Virus record (IMG/VR): IMGVR_UViG_3300002835_000041
Coordinates: 32,001-96,000 of that record
Length of the DNA stretch: 64,000 nt
From: a virus
Direction: 5' to 3' (one strand)
A program made the position numbers and the translations under genes. Below the pieces are notes generated by a model. That model was not told the DNA's origin and did not search any database. It saw only the letters and a list, made by a program, of their open reading frames with translations. How positions within the stretch are numbered: position 1 is the first letter of the stretch; the number at the start of each line of letters is the position of its first letter. Positions 1 through 64,000 of this stretch are shown piece after piece.

Positions 1-26
1 TTAACTACCAAAAAAAGGCTAAGGAT

Positions 27-584
27 TTGGATGCATTTTATGCTCCTCTAGTTCTTCCTGACATGGCAAGAATGCAAATTGAAGTAATGTACCCAGAACA
101 TATACGCAGAAAACTTGAAAAGTTTGCTTCAGATATGGTTGGAGAAGAAGTCTTTATGTACCACAATAGTTATTTAAGTTATAACAAAGAACACAATTCC
201 GATGCAAATCCAAAGTTGCCAGTTCACTATGATTCAGATAATTACTTTACTAAACTTACAATGGACTACCAACTTGGCGCTAATATTGATTGGCCAATAG
301 TAATTGAGAATGAAAGTTTTAATCTTCAATATGGAGATCTTCTTATTTTCTGGGGTGCAGGACAAGCCCATTGGAGAGAGCCAGTATTATTTAAAGAAGG
401 AGATAACACAGAAGTTTTGACTATGCATTTTTCAACATTTAAAGATTTTCATGAGTTAAACCTTCCTGCTAGGGCACCAGAAGAAAGAAAGAAAAGACTT
501 CAAAAATGGAATCAAGATCCAGTATTTGCAAAATATAAAGAAGATTTTAACAAAAAAGAAGAATCTCTAATAGAATCAAAATAA
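27..584 (+). CDS. 2OG-Fe(II) oxygenase-like protein
   Basis: HYD (HxD) motif, LLIFWG..HWRE distal His; resembles 58390..58980. Confidence 0.65.
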   Translation: MDAFYAPLVLPDMARMQIEVMYPEHIRRKLEKFASDMVGEEVFMYHNSYLSYNKEHNSDANPKLPVHYDSDNYFTKLTMDYQLGANIDWPIVIENESFNLQYGDLLIFWGAGQAHWREPVLFKEGDNTEVLTMHFSTFKDFHELNLPARAPEERKKRLQKWNQDPVFAKYKEDFNKKEESLIESK

Positions 585-615
585 ATAACTAAAGCAACTA
601 CTAGATCGGATAAAA

Positions 616-921
616 ATGCAAAACGAAAACACGACAATTAATATGGTAAATGGTCTTGCAGAAATTGCGGACTATATGCAAGATGAAGAACTTACTACAG
701 CGCTTACTTTTATTGCCAAGATTATTATTAAGCCAGACATTCCCTTGAATGTGGCACATATTGAAATCGTAAGGCTTCAAGCAATCGCAGCAAAGATGGC
801 TTTTAAGGCAACCTGGATGGCAAATGTTGACAAGTCAGATCGAGGAAAGAAGAATCTTTATTATACGGCAGCAGAGTCTTTAAATAGTTTGGTATCTGCA
901 CTAAAATACATAACAAGATAG
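616..921 (+). CDS. hypothetical protein
   Basis: Clean ORF in operon context. Confidence 0.6.
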   Translation: MQNENTTINMVNGLAEIADYMQDEELTTALTFIAKIIIKPDIPLNVAHIEIVRLQAIAAKMAFKATWMANVDKSDRGKKNLYYTAAESLNSLVSALKYITR

Positions 922-956
922 TCTGCTATACTTATAACTAATAGAAACGAGAAACG

Positions 957-1772
957 ATGACGAAGAATTTGTTGCATACAGTAATGATAAAGCCAGAAGA
1001 AAAGCCAATCCACTCAATGGATATAGCAGGACTTGAGGCAAAGATTAAAGAAGGATACACGATTACTCGTGTAGATAAGCATACAACCAAGAAAACTTTT
1101 GCTCCATCTACTATTGCCTATGGGCACGGAGAATGTGCCAGATACTGGTACCTTGCTTTTGATGGTCAAATGTTTGAGGATAATGCAGATGCCTACAGCG
1201 CAGCAAATATGACTGCTGGAACTTTGTCGCATGCAAGAATTCAGAATGCAATGATGAACGCTGGTATAGTTAAGGTTTATCGTGATGACGATAATGAGGC
1301 TACAACAGAATTTAAGATTAGACATGACGATCCACCTATCTTTGGTTATGGAGATGTTATGTTTGATTGGCAAGGCCAAGAACTTATTGGTGAAATTAAA
1401 ACAATGATGAACGAAGGGTTCGAATATAGAAAGGCATCAGGCAAGGCCAAGACTGGTCACTTGATGCAATTACTTATTTATATGAAGATCTTAAAGAAAC
1501 CAACAGGTGTCATGATTTATGAAAATAAAAATAATCATGAACTTCTTTTGATACCTGTAGATGTAAACGATCATTACCGTCGGTGGGTAGACCAGGCATT
1601 TGATTGGATGAGACTAGTTAGAAAGACATGGGAAGACAGAACCCTGCCAAACAAAAACTATAGATCAAATTCCAAGATATGCAAGTCATGCCCAATTAAA
1701 AAAGCATGTGAGTCTGCAGGTCCAGGCGTAATAAAAATAGCGCCCTTGGAGATTCTCGGTGAACAATTGTAA
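957..1772 (+). CDS. Cas4-like PD-(D/E)xK exonuclease
   Basis: N-terminal Cys (GECARY), GYGD..EIKT..Q motif, C-terminal CxxCxxxxxC Fe-S staple. Confidence 0.8.
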   Translation: MTKNLLHTVMIKPEEKPIHSMDIAGLEAKIKEGYTITRVDKHTTKKTFAPSTIAYGHGECARYWYLAFDGQMFEDNADAYSAANMTAGTLSHARIQNAMMNAGIVKVYRDDDNEATTEFKIRHDDPPIFGYGDVMFDWQGQELIGEIKTMMNEGFEYRKASGKAKTGHLMQLLIYMKILKKPTGVMIYENKNNHELLLIPVDVNDHYRRWVDQAFDWMRLVRKTWEDRTLPNKNYRSNSKICKSCPIKKACESAGPGVIKIAPLEILGEQL

Positions 1773-2043
1773 ATGTTGCGATAATAGTTTTATGCCTGCA
1801 GTATCATATCAAATATATTGCTCGCAAAACTGTAGAGATATTGCAACAAAAGAAAAGATTGCAGCAAGATATCTGCAATCAAAAAGGCAAAAAAGAAAAG
1901 GAAAGACAAGGCTTTGCAAGTCTTGCTCTTTACCTCTTTCTATATACAACGACGATCCAATATGTTCTTCTTGTGCAGTAAATCCAGACGCAGTTAGTAA
2001 AGCAATTAAAGAGATAAAGGGTAGGGGTAATGGTAAAAAATAG
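1759..2043 (+). CDS. Cys-rich zinc-finger hypothetical protein
   Basis: CxxC, CSxxC, CxxC, CxxC motifs. Confidence 0.6.
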   Translation: MNNCKCCDNSFMPAVSYQIYCSQNCRDIATKEKIAARYLQSKRQKRKGKTRLCKSCSLPLSIYNDDPICSSCAVNPDAVSKAIKEIKGRGNGKK

Positions 2044-2620
2044 ATGGGGCCTAGAGATAAAACCGCACAAGATTTGCGCCATTGACGCTAGTACAAACAG
2101 TCTTGCCTTTGCATTATTCTCTGGCGATGATCTTGAGTCTGTAGGAAAAATATATTTTGAAGGAAATAATGTATACGAAAAGGTTATGGATGCTGGTAAA
2201 AAAGTAAAAGCATTCTTTGATATTTACGGTGGGTTTGAAGCAATTGTAATTGAGCATACTGTTTTTATGAATAGCCCAAAAACTGCAGCAGATCTTGCTT
2301 TGGTTCAGGGAGCAATACTTGGATCAGCAGGACAGACTGGGACAAAGGTTATAGGAAAAGTTTCTCCTATTACTTGGCAAAATTTTATAGGTAATAAAAA
2401 AATATCTAAGGATGAACAGTTGTTTATTCGTTCACAAATACCTGGAAAGTCTGAGTCCTACTATAAGGCGCATGAGCGTATGCTTAGAAAAGAAAGAACT
2501 ATAAAGTTTATTAATACAATTTATGATAGGACAATTACAGATAACGATGTCGCAGACGCTTGTGGTATCGGTCACTGGGCACTAAAGAATTGGGGAAAAG
2601 CAATTGGAGTTGACAACTAG
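2030..2620 (+). CDS. RuvC-like Holliday junction resolvase
   Basis: CAIDAST, VIEH, DVADACGIG acidic RNase H-fold motifs. Confidence 0.8.
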   Translation: MVKNRWGLEIKPHKICAIDASTNSLAFALFSGDDLESVGKIYFEGNNVYEKVMDAGKKVKAFFDIYGGFEAIVIEHTVFMNSPKTAADLALVQGAILGSAGQTGTKVIGKVSPITWQNFIGNKKISKDEQLFIRSQIPGKSESYYKAHERMLRKERTIKFINTIYDRTITDNDVADACGIGHWALKNWGKAIGVDN

Positions 2621-2624
2621 TATC

Positions 2625-2780
2625 ATGGCTGCTAAACTATATACAAGTGAAACCTTTATGCGTAAGAGATACCTTATGGATAAAAAAACACCAGAAGATA
2701 TTGCAAAGGAATGTGGATGCTCACTAGAGACGATCTATGTTTACCTTGCTAAGTTTGGATTAAGGAAATCAAAACGATGA
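2625..2780 (+). CDS. small helix-turn-helix protein
   Basis: Read manually: MAAKLYTSETFMRKRYLMDKKTPEDIAKECGCSLETIYVYLAKFGLRKSKR; ATGA overlap with next ORF. Confidence 0.6.
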   Translation: MAAKLYTSETFMRKRYLMDKKTPEDIAKECGCSLETIYVYLAKFGLRKSKR

Positions 2781-2911
2781 ATAAAGTTGAAAAAGCATTG
2801 GTAGCACTTGCTGTTGCAGGTAGCGTTGGTTTTGCTTTTGCGTTTGCTGTGCTAAAGGGTATTCCAGAAACATTTGATTGGGAGTCTGACGAGGAGGAAT
2901 CTTATGAGTGA
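2777..2911 (+). CDS. small membrane protein
   Basis: MNKVEKALVALAVAGSVGFAFAFAVLKG..., one hydrophobic helix. Confidence 0.55.
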   Translation: MNKVEKALVALAVAGSVGFAFAFAVLKGIPETFDWESDEEESYE

Positions 2912-3146
2912 TAATCTAAACATAACCGTTGACCAAGTAAACAATCCATTACACTACACATCAGATCCATCTGGCATTGAGTGTATTCAGATAACTCGTC
3001 ATCGTAACTTTAATATTGGAAATGCATTCAAGTATCTTTGGAGAGCAGGACTTAAGGATGAAGCAAAGACTATACAGGATTTAGAGAAGGCAATTTTCTA
3101 TATTAAAGATGAGATAAACAGATTAGAAGGCAAGCATGTCAACTGA
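2904..3146 (+). CDS. DUF3310 (SaV-like) protein
   Basis: DQVNNPLHY..IECI..FNIGNAFKYLWRAGLK..DLEKAIFY; start moved to ATG after GAGGAGG. Confidence 0.8.
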   Translation: MSDNLNITVDQVNNPLHYTSDPSGIECIQITRHRNFNIGNAFKYLWRAGLKDEAKTIQDLEKAIFYIKDEINRLEGKHVN

Positions 3147-3672
3147 AGATGATCTGGTTAAACATTTAGACCAAGTAAATCAAGTTGTAGAAGAATACCT
3201 AAAGGGTAATGACCCCACAGTAATTTCAAAACAACTTTCCATCCCAAGGCAAAGAGTTGTAACCCTTATCAATGAGTGGAAAGTTATGGCATCTGCTAAT
3301 GATGCTATCCGTGCTCGTGCTAAAGAAGCACTTGCAGCAGCAGATACACACTACAGCAAGTTGGTATCTCGCACATACGAAGTTATTGATGAAGCATCTA
3401 TGACTAATAACCTTAGTGCAAAGACTGCTGCCATCAAACTTGTTATGGACATTGAATCAAAGCGTATTGATATGCTTCAAAAGGCTGGTCTTCTTGAAAA
3501 TAAAGAACTTGCTGAAGAGATGATGGAAATTGAAAAGCGTCAAGACATACTTGTTCTTATCTTAAAAGACATTGCATCTGAATATCCCCAGGTTCGTGAT
3601 GAGATTATGCGTAGACTTTCTTCATTTGCAAAAGACAATGAGGTGATTACAGTTGTCCACGACATTCAATGA
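3136..3672 (+). CDS. helical protein upstream of terminase (possible small subunit)
   Basis: N-terminal HTH-like segment, overlaps terL start; function inferred from position. Confidence 0.45.
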   Translation: MSTEDDLVKHLDQVNQVVEEYLKGNDPTVISKQLSIPRQRVVTLINEWKVMASANDAIRARAKEALAAADTHYSKLVSRTYEVIDEASMTNNLSAKTAAIKLVMDIESKRIDMLQKAGLLENKELAEEMMEIEKRQDILVLILKDIASEYPQVRDEIMRRLSSFAKDNEVITVVHDIQ

Positions 3673-5449
3673 TTTTTTTGAAGTTCTTAAGGATAACAGT
3701 TTTCAAGAAAATCCAGTCGATGCAAAGACATTTGTTGAAGGAGAAGCATACCTAGGTCAGCCTGGGCTATCTGATATTCAATATGACATTGTAGAAGCAA
3801 TGAGTCAGATATATCGTAAAGAAGATCTTGTAGACCTTATGGGAGAAGAAGAAGGCACAAGATACTTTGAAAAATATACTAAGAACGAAATCATCCTGCA
3901 ACTTGGCAAGGGATCTGGAAAAGACTTCGTATCTACAGTAGCATGTGCATATATCGTATATAAACTTTTATGCTTAAAAGACCCAGCCAAGTATTTTGGT
4001 AAGCCATCTGGAGATGCCATTGACCTAATTAATGTGGCTATCAACGCACAGCAGGCTAAGAATGTTTTCTTTAAAGGTTTTAAATCAAAGATTGAAAGAT
4101 CACCGTGGTTTGCTGGAAAGTATTATGCAAAAGCAGACTCAGTTGAGTTTGACAAGTCTATAACAGTCTACTCTGGCCACTCAGAAAGAGAATCACATGA
4201 GGGATTAAACCTTCTTCTTGCAGTGCTTGATGAGATCTCTGGATTTGCATCTGAAGTTGGAACTGGTAATGAACAAGGAAAGACTGCTGAGAATATCTAT
4301 AAGGCTTTCCGTGGATCAGTAGACTCTCGTTTCCCAGACCTTGGAAAAGTTGTTTTACTTTCATTCCCAAGATACCCAGGAGACTACATCTCAGAAAAGT
4401 ATGATGCGGTTGTGGCAGAAAAAGAAGTAGTTGAAAGAACCCACGAGTTTATTATTAATCCATTGCTACCAGATACAGACCCAAACAATAAGTTTGAAAT
4501 TTCGTGGGATGAAGATCATATTATTTCATACAAATATCCAGGAGTATTTGCATTAAAAAGACCCACATGGGAAGTAAATCCAACAAGACAGATTGATGAC
4601 TTTAAGATTGCTTTTATGACTGACCTTGGAGATGCAATGATGCGCTTTACATGCGTACCAACATTTGCTTCTGATGCATTCTTTAAGCAGCACGAAAAGG
4701 TCAGAGCCTGTATGACACTTAGAAACCCTGTAGATAACTTTAGAAGGTTTGACGAATCATTTAAACCAGATCCAACCAAGAAGTATTATGTACACGCTGA
4801 CCTTGCCCAGAAGCACGATAAGTGTGCAGTTGCTATTGCACATGTAGAAAAATGGGTAAGCATCCAGGTAATTAATAATTACGAACAAGTAGCACCAATT
4901 GTAGTAGTAGATGCAGTAGCATGGTGGGAACCAAAGATCGAAGGTCCTGTAAATCTATCTGAAGTTAAGCAGTGGATCCAAAACCTCAGAAGACTTGGTT
5001 TTGATATTGGTATGGTTTCCTTTGATCGTTGGCAGTCATTTGATATTCAAAATGAACTAAAGCAGGTTGGAATGAATACTGATACTGTTTCTGTTGCTAA
5101 AAAGCACTATGAAGATATGGCAATGCTTGTGTATGAGGAAAGACTTGCTATGCCAGCAATTGATTTATTGTTTGATGAACTAACACAGTTAAAGATTATG
5201 AAAAATGATAGAGTTGACCACCCACGCAAAAAGTCAAAAGACTTGGCTGATGCCGTATGTGGTGCAATTTTTGGAGCAATATCACATACTCCAAAAAATA
5301 TGGACACTGAAGTAGAGGTTCACACCTTTAGAGACAGACCAAAGACTCCAGAAGAGCAATTTGACCTGGAAAGTCGCAATGTGATACAATATAAACCTAG
5401 CCAAATAGAAGAGATAAAAGACTATTTGGACAGACTAAAAACACTATAA
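3653..5449 (+). CDS. terL: terminase large subunit
   Basis: LGKGSGKD Walker A, VLDEISG Walker B, HADLA and KDLADA nuclease motifs. Confidence 0.9.
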   Translation: MSTTFNDFFEVLKDNSFQENPVDAKTFVEGEAYLGQPGLSDIQYDIVEAMSQIYRKEDLVDLMGEEEGTRYFEKYTKNEIILQLGKGSGKDFVSTVACAYIVYKLLCLKDPAKYFGKPSGDAIDLINVAINAQQAKNVFFKGFKSKIERSPWFAGKYYAKADSVEFDKSITVYSGHSERESHEGLNLLLAVLDEISGFASEVGTGNEQGKTAENIYKAFRGSVDSRFPDLGKVVLLSFPRYPGDYISEKYDAVVAEKEVVERTHEFIINPLLPDTDPNNKFEISWDEDHIISYKYPGVFALKRPTWEVNPTRQIDDFKIAFMTDLGDAMMRFTCVPTFASDAFFKQHEKVRACMTLRNPVDNFRRFDESFKPDPTKKYYVHADLAQKHDKCAVAIAHVEKWVSIQVINNYEQVAPIVVVDAVAWWEPKIEGPVNLSEVKQWIQNLRRLGFDIGMVSFDRWQSFDIQNELKQVGMNTDTVSVAKKHYEDMAMLVYEERLAMPAIDLLFDELTQLKIMKNDRVDHPRKKSKDLADAVCGAIFGAISHTPKNMDTEVEVHTFRDRPKTPEEQFDLESRNVIQYKPSQIEEIKDYLDRLKTL

Positions 5450-5469
5450 AAAGAAAAGGAATAAATTAA

Positions 5470-6609
5470 ATGAACTCATTTAAGAAAATCGCACTAGCCA
5501 TGGTTGCAGCCATGACTTTGGGCACAATGGTAGCAACACCTGCAAGTGCTGCTGTAATGACAGTCGCTGTAGATCTTGCTGGAACGGCTAACACAACCGC
5601 TTCATCAATCTCAACGCCTGCTTCATTGCCAGTCCCTGCAGACAACTCAGTTGACGCTGCTGACGCACTTAAGTTCGTCGCAACAGTTGACACAGGAACA
5701 ACTGTTTCTGTAGTAGCAACAAACGCAACAATCGTGTCTGCACTACACACATCTGCTGCACCAGTAGGAGCATCTTCAGGTTCTTCAACCTTGACAATTG
5801 CAACTGGTACAGGAACAACTGCAACATTCTGGGTCTATACAAAGACTACAGCGATTGGTACAGTAACTGTTACTAATCAAGGAACAACTTTCACATACTA
5901 TGTTCAGGGTACTGCTGGTAAGATTAATAACCTTACACTTTCAGCACCTGCAACTGGTGCTGCTGGAACAAAGCAGGACATTACAGTAACTGCAACAGAT
6001 GCATTTGGTAACAAGGTATCTGGCAAGTCAATTACTGCAACAGTATTTGCTGCAACAGCAGTACTAGATACAGCAACAGCAACCACTGGCGCTACACTAT
6101 CAGATTTTGGAGTTGCTACATTTAAGGCAACACTTCCAACAACTGGTACACGCTCACTTATTACATTTGCTCCAACAACATCTTCAGATGCTGTGGCTGC
6201 TGCTGTAACAGGTTTGACTGCTCCAACACTTGCACCATTCGCAGAGATTACGGTTCGTGATCTAGCATCAGAACTTTCTGCACAGGTTGCAGCAAAGGAT
6301 GCAGCACTTGCTGCAAAGGCTGCTTCAGATGCTGCACTAGTCAGAGCAACTGCAGAACATGTCGCTCTAATTGCTGCTGAAAAGGCTGCTTCTGCTAAGG
6401 CACTTGCCGATGCAAAGGTTGCTTCAGATAAGGCTCTTGCTGATGCAAAGGCTGCTTCTGACAAGGTTATCCTTGATAAGGATGCACAGATTGCTAAGTT
6501 AAATGCAGACAATGCTGCAGCACTTAAGGCACTTAAGGCATCATTTAATTCACTTGCTAAGAAGTGGAATGCAAAAAATCCAAAGGCTAAGGTTACTTTA
6601 GTCAAGTAG
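5470..6609 (+). CDS. secreted Ala/Thr-rich surface protein with Ig-like domains and AK-rich coiled-coil tail
   Basis: Signal peptide MNSFKKIALAMVAAMTLGTMVATPASA; beta-rich T/A/V segments; KALADAK repeats. Confidence 0.7.
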   Translation: MNSFKKIALAMVAAMTLGTMVATPASAAVMTVAVDLAGTANTTASSISTPASLPVPADNSVDAADALKFVATVDTGTTVSVVATNATIVSALHTSAAPVGASSGSSTLTIATGTGTTATFWVYTKTTAIGTVTVTNQGTTFTYYVQGTAGKINNLTLSAPATGAAGTKQDITVTATDAFGNKVSGKSITATVFAATAVLDTATATTGATLSDFGVATFKATLPTTGTRSLITFAPTTSSDAVAAAVTGLTAPTLAPFAEITVRDLASELSAQVAAKDAALAAKAASDAALVRATAEHVALIAAEKAASAKALADAKVASDKALADAKAASDKVILDKDAQIAKLNADNAAALKALKASFNSLAKKWNAKNPKAKVTLVK

Positions 6610-6616
6610 TTTGAGT

Positions 6617-6640
6617 CCTGGTGGGCGAAAGCCCACCAGG
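6617..6640 (+). terminator. GC-rich hairpin (terminator or processing stem)
   Basis: CCTGGTGGGC-GAAA-GCCCACCAGG perfect 10-bp stem right after the 5470 gene; short U tract. Confidence 0.6.
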
Positions 6641-6647
6641 GTTTACT

Positions 6648-7409
6648 ATGAAATCAATTTATTTTAATCATATACCAAGAACTGGTGGCACTACCATTGC
6701 TAGAATGTTACAAAATTCTGGGCTAAATAAGTGTGATTTAAATATTCTTAGTCCGCAAGAATCTATTGCTAAAAACAAAGAATTTAACAAGACCACTATC
6801 TCTCAAAGTGAATTAATTATGGGTCACTATGGAGTTGCTCCTTCAATACTTAATTCAGATATTGACACAATCACTATATTAAGAAATCCAGTAAATCAGG
6901 TAGTTAGTATGTTTTCCAAATTAAATTATGAAAGCAAAGAGTCAAAAAGCAAAGCACTGGTTCTTGATATATTTAGATCAAGCAAATTTAAAAATGATCT
7001 GCCGAGCCTTTTTATAGAATGGCTTTATGATGAAAGGTCAGTAGATTACACCAATAATGGACAAATACATAACCTAATAAATACAAGGTATCCATATCTG
7101 TATGATCCCAAAACAGGAGAGGATGCAGATAAAGAAACACAAATCCCCGTAACGATTAAGAATGCTAAAGAAAAAATAGACTCTCTTTTGTTTTTAGGAA
7201 CTACAGAAAATATTTATAGTAGTTATATTCAAATATTGGATATTGTAAATACCAGGTTTAATGTTAGCCTAAAACAACTTAGTAGGCCAGGAATCTATAA
7301 CAGCCTAAAGGAAACAGATCAAGTACTAAAAACATTAAAAAACTCAGAGATAGAATATATCCTAGAAAAAAGCAGTATAGACAATTACTATTGGGAGCAG
7401 GCTCTTTAA
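6648..7409 (+). CDS. sulfotransferase family protein
   Basis: HIPRTGGTT 5'-PSB loop and ILRNPVNQVVS 3'-PB motif; start moved to ATG past the hairpin. Confidence 0.75.
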   Translation: MKSIYFNHIPRTGGTTIARMLQNSGLNKCDLNILSPQESIAKNKEFNKTTISQSELIMGHYGVAPSILNSDIDTITILRNPVNQVVSMFSKLNYESKESKSKALVLDIFRSSKFKNDLPSLFIEWLYDERSVDYTNNGQIHNLINTRYPYLYDPKTGEDADKETQIPVTIKNAKEKIDSLLFLGTTENIYSSYIQILDIVNTRFNVSLKQLSRPGIYNSLKETDQVLKTLKNSEIEYILEKSSIDNYYWEQAL

Positions 7410-7490
7410 ATAAATACTGGCACTATTTTTTTGTGCAATAAAATGGTATAATCATCCTATCAGACATGTCGTCTGTAAGGGGGAAAGGGA

Positions 7491-9632
7491 ATTAAACGAC
7501 TACTAAGAATAGTAACAGCCACAGTTTTAGCCTTTGGCTGGCTACTTATAGCCCCCCAGGAAGCCCACTCTGATGATCCACTCACAGTAGCATACCAAGA
7601 AATACAGGAACTTAACGATAGCGTAGATGACCTTGGCTATCAAGATGATTTTATAGATCTTATAGAGATAGCAGAAAATAAGTTTGCCTCAGCCACAAAT
7701 GCGAAGGAACTTAAAGATGATGCCCATGATGCCCACGAAGATGCAGTAGAAGCAGAAGCCACAGCCTTAGAAGCAAAGAACCTTGCCCAGTCAAATGTGG
7801 ATGGGCAAACAGCCACGGTAGCCTTGGCCCTTGAACATAAAGACAACGCCCTTGAAGAAAAGAATGATGCTCAAGATGCACTCAGCATAGCCAATATTAA
7901 TGTTCAAACTACTCAATCAAGTATGCAGGCTGCTGGAGAAACAGGTTTGGCATACACTGTTTATACTCTTGTTAGACAGGGTAATGTTGCTACCCCAGGA
8001 TCTGTGCTTTGTTCTGGTACCTGGAACTCAAGTAGCATGCAACTTCCAGTTTGCGGTAATAGATACGAAAACTTTATAGTTAAGTTCACTGGTCAAATAA
8101 CAGTACCGTCTTGGTTCACATCAACATATTTTGCAGGATATACAGATGATGGATTTAGAATGTATGTAGACGGAAATCTTGCAATAGATCAATGGATAGA
8201 GCAAGGAACTACCTGGAGCGATTATTCACCAGTATATGATGTTAGCGAAGACAAAACATTGAGTGTAGAGATTTGGTGGTACAACGGTGGTGGGCCAGGA
8301 TCTTATCATCTTGGATGGGCAATTCCTGGAGGATGGACTGGAGCAGGTTGTGACTATGCGGGAAATCCAAGAGTATGGGGACAAAACTTTAGTTGTAATC
8401 TTAATACATTTTCTTCTGGCTCAGGACCAACACAGGAACAGATCAATGCTTACAATGATGCTGTTGCAGCACAGGCTATAGCACAAACAAACTATAACAA
8501 TAAATTGGCAGTATACAATGACAAACTAAGCGTATACAACTCTGAGAATACAACACTGTCATCAATGAATCAGGTTTTGCAAACCAAAACACAGGAACAT
8601 CTTGATGCCATTGCAGATACAGAAGATGCTTTAGAATTGAAAAATAGCAAAATACAAATATATAATCAATCAATAACTGATTTAAATAATGCTATTGATA
8701 ACGCATGGCGTTACTATGATGAGCAACTACAAAGAGAAATTCAGTCTGCCATTGCTCAAGCAGCAGCCAATGCTGCAGCCAATCAGCCTACCCCAGAACC
8801 CACCCCAGAACCTTCTCCAGAACCAACTGAAGAGCCAACTGAAGAACCCACACCAGAGCCATCCCCAGACCCAACAGATGAGCCAACTGAAGAACCTACA
8901 CCAGAGCCATCTCCAGAGCCTACAGTAGACCCTACAGATGAGCCTACACCTGAACCTACCCCAGAGGTTACCCCAGATCCAGAACCAACTGAAGAGCCAG
9001 TTGTAGAACCTACTGTAGAACCTACACCAGAACCTTCACCAGAACCTGGACCAGGTCCAGAGCCAGAAGATAATCCTTGGACTGAACCAGATGTAGAAAT
9101 TACTGATAAGGTATTAGCATCACTCGTTCCTGAAAAAGGAACGGGAACAGAAGAAGATCTATCTAATGTTATTGCCAACCTTACAAGTAAGGATAATAAG
9201 TTAGTCACTCTTTCCCCTGAACAAATCACAGCAGTTAGCCAGACACTGAGAGCCTTGACTCAAGAAGCAAAGGCTGAGGTTGCAGAAGACCTTGGTATTA
9301 AGCCTTCAGAAGTTGCACAGGTTGCTGAGCAGATGAAATCTAACCCAGCACTTGCAGAAGCGTTTGTTGAGTTCGCAGATAGAGCAGGGAACGCAGGAGA
9401 AACCCCAATGCCCTTTACATTAGCAGATGCAGTAACAGAAGTACAAACAGAAGCATTCTTGGCAGACCCACTTGGAGCAGTATTTGAAGTGGATGTTACA
9501 GAACTCCTATCTAATTTCTCTGAGTTGGGTATGGATATGACAGACGATCAGAGAGAAAAGGCCCAAGAAGTCATTATCCCAGTAATCATTGTTTCACAGA
9601 TTGCAAATGTAATGATTGGGATGAGGAGGTAA
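7491..9632 (+). CDS. secreted/membrane-anchored PA14-domain protein with coiled coils and PTPEP linker (probable ATT start)
   Basis: Frame open from TAA 7476-7478; ATT after GGGGAAAGGGA gives signal peptide (M)KRLLRIVTATVLAFGWLLIAPQEAHS; FAGYTDDGFRMYVDG PA14 motif; C-terminal hydrophobic helix. Confidence 0.75.
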   Translation: MKRLLRIVTATVLAFGWLLIAPQEAHSDDPLTVAYQEIQELNDSVDDLGYQDDFIDLIEIAENKFASATNAKELKDDAHDAHEDAVEAEATALEAKNLAQSNVDGQTATVALALEHKDNALEEKNDAQDALSIANINVQTTQSSMQAAGETGLAYTVYTLVRQGNVATPGSVLCSGTWNSSSMQLPVCGNRYENFIVKFTGQITVPSWFTSTYFAGYTDDGFRMYVDGNLAIDQWIEQGTTWSDYSPVYDVSEDKTLSVEIWWYNGGGPGSYHLGWAIPGGWTGAGCDYAGNPRVWGQNFSCNLNTFSSGSGPTQEQINAYNDAVAAQAIAQTNYNNKLAVYNDKLSVYNSENTTLSSMNQVLQTKTQEHLDAIADTEDALELKNSKIQIYNQSITDLNNAIDNAWRYYDEQLQREIQSAIAQAAANAAANQPTPEPTPEPSPEPTEEPTEEPTPEPSPDPTDEPTEEPTPEPSPEPTVDPTDEPTPEPTPEVTPDPEPTEEPVVEPTVEPTPEPSPEPGPGPEPEDNPWTEPDVEITDKVLASLVPEKGTGTEEDLSNVIANLTSKDNKLVTLSPEQITAVSQTLRALTQEAKAEVAEDLGIKPSEVAQVAEQMKSNPALAEAFVEFADRAGNAGETPMPFTLADAVTEVQTEAFLADPLGAVFEVDVTELLSNFSELGMDMTDDQREKAQEVIIPVIIVSQIANVMIGMRR

Positions 9633-9633
9633 T

Positions 9634-9840
9634 ATGAAAATAATAACAAAGGTTGTGAAGGGATTCTTCACATGGCTAAAAGATGCAGGGGTGGAGATAA
9701 TCGCACAAGCCTTTACCCTCCTTGGCTTCTTCATAGCGTGGCTAACTTTGACGGGATCAGCAAGAGACATTGTTGGTATTGCAGTACTTGCAACCACAAT
9801 CATCTGGCTAATCACAATCCCGCTAAGAAAGGAGGACTAA
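9634..9840 (+). CDS. small two-helix membrane protein
   Basis: Two hydrophobic segments; SD GAGGAGG. Confidence 0.6.
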   Translation: MKIITKVVKGFFTWLKDAGVEIIAQAFTLLGFFIAWLTLTGSARDIVGIAVLATTIIWLITIPLRKED

Positions 9841-9842
9841 AT

Positions 9843-10127
9843 ATGGCAACTAAAAAGGTAGTAGAGCCTCCCAAGAAGGAGCACCCACAAAAGGCAATCA
9901 CTAATATTTTAATGAGAATCCTAGCAGTCTTTGCAGCATCTGGTCTATCAGTACTTGGTGCTGGAGCAGTGGTTGGAATTGACACAATGCAGGCAGTATT
10001 CTTAGCAGGACTATTAGGCGTAGCAACAGTCATTGAAAGGCTGGCAAGGGCTTTTTTGGACGATGGAAAACTCACATTGGCAGAAATCAATGATGCGTTT
10101 AAGACGGTAGACAAAAAGGCTAATTAG
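9843..10127 (+). CDS. membrane protein (holin-like)
   Basis: ATG 9843 after GGAGGA; two TM segments and charged C-terminus. Confidence 0.55.
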   Translation: MATKKVVEPPKKEHPQKAITNILMRILAVFAASGLSVLGAGAVVGIDTMQAVFLAGLLGVATVIERLARAFLDDGKLTLAEINDAFKTVDKKAN

Positions 10128-10204
10128 TCATTATTGGCCCTAATTGACAGCCCTCTCTGGGTAGTGGTATACTTGATTATATCTATCTGGAGAGGGCTTT
10201 TGCC

Positions 10205-10729
10205 ATGACTTGTATTGCTGTAGTAAAACATGAGGATAAAATCTACATGGCTGGAGATCGTGGCGCATCAGATGATGGAACTATTCTAGCCCTTGACGCT
10301 CCAAAAGTTTGGAAGATAGGTCCCTATCTTATTGGATATGCTGGATCAATGGACGGAGAAAGAATCCGATTTAACTTTAAACCAACACATCCAAACATTA
10401 AAGATACAGACAAGTTTATGCAAACCAGATTTATCAAAGAACTAAAAGAATTCTATAATGAGTTCTGGGTTGACACATCAAAAGATGGAGATCTTGGTCT
10501 AATCATTGCAGTTCGTGGAAATATTTACGAGCATAGTTCTGCAGATATGTCTTTATCTAAGTATACACTACCTTATCTGGCTATGGGTTCTGGAGCAGAG
10601 TACGCCTATGGGGTTTTATATGCAACAGATAAACAAAAAAATGCTAGAAATAGAGTTATGCAAGCAGTAAATGCTGCCATAAAATTTAACCCATCTTGCA
10701 TGGGTCCAGTTGACATCATTAGTCTTTAA
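10205..10729 (+). CDS. Ntn-hydrolase, HslV/proteasome-beta-like peptidase
   Basis: MTCIAVV..MAGDRGAS N-terminal Thr nucleophile; AMGSGAEYA motif. Confidence 0.75.
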   Translation: MTCIAVVKHEDKIYMAGDRGASDDGTILALDAPKVWKIGPYLIGYAGSMDGERIRFNFKPTHPNIKDTDKFMQTRFIKELKEFYNEFWVDTSKDGDLGLIIAVRGNIYEHSSADMSLSKYTLPYLAMGSGAEYAYGVLYATDKQKNARNRVMQAVNAAIKFNPSCMGPVDIISL

Positions 10730-10744
10730 GGGTATACTTATTAT

Positions 10745-10948
10745 ATGAATCATTCACACGATGACCTATCGCCTGAAGAGCAAGAGTTTGGTATCTGGCT
10801 TGAAAACGGTATAGAAAGAGGCTGGGTTACACCTCCTTATTGCAATACTCACGACGGCGGATACGAATATATGGATGAAGAAGAAATTGAAGAATGGGAC
10901 GCAGGTGGCGACCCATGTTGTCATGTCATCAGATTGATGATATCGTAA
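10745..10948 (+). CDS. hypothetical protein
   Basis: Leaderless ORF, TATACT 6 nt upstream. Confidence 0.6.
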   Translation: MNHSHDDLSPEEQEFGIWLENGIERGWVTPPYCNTHDGGYEYMDEEEIEEWDAGGDPCCHVIRLMIS

Positions 10949-10965
10949 AAATGAAAAGGAATAAA

Positions 10966-11871
10966 ATGAAGAAAGTACTACTATCAGTTCTAGCAGCAAC
11001 ACTTATGCTAACAGTAACAAGTCCAGCGCAAGCACAAGATCAAAAAGTTCTTGCCATTATTGATTCGGCTATTAATTCTAATAACTTCCCAGCAATTATT
11101 CACGAAGTTTGTTTCACTGCCAAGTCTGTCCTCAATCAAAATCATGAGGCATCATGTCCAAACATGCAACACTTTATGGAAGGCAAAGGCGCTGCATCTG
11201 CAACATGGCCTAAGAGCATAAATGATCCTACATATCACGGAGACTCTATGGTAAAGGCAGCGCTTGCAACAGATCCTAACCTTAAGATTGTTTTTGTCCG
11301 CTTTAACAATGTGAATCGTGTTACTGGATCAAATGCTTTAGGTGGAACTCCTGAAGCGCTTATCTCAGCAATTGATTGGGTATCAAAGAATGCAGAAAAG
11401 TATAGTATTGATGCGCTATCTATTAGTCAATCGGGAGTATCTATGGACCTAAAAACAGGTACAAAGATTTTGCATCCCGCTTGCACAAATACAGCAGTTG
11501 CTAGTTCAGTTTCACAGTTAAGTGAAAAAAATATCCCATCCTTTGCAGCAACAGGCAATGATGGACTTTCTAACCTTGTTGGATTCCCAGCATGCGTTCC
11601 TGGAGTCATTGGCGTAGGAGCCATGGGTTCACCAACTCAGTTTGAAAAGGCAACTAACAGAGGTCCTGGGCTTGATATGGTTGCTTTTGGAAAAGTAAAA
11701 ATTACCAAGTATAACGGTTCGGTTACAGATATTGCTGGAAGTTCTGGAGCAACTGTAGTTACCTCAGCATCATATGTTAGTAAGAATACTGGTAAGGCAT
11801 TTACAGAATATATTAACTCATTAGTTAAGGTTGTTCTGTCTGGTGTGTCTTATCCTTATTCATCTAAGTAA
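10966..11871 (+). CDS. secreted subtilisin-like S8 protease
   Basis: Signal peptide; AIIDSA (Asp), HGDSM (His), ATGNDG (oxyanion Asn), GSSGAT (Ser). Confidence 0.8.
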   Translation: MKKVLLSVLAATLMLTVTSPAQAQDQKVLAIIDSAINSNNFPAIIHEVCFTAKSVLNQNHEASCPNMQHFMEGKGAASATWPKSINDPTYHGDSMVKAALATDPNLKIVFVRFNNVNRVTGSNALGGTPEALISAIDWVSKNAEKYSIDALSISQSGVSMDLKTGTKILHPACTNTAVASSVSQLSEKNIPSFAATGNDGLSNLVGFPACVPGVIGVGAMGSPTQFEKATNRGPGLDMVAFGKVKITKYNGSVTDIAGSSGATVVTSASYVSKNTGKAFTEYINSLVKVVLSGVSYPYSSK

Positions 11872-11875
11872 ATTA

Positions 11876-11904
11876 AAAGTCCTGGGTATGACTTTAAACT
11901 ACCC
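11876..11904 (+). ncRNA. H-type pseudoknot element, copy 1
   Basis: AAAGTC-CT-GGGTA-T-GACTTT-AAAC-TACCC; ends 3 nt before tRNA-Asn. Confidence 0.6.
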
Positions 11905-11907
11905 CAT

Positions 11908-11980
11908 TGCCCTATAACTCAGTTGGTAGAGTGCCGAACTGTTAATTCGGATGTCCCTGGATCGAGGCCAGGTGGGGCAG
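11908..11980 (+). tRNA. trnN: tRNA-Asn(GTT)
   Basis: Cloverleaf: acceptor TGCCCTA/TGGGGCA, anticodon arm CCGAA-CTGTTAA-TTCGG; atypical T-loop ATCGAGG; no encoded CCA. Confidence 0.9.
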
Positions 11981-12028
11981 CAGTTTAGTGTATAATTGTT
12001 ATACCAAAACATTTAAGATAAAGGTAAA

Positions 12029-12688
12029 ATGATAACTAAAAAAAATAACATTTCAGGATCCCAATGGTGGATAAACTCTGAAAACTTATCATTGCCTCAA
12101 ATTTTAATGGAGTCTGGACTACCAGACAAATGGTCTAAGTATAACTCAAAAGAAATTTTAAACATAAAAAGCATACTTAAACCAATAAATAACTATGTCC
12201 TTAATCTATATCCAAAGCCAGAAATTATAAACATAACAAATAACATAGTTACTTTTAGGCAAAGAACTCACGCCGAGATTTGGGTTGAAGAAAGAAAAGA
12301 TGGCACACTGTATGCTTTAGATAAGTGTCATCAAAGACAGTTCTATCCATCTTTAAACAATCTAGAAAATAAAGAGTGTTTTGATCCAACCTATAAGTTT
12401 TATATACCCTGGTTTATAAATAAAAATGTTAGCATTAAGATAGCCAGAGTAGAGGATGAGCCTACACCATTCTACATAGGTGAAAAAAATATTATTGGAA
12501 AGCCCCTGCCACATCTATCAGACTATGCCTATTCAGAGTTTGTTGATTTTAAAATTAAGAATACTGGGGAATACTACTTAAAAGAAAAGTATGCTATTAT
12601 TAGTAAGAGCACGGCAATGTACGATATGTCTGTTGTCTTAAGTGACGAAGAGATATCACAAATAAAGGATTACTATGGACAGCAATGA
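12029..12688 (+). CDS. hypothetical protein
   Basis: First ORF of a coupled operon. Confidence 0.6.
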   Translation: MITKKNNISGSQWWINSENLSLPQILMESGLPDKWSKYNSKEILNIKSILKPINNYVLNLYPKPEIINITNNIVTFRQRTHAEIWVEERKDGTLYALDKCHQRQFYPSLNNLENKECFDPTYKFYIPWFINKNVSIKIARVEDEPTPFYIGEKNIIGKPLPHLSDYAYSEFVDFKIKNTGEYYLKEKYAIISKSTAMYDMSVVLSDEEISQIKDYYGQQ

Positions 12689-13439
12689 GTTAGAATTAAC
12701 TTTCATTCCACACGATACGACCACAGGTCTATTGTCTCCAGAGCCATCCTATAAAAAAATACCACAGTGGTATAGAGATTTGGCAAAACATTTTACAACT
12801 AATGACCTAAAGTCTTTGTGTCCAGTAAACGATAGGGGCGGGGATGGGTCAAATGTTTCTACAAAACTATGCTTGCCATTTCAAGATGCAATGTCTCTTG
12901 GGTATATGTATTTACTGGAAGATGACCTAGAAGTAAAACTTGATATAGATGGAAAGCCATCTCTGTCCTGGAAAAAGAATTTTATGATGATGGACAAAAG
13001 ACCTAATGTTGATATGGCAATACCAAAAGATGTTCACCCAATACATTTTGGGGTTAAGATGCAATGGTATTACGAAACACCAAAAGACTATTCTCTATTG
13101 ATGACTATGCCAATAAACAGACCAGACCTACCGTTCTGGATTCCTTCTGGCATTGTTGATTCTGATATATGGGGACTGCCTGCGTTTATACCATTTTTTA
13201 TAAAAAGAGATTTTGAAGGAGTCATTCCAATGGGAACACCAGTGTTTCAGATGATTCCAATTAAAAGAGAGCCTTGGAATTTAGTAGTTGATGATTCTTT
13301 TGAGGCTATAGAAAAACACCAACTAAGATCAGAAAACAGAAGGTCTGACATAACGGCACACTACAGAAAATTTGCATGGAGAAAAAAAGAATATGCAAAG
13401 TATAACAAAGAACAAGCAAACAACAAGGGAGATGAATAA
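12675..13439 (+). CDS. conserved phage beta-rich protein (DUF6065-like)
   Basis: CLPFQDAM..YETPKDYSLL..SGIVDSD..GTPVFQMIPIKREPW pattern. Confidence 0.5.
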   Translation: MDSNELELTFIPHDTTTGLLSPEPSYKKIPQWYRDLAKHFTTNDLKSLCPVNDRGGDGSNVSTKLCLPFQDAMSLGYMYLLEDDLEVKLDIDGKPSLSWKKNFMMMDKRPNVDMAIPKDVHPIHFGVKMQWYYETPKDYSLLMTMPINRPDLPFWIPSGIVDSDIWGLPAFIPFFIKRDFEGVIPMGTPVFQMIPIKREPWNLVVDDSFEAIEKHQLRSENRRSDITAHYRKFAWRKKEYAKYNKEQANNKGDE

Positions 13440-14080
13440 TGTTAAGTAACAGAGAACATAAGTTTTTTGAAAAATATTTAGACAACGATTTAGATCAGTT
13501 GGCTAAATTTTTAGAACAAAAATACGAACTAATTCAAAGCGCTAAACTTCGTGGCGTTGAAACAATGGAAAATGATCCAGGGTATTGGCTAGAGTCTGGA
13601 AGTTTGTCAACTGTAAAGTGGAGAGAGTATAATGTATTTCAACTTTATCATCCATCTCTTCATAAACTATACTCCGAACTATCAAAAACTGTTAAAGAAG
13701 CCTGTGAATATTATGGCGTAGACTTTGAAAAGCAGCAATATTATGTTCAGGGTTGGTTTAATATTAATACCACAGGAAATGGAAAGTTAAACTGGCACGA
13801 TCACGGTGCACCTGGCGCTCCTAATTTTCATGGGTATTACTGTGTAAAGGCTGAGCCATCAACGACATACTATAGACTCTTTGGAGATCCAAATAGAGAA
13901 GTGGCAAATCACAACATAAACAATAGAATGATTGTTTCAGAAATGGGACACCCTCATGCAATGGGAGACTGGGACTGGGAAGGTTCAAGAATAACAGTTG
14001 CGTATGATATTCAACCTCTGCAGTCTTTGCTTATGGGTGGAGAACATACAATTGAACAGCACTGGATTCCATTGTTATAA
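13439..14080 (+). CDS. 2OG-Fe(II) oxygenase-like protein
   Basis: WFNIN..WHDH..HGYYCV..HPHAM..RITVAYDI double-stranded beta-helix motifs. Confidence 0.7.
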   Translation: MLSNREHKFFEKYLDNDLDQLAKFLEQKYELIQSAKLRGVETMENDPGYWLESGSLSTVKWREYNVFQLYHPSLHKLYSELSKTVKEACEYYGVDFEKQQYYVQGWFNINTTGNGKLNWHDHGAPGAPNFHGYYCVKAEPSTTYYRLFGDPNREVANHNINNRMIVSEMGHPHAMGDWDWEGSRITVAYDIQPLQSLLMGGEHTIEQHWIPLL

Positions 14081-14081
14081 A

Positions 14082-14915
14082 ATGAAAAAAATATTAGTTT
14101 ATTTTTATGGGTACAAAAGCAAGTTGCTACCACAAGCAGTAGAGCAACTCATAAAAAATCAAAGTGGTCAAAATGATATACATGTTGTCGTATACGACCA
14201 AACAAATATATCAAGGCCAGAAAAGTTTTTAGGAATAGAATACAATCATATCTACTGGGATAGATTAATATCTAGATTTAAATGCTTTTATCTTCTAAAA
14301 AAAAGAAAAGATTTTGATTTTTTTATGTATGTTGATGGTGCCAAAATGTTTGAAAAGGATTGGGATGCTGAACTATTAAGATACCAGGACGAATCAGATA
14401 TTATACTTTCAGGCAATCACGACATTGTTTTTAATAAAAATAACTATAAGTTTTATCCAGACTGGAATAAAACAAGCATTGCAATGGCAACAAAAAACAA
14501 CTGGTTTGTTAAAGATTTTTTCTTTATGAAATTTAGTTTGTTTGAACTATTTCCTGATATTTCAATATTTAAATATTATGGAGTTGAGGAATATGTTTCC
14601 ATGTATGCAGCGCACAAAGGTATTTCTATAGTTGCTCTTCCAACTAATTTTGTTATTGATCAAGAGCCTAGAATAGAAGAAAATGATTTTGTTCCATTTT
14701 CTCTATATCACAACTATTCAAAAGTTATAGATTCTTTTAAATCAAAAGATGAATCTATGCCTGGAGTAAAAGAACTTATGGATCTTGTAGACTATGATTT
14801 CCGTAGTTTAGAATACTTCCCATATAATACAAACGATGTAGAGTATACATTTTTTTCAAATCTAGATAAAATTTCTGAGCAAAGATTTCATGTAGTGCAG
14901 AATGAGGTATATTGA
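14082..14915 (+). CDS. GT-A glycosyltransferase, divergent paralogue of 50159..51127
   Basis: DFFMYVDGAKMFEKDWD aligns by eye with DYFLQIDSHSRFIDDWD; GVEEYVSM with GEEPTLAL. Confidence 0.55.
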   Translation: MKKILVYFYGYKSKLLPQAVEQLIKNQSGQNDIHVVVYDQTNISRPEKFLGIEYNHIYWDRLISRFKCFYLLKKRKDFDFFMYVDGAKMFEKDWDAELLRYQDESDIILSGNHDIVFNKNNYKFYPDWNKTSIAMATKNNWFVKDFFFMKFSLFELFPDISIFKYYGVEEYVSMYAAHKGISIVALPTNFVIDQEPRIEENDFVPFSLYHNYSKVIDSFKSKDESMPGVKELMDLVDYDFRSLEYFPYNTNDVEYTFFSNLDKISEQRFHVVQNEVY

Positions 14916-15478
14916 TGATAACATTGCCTGTAGTAATTAAAAATTTTATTGCTGCTGAAGATGCACAGACACTAATAAATGAGATTAACAGTCCATCAGA
15001 AGTTAATCCTTACCCAGAATATTACAAGACTAGGTATGGAGGAACTGCTTATCCATACAACAAGGTAGTTTTAGATATTCAAAAAAAATATTCTTTACTA
15101 TCTAACGAGACACACCAAAGACTTAATCCAGAAGAAACAAAGCAAATAAAAACATTTAAATCTTTTGGTTCAGTTTGGACAAAAGGTAGTTCAGCAAACG
15201 CACACGCTGACGATCAGCCACCAGAAGAATTCATTGAATATAGTACGGTAATATATCTTGACGATAATTTTACTGGAGGAGAATTATATTTCCCAAATCT
15301 TAACTTTACATATAAGCCAGAAAAATATGATGGGATATTTTTTGTTAGTGACGGAGAATTATGGAGTCATGGAATATCCGAAATAGAAAGTGGACATAGG
15401 TCAACCCTACTCTACATGCACACAACACAAACAGAACATTCAGGGGGGTATACAATTGTTGATCCAGACCTTAATTAA
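14915..15478 (+). CDS. prolyl-4-hydroxylase-like 2OG-Fe(II) oxygenase
   Basis: HADD, YLDDNFTGGELYF, HGI..GHRST. Confidence 0.8.
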   Translation: MITLPVVIKNFIAAEDAQTLINEINSPSEVNPYPEYYKTRYGGTAYPYNKVVLDIQKKYSLLSNETHQRLNPEETKQIKTFKSFGSVWTKGSSANAHADDQPPEEFIEYSTVIYLDDNFTGGELYFPNLNFTYKPEKYDGIFFVSDGELWSHGISEIESGHRSTLLYMHTTQTEHSGGYTIVDPDLN

Positions 15479-15557
15479 AAAAATTAAGACATACTTAATA
15501 CTAAGAGAAATAAAGAAAAATGATAAAAAAAACAGATACCTGTATTAAGGATAATAT

Positions 15558-16982
15558 ATGATAATTCTTGGAGTAAACGAAACATCTCATGACGCATCAG
15601 TATCTCTAATCAAAGATGGAGAAATTCTTTTTGCAGGGCATGCAGAAAGATATAGCAAACAAAAAAATGACTGGTATATCAATGATAGTTTAATAAAAGA
15701 TGCTTTGCAGTATGGGGCACCAGATCATATTGCCTACTATGAAAAGCCCCTTCTGAAGGCCTCTAGGCTGGCTCTAAGGGGTGGATCTGGAGACTGGAAA
15801 CCAAGGTTTGATATTCCTGGTATACCAAGGAAACATTTTAGTCATCACTATTCTCACGCTGCAGCGGGATACTACACTAGTTCTTTTAGTGATTCCGTAA
15901 TAGTTGTGCTTGATGCTATTGGAGAATACAACACATCTACAATATGGGTTGGTGAAGGAGATAAGATTAGGCTAAAGTATAAGCAAAACTATCCAGTTAG
16001 TTTTGGATTATTTTATTCTGCTTTCACAAAACTAATAGGTCTAATGCCAAATCAAGAAGAATATATCATGATGGGAATGGCAGCATACGGAGACTGGACA
16101 AAATACTATAGAAAAGTAGATGAGTATTTTCCTTCATATACAAAACAAAAATATAATTTTCATCAGGGAATAAATGATTGGGGAGTAAAGATCACTGAGC
16201 AAGATAGGTTTGATATTGCTGCAGCAGTTCAGGTTGTCTATGAGCAAAGACTAAATGATTTTATGCACATGGCATACTCTATTACTGGAAAAAAGAATTT
16301 AGTATTTATGGGTGGTTGTGCACTTAACTCATCAGCAAACACTATGCTTTGGAACATATTTGATATGATCTGGATTATGCCAAACCCTGGAGATGCTGGC
16401 AGTTCTTTGGGTGCTGCTGCTGCACTTTATGGAAAACATCTTGAATGGAAAGACCCATACCTTGGTTATGATCTGGGTGGAAAATATCCTATTCAGAAAA
16501 TTATTGAGGGGATATTAAAAGACGGTATAGTAGCAGTAGCATCAGGAAGAGCAGAATATGGTCCAAGAGCATTAGGAAATAGATCAATTCTTGCAGACCC
16601 AAGAGATCCACTAATCAAAGACAAAGTAAATAGAATTAAACAGAGAGAATTATTTAGGCCATTTGCTCCTGTAGTTTTAGCAGATCACGCATATAGATGG
16701 TTTGATATGGATTTTGAAAGCCCATATATGCAGTACACAGTCAAGTGCTTACAGCCAGACAAGATACCTTCTGTGGTTCATGAAGATGGTACTTCTAGAG
16801 TTCAGACAGTTACAAGAGAACAACATCCAGGATTGTACAGGGTTATAAATAAATTTTATCTACAAACTGGAGTTCCAATACTCTTGAATACTAGTCTTAA
16901 CATAAAGGGTCAACCGCTCCTAAATGATGAAAACGATATACTTAAATGGGAAAAAGAATACAACTTTACAATATGTAGGTAA
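15558..16982 (+). CDS. O-carbamoyltransferase (NodU/CmcH/TobZ family)
   Basis: HDAS..ER, HHYSHAA, MGGCALN, EYGPRALGNRSILADPR, RELFRPFAP, LNTSLN. Confidence 0.92.
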   Translation: MIILGVNETSHDASVSLIKDGEILFAGHAERYSKQKNDWYINDSLIKDALQYGAPDHIAYYEKPLLKASRLALRGGSGDWKPRFDIPGIPRKHFSHHYSHAAAGYYTSSFSDSVIVVLDAIGEYNTSTIWVGEGDKIRLKYKQNYPVSFGLFYSAFTKLIGLMPNQEEYIMMGMAAYGDWTKYYRKVDEYFPSYTKQKYNFHQGINDWGVKITEQDRFDIAAAVQVVYEQRLNDFMHMAYSITGKKNLVFMGGCALNSSANTMLWNIFDMIWIMPNPGDAGSSLGAAAALYGKHLEWKDPYLGYDLGGKYPIQKIIEGILKDGIVAVASGRAEYGPRALGNRSILADPRDPLIKDKVNRIKQRELFRPFAPVVLADHAYRWFDMDFESPYMQYTVKCLQPDKIPSVVHEDGTSRVQTVTREQHPGLYRVINKFYLQTGVPILLNTSLNIKGQPLLNDENDILKWEKEYNFTICR

Positions 16983-17019
16983 ACTGGTATAATAGATATG
17001 TCCTTAAAGGAGGAATAAA

Positions 17020-17634
17020 ATGGCAGCAAAAGGTAGTCTAGAAGCAATCATTGAGATTGCAAAAAAGGAAGTGGGCACAATTGAAGGCCCTAAAGATAAT
17101 GAAACAAAATATGGCAAGTGGACTGGGATGAATTTTCAGCCATGGTGCCAGTCATTTGTTTCTTGGTGTGCATTTACATCGGGATTAGATCCAAAGAAGT
17201 ATCCAAAGTCTGCATCAACAGTAGCAGCGTCAGATTGGTTCAAGAAGAATGGGCGTTGGTCAGATGCTCGTAATGATGATCCACAAGCAGGAGACTGGAT
17301 TTATTTTGATTTTCCAGAAGATGGTGTAAATCGTATTTCACATGTTGGAATCTGTATCAAGAACAACGGAGATGGAACAATCCAAGTTATTGAGGGAAAC
17401 ACTTCAGGAACTGCAAAGGGAGATCAGCGCAATGGCGGAATGTGCGTAGAGAAGACTCGTGGTTATGTAAAAAACAACAAGAAGAAGTTGCTTAATGGAG
17501 TTGTCGGTTGGGGTCGTCCAGTTTATACTGGTGAAGAAAATGCTCCGCTTCTCAATAAGGTGGTAGCACCAGTTGTAGCAAAGCCTGCAGTAAAGCCAGT
17601 AGTTAAGAAACCAGTAGCAAAGAAGGCTAAGTAA
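17020..17634 (+). CDS. CHAP-domain peptidoglycan hydrolase
   Basis: PWCQSFVSWC, HVGI, IEGNT; Lys/Pro-rich tail. Confidence 0.85.
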   Translation: MAAKGSLEAIIEIAKKEVGTIEGPKDNETKYGKWTGMNFQPWCQSFVSWCAFTSGLDPKKYPKSASTVAASDWFKKNGRWSDARNDDPQAGDWIYFDFPEDGVNRISHVGICIKNNGDGTIQVIEGNTSGTAKGDQRNGGMCVEKTRGYVKNNKKKLLNGVVGWGRPVYTGEENAPLLNKVVAPVVAKPAVKPVVKKPVAKKAK

Positions 17635-17835
17635 ATGGAATCAACAAAAAGAACTCTACTAAAAACAGCAAGTTGGGAAACATTTCATCTTGTTGGTGTT
17701 GCTGGTGTAATTTATTTATTTACTGGTGAGTGGGAGTATGCAAGTCTTGGTGCTCTTATTTACATTGGTTGGGAAGCACTCGGATATTTCTTACACGAAA
17801 GAGTTTGGGCTAAGTTTGGAAACAAGGTAAAGTAA
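17635..17835 (+). CDS. DUF2061 membrane protein
   Basis: KRTLLKTASW..YFLHERVW. Confidence 0.7.
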   Translation: MESTKRTLLKTASWETFHLVGVAGVIYLFTGEWEYASLGALIYIGWEALGYFLHERVWAKFGNKVK

Positions 17836-17941
17836 TGCGTATTAAGATAATTAAGTTTGTCGTAAAGGCATTAGGCTATGAGTGGGGTGGGGATTCGCTT
17901 AAGGCACCAATCTGGACAGTAAAAGAAAAGAAAAAGAAATA

Positions 17942-18127
17942 GTGCCAGCCTACGAATATGTTTGTGAGTCCTGTAATAAGAACTACACAAAGGTTCGTAG
18001 TATAAAAGAAGACGATCCAGGGTATGGTTGTGAAACTTGCAATCTGCCTCTGGTTCGTGTATACTCGAATATAGGAGCAGTTTTCAACGGTAGTGGATTT
18101 TATTCCACTGATAACAGAAAGAAATAG
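17942..18127 (+). CDS. FmdB-family zinc-ribbon protein
   Basis: MPAYEYVCESC..CETC..FNGSGFYSTD. Confidence 0.8.
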   Translation: MPAYEYVCESCNKNYTKVRSIKEDDPGYGCETCNLPLVRVYSNIGAVFNGSGFYSTDNRKK

Positions 18128-18137
18128 GCAGTATACT

Positions 18138-18392
18138 ATGAAGACAATGATTGATGAATCAGTAGAAGTAAAGCAGTGGACACTATCTCCATTGGATAGG
18201 TGTGATTCTTGTGCTGCTGAAGCGTTAGTTCAAGTTACTGGAATCTCTGGAGATTTAATGTTTTGTGGACATCACTACAATAAGATTATGGATAATCCTG
18301 AAGGTTATAAAAAAATGATGTCTTTTGCTCTTACCATCCTTGATGAAAGAGAAAAACTTGTTGAGAATAAGTCAAAGGGTAAGGATTACTAA
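18138..18392 (+). CDS. hypothetical Zn-binding protein
   Basis: DRCDSC..LMFCGHH. Confidence 0.55.
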   Translation: MKTMIDESVEVKQWTLSPLDRCDSCAAEALVQVTGISGDLMFCGHHYNKIMDNPEGYKKMMSFALTILDEREKLVENKSKGKDY

Positions 18393-19153
18393 TGATCATT
18401 CAGATTATTGGACTACCTGGTTCTGGTAAAACAGAACTTGCAAAGGCTTTAAAAGAAAGAATTAATGCTATACATCTTAATGCAGATGAAGTTCGTGCAA
18501 CAGTAAATTCTGATCTTGGATTTACTCCTGAAGACAGGCTTGAACAAGCACGACGAATGGGAGAGATGGCAAGGCTAATTGCAAAACAAGGTGTTGCTCC
18601 AGTCATTGTAGATTTTGTATGCCCAACAGAATTAACTCGTAAAGCATTTGGAAAGCCAGATATTTTAATCTACATGGAAACAATTGAAGAAAGCAGATTT
18701 GAAGATACTAATAAAATGTTTGAAGTACCCAGCAATTTTGACATGGCTTTTATTAGTCATGAGTGGAACGCAAACGAAAAAGCAACAGAAATTATTAAGC
18801 AGTTCAGACTACATGACTGGTCTGCACCCACAACACTTATGCTAGGTAGGTACCAGCCTTGGCACGAAGGCCACCACGCCCTTTACAAGGAGGCTGGCAA
18901 GAGAACTGAGCAGGTACTTCTGGGAGTCCGTAATACCTATAATACAAGTGAAAAGGATCCACTTAAGTTTGATCAGGTAAAAGAATATATTGCCAAAGAT
19001 GAATTTATGGATGGTGCATTAGTATTAAGATTGCCTAACATTACTAACATTGTGTATGGTCGTGATGTAGGGTATAAGATTGAGCAAGTAGATTTGGGGG
19101 CAGACATTCATGCTATATCGGCTACGCAAAAGCGCAAAGAAATGGGCATCTAA
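18392..19153 (+). CDS. cysC: adenylylsulfate kinase fused to HxGH nucleotidyltransferase domain
   Basis: GLPGSGKT, LNADEVR, DLGFTPEDR N-domain; GRYQPWHEGH..ISAT C-domain. Confidence 0.75.
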   Translation: MIIQIIGLPGSGKTELAKALKERINAIHLNADEVRATVNSDLGFTPEDRLEQARRMGEMARLIAKQGVAPVIVDFVCPTELTRKAFGKPDILIYMETIEESRFEDTNKMFEVPSNFDMAFISHEWNANEKATEIIKQFRLHDWSAPTTLMLGRYQPWHEGHHALYKEAGKRTEQVLLGVRNTYNTSEKDPLKFDQVKEYIAKDEFMDGALVLRLPNITNIVYGRDVGYKIEQVDLGADIHAISATQKRKEMGI

Positions 19154-19201
19154 GGTTTGGAACTTAATAACTAAAGGCCCTAAAAATATGGAGTGGCCAG
19201 C

Positions 19202-19405
19202 ATGAATGTATCTAAACAAAGATCAGCACTAAAGGCTATTACATGGCGTATAATTGGAACAGCAGATACATTTGCTATTGCTTGGCTTATAACCAAAGAG
19301 CCAGTTACAGCAGGTGCAATCGCAAGTTTCGAGGTAGTTACAAAAACAATCCTTTATTACTTCCATGAGCGTGGTTGGAATAAAGTTAAATGGGGGAGAA
19401 AATAA
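19202..19405 (+). CDS. DUF2061 membrane protein
   Basis: RSALKAITWR..YYFHERGWNK. Confidence 0.75.
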   Translation: MNVSKQRSALKAITWRIIGTADTFAIAWLITKEPVTAGAIASFEVVTKTILYYFHERGWNKVKWGRK

Positions 19406-19812
19406 TGTTTGAATATTATGTAAAGAAAGTAACAAAGGTAGTTGATGGAGATACCATTGATGTCGATATTGATTTAGGGTTTGACATCTCTTTTAGTTCA
19501 AGAGTCAGGCTGGCTGGTATTGATACACCTGAGTCTCGTACAACAGACAAGGCTGAAAAGGCTTTAGGACTGGAAGCAAAGGCTTATTTAAAGGCTGCTA
19601 TTGACAGTGCTAAGTCTGTAGTGATCAAGACAGAGAAGATGGACTCATCAGAAAAGTATGGTCGCATCCTTGGTTGGGTATACCTTGATGGGGATACCGT
19701 TTCAATCAATGACAAGATGATCAATGATGGCCATGCCTGGGGCTATATGGGAGAGACAAAGGTCAAAGATTTCGCTGCACTTGCAAAGGCCAGAAAGAAG
19801 TCTGGCAAGTGA
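19405..19812 (+). CDS. thermonuclease (SNase-like)
   Basis: VVDGDTI, RLAGIDTPE, KYGRILG. Confidence 0.85.
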   Translation: MFEYYVKKVTKVVDGDTIDVDIDLGFDISFSSRVRLAGIDTPESRTTDKAEKALGLEAKAYLKAAIDSAKSVVIKTEKMDSSEKYGRILGWVYLDGDTVSINDKMINDGHAWGYMGETKVKDFAALAKARKKSGK

Positions 19813-20141
19813 GTGATGACTTTGATATTGTTGACAACCTAGTTTTAAATGGTGGCCTAGAGTTTGCAGGTAAAGACTCTGAGACTGGAGAGCCATTGTA
19901 TAAGCCTACAGAGAGGCTTAAAGATATTGATGCTAGGCTTAGCGAGGACTTGTCTGCATATTTTTCAGAGGTAACTTTAAAACTTTGGGAAAAAGGTTTC
20001 CTTGACATGAATATAACAGAGAAAGATCCTTTGGTAAAGTTAGGACCAAAAGGCTTTGATGCTTTAGCCATAAAGTCTTTACCAAAAGATGAGAGAGTAG
20101 TCATTGAAGAAATAGTGAAGGCTCTTTTTAACAAAAACTGA
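19809..20141 (+). CDS. hypothetical protein
   Basis: GTGA-overlapping ORF. Confidence 0.55.
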   Translation: MSDDFDIVDNLVLNGGLEFAGKDSETGEPLYKPTERLKDIDARLSEDLSAYFSEVTLKLWEKGFLDMNITEKDPLVKLGPKGFDALAIKSLPKDERVVIEEIVKALFNKN

Positions 20142-20165
20142 TATACTGGGTGTCTAGGAGTATTT

Positions 20166-20582
20166 ATGAATAATTTTTATGGTGCTATTGGGACAACTCT
20201 AACTATCATTTTGCTATTATACATATACATCCTGAGAAATAATATAAGGAATAATCGGCAGCCTATAATTAGTCAGTCAATGTTGCAGCACCGATATAGC
20301 AATAGAAAAAATAATGCAAGAAGAATAAAGGTTAAAACTCAGGCAAACCTTCATTATGATAAAACAAACATAAAGGTTATTATTTTTGATAATGATGCGT
20401 ACTGGATCAAGGACAATATTTTTTATAAAGCACCACTAGTTGATGAACTTATCGATAAGGAAGCAGCAGAACAAGTTGACACGATACACATGGATAAGGT
20501 ACAATTAGACAAGATGTTATTCATAATGGATAAATTAAGAGAAGGGATTGGCAATGATAGTAGGAGTTCAGGGGACCAGTAG
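20166..20582 (+). CDS. hypothetical protein with N-terminal TM helix
   Basis: Hydrophobic N-terminus. Confidence 0.55.
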   Translation: MNNFYGAIGTTLTIILLLYIYILRNNIRNNRQPIISQSMLQHRYSNRKNNARRIKVKTQANLHYDKTNIKVIIFDNDAYWIKDNIFYKAPLVDELIDKEAAEQVDTIHMDKVQLDKMLFIMDKLREGIGNDSRSSGDQ

Positions 20583-20904
20583 TTTTGATGACTACCAGAT
20601 CTTCCTTAGATCTATGGCTGTTGCCTTATCTGAATTAACAGAAGAAGATAAAGAATTTTATCTATATTCTGCAGGACCAGAAAACATTAATATGATGGCC
20701 ATGGAGTTTGTTAACTTATCAGAAAGAGGCTTAAAGTCTCGTGGTAAAAGTATTAAGTATAAGCCTGTCCCACATTGGTGGATTGAAACAAATATTTCAG
20801 AGTTAAATCATTTTGCTTTTTTATGTAAACCAAAAGAGCCAATGTCTAAACTTGTTCATTTTTCAAAACTAAACAACATCAATACAAATGTATATAATTT
20901 TTAA
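20554..20904 (+). CDS. hypothetical protein (SLOG/YspA-like)
   Basis: MIVGVQGTSSFDDY resembles the SLOG N-terminal motif. Confidence 0.4.
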   Translation: MIVGVQGTSSFDDYQIFLRSMAVALSELTEEDKEFYLYSAGPENINMMAMEFVNLSERGLKSRGKSIKYKPVPHWWIETNISELNHFAFLCKPKEPMSKLVHFSKLNNINTNVYNF

Positions 20905-20954
20905 ATAGAATATACATAAGCCAGTGCTTTGCACACAAACAGAACGGAAACACT

Positions 20955-21167
20955 ATGAAGTTAATTAATTCTTTAGAGACTATGGAATCAATAGTCAACA
21001 AGAACAGACAACTGTCTTGGGATGGATGGACAGTAGTGGAAACATTTCCATCAGAGAAGGCATACTTTTCAAAGTTTGGCATTTATAAAAACAACAAATG
21101 GCAAATGAAAAAAGAGTTTGTTCCTTCTAATCTAGGTTGGGAAATTCCTGATAAGTATGTGATCTAA
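20955..21167 (+). CDS. hypothetical protein
   Basis: ORF in operon. Confidence 0.55.
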   Translation: MKLINSLETMESIVNKNRQLSWDGWTVVETFPSEKAYFSKFGIYKNNKWQMKKEFVPSNLGWEIPDKYVI

Positions 21168-21449
21168 TTGAATAAATTTAAATGGAAAGACAACGCTGTT
21201 TGTTTAGATTATGACACAAATTTATTCTTTGACAAATATGAAGATGATGAAATACTAAGGCCAGCAATAGATGCTTTATGCTTTTCCTGCCCAGTAAGAA
21301 AAGAATGTTTTTCTGTTGGAATTTCAGGTAAAGAGTGGGGTGTTTGGGGCGGGGTATACTTAGAAAATGGAGAGATATCAAAAGAATTCTCTAGCCACAA
21401 GAGTAAAAATGACTGGGGAATGACATGGCAATCATTAACAATGGAGTAA
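21168..21449 (+). CDS. whiB: WhiB-family Fe-S transcription factor
   Basis: C..CxxCPVRKEC..GVWGG. Confidence 0.9.
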   Translation: MNKFKWKDNAVCLDYDTNLFFDKYEDDEILRPAIDALCFSCPVRKECFSVGISGKEWGVWGGVYLENGEISKEFSSHKSKNDWGMTWQSLTME

Positions 21450-21450
21450 T

Positions 21451-21690
21451 ATGTACACAGACGCAATGAGAAGAGCATTTAGATCACTTCATGCTCCTAA
21501 TAATTTTTCTTTACAGATTATAGATAATGATGACTTTATAACAGTAAAAGCAAAAGAAAAAGACTTTATGTCTTTAGAGACTGTGGAGTTAAAAAAGCAG
21601 GCTATTGAATATATGATTCGTGTAAAGAAGGCACTAGAGGATAACGGAGCAATTGTTCTTCTAGTTAGAGAGGGTGGCAAAGAACTATGA
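21451..21690 (+). CDS. hypothetical protein
   Basis: ORF in operon. Confidence 0.55.
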   Translation: MYTDAMRRAFRSLHAPNNFSLQIIDNDDFITVKAKEKDFMSLETVELKKQAIEYMIRVKKALEDNGAIVLLVREGGKEL

Positions 21691-22094
21691 TCCAGCCGAT
21701 ATTGTTAGTTATTTTATCAGTCACATCTACGGTATTAGGTTTTCTTTTTTACATTCAAAGAAAAAAGACTATACAGATAGTTGCCAATATGCTAGATTTT
21801 ATGATGATCCAGGAAGCACAAAAACAAGAAACAAAAACAGAGCAAGAACAGTCTAATGAAGACTTTTTAAAATTTATTTCAGATTCTCGTGACTGGGCAT
21901 ACACCTATATAGACGAAGTGCAAGCATCTTTAAATAAGTTTATTAGTGATATTGAGCCAGAGATTAGTTATTTTAAAGAGTATGGGGATGTCGGATCTAT
22001 GGCTCCCAACTACTACTCTATGAAAAAAATCACTGGAGCATATGAAGAACTAAAGAAACTGCTACCAGAAGACTATGGTAAAATAGATACATGA
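21687..22094 (+). CDS. hypothetical membrane-anchored protein
   Basis: N-terminal TM helix. Confidence 0.55.
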   Translation: MIQPILLVILSVTSTVLGFLFYIQRKKTIQIVANMLDFMMIQEAQKQETKTEQEQSNEDFLKFISDSRDWAYTYIDEVQASLNKFISDIEPEISYFKEYGDVGSMAPNYYSMKKITGAYEELKKLLPEDYGKIDT

Positions 22095-22693
22095 TTAATG
22101 ATCCATCAAACAAAGATGAAGTCTATTTAAAAAATGTTGAAAAAATAGGAAGTTCTTCAGAAAACATTCGATATATAGAAAATATCTTGTCTGAAGAAGA
22201 GCACACAGTTTTACTTGAGTATGTAAAGGCCCGTAAAGAATGGGTTCACGAGCCATGGGATGCCGAGACTGTTGGTCCAGACCAGATGCCACAAGACATT
22301 TTAAATATGTTAGAAAAAATATTTGTATTTGTTCAAAATACTGCCACAGATTTTTATGATGTAAAGATTAATGATTTTAAAAGGGACAACCTTGTTTTAA
22401 TTAAGTTTCCACGGGGTCTTGTTTTATATCCACATATAGATACAGATTCAGTAGAATCAAATCACATTGCATCGATATACTATATTAATGACGACTATGT
22501 TGGCGGAGAGATAAACTTTCCAGATTACAATGTAAAGATTCATCCAAAGCCTAACAGTGTTGTTTTCTTTCCTGGCAATGAAAATTACTTACATGAAGTC
22601 CTTACGATTCGAAGTGGAGACCGATATAGCACATCTATGTGGTTTCAGTTTACTGGTTCTACTTTTAACAAAAATGCAGAATGGTATAAATAA
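22091..22693 (+). CDS. prolyl-4-hydroxylase-like 2OG-Fe(II) oxygenase
   Basis: HID, YINDDYVGGEINF, HEV..GDRYS. Confidence 0.85.
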   Translation: MINDPSNKDEVYLKNVEKIGSSSENIRYIENILSEEEHTVLLEYVKARKEWVHEPWDAETVGPDQMPQDILNMLEKIFVFVQNTATDFYDVKINDFKRDNLVLIKFPRGLVLYPHIDTDSVESNHIASIYYINDDYVGGEINFPDYNVKIHPKPNSVVFFPGNENYLHEVLTIRSGDRYSTSMWFQFTGSTFNKNAEWYK

Positions 22694-22695
22694 AA

Positions 22696-23247
22696 ATGAC
22701 AATATCTGAATTAGGAAATTCTGTAGACAATATACAAATTACAGAAAATGTTTTATCTATAGAAGAGCATAGACAACTTCTTTATTATACAACCAATCTT
22801 GATTCTTGGGTTACTCAGCCTTGGGGTGTTAAATTTTTTAAAGATGGACTGCCAGAACAAATCATCAGTATATTAGAAAAAGTTTTTAGGATTGCCGATA
22901 AAAAATGCAGAGAAACCTACAATGTAAGTCTTAATGTTTTTGAAAGAAAAGAAGTACACCTGATTAAGTTTGAAAAAGGCTACAAGATGAATGAGCATGC
23001 AGATACTACGGGGGATTTTGCAGCAATATACTATATTAACGATGACTATGAAGGAGGAGAAATAAACTTTACAGATCATAATCTTAAGATTAAGCCAAAG
23101 TCTAATAGTCTTATTACATTTCCCAGCAATGAAAACTACTGGCACGAAGTTCTTGAAAATACTGTAAAAGAAAGATACTCCTCTACTCTATGGTTTACAA
23201 TTGAAGGATCTAGCCGTGTAAGACCCGAAAGTGGACTGGTCAGATGA
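22696..23247 (+). CDS. prolyl-4-hydroxylase-like 2OG-Fe(II) oxygenase (tandem paralogue)
   Basis: HAD, YINDDYEGGEINF, HEV..ERYS. Confidence 0.85.
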   Translation: MTISELGNSVDNIQITENVLSIEEHRQLLYYTTNLDSWVTQPWGVKFFKDGLPEQIISILEKVFRIADKKCRETYNVSLNVFERKEVHLIKFEKGYKMNEHADTTGDFAAIYYINDDYEGGEINFTDHNLKIKPKSNSLITFPSNENYWHEVLENTVKERYSSTLWFTIEGSSRVRPESGLVR

Positions 23248-23408
23248 TAAAATTCAAGCCATATGAGGATCGTGCATTTGATGCGTTCTATTCATGCAAT
23301 GTATCTGAGTGTGAACTTGAAGCAGAAAAAATATACGGAACAGAGACATCGATTGTTGATGTTTGTTTAAATCATTATAAAGAATTATCAGAAAAAGGTT
23401 ATCGATGA
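23244..23408 (+). CDS. small Zn-binding hypothetical protein
   Basis: Read manually: MIKFKPYEDRAFDAFYSCNVSEC..VCLNHYKEL. Confidence 0.5.
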   Translation: MIKFKPYEDRAFDAFYSCNVSECELEAEKIYGTETSIVDVCLNHYKELSEKGYR

Positions 23409-23563
23409 AAGATGTTATCTTGTCAACACTAACAGGTTTTGGATGTGGCGTAGTATTTGCCGCATTCAAATTACCAGTCCCAGCACCACCAGTTTTTGCG
23501 GGAGTCGCAGGAATTATTGGTCTATGGATTGGATTCACAGCACTAACAAAAATAATATCCTAG
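23405..23563 (+). CDS. XapX/DUF1427-like membrane protein
   Basis: Read manually: ..FAAFKLPVPAPPVFAGVAGIIGLWIG.. Confidence 0.65.
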   Translation: MKDVILSTLTGFGCGVVFAAFKLPVPAPPVFAGVAGIIGLWIGFTALTKIIS

Positions 23564-23573
23564 GAGGAAAATT

Positions 23574-23843
23574 ATGAATGAACAAATTAAAAGAGCACTA
23601 GCGTCATATGGAAGATCAGTTCTTGGAGCAGCAACAGCAATGTATGCCTCTGGAGTGACAGATCCACAGACACTAGCATACTCACTACTTGGAGCACTTG
23701 TCCCCGTAGTATTGAGAGCAGCCAACCCTAATGACTTGGCATTTGGCAAGATGCCAGATGTTAAAGAGGTTGAGGTAGCACTAAAGACTGCTAAGGTAGT
23801 TAAGAAGGCACCAGCAAAGAAAACAGCAGTAAAAAAGAAGTAG
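23574..23843 (+). CDS. hypothetical membrane-associated protein
   Basis: Strong SD GGAGG; hydrophobic core and Lys-rich tail. Confidence 0.6.
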   Translation: MNEQIKRALASYGRSVLGAATAMYASGVTDPQTLAYSLLGALVPVVLRAANPNDLAFGKMPDVKEVEVALKTAKVVKKAPAKKTAVKKK

Positions 23844-23938
23844 TATAATAGATACTATTCCGCTATGAGACTTTAAAAGGTTTTACAACGGATGTTCCCT
23901 TGATGGGAAAGTTAGCAGGAGTTGAATCTTCGTGGCTA

Positions 23939-23969
23939 ATAGACCTGAGCAGTCGTCTATAAACTGCTC
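23939..23969 (+). ncRNA. H-type pseudoknot element, copy 2
   Basis: ATAGAC-CT-GAGCA-GTC-GTCTAT-AAAC-TGCTC. Confidence 0.6.
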
Positions 23970-24043
23970 ATTTCTTATGCTATAATATTAATACCTGCCC
24001 AAATGGGGGGTAAATTAACTTATTCGCTTGAAAGGGGAATAAA

Positions 24044-24448
24044 ATGGTAAAAACAGCATTGGATCTTTTTAATGATCCATTTTTCAATACCTTCTCAAAT
24101 CTACAGAAGGTAACAACAACAACAAACTATCCACCTTATAACCAAATCAAACTAAATGATACAGAGTATATTCTTTCATTTGCTTTGGCTGGATTTTCTA
24201 AGGATGATGTCTCAGTATCGCTAGACAATCGCAAACTTACAATCAAGGGCGAAAAGCAGGATGCTGAGTTACCAGAGGGTGCAGAGTATCTACATAAGGG
24301 CATTGCTGCTCGTAAGTTTACTGATATCTTTACCCTTCCTGAGTTTGTTGAGGTGGTTGGGGCTGAGTTTAAGGATGGTATCTTAGATATCAAACTTGAG
24401 AAGCAGATCCCAGAAGACAAACTACCAAAAACAATCGCAATTAAGTAG
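24044..24448 (+). CDS. Hsp20 small heat-shock protein
   Basis: NYPPYN, ALAGF, YLHKGIAARKF, FKDGILDI. Confidence 0.92.
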   Translation: MVKTALDLFNDPFFNTFSNLQKVTTTTNYPPYNQIKLNDTEYILSFALAGFSKDDVSVSLDNRKLTIKGEKQDAELPEGAEYLHKGIAARKFTDIFTLPEFVEVVGAEFKDGILDIKLEKQIPEDKLPKTIAIK

Positions 24449-24572
24449 TACAATATAAATGTCCCCACACAGGACCTTAGTGATGGATTAGTTACCCATT
24501 GGATAGAGACCGTGGCGCAAGTCAGGTGAATTGCCTGTGTGGGGCTTAATATTTCACGGTATAATATAAGCA

Positions 24573-24845
24573 ATGACTGACAAAGAGTTAGACCATTATA
24601 ACAAGCAAGAGTTTAAGAGGATGCTTGCCAAAATAAAGGAAGATTCTGGCTGTGTAGACTGTGGTGTTGGTAACCATATAATTCTAGACTTTGATCATAT
24701 AAGAGACAAGAAATATAATATATCTAGAATGATCCATGATGGTTTTTCATGGAAGGCTATCAAGAAAGAGATTGAAAAGTGTGAGGTGGTTTGTGCTAAC
24801 TGCCACAGGATCAGGACACACAACAGGCTTAACGGTATGATATAA
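24573..24845 (+). CDS. HNH endonuclease-like protein
   Basis: CVDCG..FDH..CEVVCANCHRIRT. Confidence 0.75.
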   Translation: MTDKELDHYNKQEFKRMLAKIKEDSGCVDCGVGNHIILDFDHIRDKKYNISRMIHDGFSWKAIKKEIEKCEVVCANCHRIRTHNRLNGMI

Positions 24846-24852
24846 TTATATA

Positions 24853-24981
24853 ATGCCAAAGAAAAAAGCAACAGCGTTTAATCCTATTCAGATTAAAGAT
24901 GGATGGATTGTTAGACTATACAAAGATGGTCGTATTAAATCTAAGATTGAACCCTACGAACCAAAGCATCCTAAAAAATAA
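24853..24981 (+). CDS. small basic hypothetical protein
   Basis: Leaderless; MPKKKATAFNPIQIKDGWIVRLYKDGRIKSKIEPYEPKHPKK. Confidence 0.5.
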   Translation: MPKKKATAFNPIQIKDGWIVRLYKDGRIKSKIEPYEPKHPKK

Positions 24982-24983
24982 AT

Positions 24984-25379
24984 TTATTTTGTAAGTTTGT
25001 ATGAATAACGGAAACCAATTTTTCCTATATACTTTGACAATCCAGGATAGTATCCATCGAAAAACATTATGTATCTTGGGTGAGTAGAGCATATAAAAGC
25101 AAGTTTTTCAGCATTATTTTTATCTATAGTAAAAAACCAATCATAAAAATGTTTTATTAAAGCATCAAAACCATTTTCTGCAAGTTTACTTTCTACTGGA
25201 ACATTGTATTTAACTAACTCACCAAGCATTATTGTTAGATCAGTTGCTTCTTTAGCCATTACAGACCAATCATCTTTAGAATATGTAGATAGTCTTTCTT
25301 TGCATGCCACAACATTCTGACTGTCTGGCTCTCCCACCATCAATTCTTTCCATAGATCCTTGCATGTTATTGTTTCCAT
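24984..25379 (-). CDS. TipAS-like antibiotic-recognition domain protein
   Basis: YSKDDW..HFYDWFF..HPRYIMFFDGYYPGLSKYI pattern; start moved out of tRNA-Arg. Confidence 0.55.
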   Translation of the reverse strand: METITCKDLWKELMVGEPDSQNVVACKERLSTYSKDDWSVMAKEATDLTIMLGELVKYNVPVESKLAENGFDALIKHFYDWFFTIDKNNAEKLAFICSTHPRYIMFFDGYYPGLSKYIGKIGFRYSYKLTK

Positions 25380-25407
25380 GCAGTAATTATACACCACAAA
25401 TGATTTG

Positions 25408-25480
25408 TACCCCTGGCAAGAATCGAACTTGCGACGCATGGCTTAGAAGTCCATCGTTCTGTCCACTGAACTACAGAGGT
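25408..25480 (-). tRNA. trnR: tRNA-Arg(TCT)
   Basis: Acceptor ACCTCTG/CAGGGGT, loop CTTCTAA, T-arm GCAAG-TTCGATT-CTTGC. Confidence 0.9.
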
Positions 25481-25484
25481 ATTG

Positions 25485-25557
25485 TATCTCCAACGGAATT
25501 CGAATCCGTGTTGCTGCCGTGAAAGGGCAGAGTCCTAGGCCACTAGACGATGAAGAC
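25485..25557 (-). tRNA. trnE: tRNA-Glu(TTC)
   Basis: Acceptor GTCTTCA/TGGAGAT, arm CTGCC-CTTTCAC-GGCAG. Confidence 0.92.
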
Positions 25558-25561
25558 AGAG

Positions 25562-25635
25562 TACACCAGGTAGGACTTGAACCTACGATAACCGAATTAT
25601 GAGTTCGGGGCCTTAACCAACTTGGCTACTGGTGC
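25562..25635 (-). tRNA. tRNA-CAT (elongator Met or Ile2)
   Basis: Arm CCGAA-CTCATAA-TTCGG; lacks initiator GGG/CCC anticodon stem. Confidence 0.85.
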
Positions 25636-26128
25636 TAGACCTTATTTAATTAGTAAGCCAAAAAATGTACCAAGCAAAAAACATAGGATTCCGAAAGTCG
25701 AATAGTAATATGTTTTCATATGTTGATTAATAATGTAACGCTTTAGTTCTTTTGATATGTTATTTAATTCATCTTGATCTACCAATTATATATCTCCTAA
25801 ATATTTTGAGATGCTTGGAACATAGACTGACCAATAATTTCTGATCTCAGAGCAGCCTGTTGTCTTTCAAATTTAGATAAGTGTGGCTTGGCCTGAACTC
25901 TTTTTTTATTTTTGTTTGCTCTTTTAATCTTATGCTGAGAAACTTTATTGTTTGATTTTTTCATTAGATCACTGGCTTTCTGCTACTTTGTCACAAGGAC
26001 AAATTATGGACTCTGGGAGTTCGTGAACCTTGGTTACAATAGTAATCATGGTTTCACACTCAACACACTTATATACTTTCTTAATTCGTTTGCTCATAAA
26101 CTAATCATACCATACTGAGGTATGTGTG

Positions 26129-26596
26129 TCAAGATTTGTTTCCATCCCAAGTCCCAATCTTTGTGGTAGGGATTCCGTGCTCTTCCCAAAGCCTAATAAC
26201 ATTTGGATTGTCATCTACGGCATGAAGAATATTCCAATGTTTCTTAATCTGAGTTAAGATATCTTTTTTTACTTCATAGTCTGGCCTATTGTCATCATCT
26301 TTACGCATGTACAGTGCGTGATGGCCGATGTCGTTTTTAGCAAGCCAGCGAGAGGTTAGTCCACGCCAATTTTCTTTTCTTGATGTGACAATTATAATGT
26401 GTCTTTGATCAAAGAATGCCTCATTAAGCATTTGAACTACTTCAAAGTTTGGCAGGGCATCGATAGAAGCCTCATGAAAGGCATCGTAATCCCTATTAGG
26501 ACCACGAACAAGGTGAAGGTATGGATCTACATTGGCTAAGGTGCCATCTACATCAAAGATGACTCCTGGGGTTACAGGACTAGTTCTGATCAACAT
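26129..26596 (-). CDS. HAD-family polynucleotide 3'-phosphatase-like protein
   Basis: FDVDGTL, VTSR, RPDYEVK, AVDD. Confidence 0.8.
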   Translation of the reverse strand: MLIRTSPVTPGVIFDVDGTLANVDPYLHLVRGPNRDYDAFHEASIDALPNFEVVQMLNEAFFDQRHIIIVTSRKENWRGLTSRWLAKNDIGHHALYMRKDDDNRPDYEVKKDILTQIKKHWNILHAVDDNPNVIRLWEEHGIPTTKIGTWDGNKS

Positions 26597-26895
26597 GATA
26601 TGTCATAACAAAGTAGCATACGGCATAGCCCACTAGGAATGCTGGAATTAAAAAGAAAATGCTAATCATTCAAAGTCCACCTGTGTTTCAAAAATTTTAG
26701 TCATATAGTTATCCTCTCCTCTTGCAATTTTTGCAGCAGCAATACGCATACCTAAAGCATTTGTAACTGAAGAGTCAATTGGCAACGATTCTATTTCCCT
26801 TGCTATCTCTTCTCGTAATGTCATTTCATCTATACTCATACTTCAATTATACCCTACTTGGCAGGGTATGTCAAAACAAGTGATATAATAATCTT

Positions 26896-27141
26896 ATGAC
26901 AACACCACCAAACTATCAAGGACTATATAACAATGGAGCACTTTATGCCATTGGAGACACAGTTATTACTGATGGAGATCCATACGGTATTGACGGAGCG
27001 TACTTCATTCGAATTAGCAACCCTGGTAATCCAGGATATCCACCTGCAGTGGGTGGAGGAAGTAACGATAACTGGGCACCGTATGGTGTCAAGTCAGTAA
27101 CTGGATCTGGATCTGTGACAGGATCAGGCGCAATAGCCTAA
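26896..27141 (+). CDS. small carbohydrate-binding-module-like protein
   Basis: YAIGDTV..Y..NPGYPP..W CBM5/12-like pattern; leaderless. Confidence 0.45.
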   Translation: MTTPPNYQGLYNNGALYAIGDTVITDGDPYGIDGAYFIRISNPGNPGYPPAVGGGSNDNWAPYGVKSVTGSGSVTGSGAIA

Positions 27142-27506
27142 TCTTTATCCCAGTAGGCTTTACCAAACTCATCAAGGTCATCCCAGCCTGAATCAGACAT
27201 GTCAATCTTCATTTTTTCTAAACTTTTCTTCCACGCATCCATATCAATCATATAGTATGTTCCCCACCATTCGTAGGGTTTATTAAGATATTTCCACATA
27301 AAAGCATGGTACTTATATCTCCACCCATACTCTTCGTCTTCGTCCATATTCACACACTTAACAATATGGTTACCAGCAAACTCTCCACACATATTGCCTA
27401 TCCATCGTAATGGCAGTATCTTAGTTCTTTGTGTCTTCGTTGAATGATTTATCATCTTTAGGTACCCAGACTTTCTTTCCATCTTTCCATACAGGCCAAT
27501 AGCCAA
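27138..27506 (-). CDS. hypothetical protein
   Basis: ORF track; start uncertain. Confidence 0.5.
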   Translation of the reverse strand: MAIGLYGKMERKSGYLKMINHSTKTQRTKILPLRWIGNMCGEFAGNHIVKCVNMDEDEEYGWRYKYHAFMWKYLNKPYEWWGTYYMIDMDAWKKSLEKMKIDMSDSGWDDLDEFGKAYWDKD

Positions 27507-27645
27507 GACTACGCCAGTCCATGGTCATTATCTTAGGATCTTTTGGCATTGACACACCAAATCTTTCCATCACTCATTGTTTGATGGGCATTCCAGAACC
27601 AATCGGATTCTTTGCTTAGGCTACATACTTCACATTGATCAACAT

Positions 27646-28671
27646 TCATATCTTAATTATATCAGTCGGTGTTCTATGTGTCAAATTATAAAATAGATCT
27701 GCAACATGATGTTGAAAATGAATTCCTGGATGAGCATAGCCAGTTGTCTTTTTGCTATCAATGATTGAGTAATCAGATCCAACTGACCAACAGAAATTAT
27801 CCTTAAACTCAGAGTTGTGATCTGACTTACAAATATCTTGCACAAAAGTATTGCAAGGCTTAATTGATTTGGCAGGAAAGAATGATGTGAAGTTTTTTAA
27901 TTTAAAATCTTTAATATTTAAAAGTTCTTCCATAAGCAAGTTAGTATTTATGTCCCAGGTTGTCCAATATAGTTTTATGCCACTTGTCAAGCAGAATGAT
28001 TCTAGTATGTAAATAGAGTTTATAGAATTTAAAATTAGTTGGTGTGGGGAAGTTGCGTCTTCTACATATTTTTTATCTTTTACTTCCATCAATAAAGAAC
28101 TTTTATACTCATCAATTTTTGGATTGCAGTAGGTCAATTCTAAATGATCCCAATCAGGAAAGTTTTTATCATTTTTTGATTTGTAAAATTCCTTATCAAT
28201 AACAACTACACTTCTAAAAAAGTCTGGAAACAAACAAAAGATTTCTTTTGGCATTTTGTTATTTAGGGAATACTGAATAATATTATTACAAATACTTTCT
28301 ACAGATGCTCCAGGACTGCCCAAATTAACAATGCTTTTATTAATCCTATTACCTAAAAAGTTTGTCCATCTAGCAGGTTCTGGAACTCCAACTCCAAAAG
28401 TTATAGAGCAACCAGATGCAATAACATCTGAATTGTCATCAATTTCTCCACGACAACCAAAACGATTAATCTCGTATGTATTGTGCTCATCAACTGTTCC
28501 AACAAAAGGATCTTTTTGGTTCCACTCTTTAAAGAAAGTATCTTTAGCATATGGTTTAAAGTAGCCAAACTCGCTGGTGTTGGTGAAGTTTTTTATTAGA
28601 TAGTCTTTTTCTTTATCACTTTTTTGATCAAACTTATAAAAACTTAAAATGTCTCTTGTCAGAAAAGTCAT
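27646..28671 (-). CDS. SGNH-hydrolase-like protein
   Basis: SGCSITFG, NLGSPGAS, HPGIH; paralogue of 60083..61021. Confidence 0.6.
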   Translation of the reverse strand: MTFLTRDILSFYKFDQKSDKEKDYLIKNFTNTSEFGYFKPYAKDTFFKEWNQKDPFVGTVDEHNTYEINRFGCRGEIDDNSDVIASGCSITFGVGVPEPARWTNFLGNRINKSIVNLGSPGASVESICNNIIQYSLNNKMPKEIFCLFPDFFRSVVVIDKEFYKSKNDKNFPDWDHLELTYCNPKIDEYKSSLLMEVKDKKYVEDATSPHQLILNSINSIYILESFCLTSGIKLYWTTWDINTNLLMEELLNIKDFKLKNFTSFFPAKSIKPCNTFVQDICKSDHNSEFKDNFCWSVGSDYSIIDSKKTTGYAHPGIHFQHHVADLFYNLTHRTPTDIIKI

Positions 28672-28898
28672 TCTTCTCTTCTCCAGTGTATGTATGACTT
28701 TATATATACAAGTCCATACGCTACTGCACTAACAATAAATCCATACTGCTTAGTTACTAGACCATAAACAGTCCATAATGTTTCATTAAATAATAAAACA
28801 AACCAGCCCCAAATTGTTTTTCTTCCAACAAAATAAATTCCAGACACGCCGATAATAGCAAGCACCCAGTGGGCATAGTCGTTAATCCATTGTTCCAT
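28668..28898 (-). CDS. small membrane protein (PnuC-like)
   Basis: Three hydrophobic helices, GW..W..YG pattern. Confidence 0.45.
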   Translation of the reverse strand: MEQWINDYAHWVLAIIGVSGIYFVGRKTIWGWFVLLFNETLWTVYGLVTKQYGFIVSAVAYGLVYIKSYIHWRREE

Positions 28899-28937
28899 AT
28901 ATACAGTATACCCTAAAGTAATAGTTTAGTCAAATCT

Positions 28938-29513
28938 TTATATTATTATCTTTTTTTCTAAAAGTTTGTTGTAATAATAATAGCACAAACCAATATTTAG
29001 ATCATCTGACAAATCTTTATTGTAGTCTGGCAAATCTTTGCTTGACTCAACAAAAAAGGGATCTGGCTGTCCGTAATCTCCATCAAAAAGATGATGCTCA
29101 TCTTCCTTAATATCTAATAGTTCTATTAACTTTTTAATTGTAGTGTCTGGGTATTTAACAAGATCATTAAAGTCTATAACATAGTCTGCATGCTCATATA
29201 AAAAACTATAAAGAAGTATGTATTCTGATACAATTTGATTAACTCTTTGCCATGTAACCTCATAAACACCACGATGTTCCGCTGCAATATATGAGGCAAT
29301 GCTGTCTCTAGGATCTCTTGCTATGGTAATTATTACCCTTTGCTTATTGTGATCCTTATCAAATGCCCAATTAATTGTATGAGTTTTTTCAATACGGAAT
29401 CCTGACTCTTTTTCAAAAAGTCTATCAAAATAGTGGGATCCGCTTCTTGGGTATGTGCTTAAATGCGGTTTGTATTTCACGACACTAAGCCCATAGATAG
29501 GTGACCAAGGCAC
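28938..29513 (-). CDS. sulfotransferase-like protein
   Basis: TYPRSGSHY, IARDPRDSIAS. Confidence 0.7.
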   Translation of the reverse strand: MPWSPIYGLSVVKYKPHLSTYPRSGSHYFDRLFEKESGFRIEKTHTINWAFDKDHNKQRVIITIARDPRDSIASYIAAEHRGVYEVTWQRVNQIVSEYILLYSFLYEHADYVIDFNDLVKYPDTTIKKLIELLDIKEDEHHLFDGDYGQPDPFFVESSKDLPDYNKDLSDDLNIGLCYYYYNKLLEKKIII

Positions 29514-29617
29514 ACATCAGCAACAATATAGTCGGAATGATTAACGACAATATCAAAATGCGTTGCGTCTTTATCACAAAAAAAACATTTAGACTTCTTC
29601 ATATAATAATTATACCA

Positions 29618-31045
29618 TTAAACAAAATCAAACCACAGTGGCATAATATATCTTGATCCATTTGCAGGAGCAACATGATACCAGTAGTGAATATTTCCAG
29701 GGAATAGAACTAAATCGCCAGCCTTGGGCTTAAATGATACACCTTGATGAATAAAAGACAACTCTCCACCATCGTAATCGTCATTAAGATATACCCATCC
29801 TGCTAAATGGTTTGAATCTTTATGTCCTAAGTCGTCTATTGGAATTACTGGACTATTATTATGCACCCATTCAGCAAAACGAGAGTTTCTTGGCTTTAGT
29901 TTAACACCATACTCTTCTTCCACCAAAGATTTTATTTGAGGTATATATCTTTCTGAATAGTCTAGTGAGTCGTAATAAAGTAAAGACAAGGTAGGCTTTC
30001 CAGCGCTATCAGGCTGTAGAGGACGATTATTGCTTGTCTCTGTACCCTTGATTAGTTCTATAATGTTGTTGCACTCTTCTTTACTTAGATAGTTACTAAA
30101 GATTTTTACATTATTAGGATTGTTTCCAATCTTAGTAAAGTTTTCTATAGTAAGTTCAGATATTACCACCTTCTTTTGTTCTGGGATAACTATGTTATTA
30201 AAATCTTTTACTAATTCTAGCAACTTGCTAATGTCTTCTTGATCGGTATGTATCATAAAATCATATATTCCAAATTGTTCAGACAACTGTCTTATTTGTC
30301 TAACAACATCAACCATAGGTCCTTTAACATGGTGATGCTGCTTTCTTACTGGTGCATTTTTATCGTATCTAACATTTTGCTCTTCGTCGGGATGATTTAT
30401 AATTAGAGGATCGATAATAACTATTGGCTTTACTCTACTAAGATCAATCTTTTTAAATTGATCTCTAAATAGTAAGTTATCATCTACATAAATATACTCA
30501 CAATGCTTGTTTGCTATTTCAATAGTAGTGTCTGAAGAACCAACAACAGCCATATGTGTCTTATGTTGGTGCGTTTTCATCAAATCCATAACCTTATCCA
30601 TCCAGACTGCAGAGATAGCAACTCTTTTTTCAAGAGTATCTATTAGTGATGGATCGTGCATATAGTGTTCTAGAACTATTCTTTCTGCAGGACCATTTCC
30701 TTCATCTCCCCATCTTCCAGCAACAAGGTTTACACCAATTCTTCCAGGAGCAAATCGGTTTAATGTTTCACAAATTTTAGCAGCATAGTCAGGGCTTGTT
30801 CCGTATGCTGGCAAAGCAATTGTCATAATTAGTTGGTTTGTTTTTTGTAGCGCTTCTTGTATAACTAAGGAAAAGTCTATGCCTCCTGGACCGTAAGGAA
30901 GCAAAACAGATTTTACATTAGCATCATCTAGTTCTGTGGCCATCTTAAGGATTCCATTAAGATCTAGGTTTTCAATACTGTCATTTATCTGCCAGTGCCT
31001 TCTCCACATCCAGTGAAATGTTATGGGCTTATTTATATTATCCAT
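29618..31045 (-). CDS. luciferase-like monooxygenase fused to 2OG-Fe(II) oxygenase
   Basis: N-domain ..LNRFAPGRIGVNLVAG.. TIM-barrel LLM pattern; C-domain YLNDDYDGGELSF..FPGN..HVAP..RY. Confidence 0.65.
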   Translation of the reverse strand: MDNINKPITFHWMWRRHWQINDSIENLDLNGILKMATELDDANVKSVLLPYGPGGIDFSLVIQEALQKTNQLIMTIALPAYGTSPDYAAKICETLNRFAPGRIGVNLVAGRWGDEGNGPAERIVLEHYMHDPSLIDTLEKRVAISAVWMDKVMDLMKTHQHKTHMAVVGSSDTTIEIANKHCEYIYVDDNLLFRDQFKKIDLSRVKPIVIIDPLIINHPDEEQNVRYDKNAPVRKQHHHVKGPMVDVVRQIRQLSEQFGIYDFMIHTDQEDISKLLELVKDFNNIVIPEQKKVVISELTIENFTKIGNNPNNVKIFSNYLSKEECNNIIELIKGTETSNNRPLQPDSAGKPTLSLLYYDSLDYSERYIPQIKSLVEEEYGVKLKPRNSRFAEWVHNNSPVIPIDDLGHKDSNHLAGWVYLNDDYDGGELSFIHQGVSFKPKAGDLVLFPGNIHYWYHVAPANGSRYIMPLWFDFV

Positions 31046-31301
31046 TTTTTATTACTCTTCCTTTTGTTTTAAACCAAGACCCTATCTTGGCCTTTGCTAC
31101 TTTGCTTCTTAAAAGTTCTCCAAATGTTTCATGTGATATATCTGATCCAAGATACTCCTGACCAGTTTCAAGGTCTATCAGTTTCCATTTGCCAGGTGCT
31201 TTTGTGTGCAAGATCAAATCGATTGGATGATCGTAATCATTTACCTCAGAGCCATCTAAAAGTTTTCTTTTCTTTTGATTTGGTTCTGAGTTATTTGTCA
31301 T
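31038..31301 (-). CDS. hypothetical protein
   Basis: Leaderless ORF. Confidence 0.55.
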   Translation of the reverse strand: MTNNSEPNQKKRKLLDGSEVNDYDHPIDLILHTKAPGKWKLIDLETGQEYLGSDISHETFGELLRSKVAKAKIGSWFKTKGRVIKNG

Positions 31302-31315
31302 TATTCAATTATACA

Positions 31316-31927
31316 CTATGGGATTGTAAACCAAATTGGCACGGTATATCTTACACCAGACAGGACTTCTTTTACTTCATGGGCATAGTACATATTTCCA
31401 GGGAACATAATGAGGTCACCAATCTTAGGCTTAATAGTAACATCGTGTGTTGCAAAACTTAGTTCCCCACCCTCATAGTCATCATTAAGATATATAAGTG
31501 TAGGTAGGTGGTTGTCCGTTACCCATCCGAGATCGTCAACATGTAGGGCTAGTTTGGTACCCTTGTCCCATCTTGCAATGTTAAGATAGTCAAGATCTTT
31601 CTTCTTTATATTTTCATGGTTATATGCTTTTTTAACTTCATCTAAAACTCTACCGAATATGTTATATTTATCTATAACGCCCTGATAGTTGTGAATCCAT
31701 GCAACAGGATTATCTTTGTCGTCTTTTTGAGAAACAAAACTAATTCTTCTAGTTTCTTGAATATGGCTAAGAAGATAGTCAATCTCTTCAGAAGAAAGAA
31801 AATTTGGTATAACTTTTATGTTGTCTGCAGAATTGCCGATTTTTTGAAAAAATTCAAGATACGCTGGGGTTCTTTCGATTTCTCCTGGGTGGTTTCCCAC
31901 TGCTTGATTGTTAACTATGTATGCCAT
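31316..31927 (-). CDS. prolyl-4-hydroxylase-like 2OG-Fe(II) oxygenase
   Basis: HVDD, YLNDDYEGGELSF, HEV..VRY; start set at leaderless ATG. Confidence 0.85.
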   Translation of the reverse strand: MAYIVNNQAVGNHPGEIERTPAYLEFFQKIGNSADNIKVIPNFLSSEEIDYLLSHIQETRRISFVSQKDDKDNPVAWIHNYQGVIDKYNIFGRVLDEVKKAYNHENIKKKDLDYLNIARWDKGTKLALHVDDLGWVTDNHLPTLIYLNDDYEGGELSFATHDVTIKPKIGDLIMFPGNMYYAHEVKEVLSGVRYTVPIWFTIP

Positions 31928-32085
31928 ATAACCATTATACACTACGAAAAAATCTTTAAAGTTCGGCGCAAAATAGAAGTTATAAACCTCTATATGCCCT
32001 ATACGGGCACTATTGGTGAGTAGCCTTCATATGCCGAGCAAGGGAATCATGCCCAAAGATACCCCATCTAAGATCCCATTCCTTC

Positions 32086-32334
32086 TTACAAATTGGACAG
32101 ACTATTATCCTCATCACTCTCCCAAATCATTAGACATCTTGTACAGGTAATCCCATGCTCTCTCATATACCAAGTATGGTCACACCTAACAACATAATCC
32201 TTGCCCATACCCTTACGCTTTAGTTGTTGTCTGAACTTTCCATTAGGATCGTGAATGTGGCAAAAATGATTTGAGCCAGTTGTATTTGCAAAGCAGGTTT
32301 TGCCATTATTCTTTTTGGCATAACACTTTCTCAT
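32086..32334 (-). CDS. Cys/His-rich hypothetical protein
   Basis: C..C..CHIH and CDH..CTRC motifs. Confidence 0.5.
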   Translation of the reverse strand: MRKCYAKKNNGKTCFANTTGSNHFCHIHDPNGKFRQQLKRKGMGKDYVVRCDHTWYMREHGITCTRCLMIWESDEDNSLSNL

Positions 32335-32442
32335 TGGCGATGTCTTTTCTTATTACCATACCTAGCCTTAACCTCAGCCTTAGCCTGTTCTACAATGGCG
32401 TTCGTAATGTCTTCAACAGTAAACTCTTGATCGAAGGTTTCT

Positions 32443-32649
32443 TCAGTATCCACCTAGGCACTCATTTCTTGTATGGTATAGACGAATCTTGGTCATAGTT
32501 TTTTTGTTCGGGGCACTGAGAGGTTCACCGCATGCAGCACACTCCATGTCCCATTCGCCAGAAAAGAAGTCATATCGTAATCCTTTTGTGCGATTATATT
32601 TTTCTATACGAAATGCTGTAAATGGGTCAGGTATCTCCATATTGATCAT
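32443..32649 (-). CDS. Zn-finger hypothetical protein
   Basis: CAAC..H..C; leaderless. Confidence 0.55.
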   Translation of the reverse strand: MINMEIPDPFTAFRIEKYNRTKGLRYDFFSGEWDMECAACGEPLSAPNKKTMTKIRLYHTRNECLGGY

Positions 32650-32680
32650 ATCTTAATTATAGCCTGGTTTGGCTGGTTTG

Positions 32681-33232
32681 TCAATGTATGGATTTATCTA
32701 GCATGGCATTATAAATGTCATATAGTTTGGATAGGTCTGTATCTTCTATATATTTTCTAATCATCTCATACTCTCTAACCTTCTTGCTAGATATCATATG
32801 GCCATGTTCAGCGTAGTCCTTAAGTCGACCAGACTCATAGCCCTCAGTGATGATCTCAACATCCATCTTAATGGCTATGGCCTTGATCGTTTCAACGGGG
32901 AAATTTATTAGTCTATCGTAATCTATTATAATATCAAATTGATCAATCATAGTCATATCATCTGTGCCAGTAAAGTACTTAGAGTAATCGTTTAGCCAAA
33001 GACTCCTTAAATTATTATTAACTAACTTGTCTAAAGTAGTACTTGAGGTATCGTAAAAGTATCTCATAGAAACCTCAGATGCCAGAAACTCTACTGGATC
33101 TCTGGCTATCGTTATCATTTTGTTATTTTGAAGAGTATGAAACCTTTCCACAAACAAACCAGTATGTTGTAGTATCCTGTCTTGAAGATAGTTTGAGCCA
33201 ACTCTAGGCAGGGTAACTATCGAATAATCCAT
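32681..33232 (-). CDS. sulfotransferase-like protein
   Basis: TLPRVGSNYL, IARDPVEFLAS; paralogue of 28938. Confidence 0.65.
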   Translation of the reverse strand: MDYSIVTLPRVGSNYLQDRILQHTGLFVERFHTLQNNKMITIARDPVEFLASEVSMRYFYDTSSTTLDKLVNNNLRSLWLNDYSKYFTGTDDMTMIDQFDIIIDYDRLINFPVETIKAIAIKMDVEIITEGYESGRLKDYAEHGHMISSKKVREYEMIRKYIEDTDLSKLYDIYNAMLDKSIH

Positions 33233-33278
33233 AAAACCATTCTAGCATATTCTGCGGGGGATAAAGTATAATAGACTA

Positions 33279-33593
33279 ATGACCCTACTATATATACTCT
33301 ATAGCCCTGTGTATAAGGCTGTCAAAATAGGGATATCTGATGTCTCAGGTAGAAGGTTTGCAAGCCATAGGACCAAGGGTTGGATATTGATTAAGTATTG
33401 GGCATTTTCCGAACGGGATAAAGCAAGAGCAATAGAATCCCTAGTAGTACAAACCCTTACTTCCAAGTATGGACATTTCCTGGATAAGGCGGATATGCCA
33501 CAAGGGGGTTATACGGAGACATTTGATGCGTCGAAGATAACTCGAAAAGGTTTGATCCGTATGGTCAATAGGGCTATAAAGGATGTATCGTAA
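33279..33593 (+). CDS. GIY-YIG/T5orf172-like protein
   Basis: LYIL..VKIGIS..R..H..E..GGYTETF. Confidence 0.7.
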   Translation: MTLLYILYSPVYKAVKIGISDVSGRRFASHRTKGWILIKYWAFSERDKARAIESLVVQTLTSKYGHFLDKADMPQGGYTETFDASKITRKGLIRMVNRAIKDVS

Positions 33594-34720
33594 TCTTTAT
33601 TTACCCTGGCATTTTGGACACTTGGATGTAGGGTTTGAGGTTCCATAAGGTACTTGGAACATACCCCCACAGTCAAAGCATAAGACATCTAACATTATCC
33701 AGTCATCCTTATCTGTTGTAGGTAGGCCATATAGTTAAGAAATATGAATAGGCCAAGCATGATGATTAGGAAAGGTTTCATACATAAAGTATATCAGAGT
33801 TATCCACAGGTTGGACAGTAGTATGGAGCATCAGGCTTATCTGGATCGATAGCCAATAGGTAGTAACATTGAGTGCATTTAATGTCACTGAGTTCGTGTT
33901 CTGTTGTTGGGTCTGTTGTCATATGTTTAGTATATCATGGTTTTCAACAGAGTTATCCACAAGTTATCCACAGATTAATCTTACTGATAATATTATTAGA
34001 CACTCTAGAAGTGGAGCATTGTGGAGGATAGTGGAGTAGGGAGCGCTTTTAACGATGCGTTCGTAATCTTTTTTTGGAGAGAGGGGCCTTATCACAAAAC
34101 CTTCATATTGTCAAACCTCAAACCTTCCTATCCCGCTGCGGATGATATCACAGATATAATGGTTTGTCAAGTCCTTTCAAACCTTAAAACCCCATAAAAA
34201 AATCTCCCAAAACCAGGGAGAAATTGTCGATAATCGTAATGTTTTTTTAACAAACCTTTATGTTATTTAAAGAAACCAGGAGATAATGGTTTGTTATTCT
34301 ATAGGGGTTTGTTCTTGTATGGTTTGCTCTTGATCCCCTGGGATTTCGCCTTCGGCGAAGCGGCCTGTGGCCTGCTCAATTTCACGGGCCTGCAAAAATT
34401 CGGGGGTAAATGTAAAGAATCTATTCAAACCTATAGCATGTGTAACAGTAACAAATGAGTTCCACATGTTATCTGAGAAAGCCTGATATTGTTTAGGATC
34501 TCTTTTGGCATATTCTGCAAAGTGATGTTTAGGGCTCATATATTTATTATAACACCATATAAAAGGGTTTGACAAACCTTACAAACTATGGTATAAGTTC
34601 AGCAGGGGGAAAGATTTGAAGGTTCGTAATGTCCTGGTTTGGGGATATAAAGGTTTGGATCGTAATAAGGTTTGGTGGTTTGACAATTTGATAAAAGTAT
34701 GGCACGTGCCCTTTCGGGTC
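33540..34720. repeat. repeat-rich patch with DnaA boxes, GGTTTG/CAAACC and CGTAAT repeats
   Basis: TTATCCACA at 33800, 33953, 33964; about 15 GGTTTG/CAAACC; CGTAAT at 33589, 34062, 34235, 34625, 34661; GTGGAG at 34011/34021/34031. Confidence 0.7.
34294..34575 (-). CDS. hypothetical protein
   Basis: ORF inside the repeat patch; likely true start MSPKHH. Confidence 0.45.
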   Translation of the reverse strand: MSNPFIWCYNKYMSPKHHFAEYAKRDPKQYQAFSDNMWNSFVTVTHAIGLNRFFTFTPEFLQAREIEQATGRFAEGEIPGDQEQTIQEQTPIE

Positions 34721-34725
34721 ACTGA

Positions 34726-34986
34726 TTATTCGTCAACAAAAATATCTTCAAGTCGTGCGTAGCCTTCGTCTTGAATTCCCAAACCTTCAATAAACAAATC
34801 CCAAGTTTCGTTGATGTATTGTTCTAGTGTTGGTGTGTGATTAATTATTCCTTCAGCAAAACCAAAAGCAAGTGGCAAACCTAAATCGTTATACTCCATA
34901 AAATCTGACCACTCGTCATCCTTTTTAAAATTAACCCATAGTTGTCCAAGGATTAAAGCCTTGCTATCAAAATCCGTTGTTGGCAT
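34726..34986 (-). CDS. hypothetical protein
   Basis: ORF track. Confidence 0.55.
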   Translation of the reverse strand: MPTTDFDSKALILGQLWVNFKKDDEWSDFMEYNDLGLPLAFGFAEGIINHTPTLEQYINETWDLFIEGLGIQDEGYARLEDIFVDE

Positions 34987-35173
34987 AATTTGTTCCTTCC
35001 TTAGTTTCTTTGGCTGACTCTGCTATTACCTGTAATCGATTATACACTACATAGGGCTGAGATTTTGCTAAGTATTCCCCGACCAATTCCAAATCAACTC
35101 TGAGGTCAGCAATAATGTTGCCCATTTTATTGGCAATCTTTTCCTCATCTGTAATTCGTCTGCTTATACGCAT
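34967..35173 (-). CDS. hypothetical protein
   Basis: ATG after AAGGGAG. Confidence 0.55.
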   Translation of the reverse strand: MRISRRITDEEKIANKMGNIIADLRVDLELVGEYLAKSQPYVVYNRLQVIAESAKETKEGTNYANNGF

Positions 35174-35203
35174 AGTTCTCCCTTGTATCCATTGTATCAA
35201 AAA

Positions 35204-35226
35204 GTGGGGGAAAGAGCAAGCCCCAC
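35204..35226 (-). terminator. intrinsic terminator
   Basis: GTGGGG/CCCCAC stem followed by T5 on minus strand. Confidence 0.55.
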
Positions 35227-35266
35227 GCCTGCCCCTTCCACCCGATTAATCTAGGTGACCCAATAC

Positions 35267-35641
35267 CTAGATTTGCTCAACTAAATCTGCAACACCACTG
35301 CGGGTTGGCCGATAGGCCTCAACAAATTTATCAAAGGGCACAGAGACATTATCAGTAACAGTCTTAGTAACAAAGTCGACTAGGACCGTTTTCTCACCTA
35401 GGTCCAGGCCATCATTGTCAATTGCATATATACCAAATCCGTGCTCATCCAATACTGAACCATTAATAAGATAACTTATGATCATCCGTGTTCCATATGC
35501 TGAATCAAACCATCTAGGCTTTGAATGCTGCAGCGCCATTGCTAGGTCCCGCTGCCATTCGGTCTCGCCCCAATGACTATAGAGAACTACCCTAGGGCCC
35601 TTCTCACTGTCTTGAAATACATAGTTAATCCGTGCTCCCAT
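35267..35641 (-). CDS. conserved phage hypothetical protein
   Basis: MGARIN..LYSHWG motif. Confidence 0.6.
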   Translation of the reverse strand: MGARINYVFQDSEKGPRVVLYSHWGETEWQRDLAMALQHSKPRWFDSAYGTRMIISYLINGSVLDEHGFGIYAIDNDGLDLGEKTVLVDFVTKTVTDNVSVPFDKFVEAYRPTRSGVADLVEQI

Positions 35642-35979
35642 TAGTCTTGCTCCTCATCTAGGTCGCCCTCAAAGTCAATGACAACCTTAGATACACGGCC
35701 ATCATCATTTAACTGAATATACACAGGGTAGTATCCGTCACCATAGCCCGTATTAAATACAATTGCTTTACCAATGCCTAGTTCTCCAGCATTATTGGCA
35801 AGCGTTGTAGCACTGGCACCCTGATAAGAGTATTCATACATCTTGCCTTCTAGGTCCCATTCCTCGCCTTCGTTAGTATTCCAGCCGTCAAGGTAGCAAG
35901 GGTCTCCCACCATTGCTTGACCGCTGTCCACAGCGAAGGAGCCTACTAATCTTAGTTCATCTATTACTATTTGTGTCAT
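35641..35979 (-). CDS. DUF4241-like protein
   Basis: VDSGQAMVGDP..TGYGDGYYPVY. Confidence 0.6.
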   Translation of the reverse strand: MTQIVIDELRLVGSFAVDSGQAMVGDPCYLDGWNTNEGEEWDLEGKMYEYSYQGASATTLANNAGELGIGKAIVFNTGYGDGYYPVYIQLNDDGRVSKVVIDFEGDLDEEQD

Positions 35980-36410
35980 TTTGTTTCCAATCCTACTAGG
36001 GTCATTTCTTCAAGTGTAGCACACTGAGGGCATTTTGGCAAGTCTGCCTCATCAAAGGCATCTCTAACAGTATTATCAGGGTCCTCAAACTCTGCTCCAC
36101 AGTTCTCACAGTAGAACCAGTTATAACTAACTCTGATTTGAATTGTTGTGTTGGGTGGGCAAGGAACTTCAGTAATGAAGTATCCTAGTCTATTTACAAA
36201 TCCCCAGCCGCTCCAGATATATGAGCCACCATCGTCGCCATCACCATACATCCAGATACGGTCCTCTGGCTGCTCTTTAACAAAGGCAACCTCATCGCCA
36301 TAGGTTTCAAACATCTCACCATTAAAGGAGGCGTTAGTATCTATATGATTTTTGATTGGCTTGTATGTGTCACACCAGTCATCAAAGTCCATTTCAATAA
36401 AGTTATCCAC
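35976..36410 (-). CDS. hypothetical protein with C-terminal zinc ribbon
   Basis: CENC..CPQC. Confidence 0.6.
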   Translation of the reverse strand: MDNFIEMDFDDWCDTYKPIKNHIDTNASFNGEMFETYGDEVAFVKEQPEDRIWMYGDGDDGGSYIWSGWGFVNRLGYFITEVPCPPNTTIQIRVSYNWFYCENCGAEFEDPDNTVRDAFDEADLPKCPQCATLEEMTLVGLETK

Positions 36411-36681
36411 GGCTCTTTATCCTATCTGCAATAGCAAAGGCTAAAGCATATGTTAGATTATATACTTCCACATAAGCGTCAAGCCTTCCTTCTGCTCGTG
36501 TGCGGTCCATAGAAAGCATTGCGTCAGAGTAGCCACCCTCACGCTCTTCCTTTTCAATCTCAAGGTATTCAGTCTCAGCCTCAAGCATTAGGTTCTTAAG
36601 TTCTCCGTGTAGGATATCAGTTCCTGATACTCCCATATTAACTGCTAGTTGTAGTCGTGGGTCTAGTTGTGTGGTTTCCAT
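36403..36681 (-). CDS. hypothetical protein
   Basis: ORF track. Confidence 0.55.
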   Translation of the reverse strand: METTQLDPRLQLAVNMGVSGTDILHGELKNLMLEAETEYLEIEKEEREGGYSDAMLSMDRTRAEGRLDAYVEVYNLTYALAFAIADRIKSRG

Positions 36682-36683
36682 AG

Positions 36684-36890
36684 TTATATTCTACCCTCTA
36701 GCACTGACAAGAAATGGCGGGTAGCAATAAGTTCACCTGTATTATGCATGTCATCAATCTCTAGGTCACGATACTCATCAGAGTCATAGTCACCCTCAAA
36801 TGTGTCCATTAGGTTTTGTAGTTTGTCTGCATCCTGCAAAAGGCTAATCTCATGCAGGCGTATATATTCTTTGAATGTATTTAGGTCCAT
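36684..36890 (-). CDS. hypothetical protein
   Basis: ORF track. Confidence 0.55.
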   Translation of the reverse strand: MDLNTFKEYIRLHEISLLQDADKLQNLMDTFEGDYDSDEYRDLEIDDMHNTGELIATRHFLSVLEGRI

Positions 36891-36891
36891 A

Positions 36892-37134
36892 CTATAAAGT
36901 ATACGGGTTTGAGTTGATTTTTACAACTTCACGGGGTGTGACCTTGCTCACATCTGTAATGATCGGAGCATAGGCTTCTTCATAACTAATATAGTTTAGC
37001 ATCCTACCACAAGGGCATTTCATTTCCACTACCCCCAGGGGGAAGCCAAAGTCATCCCTAGCGGTAAATTCAACAAGAGCATCACACTCATCAGGATCGC
37101 AAACAAATGTATACTTACTCCACATTGTGAACAT
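36892..37134 (-). CDS. Zn-binding hypothetical protein
   Basis: CDPDEC..CPCG. Confidence 0.55.
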   Translation of the reverse strand: MFTMWSKYTFVCDPDECDALVEFTARDDFGFPLGVVEMKCPCGRMLNYISYEEAYAPIITDVSKVTPREVVKINSNPYTL

Positions 37135-37303
37135 ACTCCTTTGCCCATTCAGGCGCTTCGCCTTCTACCCAATCTAATTTAACATCAAAGTCTCCACCGC
37201 CACCTTCAGGCCAGCCAGTTGTTACTACTAACTCTGTGCCGTCTTCAAAGAAGATTTGCTCAACAATGGTGCGGTATGTAATTTCACGGGATTGAATGTT
37301 CAT
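37115..37303 (-). CDS. hypothetical protein
   Basis: ORF track. Confidence 0.55.
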   Translation of the reverse strand: MNIQSREITYRTIVEQIFFEDGTELVVTTGWPEGGGGDFDVKLDWVEGEAPEWAKEYVHNVE

Positions 37304-37509
37304 TAGTCCTCTATATATTCTACTGATACTTGGTGGATTACTTCATCATACTTAACAAGGGTATCAATGTCCTCAACAAAACGAGCAATAAGATAATCAA
37401 CCTTATCCTCAGTGCTCATATCAGGTGGACCATAGAGTTCAAACCCTATATCATTAGACATTGCTTCATCAATATCTACAATCTGTTCAATGGCTATTTT
37501 AACTTTCAT
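37303..37509 (-). CDS. hypothetical protein
   Basis: ORF track. Confidence 0.55.
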   Translation of the reverse strand: MKVKIAIEQIVDIDEAMSNDIGFELYGPPDMSTEDKVDYLIARFVEDIDTLVKYDEVIHQVSVEYIED

Positions 37510-37676
37510 TTGCTATTTGCTCCAGCCTCGTATGCAACCTTGTAAATCTCTACAAGTCTTAGGTATGTTCCTTTGACTGCATCATCCTCATTAGACATAG
37601 AGGCCTCAAAGTATACGATTTGGTCTGCTTGGTCTTGCAGTTCTTCTTTATGCTCTTTCGATATCTTGATTTTCAT
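37506..37676 (-). CDS. hypothetical protein
   Basis: Read manually: MKIKISKEHKEELQDQADQ..; ATGA overlap. Confidence 0.5.
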   Translation of the reverse strand: MKIKISKEHKEELQDQADQIVYFEASMSNEDDAVKGTYLRLVEIYKVAYEAGANSK

Positions 37677-38038
37677 TTGGGTCCTTTGTTTGGGTTATAT
37701 ATTAATTATAGCGGAGACCACTGACAAATTAGAAATATCCTTCTGCCATTAGTCCTTCAAGGAAGTCTTTGGTTTTCCACAGGGTATTGTGTAGCCAAGG
37801 ATCTTGATCAGGATTAACATTAATCATAAGTGATTGAACACCCAAGATCATATCTAGTGCATCTACTTCTTCATATCCCACTAGTGGCATTATCCTACCT
37901 CTATCCCAGCATACTTAGCCATAGTATTAAGAGTGATGTGGATGTGACAGTCACAATCCTCTCCCCCCATATTTTCATCAAACTCTAGGTGAGAGAAATT
38001 GTCCTCATAAATCTCATTGATTAGTTCGTCTATGGTGT

Positions 38039-38281
38039 TCATTTTGTGTGCCACTCCCCTAGTTCAGGTAGGAATACATTTTCTTCTATATCCCATTGGG
38101 CATCGTCCCAACTAAGTTCATCAGACATTACCTTGGCAATCTCGTCTATGAAGGTTTGCATAACGGCTTCTGCGTGGTGTCTATTCTTAGCCTTGATATT
38201 TGTAATAGAGATAGCAAGATCACAAGAATAGTAATCTGCATACATTGTTGGGTCTTCCATTGTTTCTGTTTCTAGGGTCAT
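38039..38281 (-). CDS. hypothetical protein
   Basis: ORF track. Confidence 0.55.
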   Translation of the reverse strand: MTLETETMEDPTMYADYYSCDLAISITNIKAKNRHHAEAVMQTFIDEIAKVMSDELSWDDAQWDIEENVFLPELGEWHTK

Positions 38282-38496
38282 ACATATTCCTTTTCGTAGG
38301 CTTGGTGTGAGGTTACTACTAATTCTAGCATTTCGGCAGGGTATCTGTCAAGCACCCAATTAAGGGCCTCTCCAGCAGTCTTAAAGTCAGAGGCGGTAGT
38401 GCTCTCCCCATAACCTTGAATGGTTGCTTCCCAGCAGTCAATACCACCAGGTGAGACGGAGTAGTTCATTTCATATATTGCCACTTGTTTGGTCAT
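38278..38496 (-). CDS. hypothetical protein
   Basis: ORF track. Confidence 0.55.
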   Translation of the reverse strand: MTKQVAIYEMNYSVSPGGIDCWEATIQGYGESTTASDFKTAGEALNWVLDRYPAEMLELVVTSHQAYEKEYV

Positions 38497-38679
38497 ATAT
38501 TAATTATCGCATAATCTAGGGAAAATGTCAACTCTATCGTAAAGATTTTTTGGTTTGACATTTTGGGGGATCTTTTATAGTCTTCGTAAAGATTTTTTAA
38601 TTTGACATTTTTATGTCCGATTTGTCTGGTTTGGGGCACGTGCAATTTTTATGCATTGCAGTGCATATTTATTTACTTG

Positions 38680-38753
38680 CGATCCGTACGGGACTTGAAC
38701 CCGTGACCTCTACCGTGACAGGGTAGCGAACTAACCAACTATTCTAACGGACC
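38680..38753 (-). tRNA. trnD: tRNA-Asp(GTC)
   Basis: Acceptor GGTCCGT/ACGGATC, arm CTACC-CTGTCAC-GGTAG, T-loop TTCAAGT. Confidence 0.92.
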
Positions 38754-38760
38754 TAATGGT

Positions 38761-38788
38761 GAGCAGTTTTAATTCTTGCTCAGGAATT
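38761..38788 (-). ncRNA. H-type pseudoknot element, copy 3
   Basis: AATTC-CT-GAGCA-A-GAATT-AAAAC-TGCTC; ends 7 nt before tRNA-Asp. Confidence 0.6.
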
Positions 38789-38794
38789 TTTTTG

Positions 38795-39817
38795 TTATGC
38801 TAAAGACATAACATTCTGAACTACTTTTAGCAAACGATTTTTTTCTGCGTTGATAGCAGGGTCAAATCCTGATGCTGATGCGAGAATGGATTCGTTATTG
38901 CCACCACGAGCAGAACGATACCAGTCAAGTCGCTCAGTTAGCGCATTGAACGCACCCCAAGCATTACCAGCAATCATACCATTAAATTCACCAGTGTAAA
39001 TATCGTTAATCATATCTACCTTGTTTTCCCATTTCTTGCTTGAACCCTTAGCATCTTTTTCAGGCTTTGGGTAAGCAGCAAGAATGATTTTGTTAAAGTC
39101 AATGGCGCTAACTTCTTTTTCAATCATAGCCTTAGCCATAATATCAAATTCGTCCATATAAGCATTAGCAAGACCAAGAGTTTCACGAGCAATCTGAACT
39201 TTGCCGTTAGCGGTCTGAGTGTGGCGAATCTTGAAAGATTGCTTGATGCCCTTATTCTTCTTACGACCTACGCCACCAAGCGCAAGGTTAAGAGTGTTAG
39301 CGCATACGACACGAACTGGCGTGATGCTTGCTTGAATAGCGATTGAACCATCGTGTGATGTGTTGATGAGCAAATAAGTTTTTACCTTATCTGATACACC
39401 ATTAGGGTCAAGAATTGTTTCACGCTCTAGTGCTAAAGCACCGAACACGACACGACCACCCTTGATTGAACCAGCGGTTTCCCAACGACCACCGCCGTCT
39501 AGGATATTATCACCGAATGAAAACAAATCTTCATTTTGTAGTGGGTGATAACGCTCACCAACAATTCCAAGAACATCTGTCTGAGAGTTATCTGTTGGGT
39601 TAGTGCGTAGGACATACTGATATGCCTTATCGCTTGTGAGATGTGTAGGGGTTTCCAAATCTTCTAGGCGAACATTCCACCCATTTAGATTTGCTGCTTG
39701 TAGCATTTCTGCCGTTGTTTTTTCTTCTGTAAAGACTGTTCCCAATCCGTGCCAAGCAGGTTCTCTGAATGATGCGAATGAGGTTTTGCCATTTTGCGTT
39801 TCTAAGTCGTGAGCCAC
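38795..39817 (-). CDS. DUF932/DUF945 phage/plasmid-like protein (TIGR03299-like)
   Basis: REPAWHGLG, WETAGSIKGGRVVF, SHDGS, VRVVCANT, AWGAFNALTE. Confidence 0.85.
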   Translation of the reverse strand: MAHDLETQNGKTSFASFREPAWHGLGTVFTEEKTTAEMLQAANLNGWNVRLEDLETPTHLTSDKAYQYVLRTNPTDNSQTDVLGIVGERYHPLQNEDLFSFGDNILDGGGRWETAGSIKGGRVVFGALALERETILDPNGVSDKVKTYLLINTSHDGSIAIQASITPVRVVCANTLNLALGGVGRKKNKGIKQSFKIRHTQTANGKVQIARETLGLANAYMDEFDIMAKAMIEKEVSAIDFNKIILAAYPKPEKDAKGSSKKWENKVDMINDIYTGEFNGMIAGNAWGAFNALTERLDWYRSARGGNNESILASASGFDPAINAEKNRLLKVVQNVMSLA

Positions 39818-39998
39818 GATTTCCTTCTTTCTGTTGTTGATAATCTAATCATACACCCACCCACCGACAAAAGTCAAATCGTATAAGTAATCAGGGGACA
39901 AATGGGGCATTTCGTAACTGTGTCGTAATTCACAATGTGATCTTCGCCATGTGGATAACCTGTGGATAAACCCCACGTGCAAAATTTTATAAAAAAGA

Positions 39999-40026
39999 GA
40001 GCAGTTTTAAAACTTGCTCAGGTTTT
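39999..40026 (-). ncRNA. H-type pseudoknot element, copy 4
   Basis: AAAAC-CT-GAGCA-A-GTTTT-AAAAC-TGCTC. Confidence 0.6.
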
Positions 40027-40042
40027 TATTAGTAGCCCCCTA

Positions 40043-40474
40043 CTAAATATCTATTCTATCAATTGAGGATGATAGATAAGAAATGTTGTCTGAGTTATAA
40101 TCGACGGTATCGAAATCAATATCGTGAATTGCATTCTGTGCATCCTCTTCAGTGCGAGCATTAACAGTAACAGAATACATAACTGTAACTTCAACTTCGA
40201 ATTCTTTTGTTAATTCAAAGCCCATAATTTCTGCAATTGATTCTGCTTGAGACTCAGAGATATCTTCACTCTCTAATTCACTAAGGGTCCACTCTTGCAT
40301 TGATTCAACCATACGGTTGCGTTCTGCAGAGTCTGCATATGAGCGCTGAGTTACTTTTTGAATGTGCTCCTCTAATTGAGTTACACGCAATGTTGCCTTG
40401 GCTAAAGAATCACGAAGAAACTCTTCTGTTGCATTGACTGTGCTTGCTAGTGTTGATATATCTTGCTGGTCCAT
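40043..40474 (-). CDS. hypothetical protein with coiled coil
   Basis: ORF track. Confidence 0.6.
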   Translation of the reverse strand: MDQQDISTLASTVNATEEFLRDSLAKATLRVTQLEEHIQKVTQRSYADSAERNRMVESMQEWTLSELESEDISESQAESIAEIMGFELTKEFEVEVTVMYSVTVNARTEEDAQNAIHDIDFDTVDYNSDNISYLSSSIDRIDI

Positions 40475-40537
40475 TGGGGGCCTCTTTCTGTTTGTTGGTT
40501 TATATTAATTATACTGTAAGGCACTGACAATTGTCAA

Positions 40538-41035
40538 CTACCAAGATGAGCAATAAGAAAATGAAAGTCGATCAATTTCTGGTAGCGCAAATATACGCTC
40601 TAATTGATTAATAGTATTAGTAAGGTCCTTCCAATACCATTCATCAATATCTGTGCTCCCAAAGAAAAATCCTTCTTGTGGTGGGAACAGGCTAGGGTCT
40701 TTTGTTTCTAATGCGTGTTTACATAAAGCAAGCAACTCTATTAGTTTATCTTGTGAAACATAGTAACTACCACAGTCATCAATACCGTTCTGAATATTCT
40801 TTACGAACCAAGCGTGTATCTGATTAGCCTTGCGCCAATAAGCACAAGTAACTTCTACGCTTGCTCCATAGATATCTGTAGCGACATCTGTTAGTTGAGT
40901 TATTTCCATTAAGTCATTGAACTTAGGGTATACGGCTTCGGGTGAGTCATAAGATAGTTCATCATTTGACTGTAGTGCTTTCCAGTTAATTTTTTCTAAA
41001 TGCTTTTTAGCACTAAGATACATATCTAGTCCCAT
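40538..41035 (-). CDS. conserved phage hypothetical protein
   Basis: MGLDMYL..AYWRKANQIHAWF..GFFFG..YCSSW. Confidence 0.65.
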   Translation of the reverse strand: MGLDMYLSAKKHLEKINWKALQSNDELSYDSPEAVYPKFNDLMEITQLTDVATDIYGASVEVTCAYWRKANQIHAWFVKNIQNGIDDCGSYYVSQDKLIELLALCKHALETKDPSLFPPQEGFFFGSTDIDEWYWKDLTNTINQLERIFALPEIDRLSFSYCSSW

Positions 41036-41225
41036 TGGGGGCTTCCTTCTTTCTGTTTGTTTCTTTTAATTATACTATAGGGGTCTGACAAATTGGGTGA
41101 TAGGGGTAGGCACGGCCGTTAGTCTGGAACCCACCCCTATCAGATCCCCAGGGGACGCTTGCTATAAATAGCGTGGAACGCAGGGGATAATGAGTGGGGC
41201 TTTTACACCCCACCCAATTATCTAA

Positions 41226-41648
41226 TTAGAGATAACGAGCAACCGCATTGTATGTGGAAGTATTTACAACTTCCTCATCTGTCATCTTTAAGATGCGAAT
41301 TGCGTTTGTGATTTCCTCTTTCATTTCCTTATAGGTATGAGTGTGAATAACCTCAAAATCCTTTTCAGGTTCAGCAGGGAAAGTTCCCTCTTTTGTGATG
41401 ATGTCAAAATCAACATTGAGAGTGTTGTTCCAAGAACGATAGTTAGTGCGTAGGTTTTCAGCCTTTGAGAAGTTGGCAATAGCCCACTCACCAATTTGCT
41501 TTTTCCAAGCCTCATAAGCAACTGTGTGCTTGCGTTCGTTTTCTCCTTGTGTTGCGTAGTCCATCTCTAGTTTTGCTAGTGATGCCTCTAGTCCTGCGAT
41601 TACTCGCTGAGTAGGGATTTTTACTGAGATTGCTTTTCCTCTAGCCAT
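41226..41648 (-). CDS. hypothetical protein
   Basis: ORF with AAAAGAGAAAA leader. Confidence 0.6.
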   Translation of the reverse strand: MARGKAISVKIPTQRVIAGLEASLAKLEMDYATQGENERKHTVAYEAWKKQIGEWAIANFSKAENLRTNYRSWNNTLNVDFDIITKEGTFPAEPEKDFEVIHTHTYKEMKEEITNAIRILKMTDEEVVNTSTYNAVARYL

Positions 41649-41691
41649 TTGTTTTCTCTTTTCTTTTGTGGGGTATTAGTTGGGGGTGTGT

Positions 41692-41718
41692 GAGCCTTTT
41701 TGTATCTTGCTCAGGATA
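41692..41718 (-). ncRNA. H-type pseudoknot element, copy 5 (variant)
   Basis: TATC-CT-GAGCA-A-GATA-CAAAAA-GGCTC. Confidence 0.5.
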
Positions 41719-41740
41719 GTTTTTAGCGTTATTGCTAAAC

Positions 41741-41905
41741 TTACTTTGCCGTCCAAGTTGTATAACGGGTTGCGCCATTTACATCTAACTTTACACGAAC
41801 ATTTCCATTAGCCTGTGGTGTAATTTCTGTAATTACTCCGCTGACCTTTGACTTCTGTGTTGTGAAAGTGTCGCCGACCTTGTATGTTGCTGTTGCTACT
41901 GCCAT
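41741..41905 (-). CDS. small SH3-like beta protein
   Basis: MAVATATYKVGDTFTTQKSKVSGVITEI..; paralogue of 42011..42181. Confidence 0.6.
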   Translation of the reverse strand: MAVATATYKVGDTFTTQKSKVSGVITEITPQANGNVRVKLDVNGATRYTTWTAK

Positions 41906-42010
41906 TTTTTTCTCTTTTCTGTTTAGGGGTTGTTATTTGGTTATACCTAAGTATAACATTTTGCGGATAAAAATGTCAAATCTAAACCTGACATTTCTCA
42001 CATTGTGAGA

Positions 42011-42181
42011 TTACTTAGAGGTCTTGACCATAGCAAGGCGTTGTGCGCCATTTGCCAAAATCAGACTAACTCTGGTAACCTTATTAGACATTGGTGTAAA
42101 ACCTGCGATACGACCTGTAACGCCTGTCTTGCTGGTTGTGAATAAATCACCAATTTGGTAAGTGTATCCGTGAAGTGTCAT
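42011..42181 (-). CDS. small SH3-like beta protein
   Basis: MTLHGYTYQIGDLFTTSKTGVTGRI.. Confidence 0.6.
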   Translation of the reverse strand: MTLHGYTYQIGDLFTTSKTGVTGRIAGFTPMSNKVTRVSLILANGAQRLAMVKTSK

Positions 42182-42420
42182 TTGGGTCTTGCCTTTCGTT
42201 GTGGGGGTTAATTGCTTATAGTATAATTTTAGCAAAAAAATGTCAGAAATACAAATCCTGGGGGGGGTTCTGGGGTGTGTTCTTAAACACATCTTAAAGG
42301 CGTGTCGCAACTTGACAAATCAAGTTTTGCGGACGTGGATCCCATGCAATTTTTATTGGTAAAAAAATAAAAGTACTATGCACCAAATTAAAAATATTAT
42401 TTGCAGGGAATTCATTTATC

Positions 42421-43155
42421 TCATTTCTTACTCGCAGAAAAAATTATGTCACTCTTAGAGTATACACAAAGTGAGCAAGAAACGCAAGCGCTACCTTGTT
42501 GAGATATAAGTTTAATTTGTTTATTATTCTCAGGACACTTAGCAGCGGGGCGACCAATCATTTCTTTTACATCGGCCTGGCCAATTGCAAAATTCTTAGC
42601 AAGATATGCCATTCTAACACCGCTATTAATTTTTAGATCAACGGCAGTTTTTACATTCTCGCTATCTGCAGAAAAATACAATGATAAATTAGATACATCC
42701 TTAAGAATAAGTGCAGCAGCCTTTACTCTAGTGTATACCCAGAATTGAATGTCGGGGTGCTTATCAATAACTACTTTCCAGGCATAGGTATAGGTATCGT
42801 TAAAGAAATCGCCGTCCCAGTGAATACGGAATAACTTAGGAGCGTCTTTCTTTTCACAATCAGATACAAAATCAACAATCATCTCATCAAGCAGGCGCAC
42901 CATAGTTTCTCCGTCTGCGTCTTTCAGCAGGGACCAATTGTGCAATAGGTTAACCTTTACGGTTGGGAAGACTTTTTCAAGTTTTCCTGCGTAGCAAACG
43001 CTTTCACAAACACTAGTGGCACCAGGGCACGAGAAAGCCTTTCCAGCAGGTAGGCCAAAGGTATTTGCGATACTTGCTTGTTTTCCATTAGGGGTGACGG
43101 CATTAGCGACCTTTCTATCTTTAGATCTTTTTAGTTTAAGTGTATTAGTAGTCAA
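42421..43155 (-). CDS. phage gp88-like Cys-cluster protein
   Basis: SCPGATSVCESVCYA, FRIHWDGDF, WVYTR, C-terminal CP..CVSCSLC. Confidence 0.7.
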   Translation of the reverse strand: MTTNTLKLKRSKDRKVANAVTPNGKQASIANTFGLPAGKAFSCPGATSVCESVCYAGKLEKVFPTVKVNLLHNWSLLKDADGETMVRLLDEMIVDFVSDCEKKDAPKLFRIHWDGDFFNDTYTYAWKVVIDKHPDIQFWVYTRVKAAALILKDVSNLSLYFSADSENVKTAVDLKINSGVRMAYLAKNFAIGQADVKEMIGRPAAKCPENNKQIKLISQQGSACVSCSLCVYSKSDIIFSASKK

Positions 43156-43323
43156 GGCCTAGACTCATTTCTAGAGCAATGTCTTCGTTATAGTGAGCGG
43201 ACATTTCTTCTAGTAAGCAATGAGTGCACTTTTCTTCATATTCATCAACCGCATTTTCACGGCAAGAAGGGCAGGTGGTTGCGTAGTATTCATCATAGAA
43301 TTCATCAGCGATATTTCCCATAG
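43145..43323 (-). CDS. small Zn-finger protein
   Basis: MGNIADEF..CPSC..CTHC; start approximate. Confidence 0.45.
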
Positions 43324-43591
43324 GGGCTATTCTCCTTTTTGTTGTTTTTTTAATTGTAGCAGTTCGGACTGACATTTTTTACGGTTGTATTTCTTTTTAT
43401 TAGGCACCGCAGAGGCAGCATTAGAACGGCGAAGTTCCATAAGTCTGCGTAATTCCTCTGAGTTTTTTTTCATACTTAATCTTAGCATACAGGGGCAAAA
43501 AATGTCAAATCTTAAAATGTGATAAATCTCACAGGGCGGGACGTGGACCACGTGCATTTTTGTGCGGGGAAGCACACAAAAATACTTTTAA

Positions 43592-43834
43592 CTATTCTTC
43601 TTGTTCAATAAAAACATACAACGGAATTAAATCAGTATAACTATACTGTGTAAATTCTGTTTCACCAAATTCATTTTCGGTTTGTATGTCGTAGTTATCT
43701 CCTGTTGAATCACATTCAATAAAATTAACTTCAACGATGTCATCACCAATTTTAATTAAATCACCAAGCATTAATTGGTCGGGTGTTAAGTTATCTGCGT
43801 GGATCAATTCCATAGTTTCCATTGTATCAGACAT
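43592..43834 (-). CDS. hypothetical protein
   Basis: ORF track. Confidence 0.55.
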   Translation of the reverse strand: MSDTMETMELIHADNLTPDQLMLGDLIKIGDDIVEVNFIECDSTGDNYDIQTENEFGETEFTQYSYTDLIPLYVFIEQEE

Positions 43835-43835
43835 T

Positions 43836-44120
43836 CTATTCCTCCCAATCAGGTAGCCAAAATTCCAAGTGGTGTTGGCTTATGATAGCCCTCGCAGGTG
43901 CGTGAGTCATTCCCTTATAGAGAATCTGAAAGTCGCCAACCATAGGCATATCAATCATTCGGTCATAGTCCTCATCATAGTATGCGTCAATAGCCTCGAT
44001 ACAAGGTTTTACCATTTCTGCGGGGACGGGTGGATAGTGATTACCTTTAAGGTGATAAAGTAATTGTGTTTCTAAGTCTAAGACTTCATCTTTAATTCCA
44101 AGTGCGGTTATGCTTCCCAT
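43836..44120 (-). CDS. hypothetical protein
   Basis: ORF track. Confidence 0.6.
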   Translation of the reverse strand: MGSITALGIKDEVLDLETQLLYHLKGNHYPPVPAEMVKPCIEAIDAYYDEDYDRMIDMPMVGDFQILYKGMTHAPARAIISQHHLEFWLPDWEE

Positions 44121-44262
44121 TATATTTTCTCCTCTATGTCTGCGACATAAACATCGCTTCGTCTAATCATTCCATATTTTAAGTTACTATCGAACATATC
44201 AACGGCATCTTCTTCATTGTCTGCCTCGACATTTATAAAACAAGTAAATTCATATAGTGCCA

Positions 44263-44481
44263 TTACGCTCTTACCTGAACCCTTCCATCTCGGTAGAATA
44301 CTTTAGTGTAACACTTTCCTGTCGGTGTGTAAATATTCACTGTTGAGTATTCGTTAGCCATTCCCCAGTCGGTAAATCGGAAAAAACTTTCCCAAGCACC
44401 AAATTCGTTTTCATAGCGTTGTTCCCAGTGAGGTTTTGCCTCTGAGTCATACTGACAAGTTACTAGGTATTCATATTCCAT
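44263..44481 (-). CDS. hypothetical protein
   Basis: ORF track. Confidence 0.55.
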   Translation of the reverse strand: MEYEYLVTCQYDSEAKPHWEQRYENEFGAWESFFRFTDWGMANEYSTVNIYTPTGKCYTKVFYRDGRVQVRA

Positions 44482-44790
44482 TATTCTGCCTCTTTCGTTG
44501 TAAATAGTGCGCCTTCATTAAGTAAGCCGACTTCCAAATTAAATAACTCATCTGAGTTTGCTTGCGACAAGTCTATCCAACCTGCGCCTTCATTGTCAAT
44601 TCTAAATATTTCTATGTATCCCATTAGTTTTCACACTCACAATCTTTTGAGTAATCAAATTCGCAAAAATAGCAACCCATTAACTCGCTATGGGTTTTAC
44701 ACTGATAACGGAATTGGACTTCATCACAACACAAGAAAGATAAATCCCAAATCCAATAGAATTCGTTTTGGTCAATAACACTAGCCATAA

Positions 44791-44997
44791 TTACTCACCA
44801 ACCTTTACTGCGATAGTCGCAAATTTATTTCGCAAGCCTTTAGCATTGACCTCAATTAGATAGGCTTCGGTATTTTCTCCATACCAAATTCCTTCTCGCT
44901 TTTGAGCCGATACAATTTCGCCCTCAAAGTGGCGGTTGCGTGAGCGATAGTTTTTCCCTACAAGTAGGCTTTCTATTGTGTATAGTTTGGTAGCCAT
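44791..44997 (-). CDS. hypothetical protein
   Basis: ORF track, first gene after a promoter. Confidence 0.55.
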   Translation of the reverse strand: MATKLYTIESLLVGKNYRSRNRHFEGEIVSAQKREGIWYGENTEAYLIEVNAKGLRNKFATIAVKVGE

Positions 44998-45277
44998 TGG
45001 CAGACCTCTTTCTTTTTGTTGATAATTCTATCCTAGCATAGCCCACTGACATTTTTAGTTAGGCTCGCCGTATCGGATAGACTTTCTTTATTTATTTTTT
45101 CTTACTATGTAAGTCTATATGATTAAACTAAAAATATCAACTTACTAGCCAGTAAATCCAAATAGTGAGACGCTCAAGCCGTGTGATTAATCTCACAAAA
45201 TTTCGGGCGTGTCGTAAACAACTTCTTAAACACCTGTGGATAAGCCTGTGGATAACTTTTTGCCACGTCCAAAATTT

Positions 45278-45305
45278 GAGCAGTTTTCAATCTTGCTCAG
45301 GATCA
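45278..45305 (-). ncRNA. H-type pseudoknot element, copy 6
   Basis: TGATC-CT-GAGCA-A-GATTG-AAAAC-TGCTC. Confidence 0.6.
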
Positions 45306-45602
45306 CAATTTACTTTCGCAAATCGTTTTTGATTTCTTGCCAATCTTCTTTTAGCATTGGCAACATCATTTTAAATAAAATAAAAACGCTACCCGCTAAA
45401 AATAGTTGAACCATTGTTGTTAGTAGTCTGCTCATTTTTCACAAGCCTTTCTAAAAGTTTCAAAATCAAATCGTGGATTATCTGCTTCGAACATTGAGCC
45501 AAAATCATTTACCAAATCGTGAAAAGTAAATTCATCTCCGATTAACTCTTTGAAAGATGAAAGAATTTCAGCAGTTGCGACATAGTCTTTACGAGTCATC
45601 AT

Positions 45603-45809
45603 TTATTCGGCCACCTTTAGAATTGCGTAAGTGCCACGAGCATTAATTTCATCAAGTATTGGACCAAGCGCAGGCGCTACCAAATCCTTTAGCATTCCTT
45701 CAAGCATTGCGATTAAATCTGAGTGAGGAATAGCGAGTGCTTGTTGTGCTATTGGGTGAGTTTCATCGAACTCGGTTACGAACTTTAGTGTGTGTTCTAC
45801 TTTAGTCAT
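45603..45809 (-). CDS. hypothetical protein
   Basis: ORF track. Confidence 0.55.
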   Translation of the reverse strand: MTKVEHTLKFVTEFDETHPIAQQALAIPHSDLIAMLEGMLKDLVAPALGPILDEINARGTYAILKVAE

Positions 45810-45972
45810 TTATTTTATTTCCTATTCTTTTAGTTGTTAAATTGGTTTAGGTCTTGCTCAATACCAAAATCGCATTCGCAAGTTTCTACATCATAGTCAA
45901 AATCATTTCCAAAAAAGATTAGACCTGTTGAATTACATTCCTCGCAGGGAATTGTTAAGACGGAGTTTATCA

Positions 45973-46158
45973 TTAGAGAACCGCCTTTCCTCTAAGTGTT
46001 CCTGATACGCCTAAAGCGTCGCAAGATACTTTAACCGCAACACCAACGGGAAGTTGTGTTGGATAAGTTGAGATGAATTGAGCAACCGCACCACGAGAAG
46101 GGAGAGCGATTTTTTTAGTAGAACCATTGAAGGTTTCTAGTGTTATAGTGTAAGTCAT
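45973..46158 (-). CDS. hypothetical protein
   Basis: Paralogue of 48239..48424. Confidence 0.6.
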   Translation of the reverse strand: MTYTITLETFNGSTKKIALPSRGAVAQFISTYPTQLPVGVAVKVSCDALGVSGTLRGKAVL

Positions 46159-46457
46159 TTATAGACTTCCTTTCTTTAAGTTGATAAGACTATCTTATCA
46201 TTAGCCACCGACAAATTGGGCACTTATTTGCTTAGGCTCACTGTGATACTGGTCACATTTATTTGCTAAGGCTCATTGCTTATTTATCTTTATTTAATTG
46301 TTATAGTAGCAATACTAGCAGATAAAAGTCAAAAAGTCAAGTCCAAACACGGCGTGTCGTATGTGATTAATCTCACATTATTTATACACAGCCTGTGGAT
46401 AACTTTTTGGCACGTCCAAAAATTGTAGAGTTTTATTTCTACAACTTTTGTTTTTAT

Positions 46458-47425
46458 TTATTTTATTTTATCTAAAATCTTTTCTAACTCTTTTAGTTGT
46501 TCTAAGTTTAGATGATCCAAATTAATTGCGTTAGAAAATCCAAATAAATCTTTTTCCATTTTAGTTTTCCTCAATTTCATCTAGTAGTTCCCAAAGGATT
46601 GGCTCTAACGCTTTTGCGCTTTCATCTAACTTTTCTTGTAGTGTTTTCATTGAGTTACCTCCTCAACCATAAACGGGTCAAACTTAGCAATTTCATTTTC
46701 GCTAAGTGGGTAGAGTGTTTTATTTAGAGCGAATACCGCTCTCATTTCATCTTCTGCCTCTACGACATAAGAAATTAGCACATTGTATTTAGTCATTAAT
46801 TTACTCCTTCTAAGAATAGTTCATACATTGGTGAACAGGTTAAACAGATTGGATACTCAAAACGAAAATCAAAGAAATCATCTTCCATATTTATTTGGCA
46901 ATTCTCGCAATAGGTTAAATCACTCATTATTTGACTCCCTTGTATAGAAAGTCCCAAGCCTTACGGCACATTAAAATTGACTCACAGTTATCGCAACAGA
47001 TAGAGCCGTGAGGGTTAAGGTTTATGTCGTAGACATCAACAAATGTATGTGTCTTTCCACATACGGAATCAAGGCGTAGCATAGTGCTCATTTATTTTCT
47101 CCTTCGAATAGTTCTTTACACTTATTAGGATTTTCCCAATAAGGTTGCCCTTCGTGATAAAGGGCGGGGGCTAATACAACCTGACCGCAAGGGCATAGGT
47201 TCATTAAGCCTTTAGGGTAATCGCTTACAGTAGCGAATTTAGTCCAAATACTCATTTAGTATTCTCCTTATCTATACAGTTGATACAGTAGCAAGCCTTG
47301 CTAGAGATTAAAAATCTTAGCAATTCTTTTCTAGTGTAAGCGTCTAAACCATAAGAGGATTTTACTCCGCCGTTATGGTATTCGTGAACTATTGTAGAAA
47401 ATAGTGTTTCATTTAGTGTAGTCAT
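46458..47425 (-). CDS. array of seven translationally coupled micro-ORFs (29-57 aa)
   Basis: 47252-47425, 47088-47255, 46927-47091, 46796-46927, 46647-46796, 46561-46650, 46458-46559; overlapping or adjacent stop/start codons. Confidence 0.6.
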
Positions 47426-47469
47426 TTTTGACCACCTTTCTTAGTGGATTTCTTTACCACTTAACTTTC

Positions 47470-47730
47470 TTTATACTATTAAGTATAGCAGGGGGGTCAG
47501 ACATTTTGAGGGGTATAAATGGGGTAAATCGGACATTGTGAGGTAGGTCACATATGATGTAGGTCACATTTTTTGGGGGAATTATAACAATTCCGTAACA
47601 ATGTTATTTTTATCGGCGTGTCGATTTGACAAGATCGGGACGTGCCAATGTGGTGTAAATCACATTAAAAATGTCCGATTTGTCCGTGTCTAAACTTGAC
47701 TTTTTGAGATTTCTATGCTATACTTCTAGT
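47470..47730. promoter_or_regulatory. divergent promoter region
   Basis: Rightward TTGACT-N17-TATACT near 47696-47724; leftward TATACT near 47489; inverted AAATCGGACATT pair at 47526 and 47670. Confidence 0.65.
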
Positions 47731-47882
47731 ATAAGAAAAATTAAATAAGGGTAGAAAAAGTAAATAGGCGAAATCCCTGCCAGTAGAAAATCCTAGTGAG
47801 CCTTATCAAATAAGATAAGCAAATAACCTAGGTCAAGGAAAAAGGTTAGAAAGTCTAACCGAATAAAAGAAAGGAAGTCAAA

Positions 47883-48116
47883 ATGACTTCACTAAATAAC
47901 TACTACTCAGAGATTCGCTCTGATATTGCAAAAGACTTCGGTCTATCATCTGCGGGTTATGCCCCTACATCTAAGCGTATGCCAGTGCGTATCGCTCAGC
48001 GTATCACTAACGCTTACCCTAGTGATTTCTCACAAGGTAGATTTAACTCTACCCTAAATCCTCAAGCGGTTAGAATTGCTAAGCGCTATATGTCTAGAGT
48101 TATGGGAGTTAAATAA
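47883..48116 (+). CDS. hypothetical basic protein
   Basis: SD AAGGAAG; first rightward gene. Confidence 0.6.
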   Translation: MTSLNNYYSEIRSDIAKDFGLSSAGYAPTSKRMPVRIAQRITNAYPSDFSQGRFNSTLNPQAVRIAKRYMSRVMGVK

Positions 48117-48238
48117 ATATGAATCCTTTTACATACGCAATTGATTGGCTAGATGAGAATGCTGATTACGCTCCAATAGGAGCATTCATTGGGGTAGTCA
48201 TAGCAATAGCGCTATGCTTTATATTTGGGGGTAACTAA

Positions 48239-48424
48239 ATGAAAGTAACATTAACAAGCACATCAGGTGCTACAAAAGAAATGCATTTTGATACTAAGGA
48301 TAGAGTATTAGAATTTATTGAGTTATACAAGGCTACACTACATCAGGGTCAGGCAGTGTGTATAGATGCTCCACTGATAGGCATCCATAGTGGCTGGATA
48401 CAGGGTAGCGCACCCAAAATGTAG
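48239..48424 (+). CDS. hypothetical protein
   Basis: Paralogue of 45973..46158. Confidence 0.6.
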   Translation: MKVTLTSTSGATKEMHFDTKDRVLEFIELYKATLHQGQAVCIDAPLIGIHSGWIQGSAPKM

Positions 48425-48572
48425 TGCAAGATCGATAGTGTGTCTATTATGGGCTCACTATTTTTTTGTGTTTATTTTTTTTATAGTATGTATCATACAT
48501 CTGGACAAAATATTCAGATTTTAGGCTATTTGGTTTTTATAATTTTTCAGATCCGTGGTGTATACTAAAGTT

Positions 48573-49739
48573 ATGTTGCCTCCAGACGCTCCTGAACTAT
48601 TTATGCTTTTAAAGAAAGCAACAAAAGGAAACCCATCTGTCAGCATAAATTCAGAAAGCATATTTTTTGCATTTACCAATAAGGCAGTGGAAGATGTTGC
48701 TCTAAACAAATACAACAGTTTTGAAAAAAGCGGTAGACTAAAAGCATTAGACTATGTCCTGGGTGAAGGTCTTATAACCAGTGAAGAACCTAAGCATATG
48801 CACAACAAGAAAGAAATATCTCCAACATTCCACAACGATCATATGGTCGAATATGAAAATAGAATATCTACAATCATAGACTCTTTACTTTCTAACTGGT
48901 CTGACGAAGTAGATGTTAGAAGGGAAATGGGGTTTTTCGTTTTCAAAAGTATCCTAGAAATATTTTTTTCAGAAAGCATGGACGAGTATTTCACGGAAGC
49001 AAGAGAAAACGTATCTACAGCATCATATAAAATTGCTAACAGTGTGTACGATGACGAACTGCTTAAGTCAAGAGATGAGTTAAGAGAGTTTTCTAAAAAA
49101 ATAGTAGACAAAAGATTAGAGTCTAAAGAAATAAAAAATGATTTTTTAGATATCATCATCAATTCGTACAATAATAAAAAAATAGATCTTGACGATCTGT
49201 ACGACGAAGCAATAACTATGCTATTGGTTGGATATGAAACAACTGCATTTGCATTGGAGTGGGCAGTCTACTATTTGTCGATAAATAAAAATTGGCAAGA
49301 AAAAATTTCTAGAGAAGAAAATGTTGATGCTTTTATTAATGAGGTTTTGAGAATGTCTCCTCCTATTTGGAATGAATCCAGGGTAGCGATGGAAGATGTA
49401 GAAATAGACGGAGTAATCATACCTACTGGCACACATGTAATGCTAAGTTCTTTGGCCGTACATAGAAACAAAGATGTTTTTGAAGATCCAGACACCTTTA
49501 AACCAGAAAGATGGTTTGGTAATCTAGATTTGTCAAAAGGAGAATATTTTCCATTTTTGTTTGGCAAAAGACAGTGCATCGGCAAAGAGTTTGCTTTAAT
49601 GGAAATGAGAATAATGTTAACCAAAATTGCTAAAAAATTCACGGTAGATTTAGCAAGCAATCACACAGGACATACTGCAACAATATCCTATAGGCCTAAA
49701 GATCCTATTATCATACGTGTCAAAGCAATTGGTGTATAA
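48573..49739 (+). CDS. cytochrome P450
   Basis: I-helix LLVGYETTA, K-helix EVLR, FKPERW, heme motif FLFGKRQCIG; leaderless ATG. Confidence 0.92.
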   Translation: MLPPDAPELFMLLKKATKGNPSVSINSESIFFAFTNKAVEDVALNKYNSFEKSGRLKALDYVLGEGLITSEEPKHMHNKKEISPTFHNDHMVEYENRISTIIDSLLSNWSDEVDVRREMGFFVFKSILEIFFSESMDEYFTEARENVSTASYKIANSVYDDELLKSRDELREFSKKIVDKRLESKEIKNDFLDIIINSYNNKKIDLDDLYDEAITMLLVGYETTAFALEWAVYYLSINKNWQEKISREENVDAFINEVLRMSPPIWNESRVAMEDVEIDGVIIPTGTHVMLSSLAVHRNKDVFEDPDTFKPERWFGNLDLSKGEYFPFLFGKRQCIGKEFALMEMRIMLTKIAKKFTVDLASNHTGHTATISYRPKDPIIIRVKAIGV

Positions 49740-49747
49740 TAGATAGC

Positions 49748-49930
49748 ATGGGAATATTAGACAATTTTGAAAACGCTTTAAACGACAACTTTGAGTTTGA
49801 ATCAAAACCTATGGCCGAAACAGATGCTATGGGCAGAGAGATTTTTTGGGAAGACTTAGGTCGACCAGAAGATACAAACCTACTTGCTCAAAACGGTTGC
49901 TCTTGTTCTGGCTGTAGTTGTGGCAAATAA
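49748..49930 (+). CDS. hypothetical protein with Cys-rich tail
   Basis: GCSCSGCSCGK C-terminus; leaderless. Confidence 0.55.
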   Translation: MGILDNFENALNDNFEFESKPMAETDAMGREIFWEDLGRPEDTNLLAQNGCSCSGCSCGK

Positions 49931-49932
49931 TC

Positions 49933-50124
49933 TTAACTAAGAATGCCTCTATTAATAAAGGTTTGATAGATCAAACCAAACATATGCTCTAGCGCTGGAC
50001 GCTGTTGAATAAGGTTTCTTTCAATTTCTTCATCAGGCATTCCAGTTCCTGCTAGTAATTCAATATTATAAACATTTACTACATCGATCATAGTTTCAAT
50101 AACTTCTTCTCTTGTCATGCCCAT
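49933..50124 (-). CDS. hypothetical protein
   Basis: ORF track with SD. Confidence 0.55.
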   Translation of the reverse strand: MGMTREEVIETMIDVVNVYNIELLAGTGMPDEEIERNLIQQRPALEHMFGLIYQTFINRGILS

Positions 50125-50158
50125 TCCTTTTCTCTTGTATGTTATATTATAGCACTAA

Positions 50159-51127
50159 CTAAAGCCAAGGGCCAACTATATGATCGTGTTGGTCACTTAG
50201 TGAAATTTCAGATTCTTTTTGAAATTTTTCGTATAGTTCATATGAACCTATTCCGTAGACACCCAGAGATGTATCCCCAGATAATATTTTTGCAGCCCTA
50301 AAGTAGGAATCTTTATTCATATCTCCCCACTCGGAGTGATCTTGCCAATGAAGAACCCTTTTGTCGCTATCATAGTTTTCATTATAAGCATGCCACATAT
50401 AGTGAAACGATGGATTAATTAGTTTAACTCCCCTGGTGTAAAACCTCAAGGCCAGAGTTGGCTCTTCGCCAATAAAATACAGTTCTTTATCGTACGGTAT
50501 TTCTTTTATAATCTTTGACTCACAAAACAAAGAGTTAGCACATAAAAAATATGCTTCATATCCATATTTAAAATAATCGCACTCGTACCAAAATGGCTGA
50601 GGCATGGTGTCTTCATCTTTCCACCCCATAGCCCCTCTCATTGGCACTTTTTCAAAATCGTAGAACTCTTCTATTCCAGTTTCGTGATCTCTTCTAAATC
50701 CTTCTGGGTGCATAGTAAACGCAATCTCAGATTGCCAGTAATCTTTACAGGCGACATAGTTTTCTGTTACTACTTTATCCCAATCATCAATAAATCTAGA
50801 ATGGGAGTCTATCTGTAAAAAATAATCAGTATGTATATCCCTAGAGACAATCTCCCTAGCCCAGCATGCGCCTCTACTTTCAGAAAAATGGTATTTCACA
50901 TATCTGATTTGAGACTCTGGTATAAAAGACAAATCAGGATGTTCAGATTCATCGGCTTGAGAAACAATTGAAAAAAATAGTCTATCTCTATACTTTGCAT
51001 TATAGTATGCGCTAGTTACTGTATTTACAAGATCAGGATCTCTATAACTTGCAATTGAAATAAAAATTGTTTTTGATTTTGATGGAACAAAGCGACTAGC
51101 AATTAAAGGTACGTTAATCAATTCCAA
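50159..51127 (-). CDS. GlcNAc-transferase of Gnt1/GT60 (Skp1 hydroxyproline GlcNAc-T)-like family
   Basis: IFISIASYRD, SRGACWAR, YFLQIDSHSRF..WD, FIGEE, WH motifs. Confidence 0.8.
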   Translation of the reverse strand: MELINVPLIASRFVPSKSKTIFISIASYRDPDLVNTVTSAYYNAKYRDRLFFSIVSQADESEHPDLSFIPESQIRYVKYHFSESRGACWAREIVSRDIHTDYFLQIDSHSRFIDDWDKVVTENYVACKDYWQSEIAFTMHPEGFRRDHETGIEEFYDFEKVPMRGAMGWKDEDTMPQPFWYECDYFKYGYEAYFLCANSLFCESKIIKEIPYDKELYFIGEEPTLALRFYTRGVKLINPSFHYMWHAYNENYDSDKRVLHWQDHSEWGDMNKDSYFRAAKILSGDTSLGVYGIGSYELYEKFQKESEISLSDQHDHIVGPWL

Positions 51128-51888
51128 TCAACCACTTCGTCATAGGTAACGCTATACTCTCCTGTGAATATTTCTGCATAAGATATGATGTCTTTATTGT
51201 ACCTTGTAAGGGTGTTTTTACCGACTTTGTCACATAGATACTTTGTACCATTAGTTAGTACCTCAAAAGCCATCTCTTGCCCTTGTAAGGCGTTATTGAG
51301 GGTATCTATGTACCTTGCCTTACCATAACGCTTTGATGTAAAAGATTGATCAACATAATCAAACCTTGCTTGTGCATCATTTCTTTTTGCAATGTCCGAA
51401 TTGTCTATTATGTACTTTGTTGCAGGATGTTCCATCCGTGTTGACCAGTTTCGCATGTTATCGCTGTATCTCTCCATGTTCTTGAGAGTTGAATCAGCGA
51501 AAGCCATGCGTATAAGGTCTTGTTCGGATAGGTCAGCCTCTATTGCGAACGAAATCAAAAAAGCGGTTGCGAAAGGAAACTTGTCGCTATATGTCGAAAC
51601 GCCGAAGTGAACATTCGGATTAAATGACTCGACTGACATATTGTCTTCTAATAGTCGCATATGATTTCCGAGAGATACATACTCTTGTCGATTCATATCG
51701 CAGTCGACGAACAAGCATTCTTCTGGATTGATCCCGTCGGCGAGACATAAAATATTTTTGTCGTACGAACCCACTATTTTCGAACCGTTAAAACGCTCTA
51801 GTAATTTTGCGGACATAAAACCATCCATGTCGGGGGATATAATTAAATTCCTAGAATACTCCAGTGTATCCAGTATGTCTGTTTTCAT
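51118..51888 (-). CDS. DHH-like phosphoesterase
   Basis: SPDMDG, FVDCD, LGNH, KFPFAT. Confidence 0.5.
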   Translation of the reverse strand: MKTDILDTLEYSRNLIISPDMDGFMSAKLLERFNGSKIVGSYDKNILCLADGINPEECLFVDCDMNRQEYVSLGNHMRLLEDNMSVESFNPNVHFGVSTYSDKFPFATAFLISFAIEADLSEQDLIRMAFADSTLKNMERYSDNMRNWSTRMEHPATKYIIDNSDIAKRNDAQARFDYVDQSFTSKRYGKARYIDTLNNALQGQEMAFEVLTNGTKYLCDKVGKNTLTRYNKDIISYAEIFTGEYSVTYDEVVDWN

Positions 51889-51920
51889 TTTTTAAATATA
51901 CCCCTTATAATAATTTTATT

Positions 51921-52172
51921 ATGACAGTACAAGACTGGGCTTCTCTTATAGTAGCCATACTTACAATTGTATCATCAATCGCCTTCGCAATCAAGTGGAT
52001 GGTAAAACATTATCTCAGCGAACTTAAGCCCAATTCTGGATCATCGATAAAAGATCAAGTTTCAAGATTAGAGAATCGTCTAAACGAAGCAGACAAAACA
52101 CGTAAAGATATGGATCGCAAATTAGATCACATGTATGATATTCTTATTGAGTATATTGCAAAATCTAAGTAA
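51921..52172 (+). CDS. membrane protein with coiled coil (holin-like)
   Basis: One TM then heptad repeats. Confidence 0.55.
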   Translation: MTVQDWASLIVAILTIVSSIAFAIKWMVKHYLSELKPNSGSSIKDQVSRLENRLNEADKTRKDMDRKLDHMYDILIEYIAKSK

Positions 52173-52445
52173 CTATATATACTATATATAAGATATCTTT
52201 TAAAACTATAAAGATAGTTCTTTTTTCTTATATATTTAAAGTATACACTATCCCTAATCTGGCTAAAATAGACTTATGGTAACAAATCGGACATTGTCTA
52301 TTATAACAATTGTATAACAATTATAAAACCTTTACTTTAATGTCCATTTTGTCTATTATGGTATAATTTATTACTGGCTAATACCTTGGTTTGTCCTATA
52401 CCCACCAATCAAGGTATTAGTCTTTTTTATGGTATAATCATTATT

Positions 52446-52826
52446 ATGGCTACACATGGACCAGAAGTATTTGGAGCAGACCCTGCTCGTATAAAATGGC
52501 AAATAGTTAGGGGAGACACCTCTCCGCTTCGTGTGGAATTTTTGCAAGATGATGAAGCAACATATTTTGATACATCTGATTGGACCTTTGAGGCTACTTC
52601 TTATGATCCTCAGTCTGATGCTCTTGATTCCCTGGAAGTTTCACGTGGAACAGGATATGTAGATATAATGGCTCCATCTTCAGTTACAGCACTATGGGGA
52701 ACTGGCTACAAAGCAATAGTAACAGAATTAACTTTTGATCTACAAGTTACAATTGACTCAGATACAGTTTGGACTCCTTTGATTGGAACTATTTCAGTCA
52801 TTGGTGATGTTACAGGTAGTTTGTAA
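52446..52826 (+). CDS. putative virion structural protein
   Basis: WQIVRGDT motif shared with 63401 and 53670; leaderless. Confidence 0.55.
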   Translation: MATHGPEVFGADPARIKWQIVRGDTSPLRVEFLQDDEATYFDTSDWTFEATSYDPQSDALDSLEVSRGTGYVDIMAPSSVTALWGTGYKAIVTELTFDLQVTIDSDTVWTPLIGTISVIGDVTGSL

Positions 52827-52930
52827 TGGCAGTAGTTAAAGTTTCAACTCCAAGGCCAGAGTTGCCTCCAGTAATTAGAATTAAAAATAAAACATTTAAA
52901 GTAAATAAATAATCATGAGATAATGTCTTT

Positions 52931-53662
52931 ATGGCTGCTTCTAAATCAATGGACTTTCCTAGTGCAAAAAAATCTAGTTATGCTGCACAAGTAGAACAAA
53001 GCCAAACATCTAACTATCAAGAAAATACATTGTCTTTTCTTCCAGTTCCTGGACCACAAGGACCGCAAGGACCAGCAGGTAAAGATGGAAAAGATGGCTT
53101 GCCTGGCCCAGCAGGTCCAGAAGGACAAAGGGGACCAAAAGGAGAAAAAGGACAATCTGGACAAAACGGACTAAGTTCTTTATCGTCTTCAGGACAGCAG
53201 GCTGGTTGGGCATCTTACACAAACAGCATTAATAAACCAATAAAACTTGGAATATCCCAGGGTGACGATGGATGGGTTACATTGTTGCTAGATACAAAAG
53301 ATAAAACTCAAAATGAAGTCTACATTCCAAAAGGATGTACTAGTCTTTGGAACAGTCATCAGAGAGCCCTAAACTTCCACGGCATCAAAGAAGGATCCCA
53401 AGTGTTCGTAACATATAACTTTGAACTAACCACATATACTTCTAATACTGAGGTTTGGCTAAGGACATATTTTGCAAGCAAGGGGCAAGAGTTTGTTAAC
53501 TTTGTTGGTTCCCTTAAATATCAAAACACATACAACCTTTCAGTTACTCAAAATATATTTATTGAGAATCAGTCTATGTGGGGCAATGGGGCAGTTCCTC
53601 AAATACGAACAGACTTTGATGCATCGGTAATACTCAATTCTGTATATGTCAGCGTGGTATAA
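52931..53662 (+). CDS. collagen-like virion protein
   Basis: About 14 Gly-X-Y repeats (GPQGPQGPAGKDGKDG...). Confidence 0.8.
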   Translation: MAASKSMDFPSAKKSSYAAQVEQSQTSNYQENTLSFLPVPGPQGPQGPAGKDGKDGLPGPAGPEGQRGPKGEKGQSGQNGLSSLSSSGQQAGWASYTNSINKPIKLGISQGDDGWVTLLLDTKDKTQNEVYIPKGCTSLWNSHQRALNFHGIKEGSQVFVTYNFELTTYTSNTEVWLRTYFASKGQEFVNFVGSLKYQNTYNLSVTQNIFIENQSMWGNGAVPQIRTDFDASVILNSVYVSVV

Positions 53663-53669
53663 TAAAACC

Positions 53670-54452
53670 ATGGCATTTCCAGCGACCTATGACTTTAATT
53701 ACTATAAGGGTGATACCTTTGAGTTTCGTATCTACCCAAAAAAGAACGATGGAACAGCACACCTTTTAAGTGCTTTTAATGTGCCAACAAACTTTGCCAA
53801 CAACCCAGACTATGTTTTAGACACATCAGCGCCATACGATAGCGCACAGTTTTCAATTGCCTCAGCCCGTGGTGCAACTCAAATTATAAATGGAGTTTCT
53901 ACACCAGTAGTTCCAATTAGATGCTTTGCTAGAATATCCGACGACGGAACATTTGTTCAGTGTGCAATTAGACCATCCGACTCAGTTGCCCTAAACGCTG
54001 GAACAGAATATGTTTATGATGTTGAAGTAAGAGCAGCAGAAGGAAATTACGACAATCCATTTTATGAAAAAGTATACACTCTAATGACAGGTAAAATAAC
54101 AGTAACAGATCAGATTACTGGAGCAAGAGAAAATACTAGTGCCACTTTGTCAAACTATAATATTAGAGGAGTTACTAAGCCAGTTAAGGGAGCAACCCCA
54201 GTAACATCTGTTTTTGAAACAGCAGAACATTCAGGAACTGTTGCTTGGTTTGAGTCAGATGCAACTACACCACTGGTTGGAAACTTTGTTGCTTCCACTT
54301 CTTATGTTGCAAAGATTACGCTAACTGTAAAACCTCCATACTATATTACTGGAACCCCAGCAAACAGATTTACAGTAGAGCATGCAACAGTTGTTACAAA
54401 CGCAATTAACTCAGGAATAGTTACTGCAGTATTCCCTGCAACAGGGGCTTAG
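53670..54452 (+). CDS. putative tail/baseplate protein with C-terminal Ig-like domain
   Basis: YYKGDT N-motif, YVYDVEV..LMTGKITV. Confidence 0.55.
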   Translation: MAFPATYDFNYYKGDTFEFRIYPKKNDGTAHLLSAFNVPTNFANNPDYVLDTSAPYDSAQFSIASARGATQIINGVSTPVVPIRCFARISDDGTFVQCAIRPSDSVALNAGTEYVYDVEVRAAEGNYDNPFYEKVYTLMTGKITVTDQITGARENTSATLSNYNIRGVTKPVKGATPVTSVFETAEHSGTVAWFESDATTPLVGNFVASTSYVAKITLTVKPPYYITGTPANRFTVEHATVVTNAINSGIVTAVFPATGA

Positions 54453-54454
54453 TC

Positions 54455-55051
54455 GTGGCAGATATACTTTTATCTAATGATGACCTAACAGTTTTTGGTG
54501 GACCAGAAACAATTAGCCTTGATTTAGATTTTGGACCAACTGGTGATCGTGGAAGTATCATTATTGGAGTCCAGGGAGATCCAAGGCAAAAGTTTGTTAA
54601 TGATTCAATTTCTCAAGACATCCAGGCATTAGATATTGCAATAGACTATAGCCCATCTTCTCCAACATACAAAACAGTATTTCAAAGAATCTCAGGTCCT
54701 ACTGAAACACAATGGATTCCTCTAGTTAGTTTAAAGTCAAACTTTTATTCAGAAACCAAAGGGCCCTTAACACCAGTAGGTGGCAAAATAACTATTGCAC
54801 CCATAAACCTTGCAGACATTTATGATCTATCAGAAGGAACAGTCACTTCTTCAAGATTTAGCGTACAGTACTCTATATCTTCACCAGAAAGTGCTGGACC
54901 TCTAGCAACAAACCTAATTATAAAAGAACTAAACACTACTCAAGGATTTATCGCTTTGCCACTTGAAATAGAAGGAATAGAATATCTAGATGGAGAATGG
55001 GTACCTATGGCTGGCCCAAAGTATGTTCATCTTTTTATTACGGTGGTATAA
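54455..55051 (+). CDS. putative virion protein
   Basis: Position in structural block. Confidence 0.5.
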   Translation: MADILLSNDDLTVFGGPETISLDLDFGPTGDRGSIIIGVQGDPRQKFVNDSISQDIQALDIAIDYSPSSPTYKTVFQRISGPTETQWIPLVSLKSNFYSETKGPLTPVGGKITIAPINLADIYDLSEGTVTSSRFSVQYSISSPESAGPLATNLIIKELNTTQGFIALPLEIEGIEYLDGEWVPMAGPKYVHLFITVV

Positions 55052-55070
55052 TGAAAAAGGGTGATCTATA

Positions 55071-57734
55071 ATGGCAGCAGAGAATATTGATGGTACTATC
55101 AATGGTACTGGCCTGTTCCCTGCAAAAATACCTGGTCTTTCAGATGCAGCCGATATTCAGGCAGCGCTAAGACTTTATCACTACGGATCATATACCTATG
55201 ACGGTGCTAACACAAATGAAGCAACCTTGCTTGCAAACCCATCTGTTGCAGCACATCTACAAACTCTTAAAAATGCTGATGCAGCAGAAGTAACAAACAG
55301 AAATGCTGCAATTGCTGTAGAAACAACAAATAGAAATACTGCAATTACAACACACAATGCAGCAACAACAAATGTTCACGGAATAGCAAATACAGCAAAC
55401 CTTGCAACACAGCAATTTGTAGCAACTGCAGTTACAACTGCAATAAGCGGTGCTACTGGAGGATATCCTGCTCTTGCAGGAGATGCTATTGATTGGAACT
55501 CTGTTGACGCAAGATTTGATGTTGTTCCACAACTTGCAAATGTTGGAACAGTTATAACAAAAACAGAAAACTTTATCTTATCACCCGATGATGTTGGAAA
55601 GACTGCTATTTTGTATTCTTCTAACCCAATAGTTGTGACTCTTCCAGCAAACGCTTTAGTAGAAATTCCAGTGGGATATTCAATTGATATAATTCAAACA
55701 GGCACTGGTTCAGTAACTGTATCTGAAGGCAGTGACGCTGTTTCAATTAATAGCAAGGCTGGAATAAAATCTCTAGATGGACAATATTCAAAAGGTACTC
55801 TGGTTAAAATAGACACCAATACATGGTTTTTTTTTGGAAACTTACTTAACGTAGTAGTTCCAACACCTGTTCCAACACCTGTAGCACCAGTTCCAGTTCC
55901 AACACCTGCAGTAGTTCCTGTTGCACCAACACCAATAGTTTCTCCAGTTGCCCCTGTTGTTCAGCCAACTGCTCCAACACCAATAGTTTCTCCAGTTGTT
56001 CAACCTACAACTCCAGTTGCTCAAACACCTACTCTTGCAACCCCATCACTTTCTGTAAGTATGGGACCAGACGGATTTAATGGTGCAGTTTATGCAAATG
56101 TTACAGTAACAAATCATAGTAATGATAATACATACACATCAAATCTTGGAACACAAAACCCTGAGTTCCCAGAAGAATTTAATATTTCTGGATTAACTAG
56201 TGGTCAATCTTACACAGTTTATATAACTGCATCTCGTTCTGGATATACAAGTGCTCAAGGATCTATAACCTTTACCGCAAATGCAGTGGCTCCAACACCT
56301 GTAGCAACTCCAACAAGTCCAGTTGCTCCTGTTCCTGCAGTTGCTCCTGTTACTCCAACTGCTCAACCTAACTACTATGTTTTCACATATTATGACGGAA
56401 AATGTAACTACATAGTGTATGATTTCCTTGATAATGAAATAGGAACATACTCAACAAATCTTTGTACAAATTCTGGAACAGATGCTTCTGGGGCAACTCT
56501 TCCAAGTTGTAGTAATTCAGGTTGTGTTTCTACTACACCAGTTGCTCCTGTACCAGCACCAACACCAGCACCAACTCCTACGGTAATTGTTGCACCAGGA
56601 ACAGTTTATTTATCATATTGTGATCCTCAAGGTGGGCCACAAGTTGAATCATATGCAATTAATGCAGACAACATTCTTTCTACAAATATTAATACTGCAT
56701 GTGCAACATACTATGATGTCTTAAGTTACGCAGGAGCAACAAATATTCAGTGCTCTACTGCTTCATCGCCTGGAGCCCCATCATGTGGAACCGCCCCAGC
56801 ACCGACACCAGTTGCTGCTCCAGTTGCTCCTGTAGCACCAGTTCCAGTACCAGTTGCGCCTACACCAGTTCCAGCAGTACAGACTTCTACAATTTATCAC
56901 GCAGTATGCTTTAGTGATGGCGGTACAAGCAATGACTCAAGCACAGTTCCAAATATGCTTTATTCCGATTGTACAACTTACCGAGCATTTGTACTAAGTA
57001 TTGATCCAGGAGCATCTATAAATTGTTCTGCTTCAGGGCCAGTTTCTTTACCAGGATGTGTTGCACCTACACCAGCACCAACACCTGTAGTACCTGTAGC
57101 GCCAGTTCCAGCACCAGTTGCTCCTGTAGCGCCAGTTCCAGCACCAACAGCACTAACATGTCCAAACAATGACACCTATGGAGTTACAAGTGGAGGAGTC
57201 TACAGTGGTTCTTGCCCTGATGGTTCATGTCCAGGATGTAGCAATTACCAAGAGAAGTGGTACAAGTGCTCTGATGGAAGTTCAGGAACTAAGTTCTATG
57301 TAGGTCTTGGATGTAGCACACCTGTAGCACCTGCACCTGTTGCACCTGCACCTGTTGCACCTGCACCTGTTGCACCTAGCCCTGCTCCTACTGCAGCACT
57401 AGACTGTACAGCGTGTACTGGATATAGCGGACTTGCAGGAACAGAAGTACAAGACTGTTCTGATGGATGCGGAACTAGAACATTGTGTAGAACGCCTCTA
57501 GGATGTGCCAACTACTACTTAAATGAATGTCCAGGTTGTGCTGCTCCTACACCAGTTGCTCCTACACCTGCTGCTGCGACACCTACAGCGTCTTCACCAA
57601 CAGCATGCGTTGCAAACTGCGTATTTGATGGTTATACCTGTAATGGATGGGCAGCAACATATACTTATATTAACTATGGATGTGGAGGAGCAAGTGCTTG
57701 CCCTCCTTATACCGATAATTTTGGTTGTGCATAA
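55071..57734 (+). CDS. fibre-like protein with Pro-rich linkers, FN3-like domain and six Cys-rich modules
   Basis: PVAPVP/PTP repeats; ISGLTSGQSYTVYITA FN3-like; 32 Cys in blocks of 4,4,4,6,8,6. Confidence 0.7.
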   Translation: MAAENIDGTINGTGLFPAKIPGLSDAADIQAALRLYHYGSYTYDGANTNEATLLANPSVAAHLQTLKNADAAEVTNRNAAIAVETTNRNTAITTHNAATTNVHGIANTANLATQQFVATAVTTAISGATGGYPALAGDAIDWNSVDARFDVVPQLANVGTVITKTENFILSPDDVGKTAILYSSNPIVVTLPANALVEIPVGYSIDIIQTGTGSVTVSEGSDAVSINSKAGIKSLDGQYSKGTLVKIDTNTWFFFGNLLNVVVPTPVPTPVAPVPVPTPAVVPVAPTPIVSPVAPVVQPTAPTPIVSPVVQPTTPVAQTPTLATPSLSVSMGPDGFNGAVYANVTVTNHSNDNTYTSNLGTQNPEFPEEFNISGLTSGQSYTVYITASRSGYTSAQGSITFTANAVAPTPVATPTSPVAPVPAVAPVTPTAQPNYYVFTYYDGKCNYIVYDFLDNEIGTYSTNLCTNSGTDASGATLPSCSNSGCVSTTPVAPVPAPTPAPTPTVIVAPGTVYLSYCDPQGGPQVESYAINADNILSTNINTACATYYDVLSYAGATNIQCSTASSPGAPSCGTAPAPTPVAAPVAPVAPVPVPVAPTPVPAVQTSTIYHAVCFSDGGTSNDSSTVPNMLYSDCTTYRAFVLSIDPGASINCSASGPVSLPGCVAPTPAPTPVVPVAPVPAPVAPVAPVPAPTALTCPNNDTYGVTSGGVYSGSCPDGSCPGCSNYQEKWYKCSDGSSGTKFYVGLGCSTPVAPAPVAPAPVAPAPVAPSPAPTAALDCTACTGYSGLAGTEVQDCSDGCGTRTLCRTPLGCANYYLNECPGCAAPTPVAPTPAAATPTASSPTACVANCVFDGYTCNGWAATYTYINYGCGGASACPPYTDNFGCA
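57321..57380 (+). repeat. 15-bp tandem repeat x4 encoding PVAPA
   Basis: CCTGTWGCACCTGCA. Confidence 0.85.
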
Positions 57735-57771
57735 AAATGCAATATGATATACTATATTAAAAGGAGAAAAA

Positions 57772-58149
57772 ATGCAATTTAAATTAAATGCTGAAGACGA
57801 AGTCATTGATTTTATTTATATAGAGACAGACACTGAGACAGGTTTGCCAGTAAGAGATACAGATGTTTTGGTATTTAATTCACTATCTTCTAGTCCATCT
57901 GTTGTAGAAATAACTGATTTAGAATATAATCCAGAGCAGGGCTCTATTTGGAACGGTAAAGATTTTATAGATCCAGAAAATAGAGAACCAAGACCTCTTG
58001 CTAAAAAAGATGATGGTTTTAGAAAGTTTGCATTTATTGTAGACAACGAATATAAGTTTTTCTATGGTGTTGCAGATACACCAGAAAACGGAATGAAGAT
58101 TGCAATTCTTTCTAGCAATCCACAAGTTACAATTGGAGAGGAAATATAA
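57772..58149 (+). CDS. hypothetical protein
   Basis: ORF with SD AGGAG. Confidence 0.6.
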   Translation: MQFKLNAEDEVIDFIYIETDTETGLPVRDTDVLVFNSLSSSPSVVEITDLEYNPEQGSIWNGKDFIDPENREPRPLAKKDDGFRKFAFIVDNEYKFFYGVADTPENGMKIAILSSNPQVTIGEEI

Positions 58150-58388
58150 TGGAAGAGAATCTATCGCCACTGCAAAAATACAAGCAGATGCTTGGAGATA
58201 CAAGACCTTGGGATGTTGTAAATCCAAATACTGAGTGGGCAGATGAAGAAGTAGCAAAAGAAAGATTTTCCATCTGTAAAGGATGTCCAGAATTAATTAA
58301 ACTAACTAGTCAATGTAAAAAGTGTGGCTGCCTTATGAAAGTAAAAACAAAATTAGAAAAAGCGGTTTGCCCACTAGGAAAGTGGTAA
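58149..58388 (+). CDS. small Cys-rich protein (DUF6171-like)
   Basis: CKGC..CKKCGC..CPLGKW. Confidence 0.6.
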   Translation: MEENLSPLQKYKQMLGDTRPWDVVNPNTEWADEEVAKERFSICKGCPELIKLTSQCKKCGCLMKVKTKLEKAVCPLGKW

Positions 58389-58389
58389 A

Positions 58390-58980
58390 ATGAAACCAGC
58401 ATACCTGTTAAAGACAGTTTTTCCACCAGAAGAGCATTTGGCTTTACAAAATCTTGCAATGAATCTTTGGTCAACAGACAAAAGCACGTATGATAGAGGT
58501 TTTGGAAGACATCAATGGACAATTTGGGATAATACTCACGGTCCTGCAATTGAGCCATTAAGAAGATTTCACGAAATGCTTTTACCATTAGCAAGAGAAG
58601 AGTTTGAATCAGAAACTCTTGTGCCATCTTGGTGCCTATTAAGTATTTATGAGGGAAAAGAAGCAAAATTATGGAAGCATGTAGATGATAACGCTTGCAC
58701 ATACCATATAAACTATACAATTTTTCATAAAACACCTTGGGACTTTTATGTAGAAGGTGAAAAATTTCAGGCAGAAGAAAATGATGCAGTTATTTCTTAT
58801 GGTAATGATCAGTTACATTGGAGGGAAGAATTTCCAGATCCAGAACACAATCTAGTTGCTAATGCATTCTTTTTTTATACAGAGCCAGATCATTGGTTCT
58901 TTAAGCATGGTCCACAATATCTATATACTGATATTCGTAAACCAGTTGAAGGCAAAGAAACAATAAAAGAAACTATGTAA
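58390..58980 (+). CDS. 2OG-Fe(II) oxygenase-like protein
   Basis: HVDDNAC, YGNDQLHWRE. Confidence 0.7.
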   Translation: MKPAYLLKTVFPPEEHLALQNLAMNLWSTDKSTYDRGFGRHQWTIWDNTHGPAIEPLRRFHEMLLPLAREEFESETLVPSWCLLSIYEGKEAKLWKHVDDNACTYHINYTIFHKTPWDFYVEGEKFQAEENDAVISYGNDQLHWREEFPDPEHNLVANAFFFYTEPDHWFFKHGPQYLYTDIRKPVEGKETIKETM

Positions 58981-60012
58981 ATGAATAAATTATTCTTTCA
59001 GTTATATAATCCTACAGGTTTAATAAATCAGGTAATGAGCCTTGAGTTGGCAGCAGGGTTATCTCATGAACTAAATGTTCCAGTCATTATGCACTATGGA
59101 AGATATACAGCAGACCCAAAACTTTATTTTACTGATACAATTCCAATTTTTAGTCCAAGCAGGTTTTATAATGAACAAAGAAAAGGTTTTACAAACGATA
59201 ACCAATTTCCTCACTTGCTAGACCTTATGGATTTTGATCAAAACATAATTATAATTGATGAAAAAATAGATCACTTTGAACAAGAAGAACTAGTTATTGA
59301 TGATATTATGAATAATTTTTATTATAGTAATCAACCAGAAATAACTGGAGATGAGTTTCTTTTTGCAGAAGGAAGAAAAAGACTTCCACTAGATAAAACA
59401 CTTCATTTAAAATTGACTCTCGGCTGGTACTCAAGATTTTTTTATAAAAGAAGTGATAGCCTAAACAAAGCAATATCTTCAGTCAGATTTAAAAAAGAGT
59501 ATGTAGATTTAGCAAACAAAATATATCACTCTATCGGAGAATTTCAAGGAATGCACTTAAGATTATCGGATCACATAAAGATGTTTGAAACAAAACAAGA
59601 AATGTTTGAGTCATGGCTAGATAAATTTGCACAGAATAATCTTCCTGTAGTTTTATCAACTTGTGAGCCAGGACATAAAATGGTACAAGATAATAAGCAT
59701 AGGTTTATACTGTTAGATGAATATATTGTGCATAATTTTAGAGATGAATTTATGGCTTTGCCATTTCAGGATGAAGTAGTTTTTGGACTTATATGTAACT
59801 TGGTAATGCATAATGCTACAAACTTTGTTGGAACATCTGGAAGCACATATACTGCCTATATTCATAGAAATAGAAATCAAAAAGGAATTGAGACTTGGGA
59901 CTTTTTTGACAACCCACCAAAGACAACATCAACTCGTTACTCTTGGAATGGATCTTCTTTAGAGAATGGCAGAAAAATGTGGTGGAGAGAATGGCCAGAA
60001 TCAAAATGTTAA
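58981..60012 (+). CDS. O-fucosyltransferase-like GT-B glycosyltransferase
   Basis: GLINQ, GMHLRLSD, FVGTSGSTYT (GDP-binding pattern). Confidence 0.7.
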   Translation: MNKLFFQLYNPTGLINQVMSLELAAGLSHELNVPVIMHYGRYTADPKLYFTDTIPIFSPSRFYNEQRKGFTNDNQFPHLLDLMDFDQNIIIIDEKIDHFEQEELVIDDIMNNFYYSNQPEITGDEFLFAEGRKRLPLDKTLHLKLTLGWYSRFFYKRSDSLNKAISSVRFKKEYVDLANKIYHSIGEFQGMHLRLSDHIKMFETKQEMFESWLDKFAQNNLPVVLSTCEPGHKMVQDNKHRFILLDEYIVHNFRDEFMALPFQDEVVFGLICNLVMHNATNFVGTSGSTYTAYIHRNRNQKGIETWDFFDNPPKTTSTRYSWNGSSLENGRKMWWREWPESKC

Positions 60013-60082
60013 AAAGAATTTTTTATAAGTTTAAAATGTGGCGTAAGTATAAAAAAATAAAAAAGGGTAAGTTTATTTACTA

Positions 60083-61021
60083 ATGCTTTTTGATATGTTT
60101 AATCCTAGAGTTATTCCTCATATGGGTATTGATAAAACACAACCAAAAAAGGATTATTCTCATACTACTGAAATATTGGCAGGGCATTCAGAAGTACCAA
60201 GACCAGAATACAATTATAAATGGAATAGCGATAACCTAAGATCCATAGAGTTTGCGACAAAGCCACCAATAGTAGCCCTAGGTTGCTCTATAACGCTTGG
60301 CCAAGGACTTCCAGAACATCTTAGGTGGACCGACCTTCTATCTAATCGTATTGGGGTCCCTATAGGAAATATATCTTATTCTGGAGCATCTGCAAACAAG
60401 TTGGTTTCTAGTTTTTTAGGAATGATTCATCAATATCAATATAAGCCAGAGATTGTTATTGCTCATTTTGCAAACTTTGAAAGATTTTATTTTGTTAGCC
60501 CAGACGGGGAAAGAATGCAGGAGTGGTTTATTAATCATAGTGCAAAAAAAACAAAAGCATCAGCACCTTGGAACTATGAAGAGATTTTGCCATATGAGTG
60601 GGTTTATTATCAAAATCTAGATCATATTAAAATGCTAGAAGCATTCTGTGAGGCAAGCGGAATTAAACTGTACTGGTCTTCTTGGTCACACGGAATGACA
60701 GATGAACAAGAACAATTCTTAAAAGACAACTTTAGGCATTATGTTTCAGACACAACAAAGAAAGAGTTTCCAGCAGACTTTGAACTTGGTTTTGTTGCAA
60801 ACAGTGTGCCTGAACTTACCAAGCATTTTGAGATGATAAATTGGCAAGGGTGCCATCATGGATGGAAAGACATGTACCCAGAAATATTTGACTATGGCTA
60901 TGACTACCACAAAATTGCATATGACTATGGAAGACTAAAGGGGCCTGGAGCGCACTGGCCACACCCTGGGCTACATAAGCAGTTGCATATTTCTGAGTTT
61001 TGGGAAAAACTAATATCCTAA
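60083..61021 (+). CDS. SGNH-hydrolase-like protein
   Basis: LGCSITLG, NISYSGAS, HPGLH. Confidence 0.6.
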   Translation: MLFDMFNPRVIPHMGIDKTQPKKDYSHTTEILAGHSEVPRPEYNYKWNSDNLRSIEFATKPPIVALGCSITLGQGLPEHLRWTDLLSNRIGVPIGNISYSGASANKLVSSFLGMIHQYQYKPEIVIAHFANFERFYFVSPDGERMQEWFINHSAKKTKASAPWNYEEILPYEWVYYQNLDHIKMLEAFCEASGIKLYWSSWSHGMTDEQEQFLKDNFRHYVSDTTKKEFPADFELGFVANSVPELTKHFEMINWQGCHHGWKDMYPEIFDYGYDYHKIAYDYGRLKGPGAHWPHPGLHKQLHISEFWEKLIS

Positions 61022-61071
61022 ATATTTTAAAATAGGGATATATACTTTAAGTGAGAGAATTGTGAGATAGT

Positions 61072-62103
61072 ATGAAAACAGCATTAGTCCTTGGAGCAGG
61101 TGGCTTTATCGGTAGCCACATGGTTAATAGACTTAAGTCAGAAGGATACTGGGTTAGAGGTGTTGATCTAAAGCATCCTGATTTTTCTAACACACAGGCA
61201 GACGAGTTCATTGAAAGAGATCTGTCCGTTTATGAAAATGTTGAAAAGGCAATTCAGTTTAAAGGATATCAAGGAAACTTTTATAGCGAAATACCATATA
61301 AGTTAATTACTAGTTTTGATGAGATTTATCAATTTGCTGCAGATATGGGTGGCGCTGGATATATATTTACTGGAGAACACGATTCCCAGATTATGGAAAA
61401 CTCTGCACTTATAAACCTTAACTTGCTTAGGGCACAATCAAGACTAAACGCAAAATATGATATTAATAAAACCAAAATATTTTATTCAAGTTCTGCCTGT
61501 ATGTATCCTGACTATAAGCAGTTGGATGTTAATAATCCTGGATTAAAAGAGTCTGACGCATACCCTGCCGATCCTGACAGCGAGTATGGCTGGGAAAAAT
61601 TGTTTAGTGAAAGAATGTTCTTAGCCTTTAATAAAAACAACAGAATTCCCGTAGCGATTGCCAGATATCACAACATCTATGGACCAGAAGGAACTTGGGA
61701 TGGTGGAAAAGAAAAGGCTCCTGCAGCAATGTGTCGAAAAGTTATACAGTCAGATGGCTTTATAGAAATTTGGGGGGATGGAGAACAAACCCGTTCATTC
61801 CTATATATAGATGAATGCATAGAAGCAACAAGAAGACTTATGAAATCAGACTTTACTGGTCCTGTTAATATTGGATCTGAAGAAATGGTTACTATCAACC
61901 AGTTGGTAGATATTGCTTGCAGTATTGAGGGCAAGGTTTTGAGCAAGATGCATATCCCTGGACCTTTGGGAGTTAGAGGAAGAAATTCTAATAATGACTT
62001 GGTAAGAGAAAAACTAGGCTGGGATTACTCAATGTCTCTTAAAGACGGAATTGAAAAAACCTACAACTGGATACTTCAGGAAACAAAAAAGAACCCCTCC
62101 TAA
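61072..62103 (+). CDS. GDP-mannose 3,5-epimerase-like NAD-dependent epimerase
   Basis: GAGGFIG, AADMGGAGYI, YSSSACMYP, YGWEK, KAPAAMCRK. Confidence 0.85.
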   Translation: MKTALVLGAGGFIGSHMVNRLKSEGYWVRGVDLKHPDFSNTQADEFIERDLSVYENVEKAIQFKGYQGNFYSEIPYKLITSFDEIYQFAADMGGAGYIFTGEHDSQIMENSALINLNLLRAQSRLNAKYDINKTKIFYSSSACMYPDYKQLDVNNPGLKESDAYPADPDSEYGWEKLFSERMFLAFNKNNRIPVAIARYHNIYGPEGTWDGGKEKAPAAMCRKVIQSDGFIEIWGDGEQTRSFLYIDECIEATRRLMKSDFTGPVNIGSEEMVTINQLVDIACSIEGKVLSKMHIPGPLGVRGRNSNNDLVREKLGWDYSMSLKDGIEKTYNWILQETKKNPS

Positions 62104-62110
62104 GAGGGGT
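62093..62110. terminator. bidirectional hairpin between convergent genes
   Basis: ACCCCTC-CTAA-GAGGGGT. Confidence 0.55.
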
Positions 62111-62124
62111 CCTAATTTGAGATA

Positions 62125-62688
62125 TTACTTAGGAAATTTAGCCATCCAGTATTTGGTTCTTGGAGTGATGCCCTTCCATGAGGACCAATCATCTCCACCA
62201 TTTGTCATATAGTATGCAATCTCTGCATTCTTGACGGGATTGAATAGTTCAGCATTTGACTCAAGATCAAACTTAGTTCTACGGTCAGGACCAAGGTTGT
62301 CTATCATGTTAATTTGGAACATACCATAAGATGAGTCACCAGTCTTGTGGTTTCCGTTAAATGCTAATGGTCGCCCATTAGATTCTTTCTTTGCTACCGC
62401 CCAGGCAACAACAAGGTCTTTGCCCTTGAAGCCAACCAGAGACAACAGTTCCTTTAGTTCCAAATCAGTCAGAGAAACCTTATTCTCAAAACTCTCTAAC
62501 TTTTTAGCCTTAGAAACCAAAAAAACCTCTTTCGAGGCGGGTTCTACTGTCTGAGCCTGTTCTATGCTCAAGTTGTTTTTAGTATCAAGACCTGAATCAG
62601 CATTGGCTCCGTTCGACAAAACAGTTACTAATGCTACGATACTGAGTGTGCTAATGATCTCTTTGTTTCTTTCGATAAATTTAATCAT
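62125..62688 (-). CDS. membrane-anchored lytic transglycosylase (SLT/lysozyme-like)
   Basis: AKKESNG catalytic Glu, SYGMFQIN, LFNPVKNA; N-terminal signal/TM; SD AAGGAGG. Confidence 0.8.
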   Translation of the reverse strand: MIKFIERNKEIISTLSIVALVTVLSNGANADSGLDTKNNLSIEQAQTVEPASKEVFLVSKAKKLESFENKVSLTDLELKELLSLVGFKGKDLVVAWAVAKKESNGRPLAFNGNHKTGDSSYGMFQINMIDNLGPDRRTKFDLESNAELFNPVKNAEIAYYMTNGGDDWSSWKGITPRTKYWMAKFPK

Positions 62689-62791
62689 AGTTTCCTCCTT
62701 AGAAAACAATAACACCTTGGTAGGTGTTACTACCTAGTATAACACAAAATTTTACCAAAAGTCAACTTCAGAGGGTGGTATAATAAAGATT

Positions 62792-63382
62792 ATGGCTACA
62801 GGACAATCACTTAACTATCCTAATATGAAGTACCCGCTTGCTTCAGATCCCGTTAATGTACACGGGGATATTAAAACATTGGTTGATGCTTTAAATGATA
62901 TTCTTCCACCTTTGGGAATGACAGGTGTTACATCACTTGTAAGAAATGCAAGTTCTACTGTTCCTATTTTAGCAGGAACCCCAGTTTTTATTTCAGGAAG
63001 CATTTCTTATCAAGGAAAGCCAGTCCCAACTGTATTAAGATATAATCCAGCAAGCCCTACTCATAATCCAGATGTTCCAATACTAGGTTTAATGCAGTCA
63101 GATACATTACCTTCTTCTGGTCTCGTAACATCTCCTACTGATGGAAATGGAATTGTAGTCGTATCTGGAATTATACAAATGAACACAAGCCAACTAGGTG
63201 TTGCTGGAACAAAAATTTATGTAAATGATGTCGGAGCCCTTGTTTCAGTTCGTCCATCTTCAGGCCCAGCAAGATATATTGGAGTAGTTGGAGTTTCTGG
63301 GTTAAAGGCAAACGGTGGAATGATAATTGTTCAAACAAAAGGCAACGGAACATGGGGGGCACTCAAAGACGGACTGTCTTAA
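62792..63382 (+). CDS. putative virion/tail protein
   Basis: YPLASDPVNVHGDIK N-terminal anchor-like motif; leaderless. Confidence 0.5.
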   Translation: MATGQSLNYPNMKYPLASDPVNVHGDIKTLVDALNDILPPLGMTGVTSLVRNASSTVPILAGTPVFISGSISYQGKPVPTVLRYNPASPTHNPDVPILGLMQSDTLPSSGLVTSPTDGNGIVVVSGIIQMNTSQLGVAGTKIYVNDVGALVSVRPSSGPARYIGVVGVSGLKANGGMIIVQTKGNGTWGALKDGLS

Positions 63383-63400
63383 GAGTGGTATAATTTAACA

Positions 63401-63817
63401 ATGGCAACTTTAAGAGGATCTCAATCACTGTACAACATTGGCAACCCGCCACCTACAGTTATTTGGACTGTCGTGCGTGGAGATACTTCTGGATTTAAAG
63501 TTTATGTAACTGATGATGCAAAAGAGCCTTTGATTTTAAAGGGTGCTGGATCTGAATGGGATATTGCTATGAAGATTAAAAGACCAACTCTTGCAAAAGA
63601 CAAAGGAATTATTACAGACAATGCAACATTAGTTTTAAATTTATATCCAGTTGCAGACGAAGATGACCTAGTTGGAGAGTTTACGGTTTGGCTTACAGCA
63701 GCACAGTCAGCACAACTTCAAACAGGAGACATCTTTGACATTCAAGTGTCAGACCCTACAAGAGTTTGGACGGTTGCCCAGGGTAGCCTAAAGATTCTTG
63801 AAGATGTAACAGATTAA
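63401..63817 (+). CDS. putative virion structural protein
   Basis: WTVVRGDT; paralogue of 52446. Confidence 0.55.
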   Translation: MATLRGSQSLYNIGNPPPTVIWTVVRGDTSGFKVYVTDDAKEPLILKGAGSEWDIAMKIKRPTLAKDKGIITDNATLVLNLYPVADEDDLVGEFTVWLTAAQSAQLQTGDIFDIQVSDPTRVWTVAQGSLKILEDVTD

Positions 63818-64000
63818 TGGCAACAGCACTAATACTTGATGAACTTAATGGAAAAACAAAACTAATTTTTCCTATTGACTACCCATTAATTCAGGTAGAA
63901 GATTTTACAAAAAACACACTGATCACAGAAGTTCTTCCTTTTAGAGTTAAGTTTTCAGCAATTCAGATACAGGCTATTGGTTTGGGTAACACTCCAGCAA
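63817..64000 (+). CDS. hypothetical protein (truncated by window end)
   Basis: MATALILDELNGKTKLIFP... open to the edge. Confidence 0.55.
   Translation, partial: MATALILDELNGKTKLIFPIDYPLIQVEDFTKNTLITEVLPFRVKFSAIQIQAIGLGNTPA

Follow-up and report, generated by a model that had tools for sequence, protein, structure and literature searches.

A predicted ~27-nt H-type pseudoknot with covarying stems recurs at gene ends across phage families

A motif of ~27 nt (consensus 5′-NNNC-CU-GAGCA-W-GNNN-NNAAAC-UGCUC(A)-3′), present in several copies in one phage genome and shared among several phage families, is predicted to form a compact H-type pseudoknot with an A-rich loop 3; covariation of both its stems, P1 and P2, in more than 100 IMG/VR homologues strongly supports this fold and bears out the structural claim of the original prediction. 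We tentatively propose that the motif is a self-contained 3′-end module that would block 3′-to-5′ exonucleases and mark mature RNA ends. Among the functions first listed for it, 3′-end protection or formation is favoured, whereas pure termination and ligand binding are weakened.

The related actinophages in which homologues were at first to be sought proved too narrow a frame. The canonical form is found in a Patience-like mycobacteriophage, in a T4-like cyanophage, in a T7-like Paracoccus phage and in a 5-kb microvirus; the motif pattern is present in a crAss-like phage, and contigs assigned to many bacterial phyla carry the motif. Copy number reaches six per genome. The T7-like carrier, in which the motif lies between genes, belongs to the Autographiviridae, phages that by family definition have their own single-subunit RNA polymerase. 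Together with a microvirus that has no spare genes, this phage favours a post-transcriptional, host-general or autonomous role. Pattern matches in bacterial genomes are mostly chance (84 of 122 lack P1), and the best BLAST match among deposited phages is a spurious hit without P1 lying antisense inside a Pelagibacter phage gene.

Six copies in one phage genome

The window analysed, 64,000 nt, is part of a record that in full comprises 118,981 bp. Exactly six copies occur in the window and in the whole record, lying where the original prediction had placed them and carrying the P1 and P2 sequences it had given (Table 1). A covariance model built from homologues scores them at 34.5–46.7 bits, the next match in the window reaching 12.1 bits, and a relaxed pattern run over the whole 118,981-bp record returned no further copy. 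The copies are single, 1.2–12 kb apart and never tandem. The P2 of copy 1 is a doubly compensated variant, and copy 5 is slightly degenerate.

Table 1. Motif copies and neighbouring features in the window
Feature	Position	Strand	Elements	Context	Score (bits)
Copy 1	11876..11904	+	P1 AAAGUC/GACUUU; L1 CU; P2 GGGUA/UACCC; L3 AAAC	begins 4 nt past stop of ORF 10894-11871	35.5
tRNA-Asn(GUU)	11908..11981	+		co-oriented with copy 1	
Promoter-like box TAGTATAAT	23841-23849		conserved	upstream of small non-coding RNA	
Small non-coding RNA body	23856..23938	+	conserved; three hairpins with compensatory changes in relatives		
Copy 2	23939..23969	+	P1 AUAGAC/GUCUAU; L2 GUC; P2 GAGCA/UGCUC	extended -10 box (TGCTATAAT) for Hsp20 gene directly 3′	35.6
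tRNA-Asp(GUC)	38679..38753	-		co-oriented, directly 3′ of copy 3	
Copy 3	38761..38788	-	P1 AAUUC/GAAUU; near-consensus	begins 6 nt past stop of DUF932 gene (38795-39817)	46.7
Copy 4	39999..40026	-	P1 AAAAC/GUUUU	begins 16 nt past stop of ORF 40043-40474; small hairpin in front	44.3
Copy 5	41692..41719	-	P1 UAUC/GAUA; P2 only GAGC/GCUC; L3 CAAAAAG	begins 21 nt past stop of 54-aa ORF 41741-41905; ~45 nt before ORF 41226-41648	34.5
Copy 6	45278..45305	-	P1 UGAUC/GAUUG, two G-U pairs	begins 4 nt past stop of 41-aa ORF 45310-45435; two TTATCCACA boxes follow	36.0

Two copies had been said to precede tRNAs, and they do: copy 1 ends 3 nt before tRNA-Asn, an interval with no space for a promoter of the tRNA's own, and copy 3 ends 7 nt before tRNA-Asp. 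Adjacency to stop codons stands as a description of the motif at gene ends but not for copy 2, where the TAA belongs to a stop-filled frame with no real ORF. The statement that no copy has a U tract is not fully accurate, as AUUUCUUAU follows copy 2 and UCUUUUUU follows copy 4, downstream of which there are also two TTATCCACA boxes and a promoter-like site.

Copy 2 forms the end of a conserved ~105-nt non-coding RNA, a region that gave only chance-level matches in a permissive Rfam scan. Because this RNA is independently promoted, the role of the motif would concern RNA ends rather than translation. PHROGs and Pfam searches of the genes upstream of the copies revealed no common function, and megablast of 8 kb against deposited phages gave no match. 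In four freshwater metatranscriptomes, represented by assembled contigs only, mostly short and from 90–95% relatives, contig cover was low over the copy 4 and copy 6 intergenic stretches, an observation that we do not count as evidence. A search of the window and the loci for a GC-rich hairpin seen at gene ends in relatives' RNA contigs returned nothing.

Both stems of the predicted pseudoknot covary

Among 129 pattern matches selected without regard to P1, 103 form at least four P1 pairs, against a null of 14.7. P1 thus stays paired while its sequence differs, as first proposed, although the conserved core is 4 bp and only 40% of homologues have the fifth pair. Among 68 cases with a non-consensus P2, pairing is complete in 26, compared with 0 of 58 in a reversed control, and covariation over the whole structure reaches 0.435, compared with 0.133 when shuffled and 0.03–0.06 when partners are slid. 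Chance is excluded because a descriptor of the fold matches 151 times in 1.17 Mb of viral loci and twice in reversed sequence. A DNA-level signal (protein site, nick site or origin) was also rejected: nearly every copy has a P1 sequence of its own, G-U pairs occur on the transcribed strand only (for example in copy 6, and as GAGUA/UGCUC ten times), and motif orientation always follows the genes.

Unpaired positions (C-U in L1 and AAAC in L3) are very strongly conserved, as is the C-G closing pair (140 of 146 copies); L2 consists of one nucleotide, A, U or C, in 133 of 146, the loop CUGAGCAW spans 8 nt and stem 2 has 5–6 bp of nearly fixed sequence. Such near-invariance of the loop and P2 across distant phages exceeds what a plain roadblock seems to need and hints at specific recognition or chemistry. 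Nested folding gives −4.8 to −7.2 kcal/mol in five copies and the helices are short and AU-rich, so resistance to an exonuclease would need tertiary contacts, which we infer.

The same conservation, with a size and topology as in the preQ1-I aptamer, might reflect a minimal ligand-binding aptamer or a very small self-cleaving RNA, small ribozymes being frequent in phages. We regard this as highly improbable: with an L2 of one base there is no preQ1-I-type junction pocket, none of the riboswitch or ribozyme models in Rfam gives a match even at E 10, and placement at 3′ ends and before tRNAs, in as many as six copies per genome, does not suit a gene-control aptamer. PreQ1-I (RF00522), the smallest known natural H-type pseudoknot aptamer, has an A-rich loop 3 and a comparable size, and its P2 overlaps the SD or a terminator in a 5′ leader. 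The motif is not this riboswitch: the model does not match, L2 is 1 nt compared with 4–6 nt containing a ligand-pairing C, and copies are sited after stop codons rather than in the 5′ leaders of queuosine genes.

Position relative to stop codons, tRNAs and U tracts

The motif always lies on the locally transcribed strand among homologues, as had been noted for the six copies. Of 140 copies, 64 begin 4–10 nt past a same-strand stop (22 of 690 at random) and only 2 lie within same-strand ORFs. The conserved core is at least 9 nt from the stop codon, with one stray exception, and its distance peaks at 9–10 nt; P1 therefore starts 4–6 nt past the stop. At this distance a structure can remain folded at the mRNA entrance with the preceding codon in the A site, a geometry shared with frameshift pseudoknots. 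Such spacing would suit a translation-linked roadblock: folded directly against the terminating ribosome, the motif would prevent read-through, scanning or re-initiation, or else adjust termination and recycling. Ribosome stalling and stimulation of frameshifting are properties of coremin-type motifs (PMC10520033, PMC10321173). We nevertheless consider a roadblock improbable: copy 2 and others (31 of 140) end non-coding RNAs or sit >60 nt from any stop, and the downstream element is often a tRNA rather than an ORF. A −1 frameshift signal was rejected, as 0 of 69 copies near a stop have an X XXY YYZ slippery heptamer, expected 5–9 nt upstream in such signals, which also counts against the roadblock, and tRNAs or promoters follow.

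On the downstream side, 17 of 146 copies end 3–14 nt before a co-oriented tRNA, of five identities in all, and none of the 146 lies just after one. A U-rich tract directly follows 45 of 142 copies (32%) compared with 273 of 2255 control gene ends (12%), conventional terminators are not enriched (7 of 142 compared with 173 of 2255), and roughly one copy in two is followed by neither a tRNA nor a U tract. The next start codon is usually >30 nt away, and 27 copies lie only 11–30 nt before it, inside operons. An unsystematic look found a small hairpin or tRNA after some copies and U-rich or unstructured sequence after many.

The U tracts raise the alternative of a transcription terminator or pause element in which the nascent pseudoknot takes the place of a GC-rich hairpin, which the motif's own helix is not; nested folding prefers the P2 hairpin, which abuts the U tract. 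Consistent with this, four copies fall in the 9-kb early region, where they separate gene ends from the promoter-like sites that come next, and the coding (minus) strand there has no other terminator-like site. However, the 17 copies before tRNAs are necessarily co-transcribed with them, two thirds of copies have no U tract, the 27 intra-operon copies closely precede start codons, and the motif lies between genes of a phage with its own polymerase, all of which make termination by this route improbable.

Proximity to real tRNAs is also compatible with a tRNA acceptor-arm mimic or processing signal, in which stacked P2 and P1 imitate the acceptor/T helix and RNase P, RNase Z, a CCA-adding or other tRNA-end enzyme cuts or tags the RNA, so that phage transcripts would be punctuated much as by tRNAs. 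The U immediately before P2 is invariant, as is preferred at U(−1) of RNase P substrates; in ~94% of copies P2 has G first and C last, like G1-C72; an A comes next in 65% (a discriminator), followed by C in 52% and then C/U, with ACC the commonest 3′ trinucleotide (24 of 146 copies). In topology (a hairpin loop paired to the 3′ strand and then ACCA) the motif matches the tRNA-like acceptor arm of TYMV, an RNase P substrate. Yet the motif is invisible to ARAGORN and the Rfam tRNA model, has no T loop and offers a helix of only 9–11 bp rather than about 12 stacked bp; the ACCA signal comes largely from orthologous tRNA-Asp sites, ACC occurring in 1 of 38 copies from bacterial contigs; and an RNase P cut just 5′ of G(+1) would break up the fold, stripping the upstream RNA of its protection. 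We assign this mimicry a low probability.

Comparison with known RNA structures

The initial inability to name a family agrees with Rfam 15, in which no family matches: at gathering scores the whole window yields five tRNAs only, and copy 3 and the copy 2 region, scanned permissively, show only chance-level matches (E 0.8–10) to CRISPR-DR, a snoRNA, mir-5470 and preQ1-II (15.5 bits against a cut-off of 47). A CRISPR repeat or solitary repeat unit was rejected, since the CRISPR-DR matches reach only 12–16 bits against cut-offs of 37–48 and a repeat is expected to be host-specific, whereas the same sequence recurs here in phages of many phyla. A ToxI-type (type III) antitoxin RNA needs tandem ~36-nt pseudoknot repeats beside a toxN-like gene, unlike the dispersed copies. 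Literature searches on the motif sequence, on exoribonuclease-resistant phage pseudoknots and on pseudoknots near phage tRNA genes returned unrelated papers only, and the published Patience study is proteomic, without RNA mapping; a 2023 list of 10,006 candidate viral RNAs may include the motif.

The luteovirid (BWYV/PLRV-type) −1 frameshift pseudoknots are similar in having 26–28 nt, a short stem 1, one junction base, a 1–2-nt loop 1 starting with C and an A-rich loop 3, which in BWYV docks in the stem-1 minor groove, as well as in lying a few nt 3′ of the A-site codon. The motif differs in lacking a slippery heptamer or overlapping frame, following stops or ending non-coding RNAs, occurring in DNA phages and having a P2 of 5–6 bp and nearly fixed sequence.

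Coremin (xrRNA-C) and its Watson–Crick variant xrRNA-WCC occur in plant, fungal and other RNA viruses (PMC6546385, PMC10520033, PMC10321173). Coremin, which acts as a roadblock to exonuclease and ribosomes and is found in UTRs and between genes, likewise has a tiny hairpin, the loop of which contacts a 3′ segment lying beyond an ..AAAC U.. spacer, and xrRNA-WCC shares a GAG/CUC stem 2. The coremin consensus has a 3-bp hairpin, a YGAD or YGNNAD loop and a conserved GUUAAACUAC spacer (PMC10520033), and we rejected membership of either class, as the motif has the 8-nt loop CUGAGCAW and only AAAC-U in common. Coremin has an obligatory second hairpin and stalls the eukaryotic 5′–3′ enzyme Xrn1, whereas the motif does not appear to require a second hairpin, has a stem 2 of 5–6 bp and is positioned in a way that argues for protecting upstream rather than downstream RNA.

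A further comparison is with the MALAT1/MEN-beta 3′ triple helix, an A-rich triplex-type structure directly upstream of an RNase P site, where cleavage at a downstream tRNA-like element leaves a protected 3′ end. That structure, from eukaryotes, is far bigger than the motif and forms a U-A-U triple helix instead of a pseudoknot, and the downstream elements here are real tRNAs, in only ~12% of copies. REP elements, terminator hairpins and T7 RNase III-site hairpins resemble the motif in their gene-end or intercistronic sites and single orientation, and shield upstream cistrons from 3′ exonucleases, but are plain hairpins with no sequence shared across hosts, in contrast to a sequence-conserved pseudoknot in phages of many phyla.

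A candidate 3′-end module

In the 3′-end module that we favour, the pseudoknot, presumably of the triplex type, would stand at the end of a message or small RNA that is cut or ended a few nt downstream, whether by RNase P at an adjoining tRNA, by termination at a following U tract or by trimming back from a distal end. The compact fold would then stop host 3′-to-5′ exonucleases, giving the upstream RNA a defined, protected end and insulating it from what follows. At the copies that end 3–14 nt before a tRNA, RNase P would leave the pseudoknot with a tail mostly too short for an exonuclease to grip, and processing and termination would yield the same product, the pseudoknot and a short tail. 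There are precedents: RNase P exposes the MALAT1 triple helix, preQ1-type pseudoknots shield engineered guide RNAs at their 3′ ends, and T7 RNase III hairpins and REP elements lend stability to upstream cistrons. The small, pseudoknot-like coremin motif stalls an exonuclease and ribosomes (PMC6546385, PMC10321173). The layout of the early region likewise agrees with a 3′-end module. Counting against it are the weak nested folding, the near-invariant loop and P2 sequence, the copies followed by neither a tRNA nor a U tract, and the 27 copies inside operons shortly before a start codon.

A broader reading, which we consider unlikely, is that the motif is more than a passive roadblock: a universal, sequence-specific RNA module read by a near-universal bacterial machine, or a minimal aptamer or ribozyme, serving as a punctuation mark at phage RNA ends; the machine would be RNase P or another tRNA-end enzyme, the ribosome entrance or PNPase. 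If so, it would represent a new class of bacterial RNA signal with a generality comparable to that of the intrinsic terminator.

If the 3′-end module is correct, this pseudoknot, conserved almost to the base in microviruses and T4-like, T7-like, Patience-like and apparently crAss-like phages, would have few equals in smallness and breadth of distribution among the structured RNA signals of phages. Being so short, it evades MFE-based and most comparative screens, and an Rfam entry would thus annotate thousands of sites. The motif would be a compact new model of triplex-pseudoknot resistance to processive enzymes and would offer synthetic biology a portable, host-independent part for stabilising or insulating mRNAs. 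For the phages themselves, it would provide for the formation and protection of RNA 3′ ends by a route absent from current annotation, and would explain transcript boundaries in genomes without recognisable terminators.

Six copies of one pseudoknot in the window

The window holds exactly six copies of an H-type RNA pseudoknot of about 27 nt, since a relaxed pattern added none in the whole 118,981-bp source record (a virus record rated complete; window bases 32001–96000) and a covariance model built from homologues scored the six at 34.5–46.7 bits and the next-best window match at 12.1 bits. The six stretches named in the original prediction agree with its description. Each begins with a variable 4–6-nt P1a strand ending in C, followed by CU and GAGCA (GGGUA in copy 1); L2, of one to three bases, leads into P1b, which begins with G and is complementary to P1a, and an A-rich run to AAAC precedes the closing UGCUC (UACCC in copy 1, only GCUC in copy 5). 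By ARAGORN and Rfam, tRNA-Asn and tRNA-Asp lie at the predicted distances from copies 1 and 3. The four minus-strand copies all lie within a 9-kb early region, on the coding strand of which no terminator-like sites were found, and each separates a gene end from the promoter-like site or tRNA that comes next.

Five copies had been described as lying just after a stop codon, which fails for copy 2, as no real ORF precedes it. Copy 2 is the end of a conserved non-coding RNA of about 105 nt, for which Rfam has no match. This RNA has a TAGTATAAT box of its own, a T-arm-like GGAGUUGAAUCUUC segment and three hairpins, in which seven relatives show compensatory changes. An Hsp20 gene lies downstream, and the extended −10 box that serves it begins 12 nt after the pseudoknot.

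Several smaller features accompany the minus-strand copies. Copies 4 and 5 are the two that lie more than 10 nt from a stop codon, and in both a small hairpin fills the gap. Copies 4 and 6 are followed, about 30–50 nt downstream, by pairs of perfect, DnaA-box-like TTATCCACA 9-mers spaced 11–12 nt apart; each pair comes after a similar UUUUGSACGUGG stretch, and the pairs resemble operators for the early promoter that follows. The 54-aa ORF preceding copy 5 is paralogous to the C-terminal half of a 99-aa ORF that lies upstream (shared motif Y.(I/V)GD.FTT.K(S/T)(K/G)V(S/T)G.I); neither has a Pfam match.

Pseudoknot copies and associated features in window coordinates
Feature	Position	Strand	Remark
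Copy 1	11876	+	tRNA-Asn begins 3 nt after
Copy 2	23939	+	
Copy 3	38761	-	tRNA-Asp begins 7 nt after
Copy 4	39999	-	
Copy 5	41692	-	
Copy 6	45278	-	
Non-coding RNA region	23841-23969	+	
Hsp20 gene	24044-24448		
Hairpin UAGUAG-GGGG-CUACUA	40030-40045	-	stop codon to copy 4
Hairpin UUUAGC-AAUAAC-GCUAAA	41720-41740	-	stop codon to copy 5
TTATCCACA pair	39950-39969	-	downstream of copy 4
TTATCCACA pair	45235-45255	-	downstream of copy 6
54-aa ORF	41741-41905	-	
99-aa ORF	42011-42310	-	
ORF	41226-41648		
RNA-library contig observations	41689, 41721, 41226		loose contig ends

Both stems pair in homologues

The covarying H-type pseudoknot that had been proposed is borne out by homologues. Scanning IMG/VR with the two conserved blocks only (CCTGAGCA and AAACTGCTC, separated by 5–9 free bases), so that P1 lay outside the pattern, returned at least 120 stretches. 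P1 nevertheless had four or more contiguous pairs in 103 of the 129 distinct matches among those listed, with 33 different inner P1 sequences among these 103; a null in which P1a strands were swapped among matches gave a mean of 14.7 and a maximum of 29. A converse scan, requiring P1, CU and AAAC and nothing of P2, yielded the consensus P2 in 116 matches, and P2 was fully paired in 26 of 68 non-consensus matches compared with 0 of 58 in the reversed control, the paired variants including GGGUA/UACCC, GGACA/UGUCC, AAGCA/UGCUU, GGCCA/UGGCC, AGACA/UGUCU and GAGUA/UACUC. A descriptor of the whole fold found 151 matches in 1.17 Mb of the viral loci from the first scan and 2 in reversed sequence. 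In an alignment of 137 members, 89.9% of cells were paired (73.9% when shuffled, 25–39% with partners slid) and the covariation score was 0.435 (0.133 and 0.03–0.06, respectively), but because this alignment was itself selected for pairing, the weight rests on the unselected P1 and P2 tests. Orthologous compensation is seen at the site before tRNA-Asp, where P1 is AAUUC/GAAUU in the window phage and AAAUC/GAUUU in relatives. G-U pairs, of which copy 6 and ten cases of GAGUA/UGCUC are examples, are restricted to the transcribed strand, which identifies the element as RNA rather than a duplex-DNA site.

The consensus, as refined, reads NNNC-CU-GAGCA-W-GNNN-NNAAAC-UGCUC, in most cases with an A after it. 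P1 comprises four conserved pairs (a fifth in 40% of members) and is closed by C-G in 140 of 146; L1 always has its U and L3 its AAA, and the spacing between the P2 strands is nearly constant. Such fixed loop bases would be accounted for by an aptamer or ribozyme, a very improbable reading given that no model matches and that the location does not suit gene control.

Where the window has copy 5, an RNA-library contig of one relative has a canonical copy with the compensated P2 GAGUA/UACUC. Contigs from other relatives have a GC-rich hairpin, ACACGC...GCGUGU, there and after the ORF at 41226-41648; neither the window nor the viral loci compared contain this hairpin. These observations hint that gene-end RNA cassettes are interchangeable.

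A known structural kind without a catalogue entry

Compact triplex pseudoknots of luteovirids have the same anatomy: a short stem 1, an L1 with an initial C, one junction base and an A-rich loop 3. In the phage motif, triples are predicted between L1 and P2 and between L3 and P1. Coremin-type exonuclease-resistant motifs also resemble the phage motif, and a Watson-Crick variant of these carries a GAG/CUC stem 2 behind an AAAC-containing spacer (PMC10321173). As had been proposed, no named family applies: Rfam 15 at gathering scores finds only five tRNAs, permissive scans of copy 3 and the copy 2 region gave chance-level matches only, and a literature search on the motif sequence and on wordings that might describe it brought up no relevant paper. 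The motif may be among the 10,006 unnamed candidate viral RNAs catalogued in 2023, although the text of that study does not describe it (PMC10690425). The motif is real and strongly supported, an RNA family missing from the catalogues whose structure is of a known kind.

Position relative to stops, tRNAs and U tracts

Position statistics were drawn from 146 distinct viral copies. Starts fall 4–10 nt after a same-strand ORF stop in 64 of 140 copies and within 30 nt in 90 (random positions, 22 of 690 at 1–10 nt), and only two copies lie inside same-strand ORFs. The distance from stop to core is at least 9 nt, with one stray exception, and peaks at 9–10 nt. Judged by known ribosome footprints and frameshift spacers, this lower bound would fit a structure that remains folded at the mRNA entrance during termination, with almost no naked RNA between it and the ribosome. 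The spacing would also suit a ribosome-linked role, which we think unlikely because some copies end non-coding RNAs and others are far from stops.

Seventeen copies end 3–14 nt before a co-oriented tRNA (Asp, Asn, Arg, Ser or Gln); none of the 146 lies within 90 nt after a tRNA or beside an opposite-strand one. U-rich tracts directly follow 45 of 142 copies compared with 273 of 2255 control gene ends; conventional hairpin-plus-U terminators show no downstream enrichment (7 of 142; 173 of 2255 controls). The U-tract enrichment could signal a pseudoknot terminator, but read-through into tRNAs, intercistronic copies and a T7-like carrier make this unlikely. After P2, the bases are A (65%), C (52%) and then C/U, with G depleted over about eight bases. 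A G-C terminal pair preceded by an invariant U and followed by A and C recalls a tRNA acceptor arm; mimicry is similarly improbable, as the motif lacks a T loop and a general ACC tail and would lose its fold if cut at that point.

Spread among phages

Mycobacterium phage Labelle (Patiencevirus) has a canonical copy 4 nt downstream of gene 85, and Paracoccus phage ParMal1 (Autographiviridae) has one between two genes, with a Shine-Dalgarno sequence 20 nt further on. Further canonical copies occur in the T4-like cyanophage S-RIM4 (Kyanoviridae), in a Christensenellales phage and in a Microviridae genome of 5,035 nt, there 17 nt past the DNA-binding protein gene; crAss-like phage cr8_1 has the sequence pattern. 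Erwinia phage Berlingot (Chaseviridae; record 4123-5643) has a weak copy (30.5 bits, poor P1) in a 1.5-kb stretch without an annotated gene, which may be an RNA-gene region. Matches in a bacterial genome collection are mostly chance; the 38 with a proper P1, on contigs labelled Saccharibacteria, Lachnospiraceae, Eggerthellaceae, Anaerolineae, Calothrix, Clostridium, Coxiellaceae, Polynucleobacter, Omnitrophica and others, are presumably in prophages or phage contigs. There is no space in a microvirus for a dedicated RNA-binding factor, and an Autographiviridae phage uses its own polymerase for most of its genes; the motif therefore most likely acts alone, or through machinery that nearly all bacteria share, after transcription.

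A possible 3′-end module

No paper mapping RNA of a carrier phage was found in the literature, and RNA ends are not readable from metatranscriptome contigs. We tentatively favour, at somewhat under even confidence, a 3′-end module that would stop 3′-to-5′ exonucleases and insulate the upstream RNA. RNase P cleavage at a tRNA 3–14 nt downstream, termination at an abutting U tract, or trimming back from a distal end would each leave the pseudoknot with a short tail. That three routes would converge on one product, that one copy ends a non-coding RNA and that orientation is strict argue for such a module, in which RNA ends would lie just beyond an exonuclease-resistant fold. The data show the fold, its strand and its position statistics; where RNA ends lie and that exonucleases are resisted is inferred. 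If this reading is true, the role would be new for phages.

What the first reader, a model, noticed from the sequence alone, without database searches (positions are those of the whole stretch)
12029..16982. Candidate hydroxylate-glycosylate-carbamoylate operon with a Gnt1/GT60-like enzyme between oxygenases
Seen: coupled genes for a DUF6065-like protein, a 2OG oxygenase, a GT-A protein, a P4H-like oxygenase and a NodU-family carbamoyltransferase. The GT-A protein aligns by eye with the clear Gnt1/GT60-like enzyme at 50159..51127. Known: in Dictyostelium a prolyl 4-hydroxylase creates Hyp on Skp1 and Gnt1 (GT60) adds GlcNAc; NodU-type enzymes carbamoylate sugar hydroxyls. Inference: a phage-encoded protein hydroxyproline O-glycosylation pathway, with the Pro-rich proteins at 55071 and 7491 as substrates. 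Alternative: nucleic-acid hypermodification, since phage carbamoyltransferases acting on 5hmC are known, but no hydroxymethylase or TET-like gene is seen here.
Basis: partly seen in the sequence, partly recalled or inferred. Interest (0 to 1): 0.75.

Follow-up and report, generated by a model that had tools for sequence, protein, structure and literature searches.

The report
Phage hydroxylase–sugar-transferase tailoring operon
An uncultured 119-kb phage carries a tightly packed operon of oxygenases, a protein-type sugar transferase, odd dUTPase-shaped proteins and a carbamoyl-adding enzyme that stays together in dozens of related phages and probably decorates a protein, though the target is unproven.

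Summary
Window 12029-16982 carries six co-directional genes; A to E overlap or nearly abut.

- **A**: unknown, weakly B-like.
- **B**: related to DUF6065. Its predicted fold is that of dUTPase/dCTP deaminase, and it has an invariant cysteine.
- **C**: has an HxH...H...R motif. The oxygenase assignment is only weakly supported.
- **D**: a GT-A glycosyltransferase, homologous to the PF11397/GT60-like gene at 50159. Its nearest structure is a polypeptide GalNAc-transferase. It lacks the DxH histidine.
- **E**: a P4H-type 2OG oxygenase with an intact HxD...H...R.
- **F**: a NodU/TobZ-type O-carbamoyltransferase.

In 40 of 40 distinct related phage loci with enough flank, the D-type gene has A and B upstream and an oxygenase downstream. 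F is optional.

B and C are homologous to Syn9 gp43 and gp47. These belong to the cyanophage dioxygenase cluster described in 2010, which sits behind the tail-fibre genes.

The genome has no thymidylate-synthase-like, ThyX, cytosine-5 methyltransferase or dUTPase gene, and no convincing TET/JBP gene.

The best reading (about 0.4) is hydroxylation, then O-glycosylation, then carbamoylation of a protein. The role of the dUTPase-fold partners is unexplained. Nucleic-acid and small-molecule targets remain open.

The scan noted similar cassettes in other genomes.

The parts
11908..11981 (+). tRNA-Asn (GTT). It separates the upstream peptidase genes from the cassette. A TATAAT-like -10 element (11991-11996) and an AAAGG ribosome-binding site follow, just before A.
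   Evidence: ARAGORN; sequence read.
12029..12688 (+). A: a 219-aa protein of unknown family. It is the fastest-evolving member together with D. It is possibly a degenerate relative of B that lacks the acidic D-S-D motif.
   Evidence: No Pfam, PHROG, Atlas or phage-database hit. hhalign against the B family gives E 0.0045 over 184 colinear columns. It lies upstream of D in 40 of 40 loci.
12675..13439 (+). B: a 254-aa DUF6065-related protein with a dUTPase/dCTP-deaminase fold and an invariant Cys66. It keeps motif III-like (IVDSD) and motif IV-like (TPxxQ) stretches and has no motif V. It is a homologue of Syn9 gp43.
   Evidence: phrog_7084, E 1e-30. Homologues carry PF19541. AF2 pLDDT 80.6. 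In VIA the top 22 hits are all dUTPase/dCTP deaminase, Z 8.7 down to 5.1, then a gap to 3.0. hhalign against dUTPases gives E 0.003, colinear on the motifs. hhalign against Syn9 gp43 gives probability 90%, E 1.5e-6.
13439..14080 (+). C: a 213-aa protein with invariant H120-x-H122, H173 and R184. It is probably a classical 2OG/Fe(II)-dioxygenase-like cupin (TIGR02466/PF13759-like), but this is not firmly shown. It is a homologue of Syn9 gp47. Some variant cassettes replace it with a second B-type gene.
   Evidence: 897 homologues, none of those listed with a Pfam domain. Invariant residues. hhalign against PF13759 proteins gives E 0.0056 over 175 columns, not improved by a wider profile. No Pfam hit. 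tblastn to the Syn9 gp47 region gives 3.9e-7.
14082..14915 (+). D: a 277-aa GT-A glycosyltransferase of a distinct subfamily related to PF11397/GT60-like enzymes. It has D85-G-A where GT60/GT27 enzymes have DxH.
   Evidence: AF2 pLDDT 82.4. Foldseek matches GT-A enzymes. VIA top hit is mouse GalNAc-T1, Z 16.0, 231 residues aligned. The tail of the profile search is all PF11397. hhalign probability 99.1%. Nine of 38 family members hit PF11397.
14912..15478 (+). E: a 187/188-aa P4H-type 2OG-Fe(II) oxygenase. Its start is probably the ATG at 14915, which overlaps D's TGA stop. H98-x-D100, H153 and R163 are invariant.
   Evidence: PF13640 26.6 bits. Five of 11 family members match. Best solved relatives are P3H1 and Bacillus anthracis P4H, E 0.003-0.02. 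Alignment.
15558..16982 (+). F: a 474-aa NodU/CmcH/TobZ-type O-carbamoyltransferase. It is an accessory member that moves or is absent in variant cassettes.
   Evidence: PF16861 1e-53 and PF02543 1e-34. phrog_1601 4e-103. NovN, GdmN and TobZ match at 1e-52 to 1e-44. Position varies.
10205..10729 (+). HslV-like Ntn peptidase. It lies upstream of the cassette in this and many variant loci. This is context and may not be part of the pathway.
   Evidence: phrog_1040 5e-23; PF00227. Synteny.
7491..9632 (+). A Pro/Thr/Glu-rich PA14 protein with a signal-peptide-like N-terminus, an ATT start and a C-terminal hydrophobic tail. It is one candidate substrate.
   Evidence: Translation. PT repeat and PA14. 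Strong Shine-Dalgarno sequence before the ATT. A Pro-rich ORF of about 720 aa lies upstream in 6 of 10 loci with enough flank.
50159..51127 (-). The phage's second, canonical PF11397 (GT60-like) glycosyltransferase, with its DxH motif intact. It served as the reference for D.
   Evidence: PF11397 1.2e-31. It is the first row of alignment A4.

Best explanation
This is a late-strand tailoring operon that modifies a macromolecule, most likely a protein or peptide made by the phage. Candidates are its Pro-rich or collagen-like fibre and surface proteins.

Proposed order of reactions:
1. E, a P4H-type 2OG/Fe(II) oxygenase with an intact iron and 2OG site, puts a hydroxyl on a side chain. C probably does the same. 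Proline is the most likely residue.
2. D transfers a sugar from a nucleotide sugar onto that hydroxyl. D is a GT-A enzyme related to the GT60 and GT27 polypeptide O-glycosyltransferases.
3. F, where present, uses carbamoyl phosphate and ATP to O-carbamoylate a sugar hydroxyl.

A and B are obligatory partners with a dUTPase-type fold and a conserved cysteine. Their role is unknown. I infer that they bind a uridine or pyrimidine nucleotide ligand, such as the sugar donor or its by-product, or that they hold the substrate.

Shown here: the folds, the family relations, the catalytic residues, the operon structure and the conserved linkage. Inferred: the acceptor, the sugar, the order of steps and any role of A and B.
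For: - **Operon structure:** the genes overlap or nearly abut.
- **Conserved linkage:** A and B lie upstream of the D-type gene, and an oxygenase lies downstream, in 40 of 40 distinct loci. The cassette sits at two or more genomic positions and its proteins are only 30-50% identical between variants, while the flanking genes are 85-95% identical.
- **E:** it belongs to PF13640, has an invariant HxD...H...R, and its best solved relatives are prolyl hydroxylases.
- **D:** it is homologous to PF11397, and its best structural neighbours are polypeptide GalNAc-transferases at Z 16.
- **F:** its relatives all O-carbamoylate hydroxyl groups.
- **Wider toolkit in the genome:** a second PF11397 transferase, a collagen-repeat protein, Pro-rich fibres, a weak O-FucT-like match, a GDP-sugar epimerase, three sulfotransferases and an APS kinase.
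- **Syn9 parallel:** the related Syn9 cluster (gp43 and gp47 homologues) lies directly behind the tail-fibre and fibre-assembly genes. Iyer et al. 2010 read such clusters as peptide-modifying (PMC2938197).
- **Position:** the cassette lies on the structural/lysis strand next to peptidase genes and the endolysin.
- **No DNA-modification starting enzyme:** no PF00303, PF02511 or PF00145 match, and PF12851 scores only 12.5 bits.
Against: - No experiment or direct sequence link ties the cassette to any acceptor.
- B's fold and retained motif III and IV residues point to a pyrimidine nucleotide ligand.
- B's paralogue sits 94 nt upstream of the ribonucleotide reductase gene. Lone homologues lie beside ribonucleotide reductase in haloarchaeal virus HF2 and in cyanophage S-RIM4.
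- In one variant the whole cassette lies directly upstream of ribonucleotide reductase and has no E.
- D lacks both His ligands of GT60/GT27 enzymes.
- C's oxygenase status is weak.
- The Pro-rich gene upstream was seen in only 6 of 10 loci, all of one synteny type.
Confidence: 0.4

Rival explanations
1. Nucleotide or DNA hypermodification. B (with A) binds or processes a deoxypyrimidine nucleotide. C and/or E hydroxylate a base, for example thymine to 5-hydroxymethyluracil, without a TET/JBP-type enzyme. D glycosylates the new hydroxyl, as in base J. F carbamoylates it. The result would be anti-restriction DNA.
For: - B has a dUTPase/dCTP-deaminase fold and keeps the acidic motif III and the motif IV Gln.
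- The B family lies next to ribonucleotide reductase in three distant virus lineages, and so does the whole cassette in one variant.
- The genome has no canonical dUTPase.
- A phage carbamoyltransferase acting on 5hmC is known (PMC8670742).
- Dioxygenase-plus-glycosyltransferase DNA pathways exist in phages (PMC13229309).
- Cassette swapping between close relatives fits an arms race.
Against: - No thymidylate-synthase-like hydroxymethylase, ThyX or C5-methyltransferase is present. PF12851 scores only 12.5 bits in an unrelated ORF.
- The known 5hmC carbamoyltransferases co-occur with thymidylate-synthase homologues, which are absent here.
- E and D belong to families whose characterised members act on polypeptides.
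- B lacks motif V and does not match PF00692.
- The B family also sits in the Syn9 dioxygenase/halogenase cluster behind the fibre genes.
- The cassette is on the late structural/lysis strand.
Confidence: 0.2
2. Biosynthesis or tailoring of a small molecule during infection. This could be a peptide-derived or nucleoside-type secondary metabolite, as Iyer et al. proposed for the Syn9 dioxygenase/halogenase array. Oxygenases, a glycosyltransferase and a carbamoyltransferase would act in turn on a diffusible compound.
For: - B and C are homologous to Syn9 gp43 and gp47, and the published reading of that cluster is secondary-metabolite synthesis.
- All solved relatives of F tailor small molecules: novobiocin, geldanamycin and tobramycin.
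- The genome also has a P450 and sulfotransferases.
- Bacterial DUF6065 genes sit at the end of ABC-importer operons, as catabolic or tailoring enzymes often do.
Against: - No scaffold-forming enzyme (NRPS, PKS or ATP-grasp) was seen among the genes scanned.
- D's nearest relatives are polypeptide transferases.
- The phage has many candidate protein acceptors.
Confidence: 0.2
3. Remodelling of a host envelope glycan (LPS, capsule or cell wall) during infection, in the manner of Nod-factor decoration (carbamoylation plus sulfation). The purpose could be to block superinfection or to aid release.
For: The genome carries a NodU-type carbamoyltransferase, sulfotransferases and an APS kinase. The endolysin is adjacent. 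Heparosan synthase and KfiA are among D's top structural matches.
Against: All the cassette proteins look soluble. No flippase, undecaprenyl-linked or membrane component was seen. P4H-type oxygenases and dUTPase-fold proteins have no known role in glycan assembly.
Confidence: 0.1

Closest known systems
Syn9-type cyanophage tandem dioxygenase / tryptophan-halogenase cluster (Syn9 gp41-gp54; Iyer, Abhiman, de Souza and Aravind 2010, PMC2938197)
   Same: - It contains the same dUTPase-fold, Cys-bearing protein family: B against gp43 gives hhalign probability 90% and tblastn 3e-10.
- It contains a C-type dioxygenase: tblastn to the gp47 region gives 4e-7.
- It has several unrelated 2OG oxygenases in one tight array.
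- It lies behind the fibre genes on the late strand.
- Its function is also unknown.
   Different: The cassette here has a GT60-like glycosyltransferase and, usually, a carbamoyltransferase. No halogenase was seen among the genes scanned. It has far fewer oxygenases (two, against ten), and it has an extra A gene.
Skp1 hydroxyproline glycosylation in Dictyostelium and Toxoplasma (PhyA prolyl 4-hydroxylase plus Gnt1, GT60). This comparison rests on my own knowledge.
   Same: A P4H-family oxygenase is paired with a PF11397/GT60-related GT-A transferase. The logic is to hydroxylate first and then add sugar to the new hydroxyl.
   Different: D lacks the DxH and C-terminal His. There is no Skp1 homologue and no known acceptor. 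The cassette has extra dUTPase-fold proteins and a carbamoyltransferase. It is viral and cytoplasmic, in a bacterial host.
Phage DNA hypermodification by 5-methylpyrimidine dioxygenases (TET/JBP) with glycosyltransferases, and 5hmC carbamoyltransferase (PMC8256090, PMC13229309, PMC8670742)
   Same: It combines a 2OG dioxygenase, a glycosyltransferase and/or a carbamoyltransferase, clustered in phage genomes.
   Different: The genome here has no PF12851 enzyme, no C5-methyltransferase and no thymidylate-synthase-like hydroxymethylase. The oxygenases belong to other families.
Trimeric dUTPase / dCTP deaminase superfamily
   Same: B shares the fold (Z 8.7, 115-127 residues aligned). Its motifs II, III and IV line up with those of dUTPases.
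   Different: - B does not match PF00692 and has no motif V.
- The sugar-stacking Tyr is replaced by Ile, and the motif IV Arg is lost.
- B has an extra N-terminal region with an invariant Cys and a conserved flexible loop.
- B is not a dUTPase by these criteria.

Membership tests
PF11397 / CAZy GT60-like glycosyltransferases (gene D) | GT-A (Rossmann-like) fold | tested here: met
   AF2 pLDDT 82.4. Foldseek probability 1.0 to many GT-A enzymes. VIA Z 16.0 to GalNAc-T1.
PF11397 / CAZy GT60-like glycosyltransferases (gene D) | Significant match to the family profile | tested here: inconclusive
   D itself gives no Pfam hit even at E up to 10. However, 9 of 38 D-family members hit PF11397. All nine of the longer, distant profile hits that were scanned are PF11397. 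Profile-profile comparison gives probability 99.1% and E 7e-19. D is a sister subfamily rather than a plain member.
PF11397 / CAZy GT60-like glycosyltransferases (gene D) | DxH metal motif and a C-terminal His ligand (D107, H109 and H246 in the 50159 protein) | tested here: not met
   D has D85-G-A. The wider family mostly has S-D-D or S-D-N. No His aligns with H246.
PF11397 / CAZy GT60-like glycosyltransferases (gene D) | UDP-GlcNAc donor and a hydroxyproline or Thr acceptor on a polypeptide | not testable with these tools
   This needs enzyme assays.
Prolyl 4-hydroxylase-type 2OG-Fe(II) oxygenases, PF13640 (gene E) | Profile match above the curated cut-off | tested here: inconclusive
   E scores 26.6 bits against a cut-off of 27. 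Five of 11 orthologues match at E up to 0.01, the best at 5e-8. E has paralogues in the genome that score 42-51 bits.
Prolyl 4-hydroxylase-type 2OG-Fe(II) oxygenases, PF13640 (gene E) | HxD...H iron triad and a basic 2OG-binding residue | tested here: met
   H98, D100, H153 and R163 are invariant in 11 orthologues.
Prolyl 4-hydroxylase-type 2OG-Fe(II) oxygenases, PF13640 (gene E) | Hydroxylates peptidyl proline | not testable with these tools
   There is only weak similarity to P3H1 and Bacillus anthracis P4H, at E 0.003-0.02.
PF13759 / TIGR02466-type 2OG-Fe(II) oxygenase (gene C) | Profile match and conserved metal and 2OG ligands | tested here: inconclusive
   No Pfam hit for C or for any of 19 family members. 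hhalign against six bacterial PF13759 proteins gives E 0.0056 over 175 colinear columns, lining up H120, H122, H173 and R184. A wider profile gives E 0.034. C is a homologue of Syn9 gp47. By my inference gp47 is one of the ten genes that Iyer et al. count as dioxygenases; the paper does not name it.
DUF6065, PF19541 (gene B) | Profile match | tested here: inconclusive
   B gives no hit. The genome's paralogue scores 14.3 bits against a cut-off of 26.6. Homologues 50-52% identical to B carry PF19541. The nearest Atlas clusters have PF19541 on 12-15% of their members.
Trimeric dUTPase / dCTP deaminase (gene B) | Fold | tested here: met
   In VIA the top 22 chains are all of this superfamily, with Z from 8.7 to 5.1, and the next hit is at 3.0. 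Foldseek agrees weakly.
Trimeric dUTPase / dCTP deaminase (gene B) | Five conserved motifs, including the Gly-rich motif V; PF00692 match | tested here: not met
   No PF00692 match in the genome. Motif III (IVDSD) and the motif IV Gln are kept, motif II is kept in part, and motif V is absent.
NodU/CmcH/TobZ O-carbamoyltransferases (gene F) | Kae1-like N-terminal domain plus YrdC-like C-terminal domain | tested here: met
   PF02543 1e-34 and PF16861 1e-53. NovN, GdmN and TobZ match at 1e-52 to 1e-44.
5hmC carbamoyltransferase pathway (Yang et al. 2021) | Co-occurrence with a thymidylate-synthase-like dCMP hydroxymethylase | tested here: not met
   No PF00303 or PF02511 match in the genome, which CheckV rates 100% complete. 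The criterion is taken from PMC8670742.
TET/JBP (5mYOX) DNA hypermodification clusters | PF12851 dioxygenase and, for 5mC routes, a C5-methyltransferase | tested here: not met
   The best PF12851 score is 12.5 bits against a cut-off of 34.9, in ORF 22091-22693 outside the cassette. No PF00145 match.
Syn9-type dioxygenase cluster (Iyer et al. 2010) | dUTPase-fold protein with a conserved Cys, next to several distinct 2OG dioxygenases | tested here: met
   B is homologous to gp43 and C to gp47. Cys66 is invariant. E is a further dioxygenase.
Syn9-type dioxygenase cluster (Iyer et al. 2010) | Tryptophan halogenases in the cluster | tested here: not met
   None of the cassette genes or their neighbours matches a halogenase family. 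The rest of the genome was not scanned specifically for halogenases.

The most novel reading that the evidence does not exclude
Tailed phages of this large, uncultured group O-glycosylate hydroxylated residues of their own fibre or surface proteins and then carbamoylate the sugar. Hydroxyproline on the Pro-rich linkers is the most likely site. The pathway would need a previously uncharacterised, Cys-bearing enzyme or adaptor with a dUTPase fold. This would be an extensin- or Skp1-like protein modification never shown in a virus of bacteria. The cassette would be swapped between close relatives to vary the virion surface.
Probability: 0.3. Interest if true: 0.85.

Novelty: new variant of a known kind. 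Interest (0 to 1): 0.6.

Why it matters
The function of the many 2OG oxygenases and NodU-like carbamoyltransferases in marine and freshwater phages has been open since the first cyanophage genomes (PMC3037559, PMC2938197).

This cassette gives a compact, testable unit of five or six soluble proteins. Their linkage is invariant across many phages, and plausible substrates are encoded nearby.

Showing what it modifies would do four things:
- assign a role to DUF6065 and its dUTPase-fold relatives, which were found in several hundred bacterial loci as well as in archaeal viruses and phages;
- define a new branch of GT60-like transferases;
- decide whether phages make hydroxyproline-type glycoproteins or a new kind of modified DNA;
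- explain why the module is exchanged between phages that are otherwise nearly identical.

Tried and rejected
It found nothing for P0100, P0128 and P0094. A back-translated motif scan worked instead.
- D, a distant D homologue (P0081), C and A have no tblastn match in 50,697 deposited phage genomes.
- A has no hit in Pfam, PHROGs or the Atlas.
- Profile searches of D and B, and a single-sequence (phmmer) search of C, against the sequences of solved structures found nothing.
- Bacterial DUF6065 neighbourhoods were uninformative: an ABC importer, a TPR protein, EamA, GcpE and similar genes.
- I tried to firm up C as a PF13759 oxygenase with a wider profile, and the result did not improve. The sub-threshold PoNi_C matches of the C family look spurious.
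- I considered that B is simply the phage's dUTPase. I rejected this as a full account because B lacks motif V and does not match PF00692, and because its family sits in dioxygenase clusters.
- I considered the parallel divergence of A and D as a sign that they interact. I rejected this because all the proteins share one phylogeny; it shows only that A and D evolve fastest.
- The structure-prediction cap (two jobs) left A and C unfolded.

Full report
**Setting.** The window is bases 32001-96000 of a 118,981-bp virus record that CheckV rates 100% complete. No deposited phage is close at the DNA level. The finding lies on the + strand. Upstream of it are fibre-like and peptidase genes, and downstream is a CHAP endolysin at 17020-17634. 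A tRNA-Asn (11908-11981), a -10-like TATAAT element and a ribosome-binding site come just before the first gene.

**Observation.** There are six genes, not five.
- A: 12029-12688.
- B: 12675-13439, overlapping A by 14 nt.
- C: 13439-14080, overlapping B by 1 nt.
- D: 14082-14915, 1 nt after C.
- E: 14912/14915-15478, its start overlapping D's stop.
- F: 15558-16982, 79 nt after E.

The ATG at 14082 is the true start of D: 63 homologue clusters, nearly all of about 277 aa, begin there.

**Gene D.** Pfam and PHROGs give no hit.
- An AlphaFold model built on 22 homologues (pLDDT 82.4, pTM 0.82) has a GT-A fold.
- Foldseek finds heparosan synthase, polypeptide GalNAc-transferases, KfiA, mimivirus R699 and the LH3 glycosyltransferase domain.
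- An all-against-representatives structural search puts mouse GalNAc-T1 first (Z 16.0, rmsd 3.3, 231 residues). Heparosan synthase (Z 15.0) and Toxoplasma GalNAc-T3 (Z 14.8) follow.
- A profile search of 1.8 billion representatives finds 149 proteins. All nine of the longer, distant hits that I scanned are PF11397, and one D-family member passes PF11397 itself. Nine of 38 D-family members hit PF11397 when scanned singly.
- Profile-profile comparison of the D family with PF11397 proteins, including the window's own 50159-51127 gene, gives probability 99.1%, E 7e-19 and 241 columns.

Plain BLASTP saw only the shared stretch around the metal motif.

D differs from those enzymes at the metal site. 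D has D85-G-A where PF11397 has DxH, and no residue aligns with the second His. Most of the wider D family has S-D-D or S-D-N at that position. D is best filed as a separate branch next to GT60, not as a member of it.

**Gene E.** E scores 26.6 bits against PF13640, where the cut-off is 27. Five of 11 orthologues match. H98, D100, H153 and R163 are invariant. Its best solved relatives are prolyl 3- and 4-hydroxylases, but only weakly (E 0.003-0.02). The genome holds at least four more PF13640 paralogues.

The PHROG label 'DNA endonuclease' on one of E's matches probably comes from mis-annotation. In the Syn9 record two genes of its dioxygenase array are labelled 'DNA endonuclease V'.

**Gene F.** F is a complete NodU/CmcH/TobZ-type O-carbamoyltransferase.

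**Gene C.** C belongs to a very large family of 897 hits, and none of the 120 listed has a Pfam domain. H120-x-H122, H173 and R184 are invariant in close homologues and present in 45 of 49 wider ones.
- Comparison with six bacterial PF13759 proteins gives only E 0.0056, but the alignment is colinear over 175 columns and lines up those residues.
- A wider profile did not help, and no family member hits PF13759.
- C does match the gp47 region of cyanophage Syn9 (tblastn 3.9e-7). That gene lies inside the array of ten tandem dioxygenases described by Iyer et al..

I treat C as a probable but unproven dioxygenase.

**Gene B.** B matches phrog_7084. Homologues 50-52% identical to it carry PF19541, DUF6065, and the Atlas agrees. 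B itself does not reach the profile.

A model built on 30 homologues (pLDDT 80.6) has the fold of trimeric dUTPases and dCTP deaminases. The top 22 chains of the wide structural search all belong to that superfamily, with Z from 8.7 down to 5.1, and the next chain scores 3.0. Foldseek agrees weakly.

A profile comparison with five bacterial dUTPases is weak (E 0.003), but it lines up the motifs:
- B's PINRPDLPF with motif II;
- SGIVDSDIWG with motif III (GTIDSDYRG);
- GTPVFQMIP with motif IV.

There is no motif V, and the ribose-excluding Tyr is replaced by Ile. The genome has no PF00692 dUTPase. B also has an invariant Cys66 and a conserved, low-confidence loop at residues 40-63.

A note from an earlier follow-up in this scan led me to Iyer et al. 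2010. [quoted passage not shown] I tested the link. Syn9 gp43, the gene just after the two halogenases, matches the B family at hhalign probability 90% and E 1.5e-6, with the Cys aligned. It matches a B-type paralogue by tblastn at 3e-10. The fold assignment therefore has independent published precedent. Linkage of this family to dioxygenase arrays now holds in two unrelated phage groups.

**Gene A.** A has no match anywhere. The one exception is a weak, full-length colinear similarity to the B family (E 0.0045, 184 columns), without the acidic motif.

**Linkage.**
- Twenty-six IMG/VR loci with close D homologues keep A-B-C-D-E in order. F moves or is separated by inserts.
- A back-translated motif scan brought in 78 more loci with distant D homologues.
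- Three layouts recur. The first is an HslV-like gene, then A-B-B-D-E, sometimes a further P4H-type gene, then F and the CHAP gene. The second is A-B-C, sometimes a second C, then D-E and a P4H-type gene. The third is A-B-B-C-C-D-C directly upstream of the ribonucleotide reductase gene, with no E or F.
- Among the 40 distinct loci with at least 3 kb on both sides of D, A and B are upstream in 40, C is upstream in 26, an oxygenase is downstream in 40, and F is somewhere in the locus in 32.
- In L029 the flanking genes are 85-92% identical to the window's, while the cassette proteins are 30-50% identical and C is replaced by a second B-type gene.

The module is therefore a unit that is exchanged and remodelled. 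Its core is A, B, D and an oxygenase. F is an accessory.

**What argues for a nucleotide or DNA target.**
- B has a nucleotide-enzyme fold.
- B's paralogue in this genome (105242-105958) lies 94 nt upstream of ribonucleotide reductase.
- Lone homologues lie beside ribonucleotide reductase in haloarchaeal virus HF2 and in cyanophage S-RIM4.
- Phage carbamoyltransferases for 5hmC and dioxygenase-glycosyltransferase DNA pathways are known.

**What argues against it.**
- The genome has no thymidylate-synthase-like enzyme, ThyX or C5-methyltransferase, and only a 12.5-bit TET/JBP trace in an unrelated ORF.
- The known 5hmC enzymes co-occur with thymidylate-synthase homologues.

**What argues for a protein target.**
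- The families of E and D are ones whose characterised members act on polypeptides.
- The Syn9 counterpart sits right behind the tail-fibre and fibre-assembly genes.
- This phage encodes Pro-rich proteins, a collagen-repeat protein, a second canonical PF11397 enzyme, a sugar epimerase, three sulfotransferases and an APS kinase.
- A Pro-rich ORF of about 720 aa precedes the HslV-like gene in 6 of 10 loci with enough flank, although all six are of one synteny type.

Bacterial DUF6065 neighbourhoods gave no help.

**Verdict.** Its weakest points are the unknown acceptor, D's altered metal site and the unexplained dUTPase-fold partners.

The rivals are nucleic-acid modification (0.2), small-molecule tailoring as proposed for Syn9 (0.2) and host glycan remodelling (0.1).

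The literature search found no paper mentioning DUF6065 and only one unrelated paper mentioning PF11397. Other first-stage notes and follow-ups in this scan describe similar cassettes in other genomes. I count them as leads only.

Noticed in passing
window 7491-9632: The Pro/Thr/Glu-rich PA14 protein is open from 7491, with a signal-peptide-like N-terminus (KRLLRIVTATVLAFGWLLIAPQEAHS). There is no ATG, GTG or TTG before 7797. An ATT at 7491 follows a strong AAGGGGGAAAGGG Shine-Dalgarno sequence and a TGGTATAAT -10 element, so an ATT start is likely. The C-terminus is hydrophobic, like a membrane anchor.
   Followed up: partly
genome G000 105242-105958 and 106052-108085 (beyond the window's end): A 27%-identical paralogue of B lies 94 nt upstream of the phage's ribonucleotide reductase. 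Homologues also sit beside ribonucleotide reductase in haloarchaeal virus HF2 and in cyanophage S-RIM4.
   Followed up: partly
genome G000 1-4005 versus 115247-118953: The two ends of the contig carry homologous sets of five genes. The first pair is 96% identical and the other four pairs are 54-66% identical. In addition, the first 200 bases occur twice in the contig. This could be a real duplication of structural genes or a chimeric or concatenated assembly of two related phages.
   Followed up: no
window 6621-7409, 28938-29513 (-), 32681-33232 (-), 18392-19153: Three sulfotransferase-like genes and an APS-kinase / cytidylyltransferase-like fusion. Together they would let the phage make PAPS and sulfate something.
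   Followed up: partly
window 22091-23247, 29618-31942 (-): Four more P4H-type (PF13640) oxygenases. One is the C-terminal domain of a 475-aa protein, and two are a tandem pair 44% identical to each other.
   Followed up: partly
window 48555-49739: A full-length cytochrome P450 (PF00067, E 8e-57) is encoded by the phage, about 400 bases from the canonical PF11397 glycosyltransferase gene, which lies on the opposite strand.
   Followed up: no
window 52931-53662: A protein with collagen triple-helix repeats (PF01391), just upstream of the 887-aa Pro-rich, Cys-module fibre.
   Followed up: no
L215 (Syn9 36054-43144): In the Syn9 RefSeq record several genes of the dioxygenase array are labelled 'DNA endonuclease V', 'minor coat protein' or 'ferrochelatase'. 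These labels probably spread into PHROG names such as phrog_2297 'DNA endonuclease', which E matches.
   Followed up: partly
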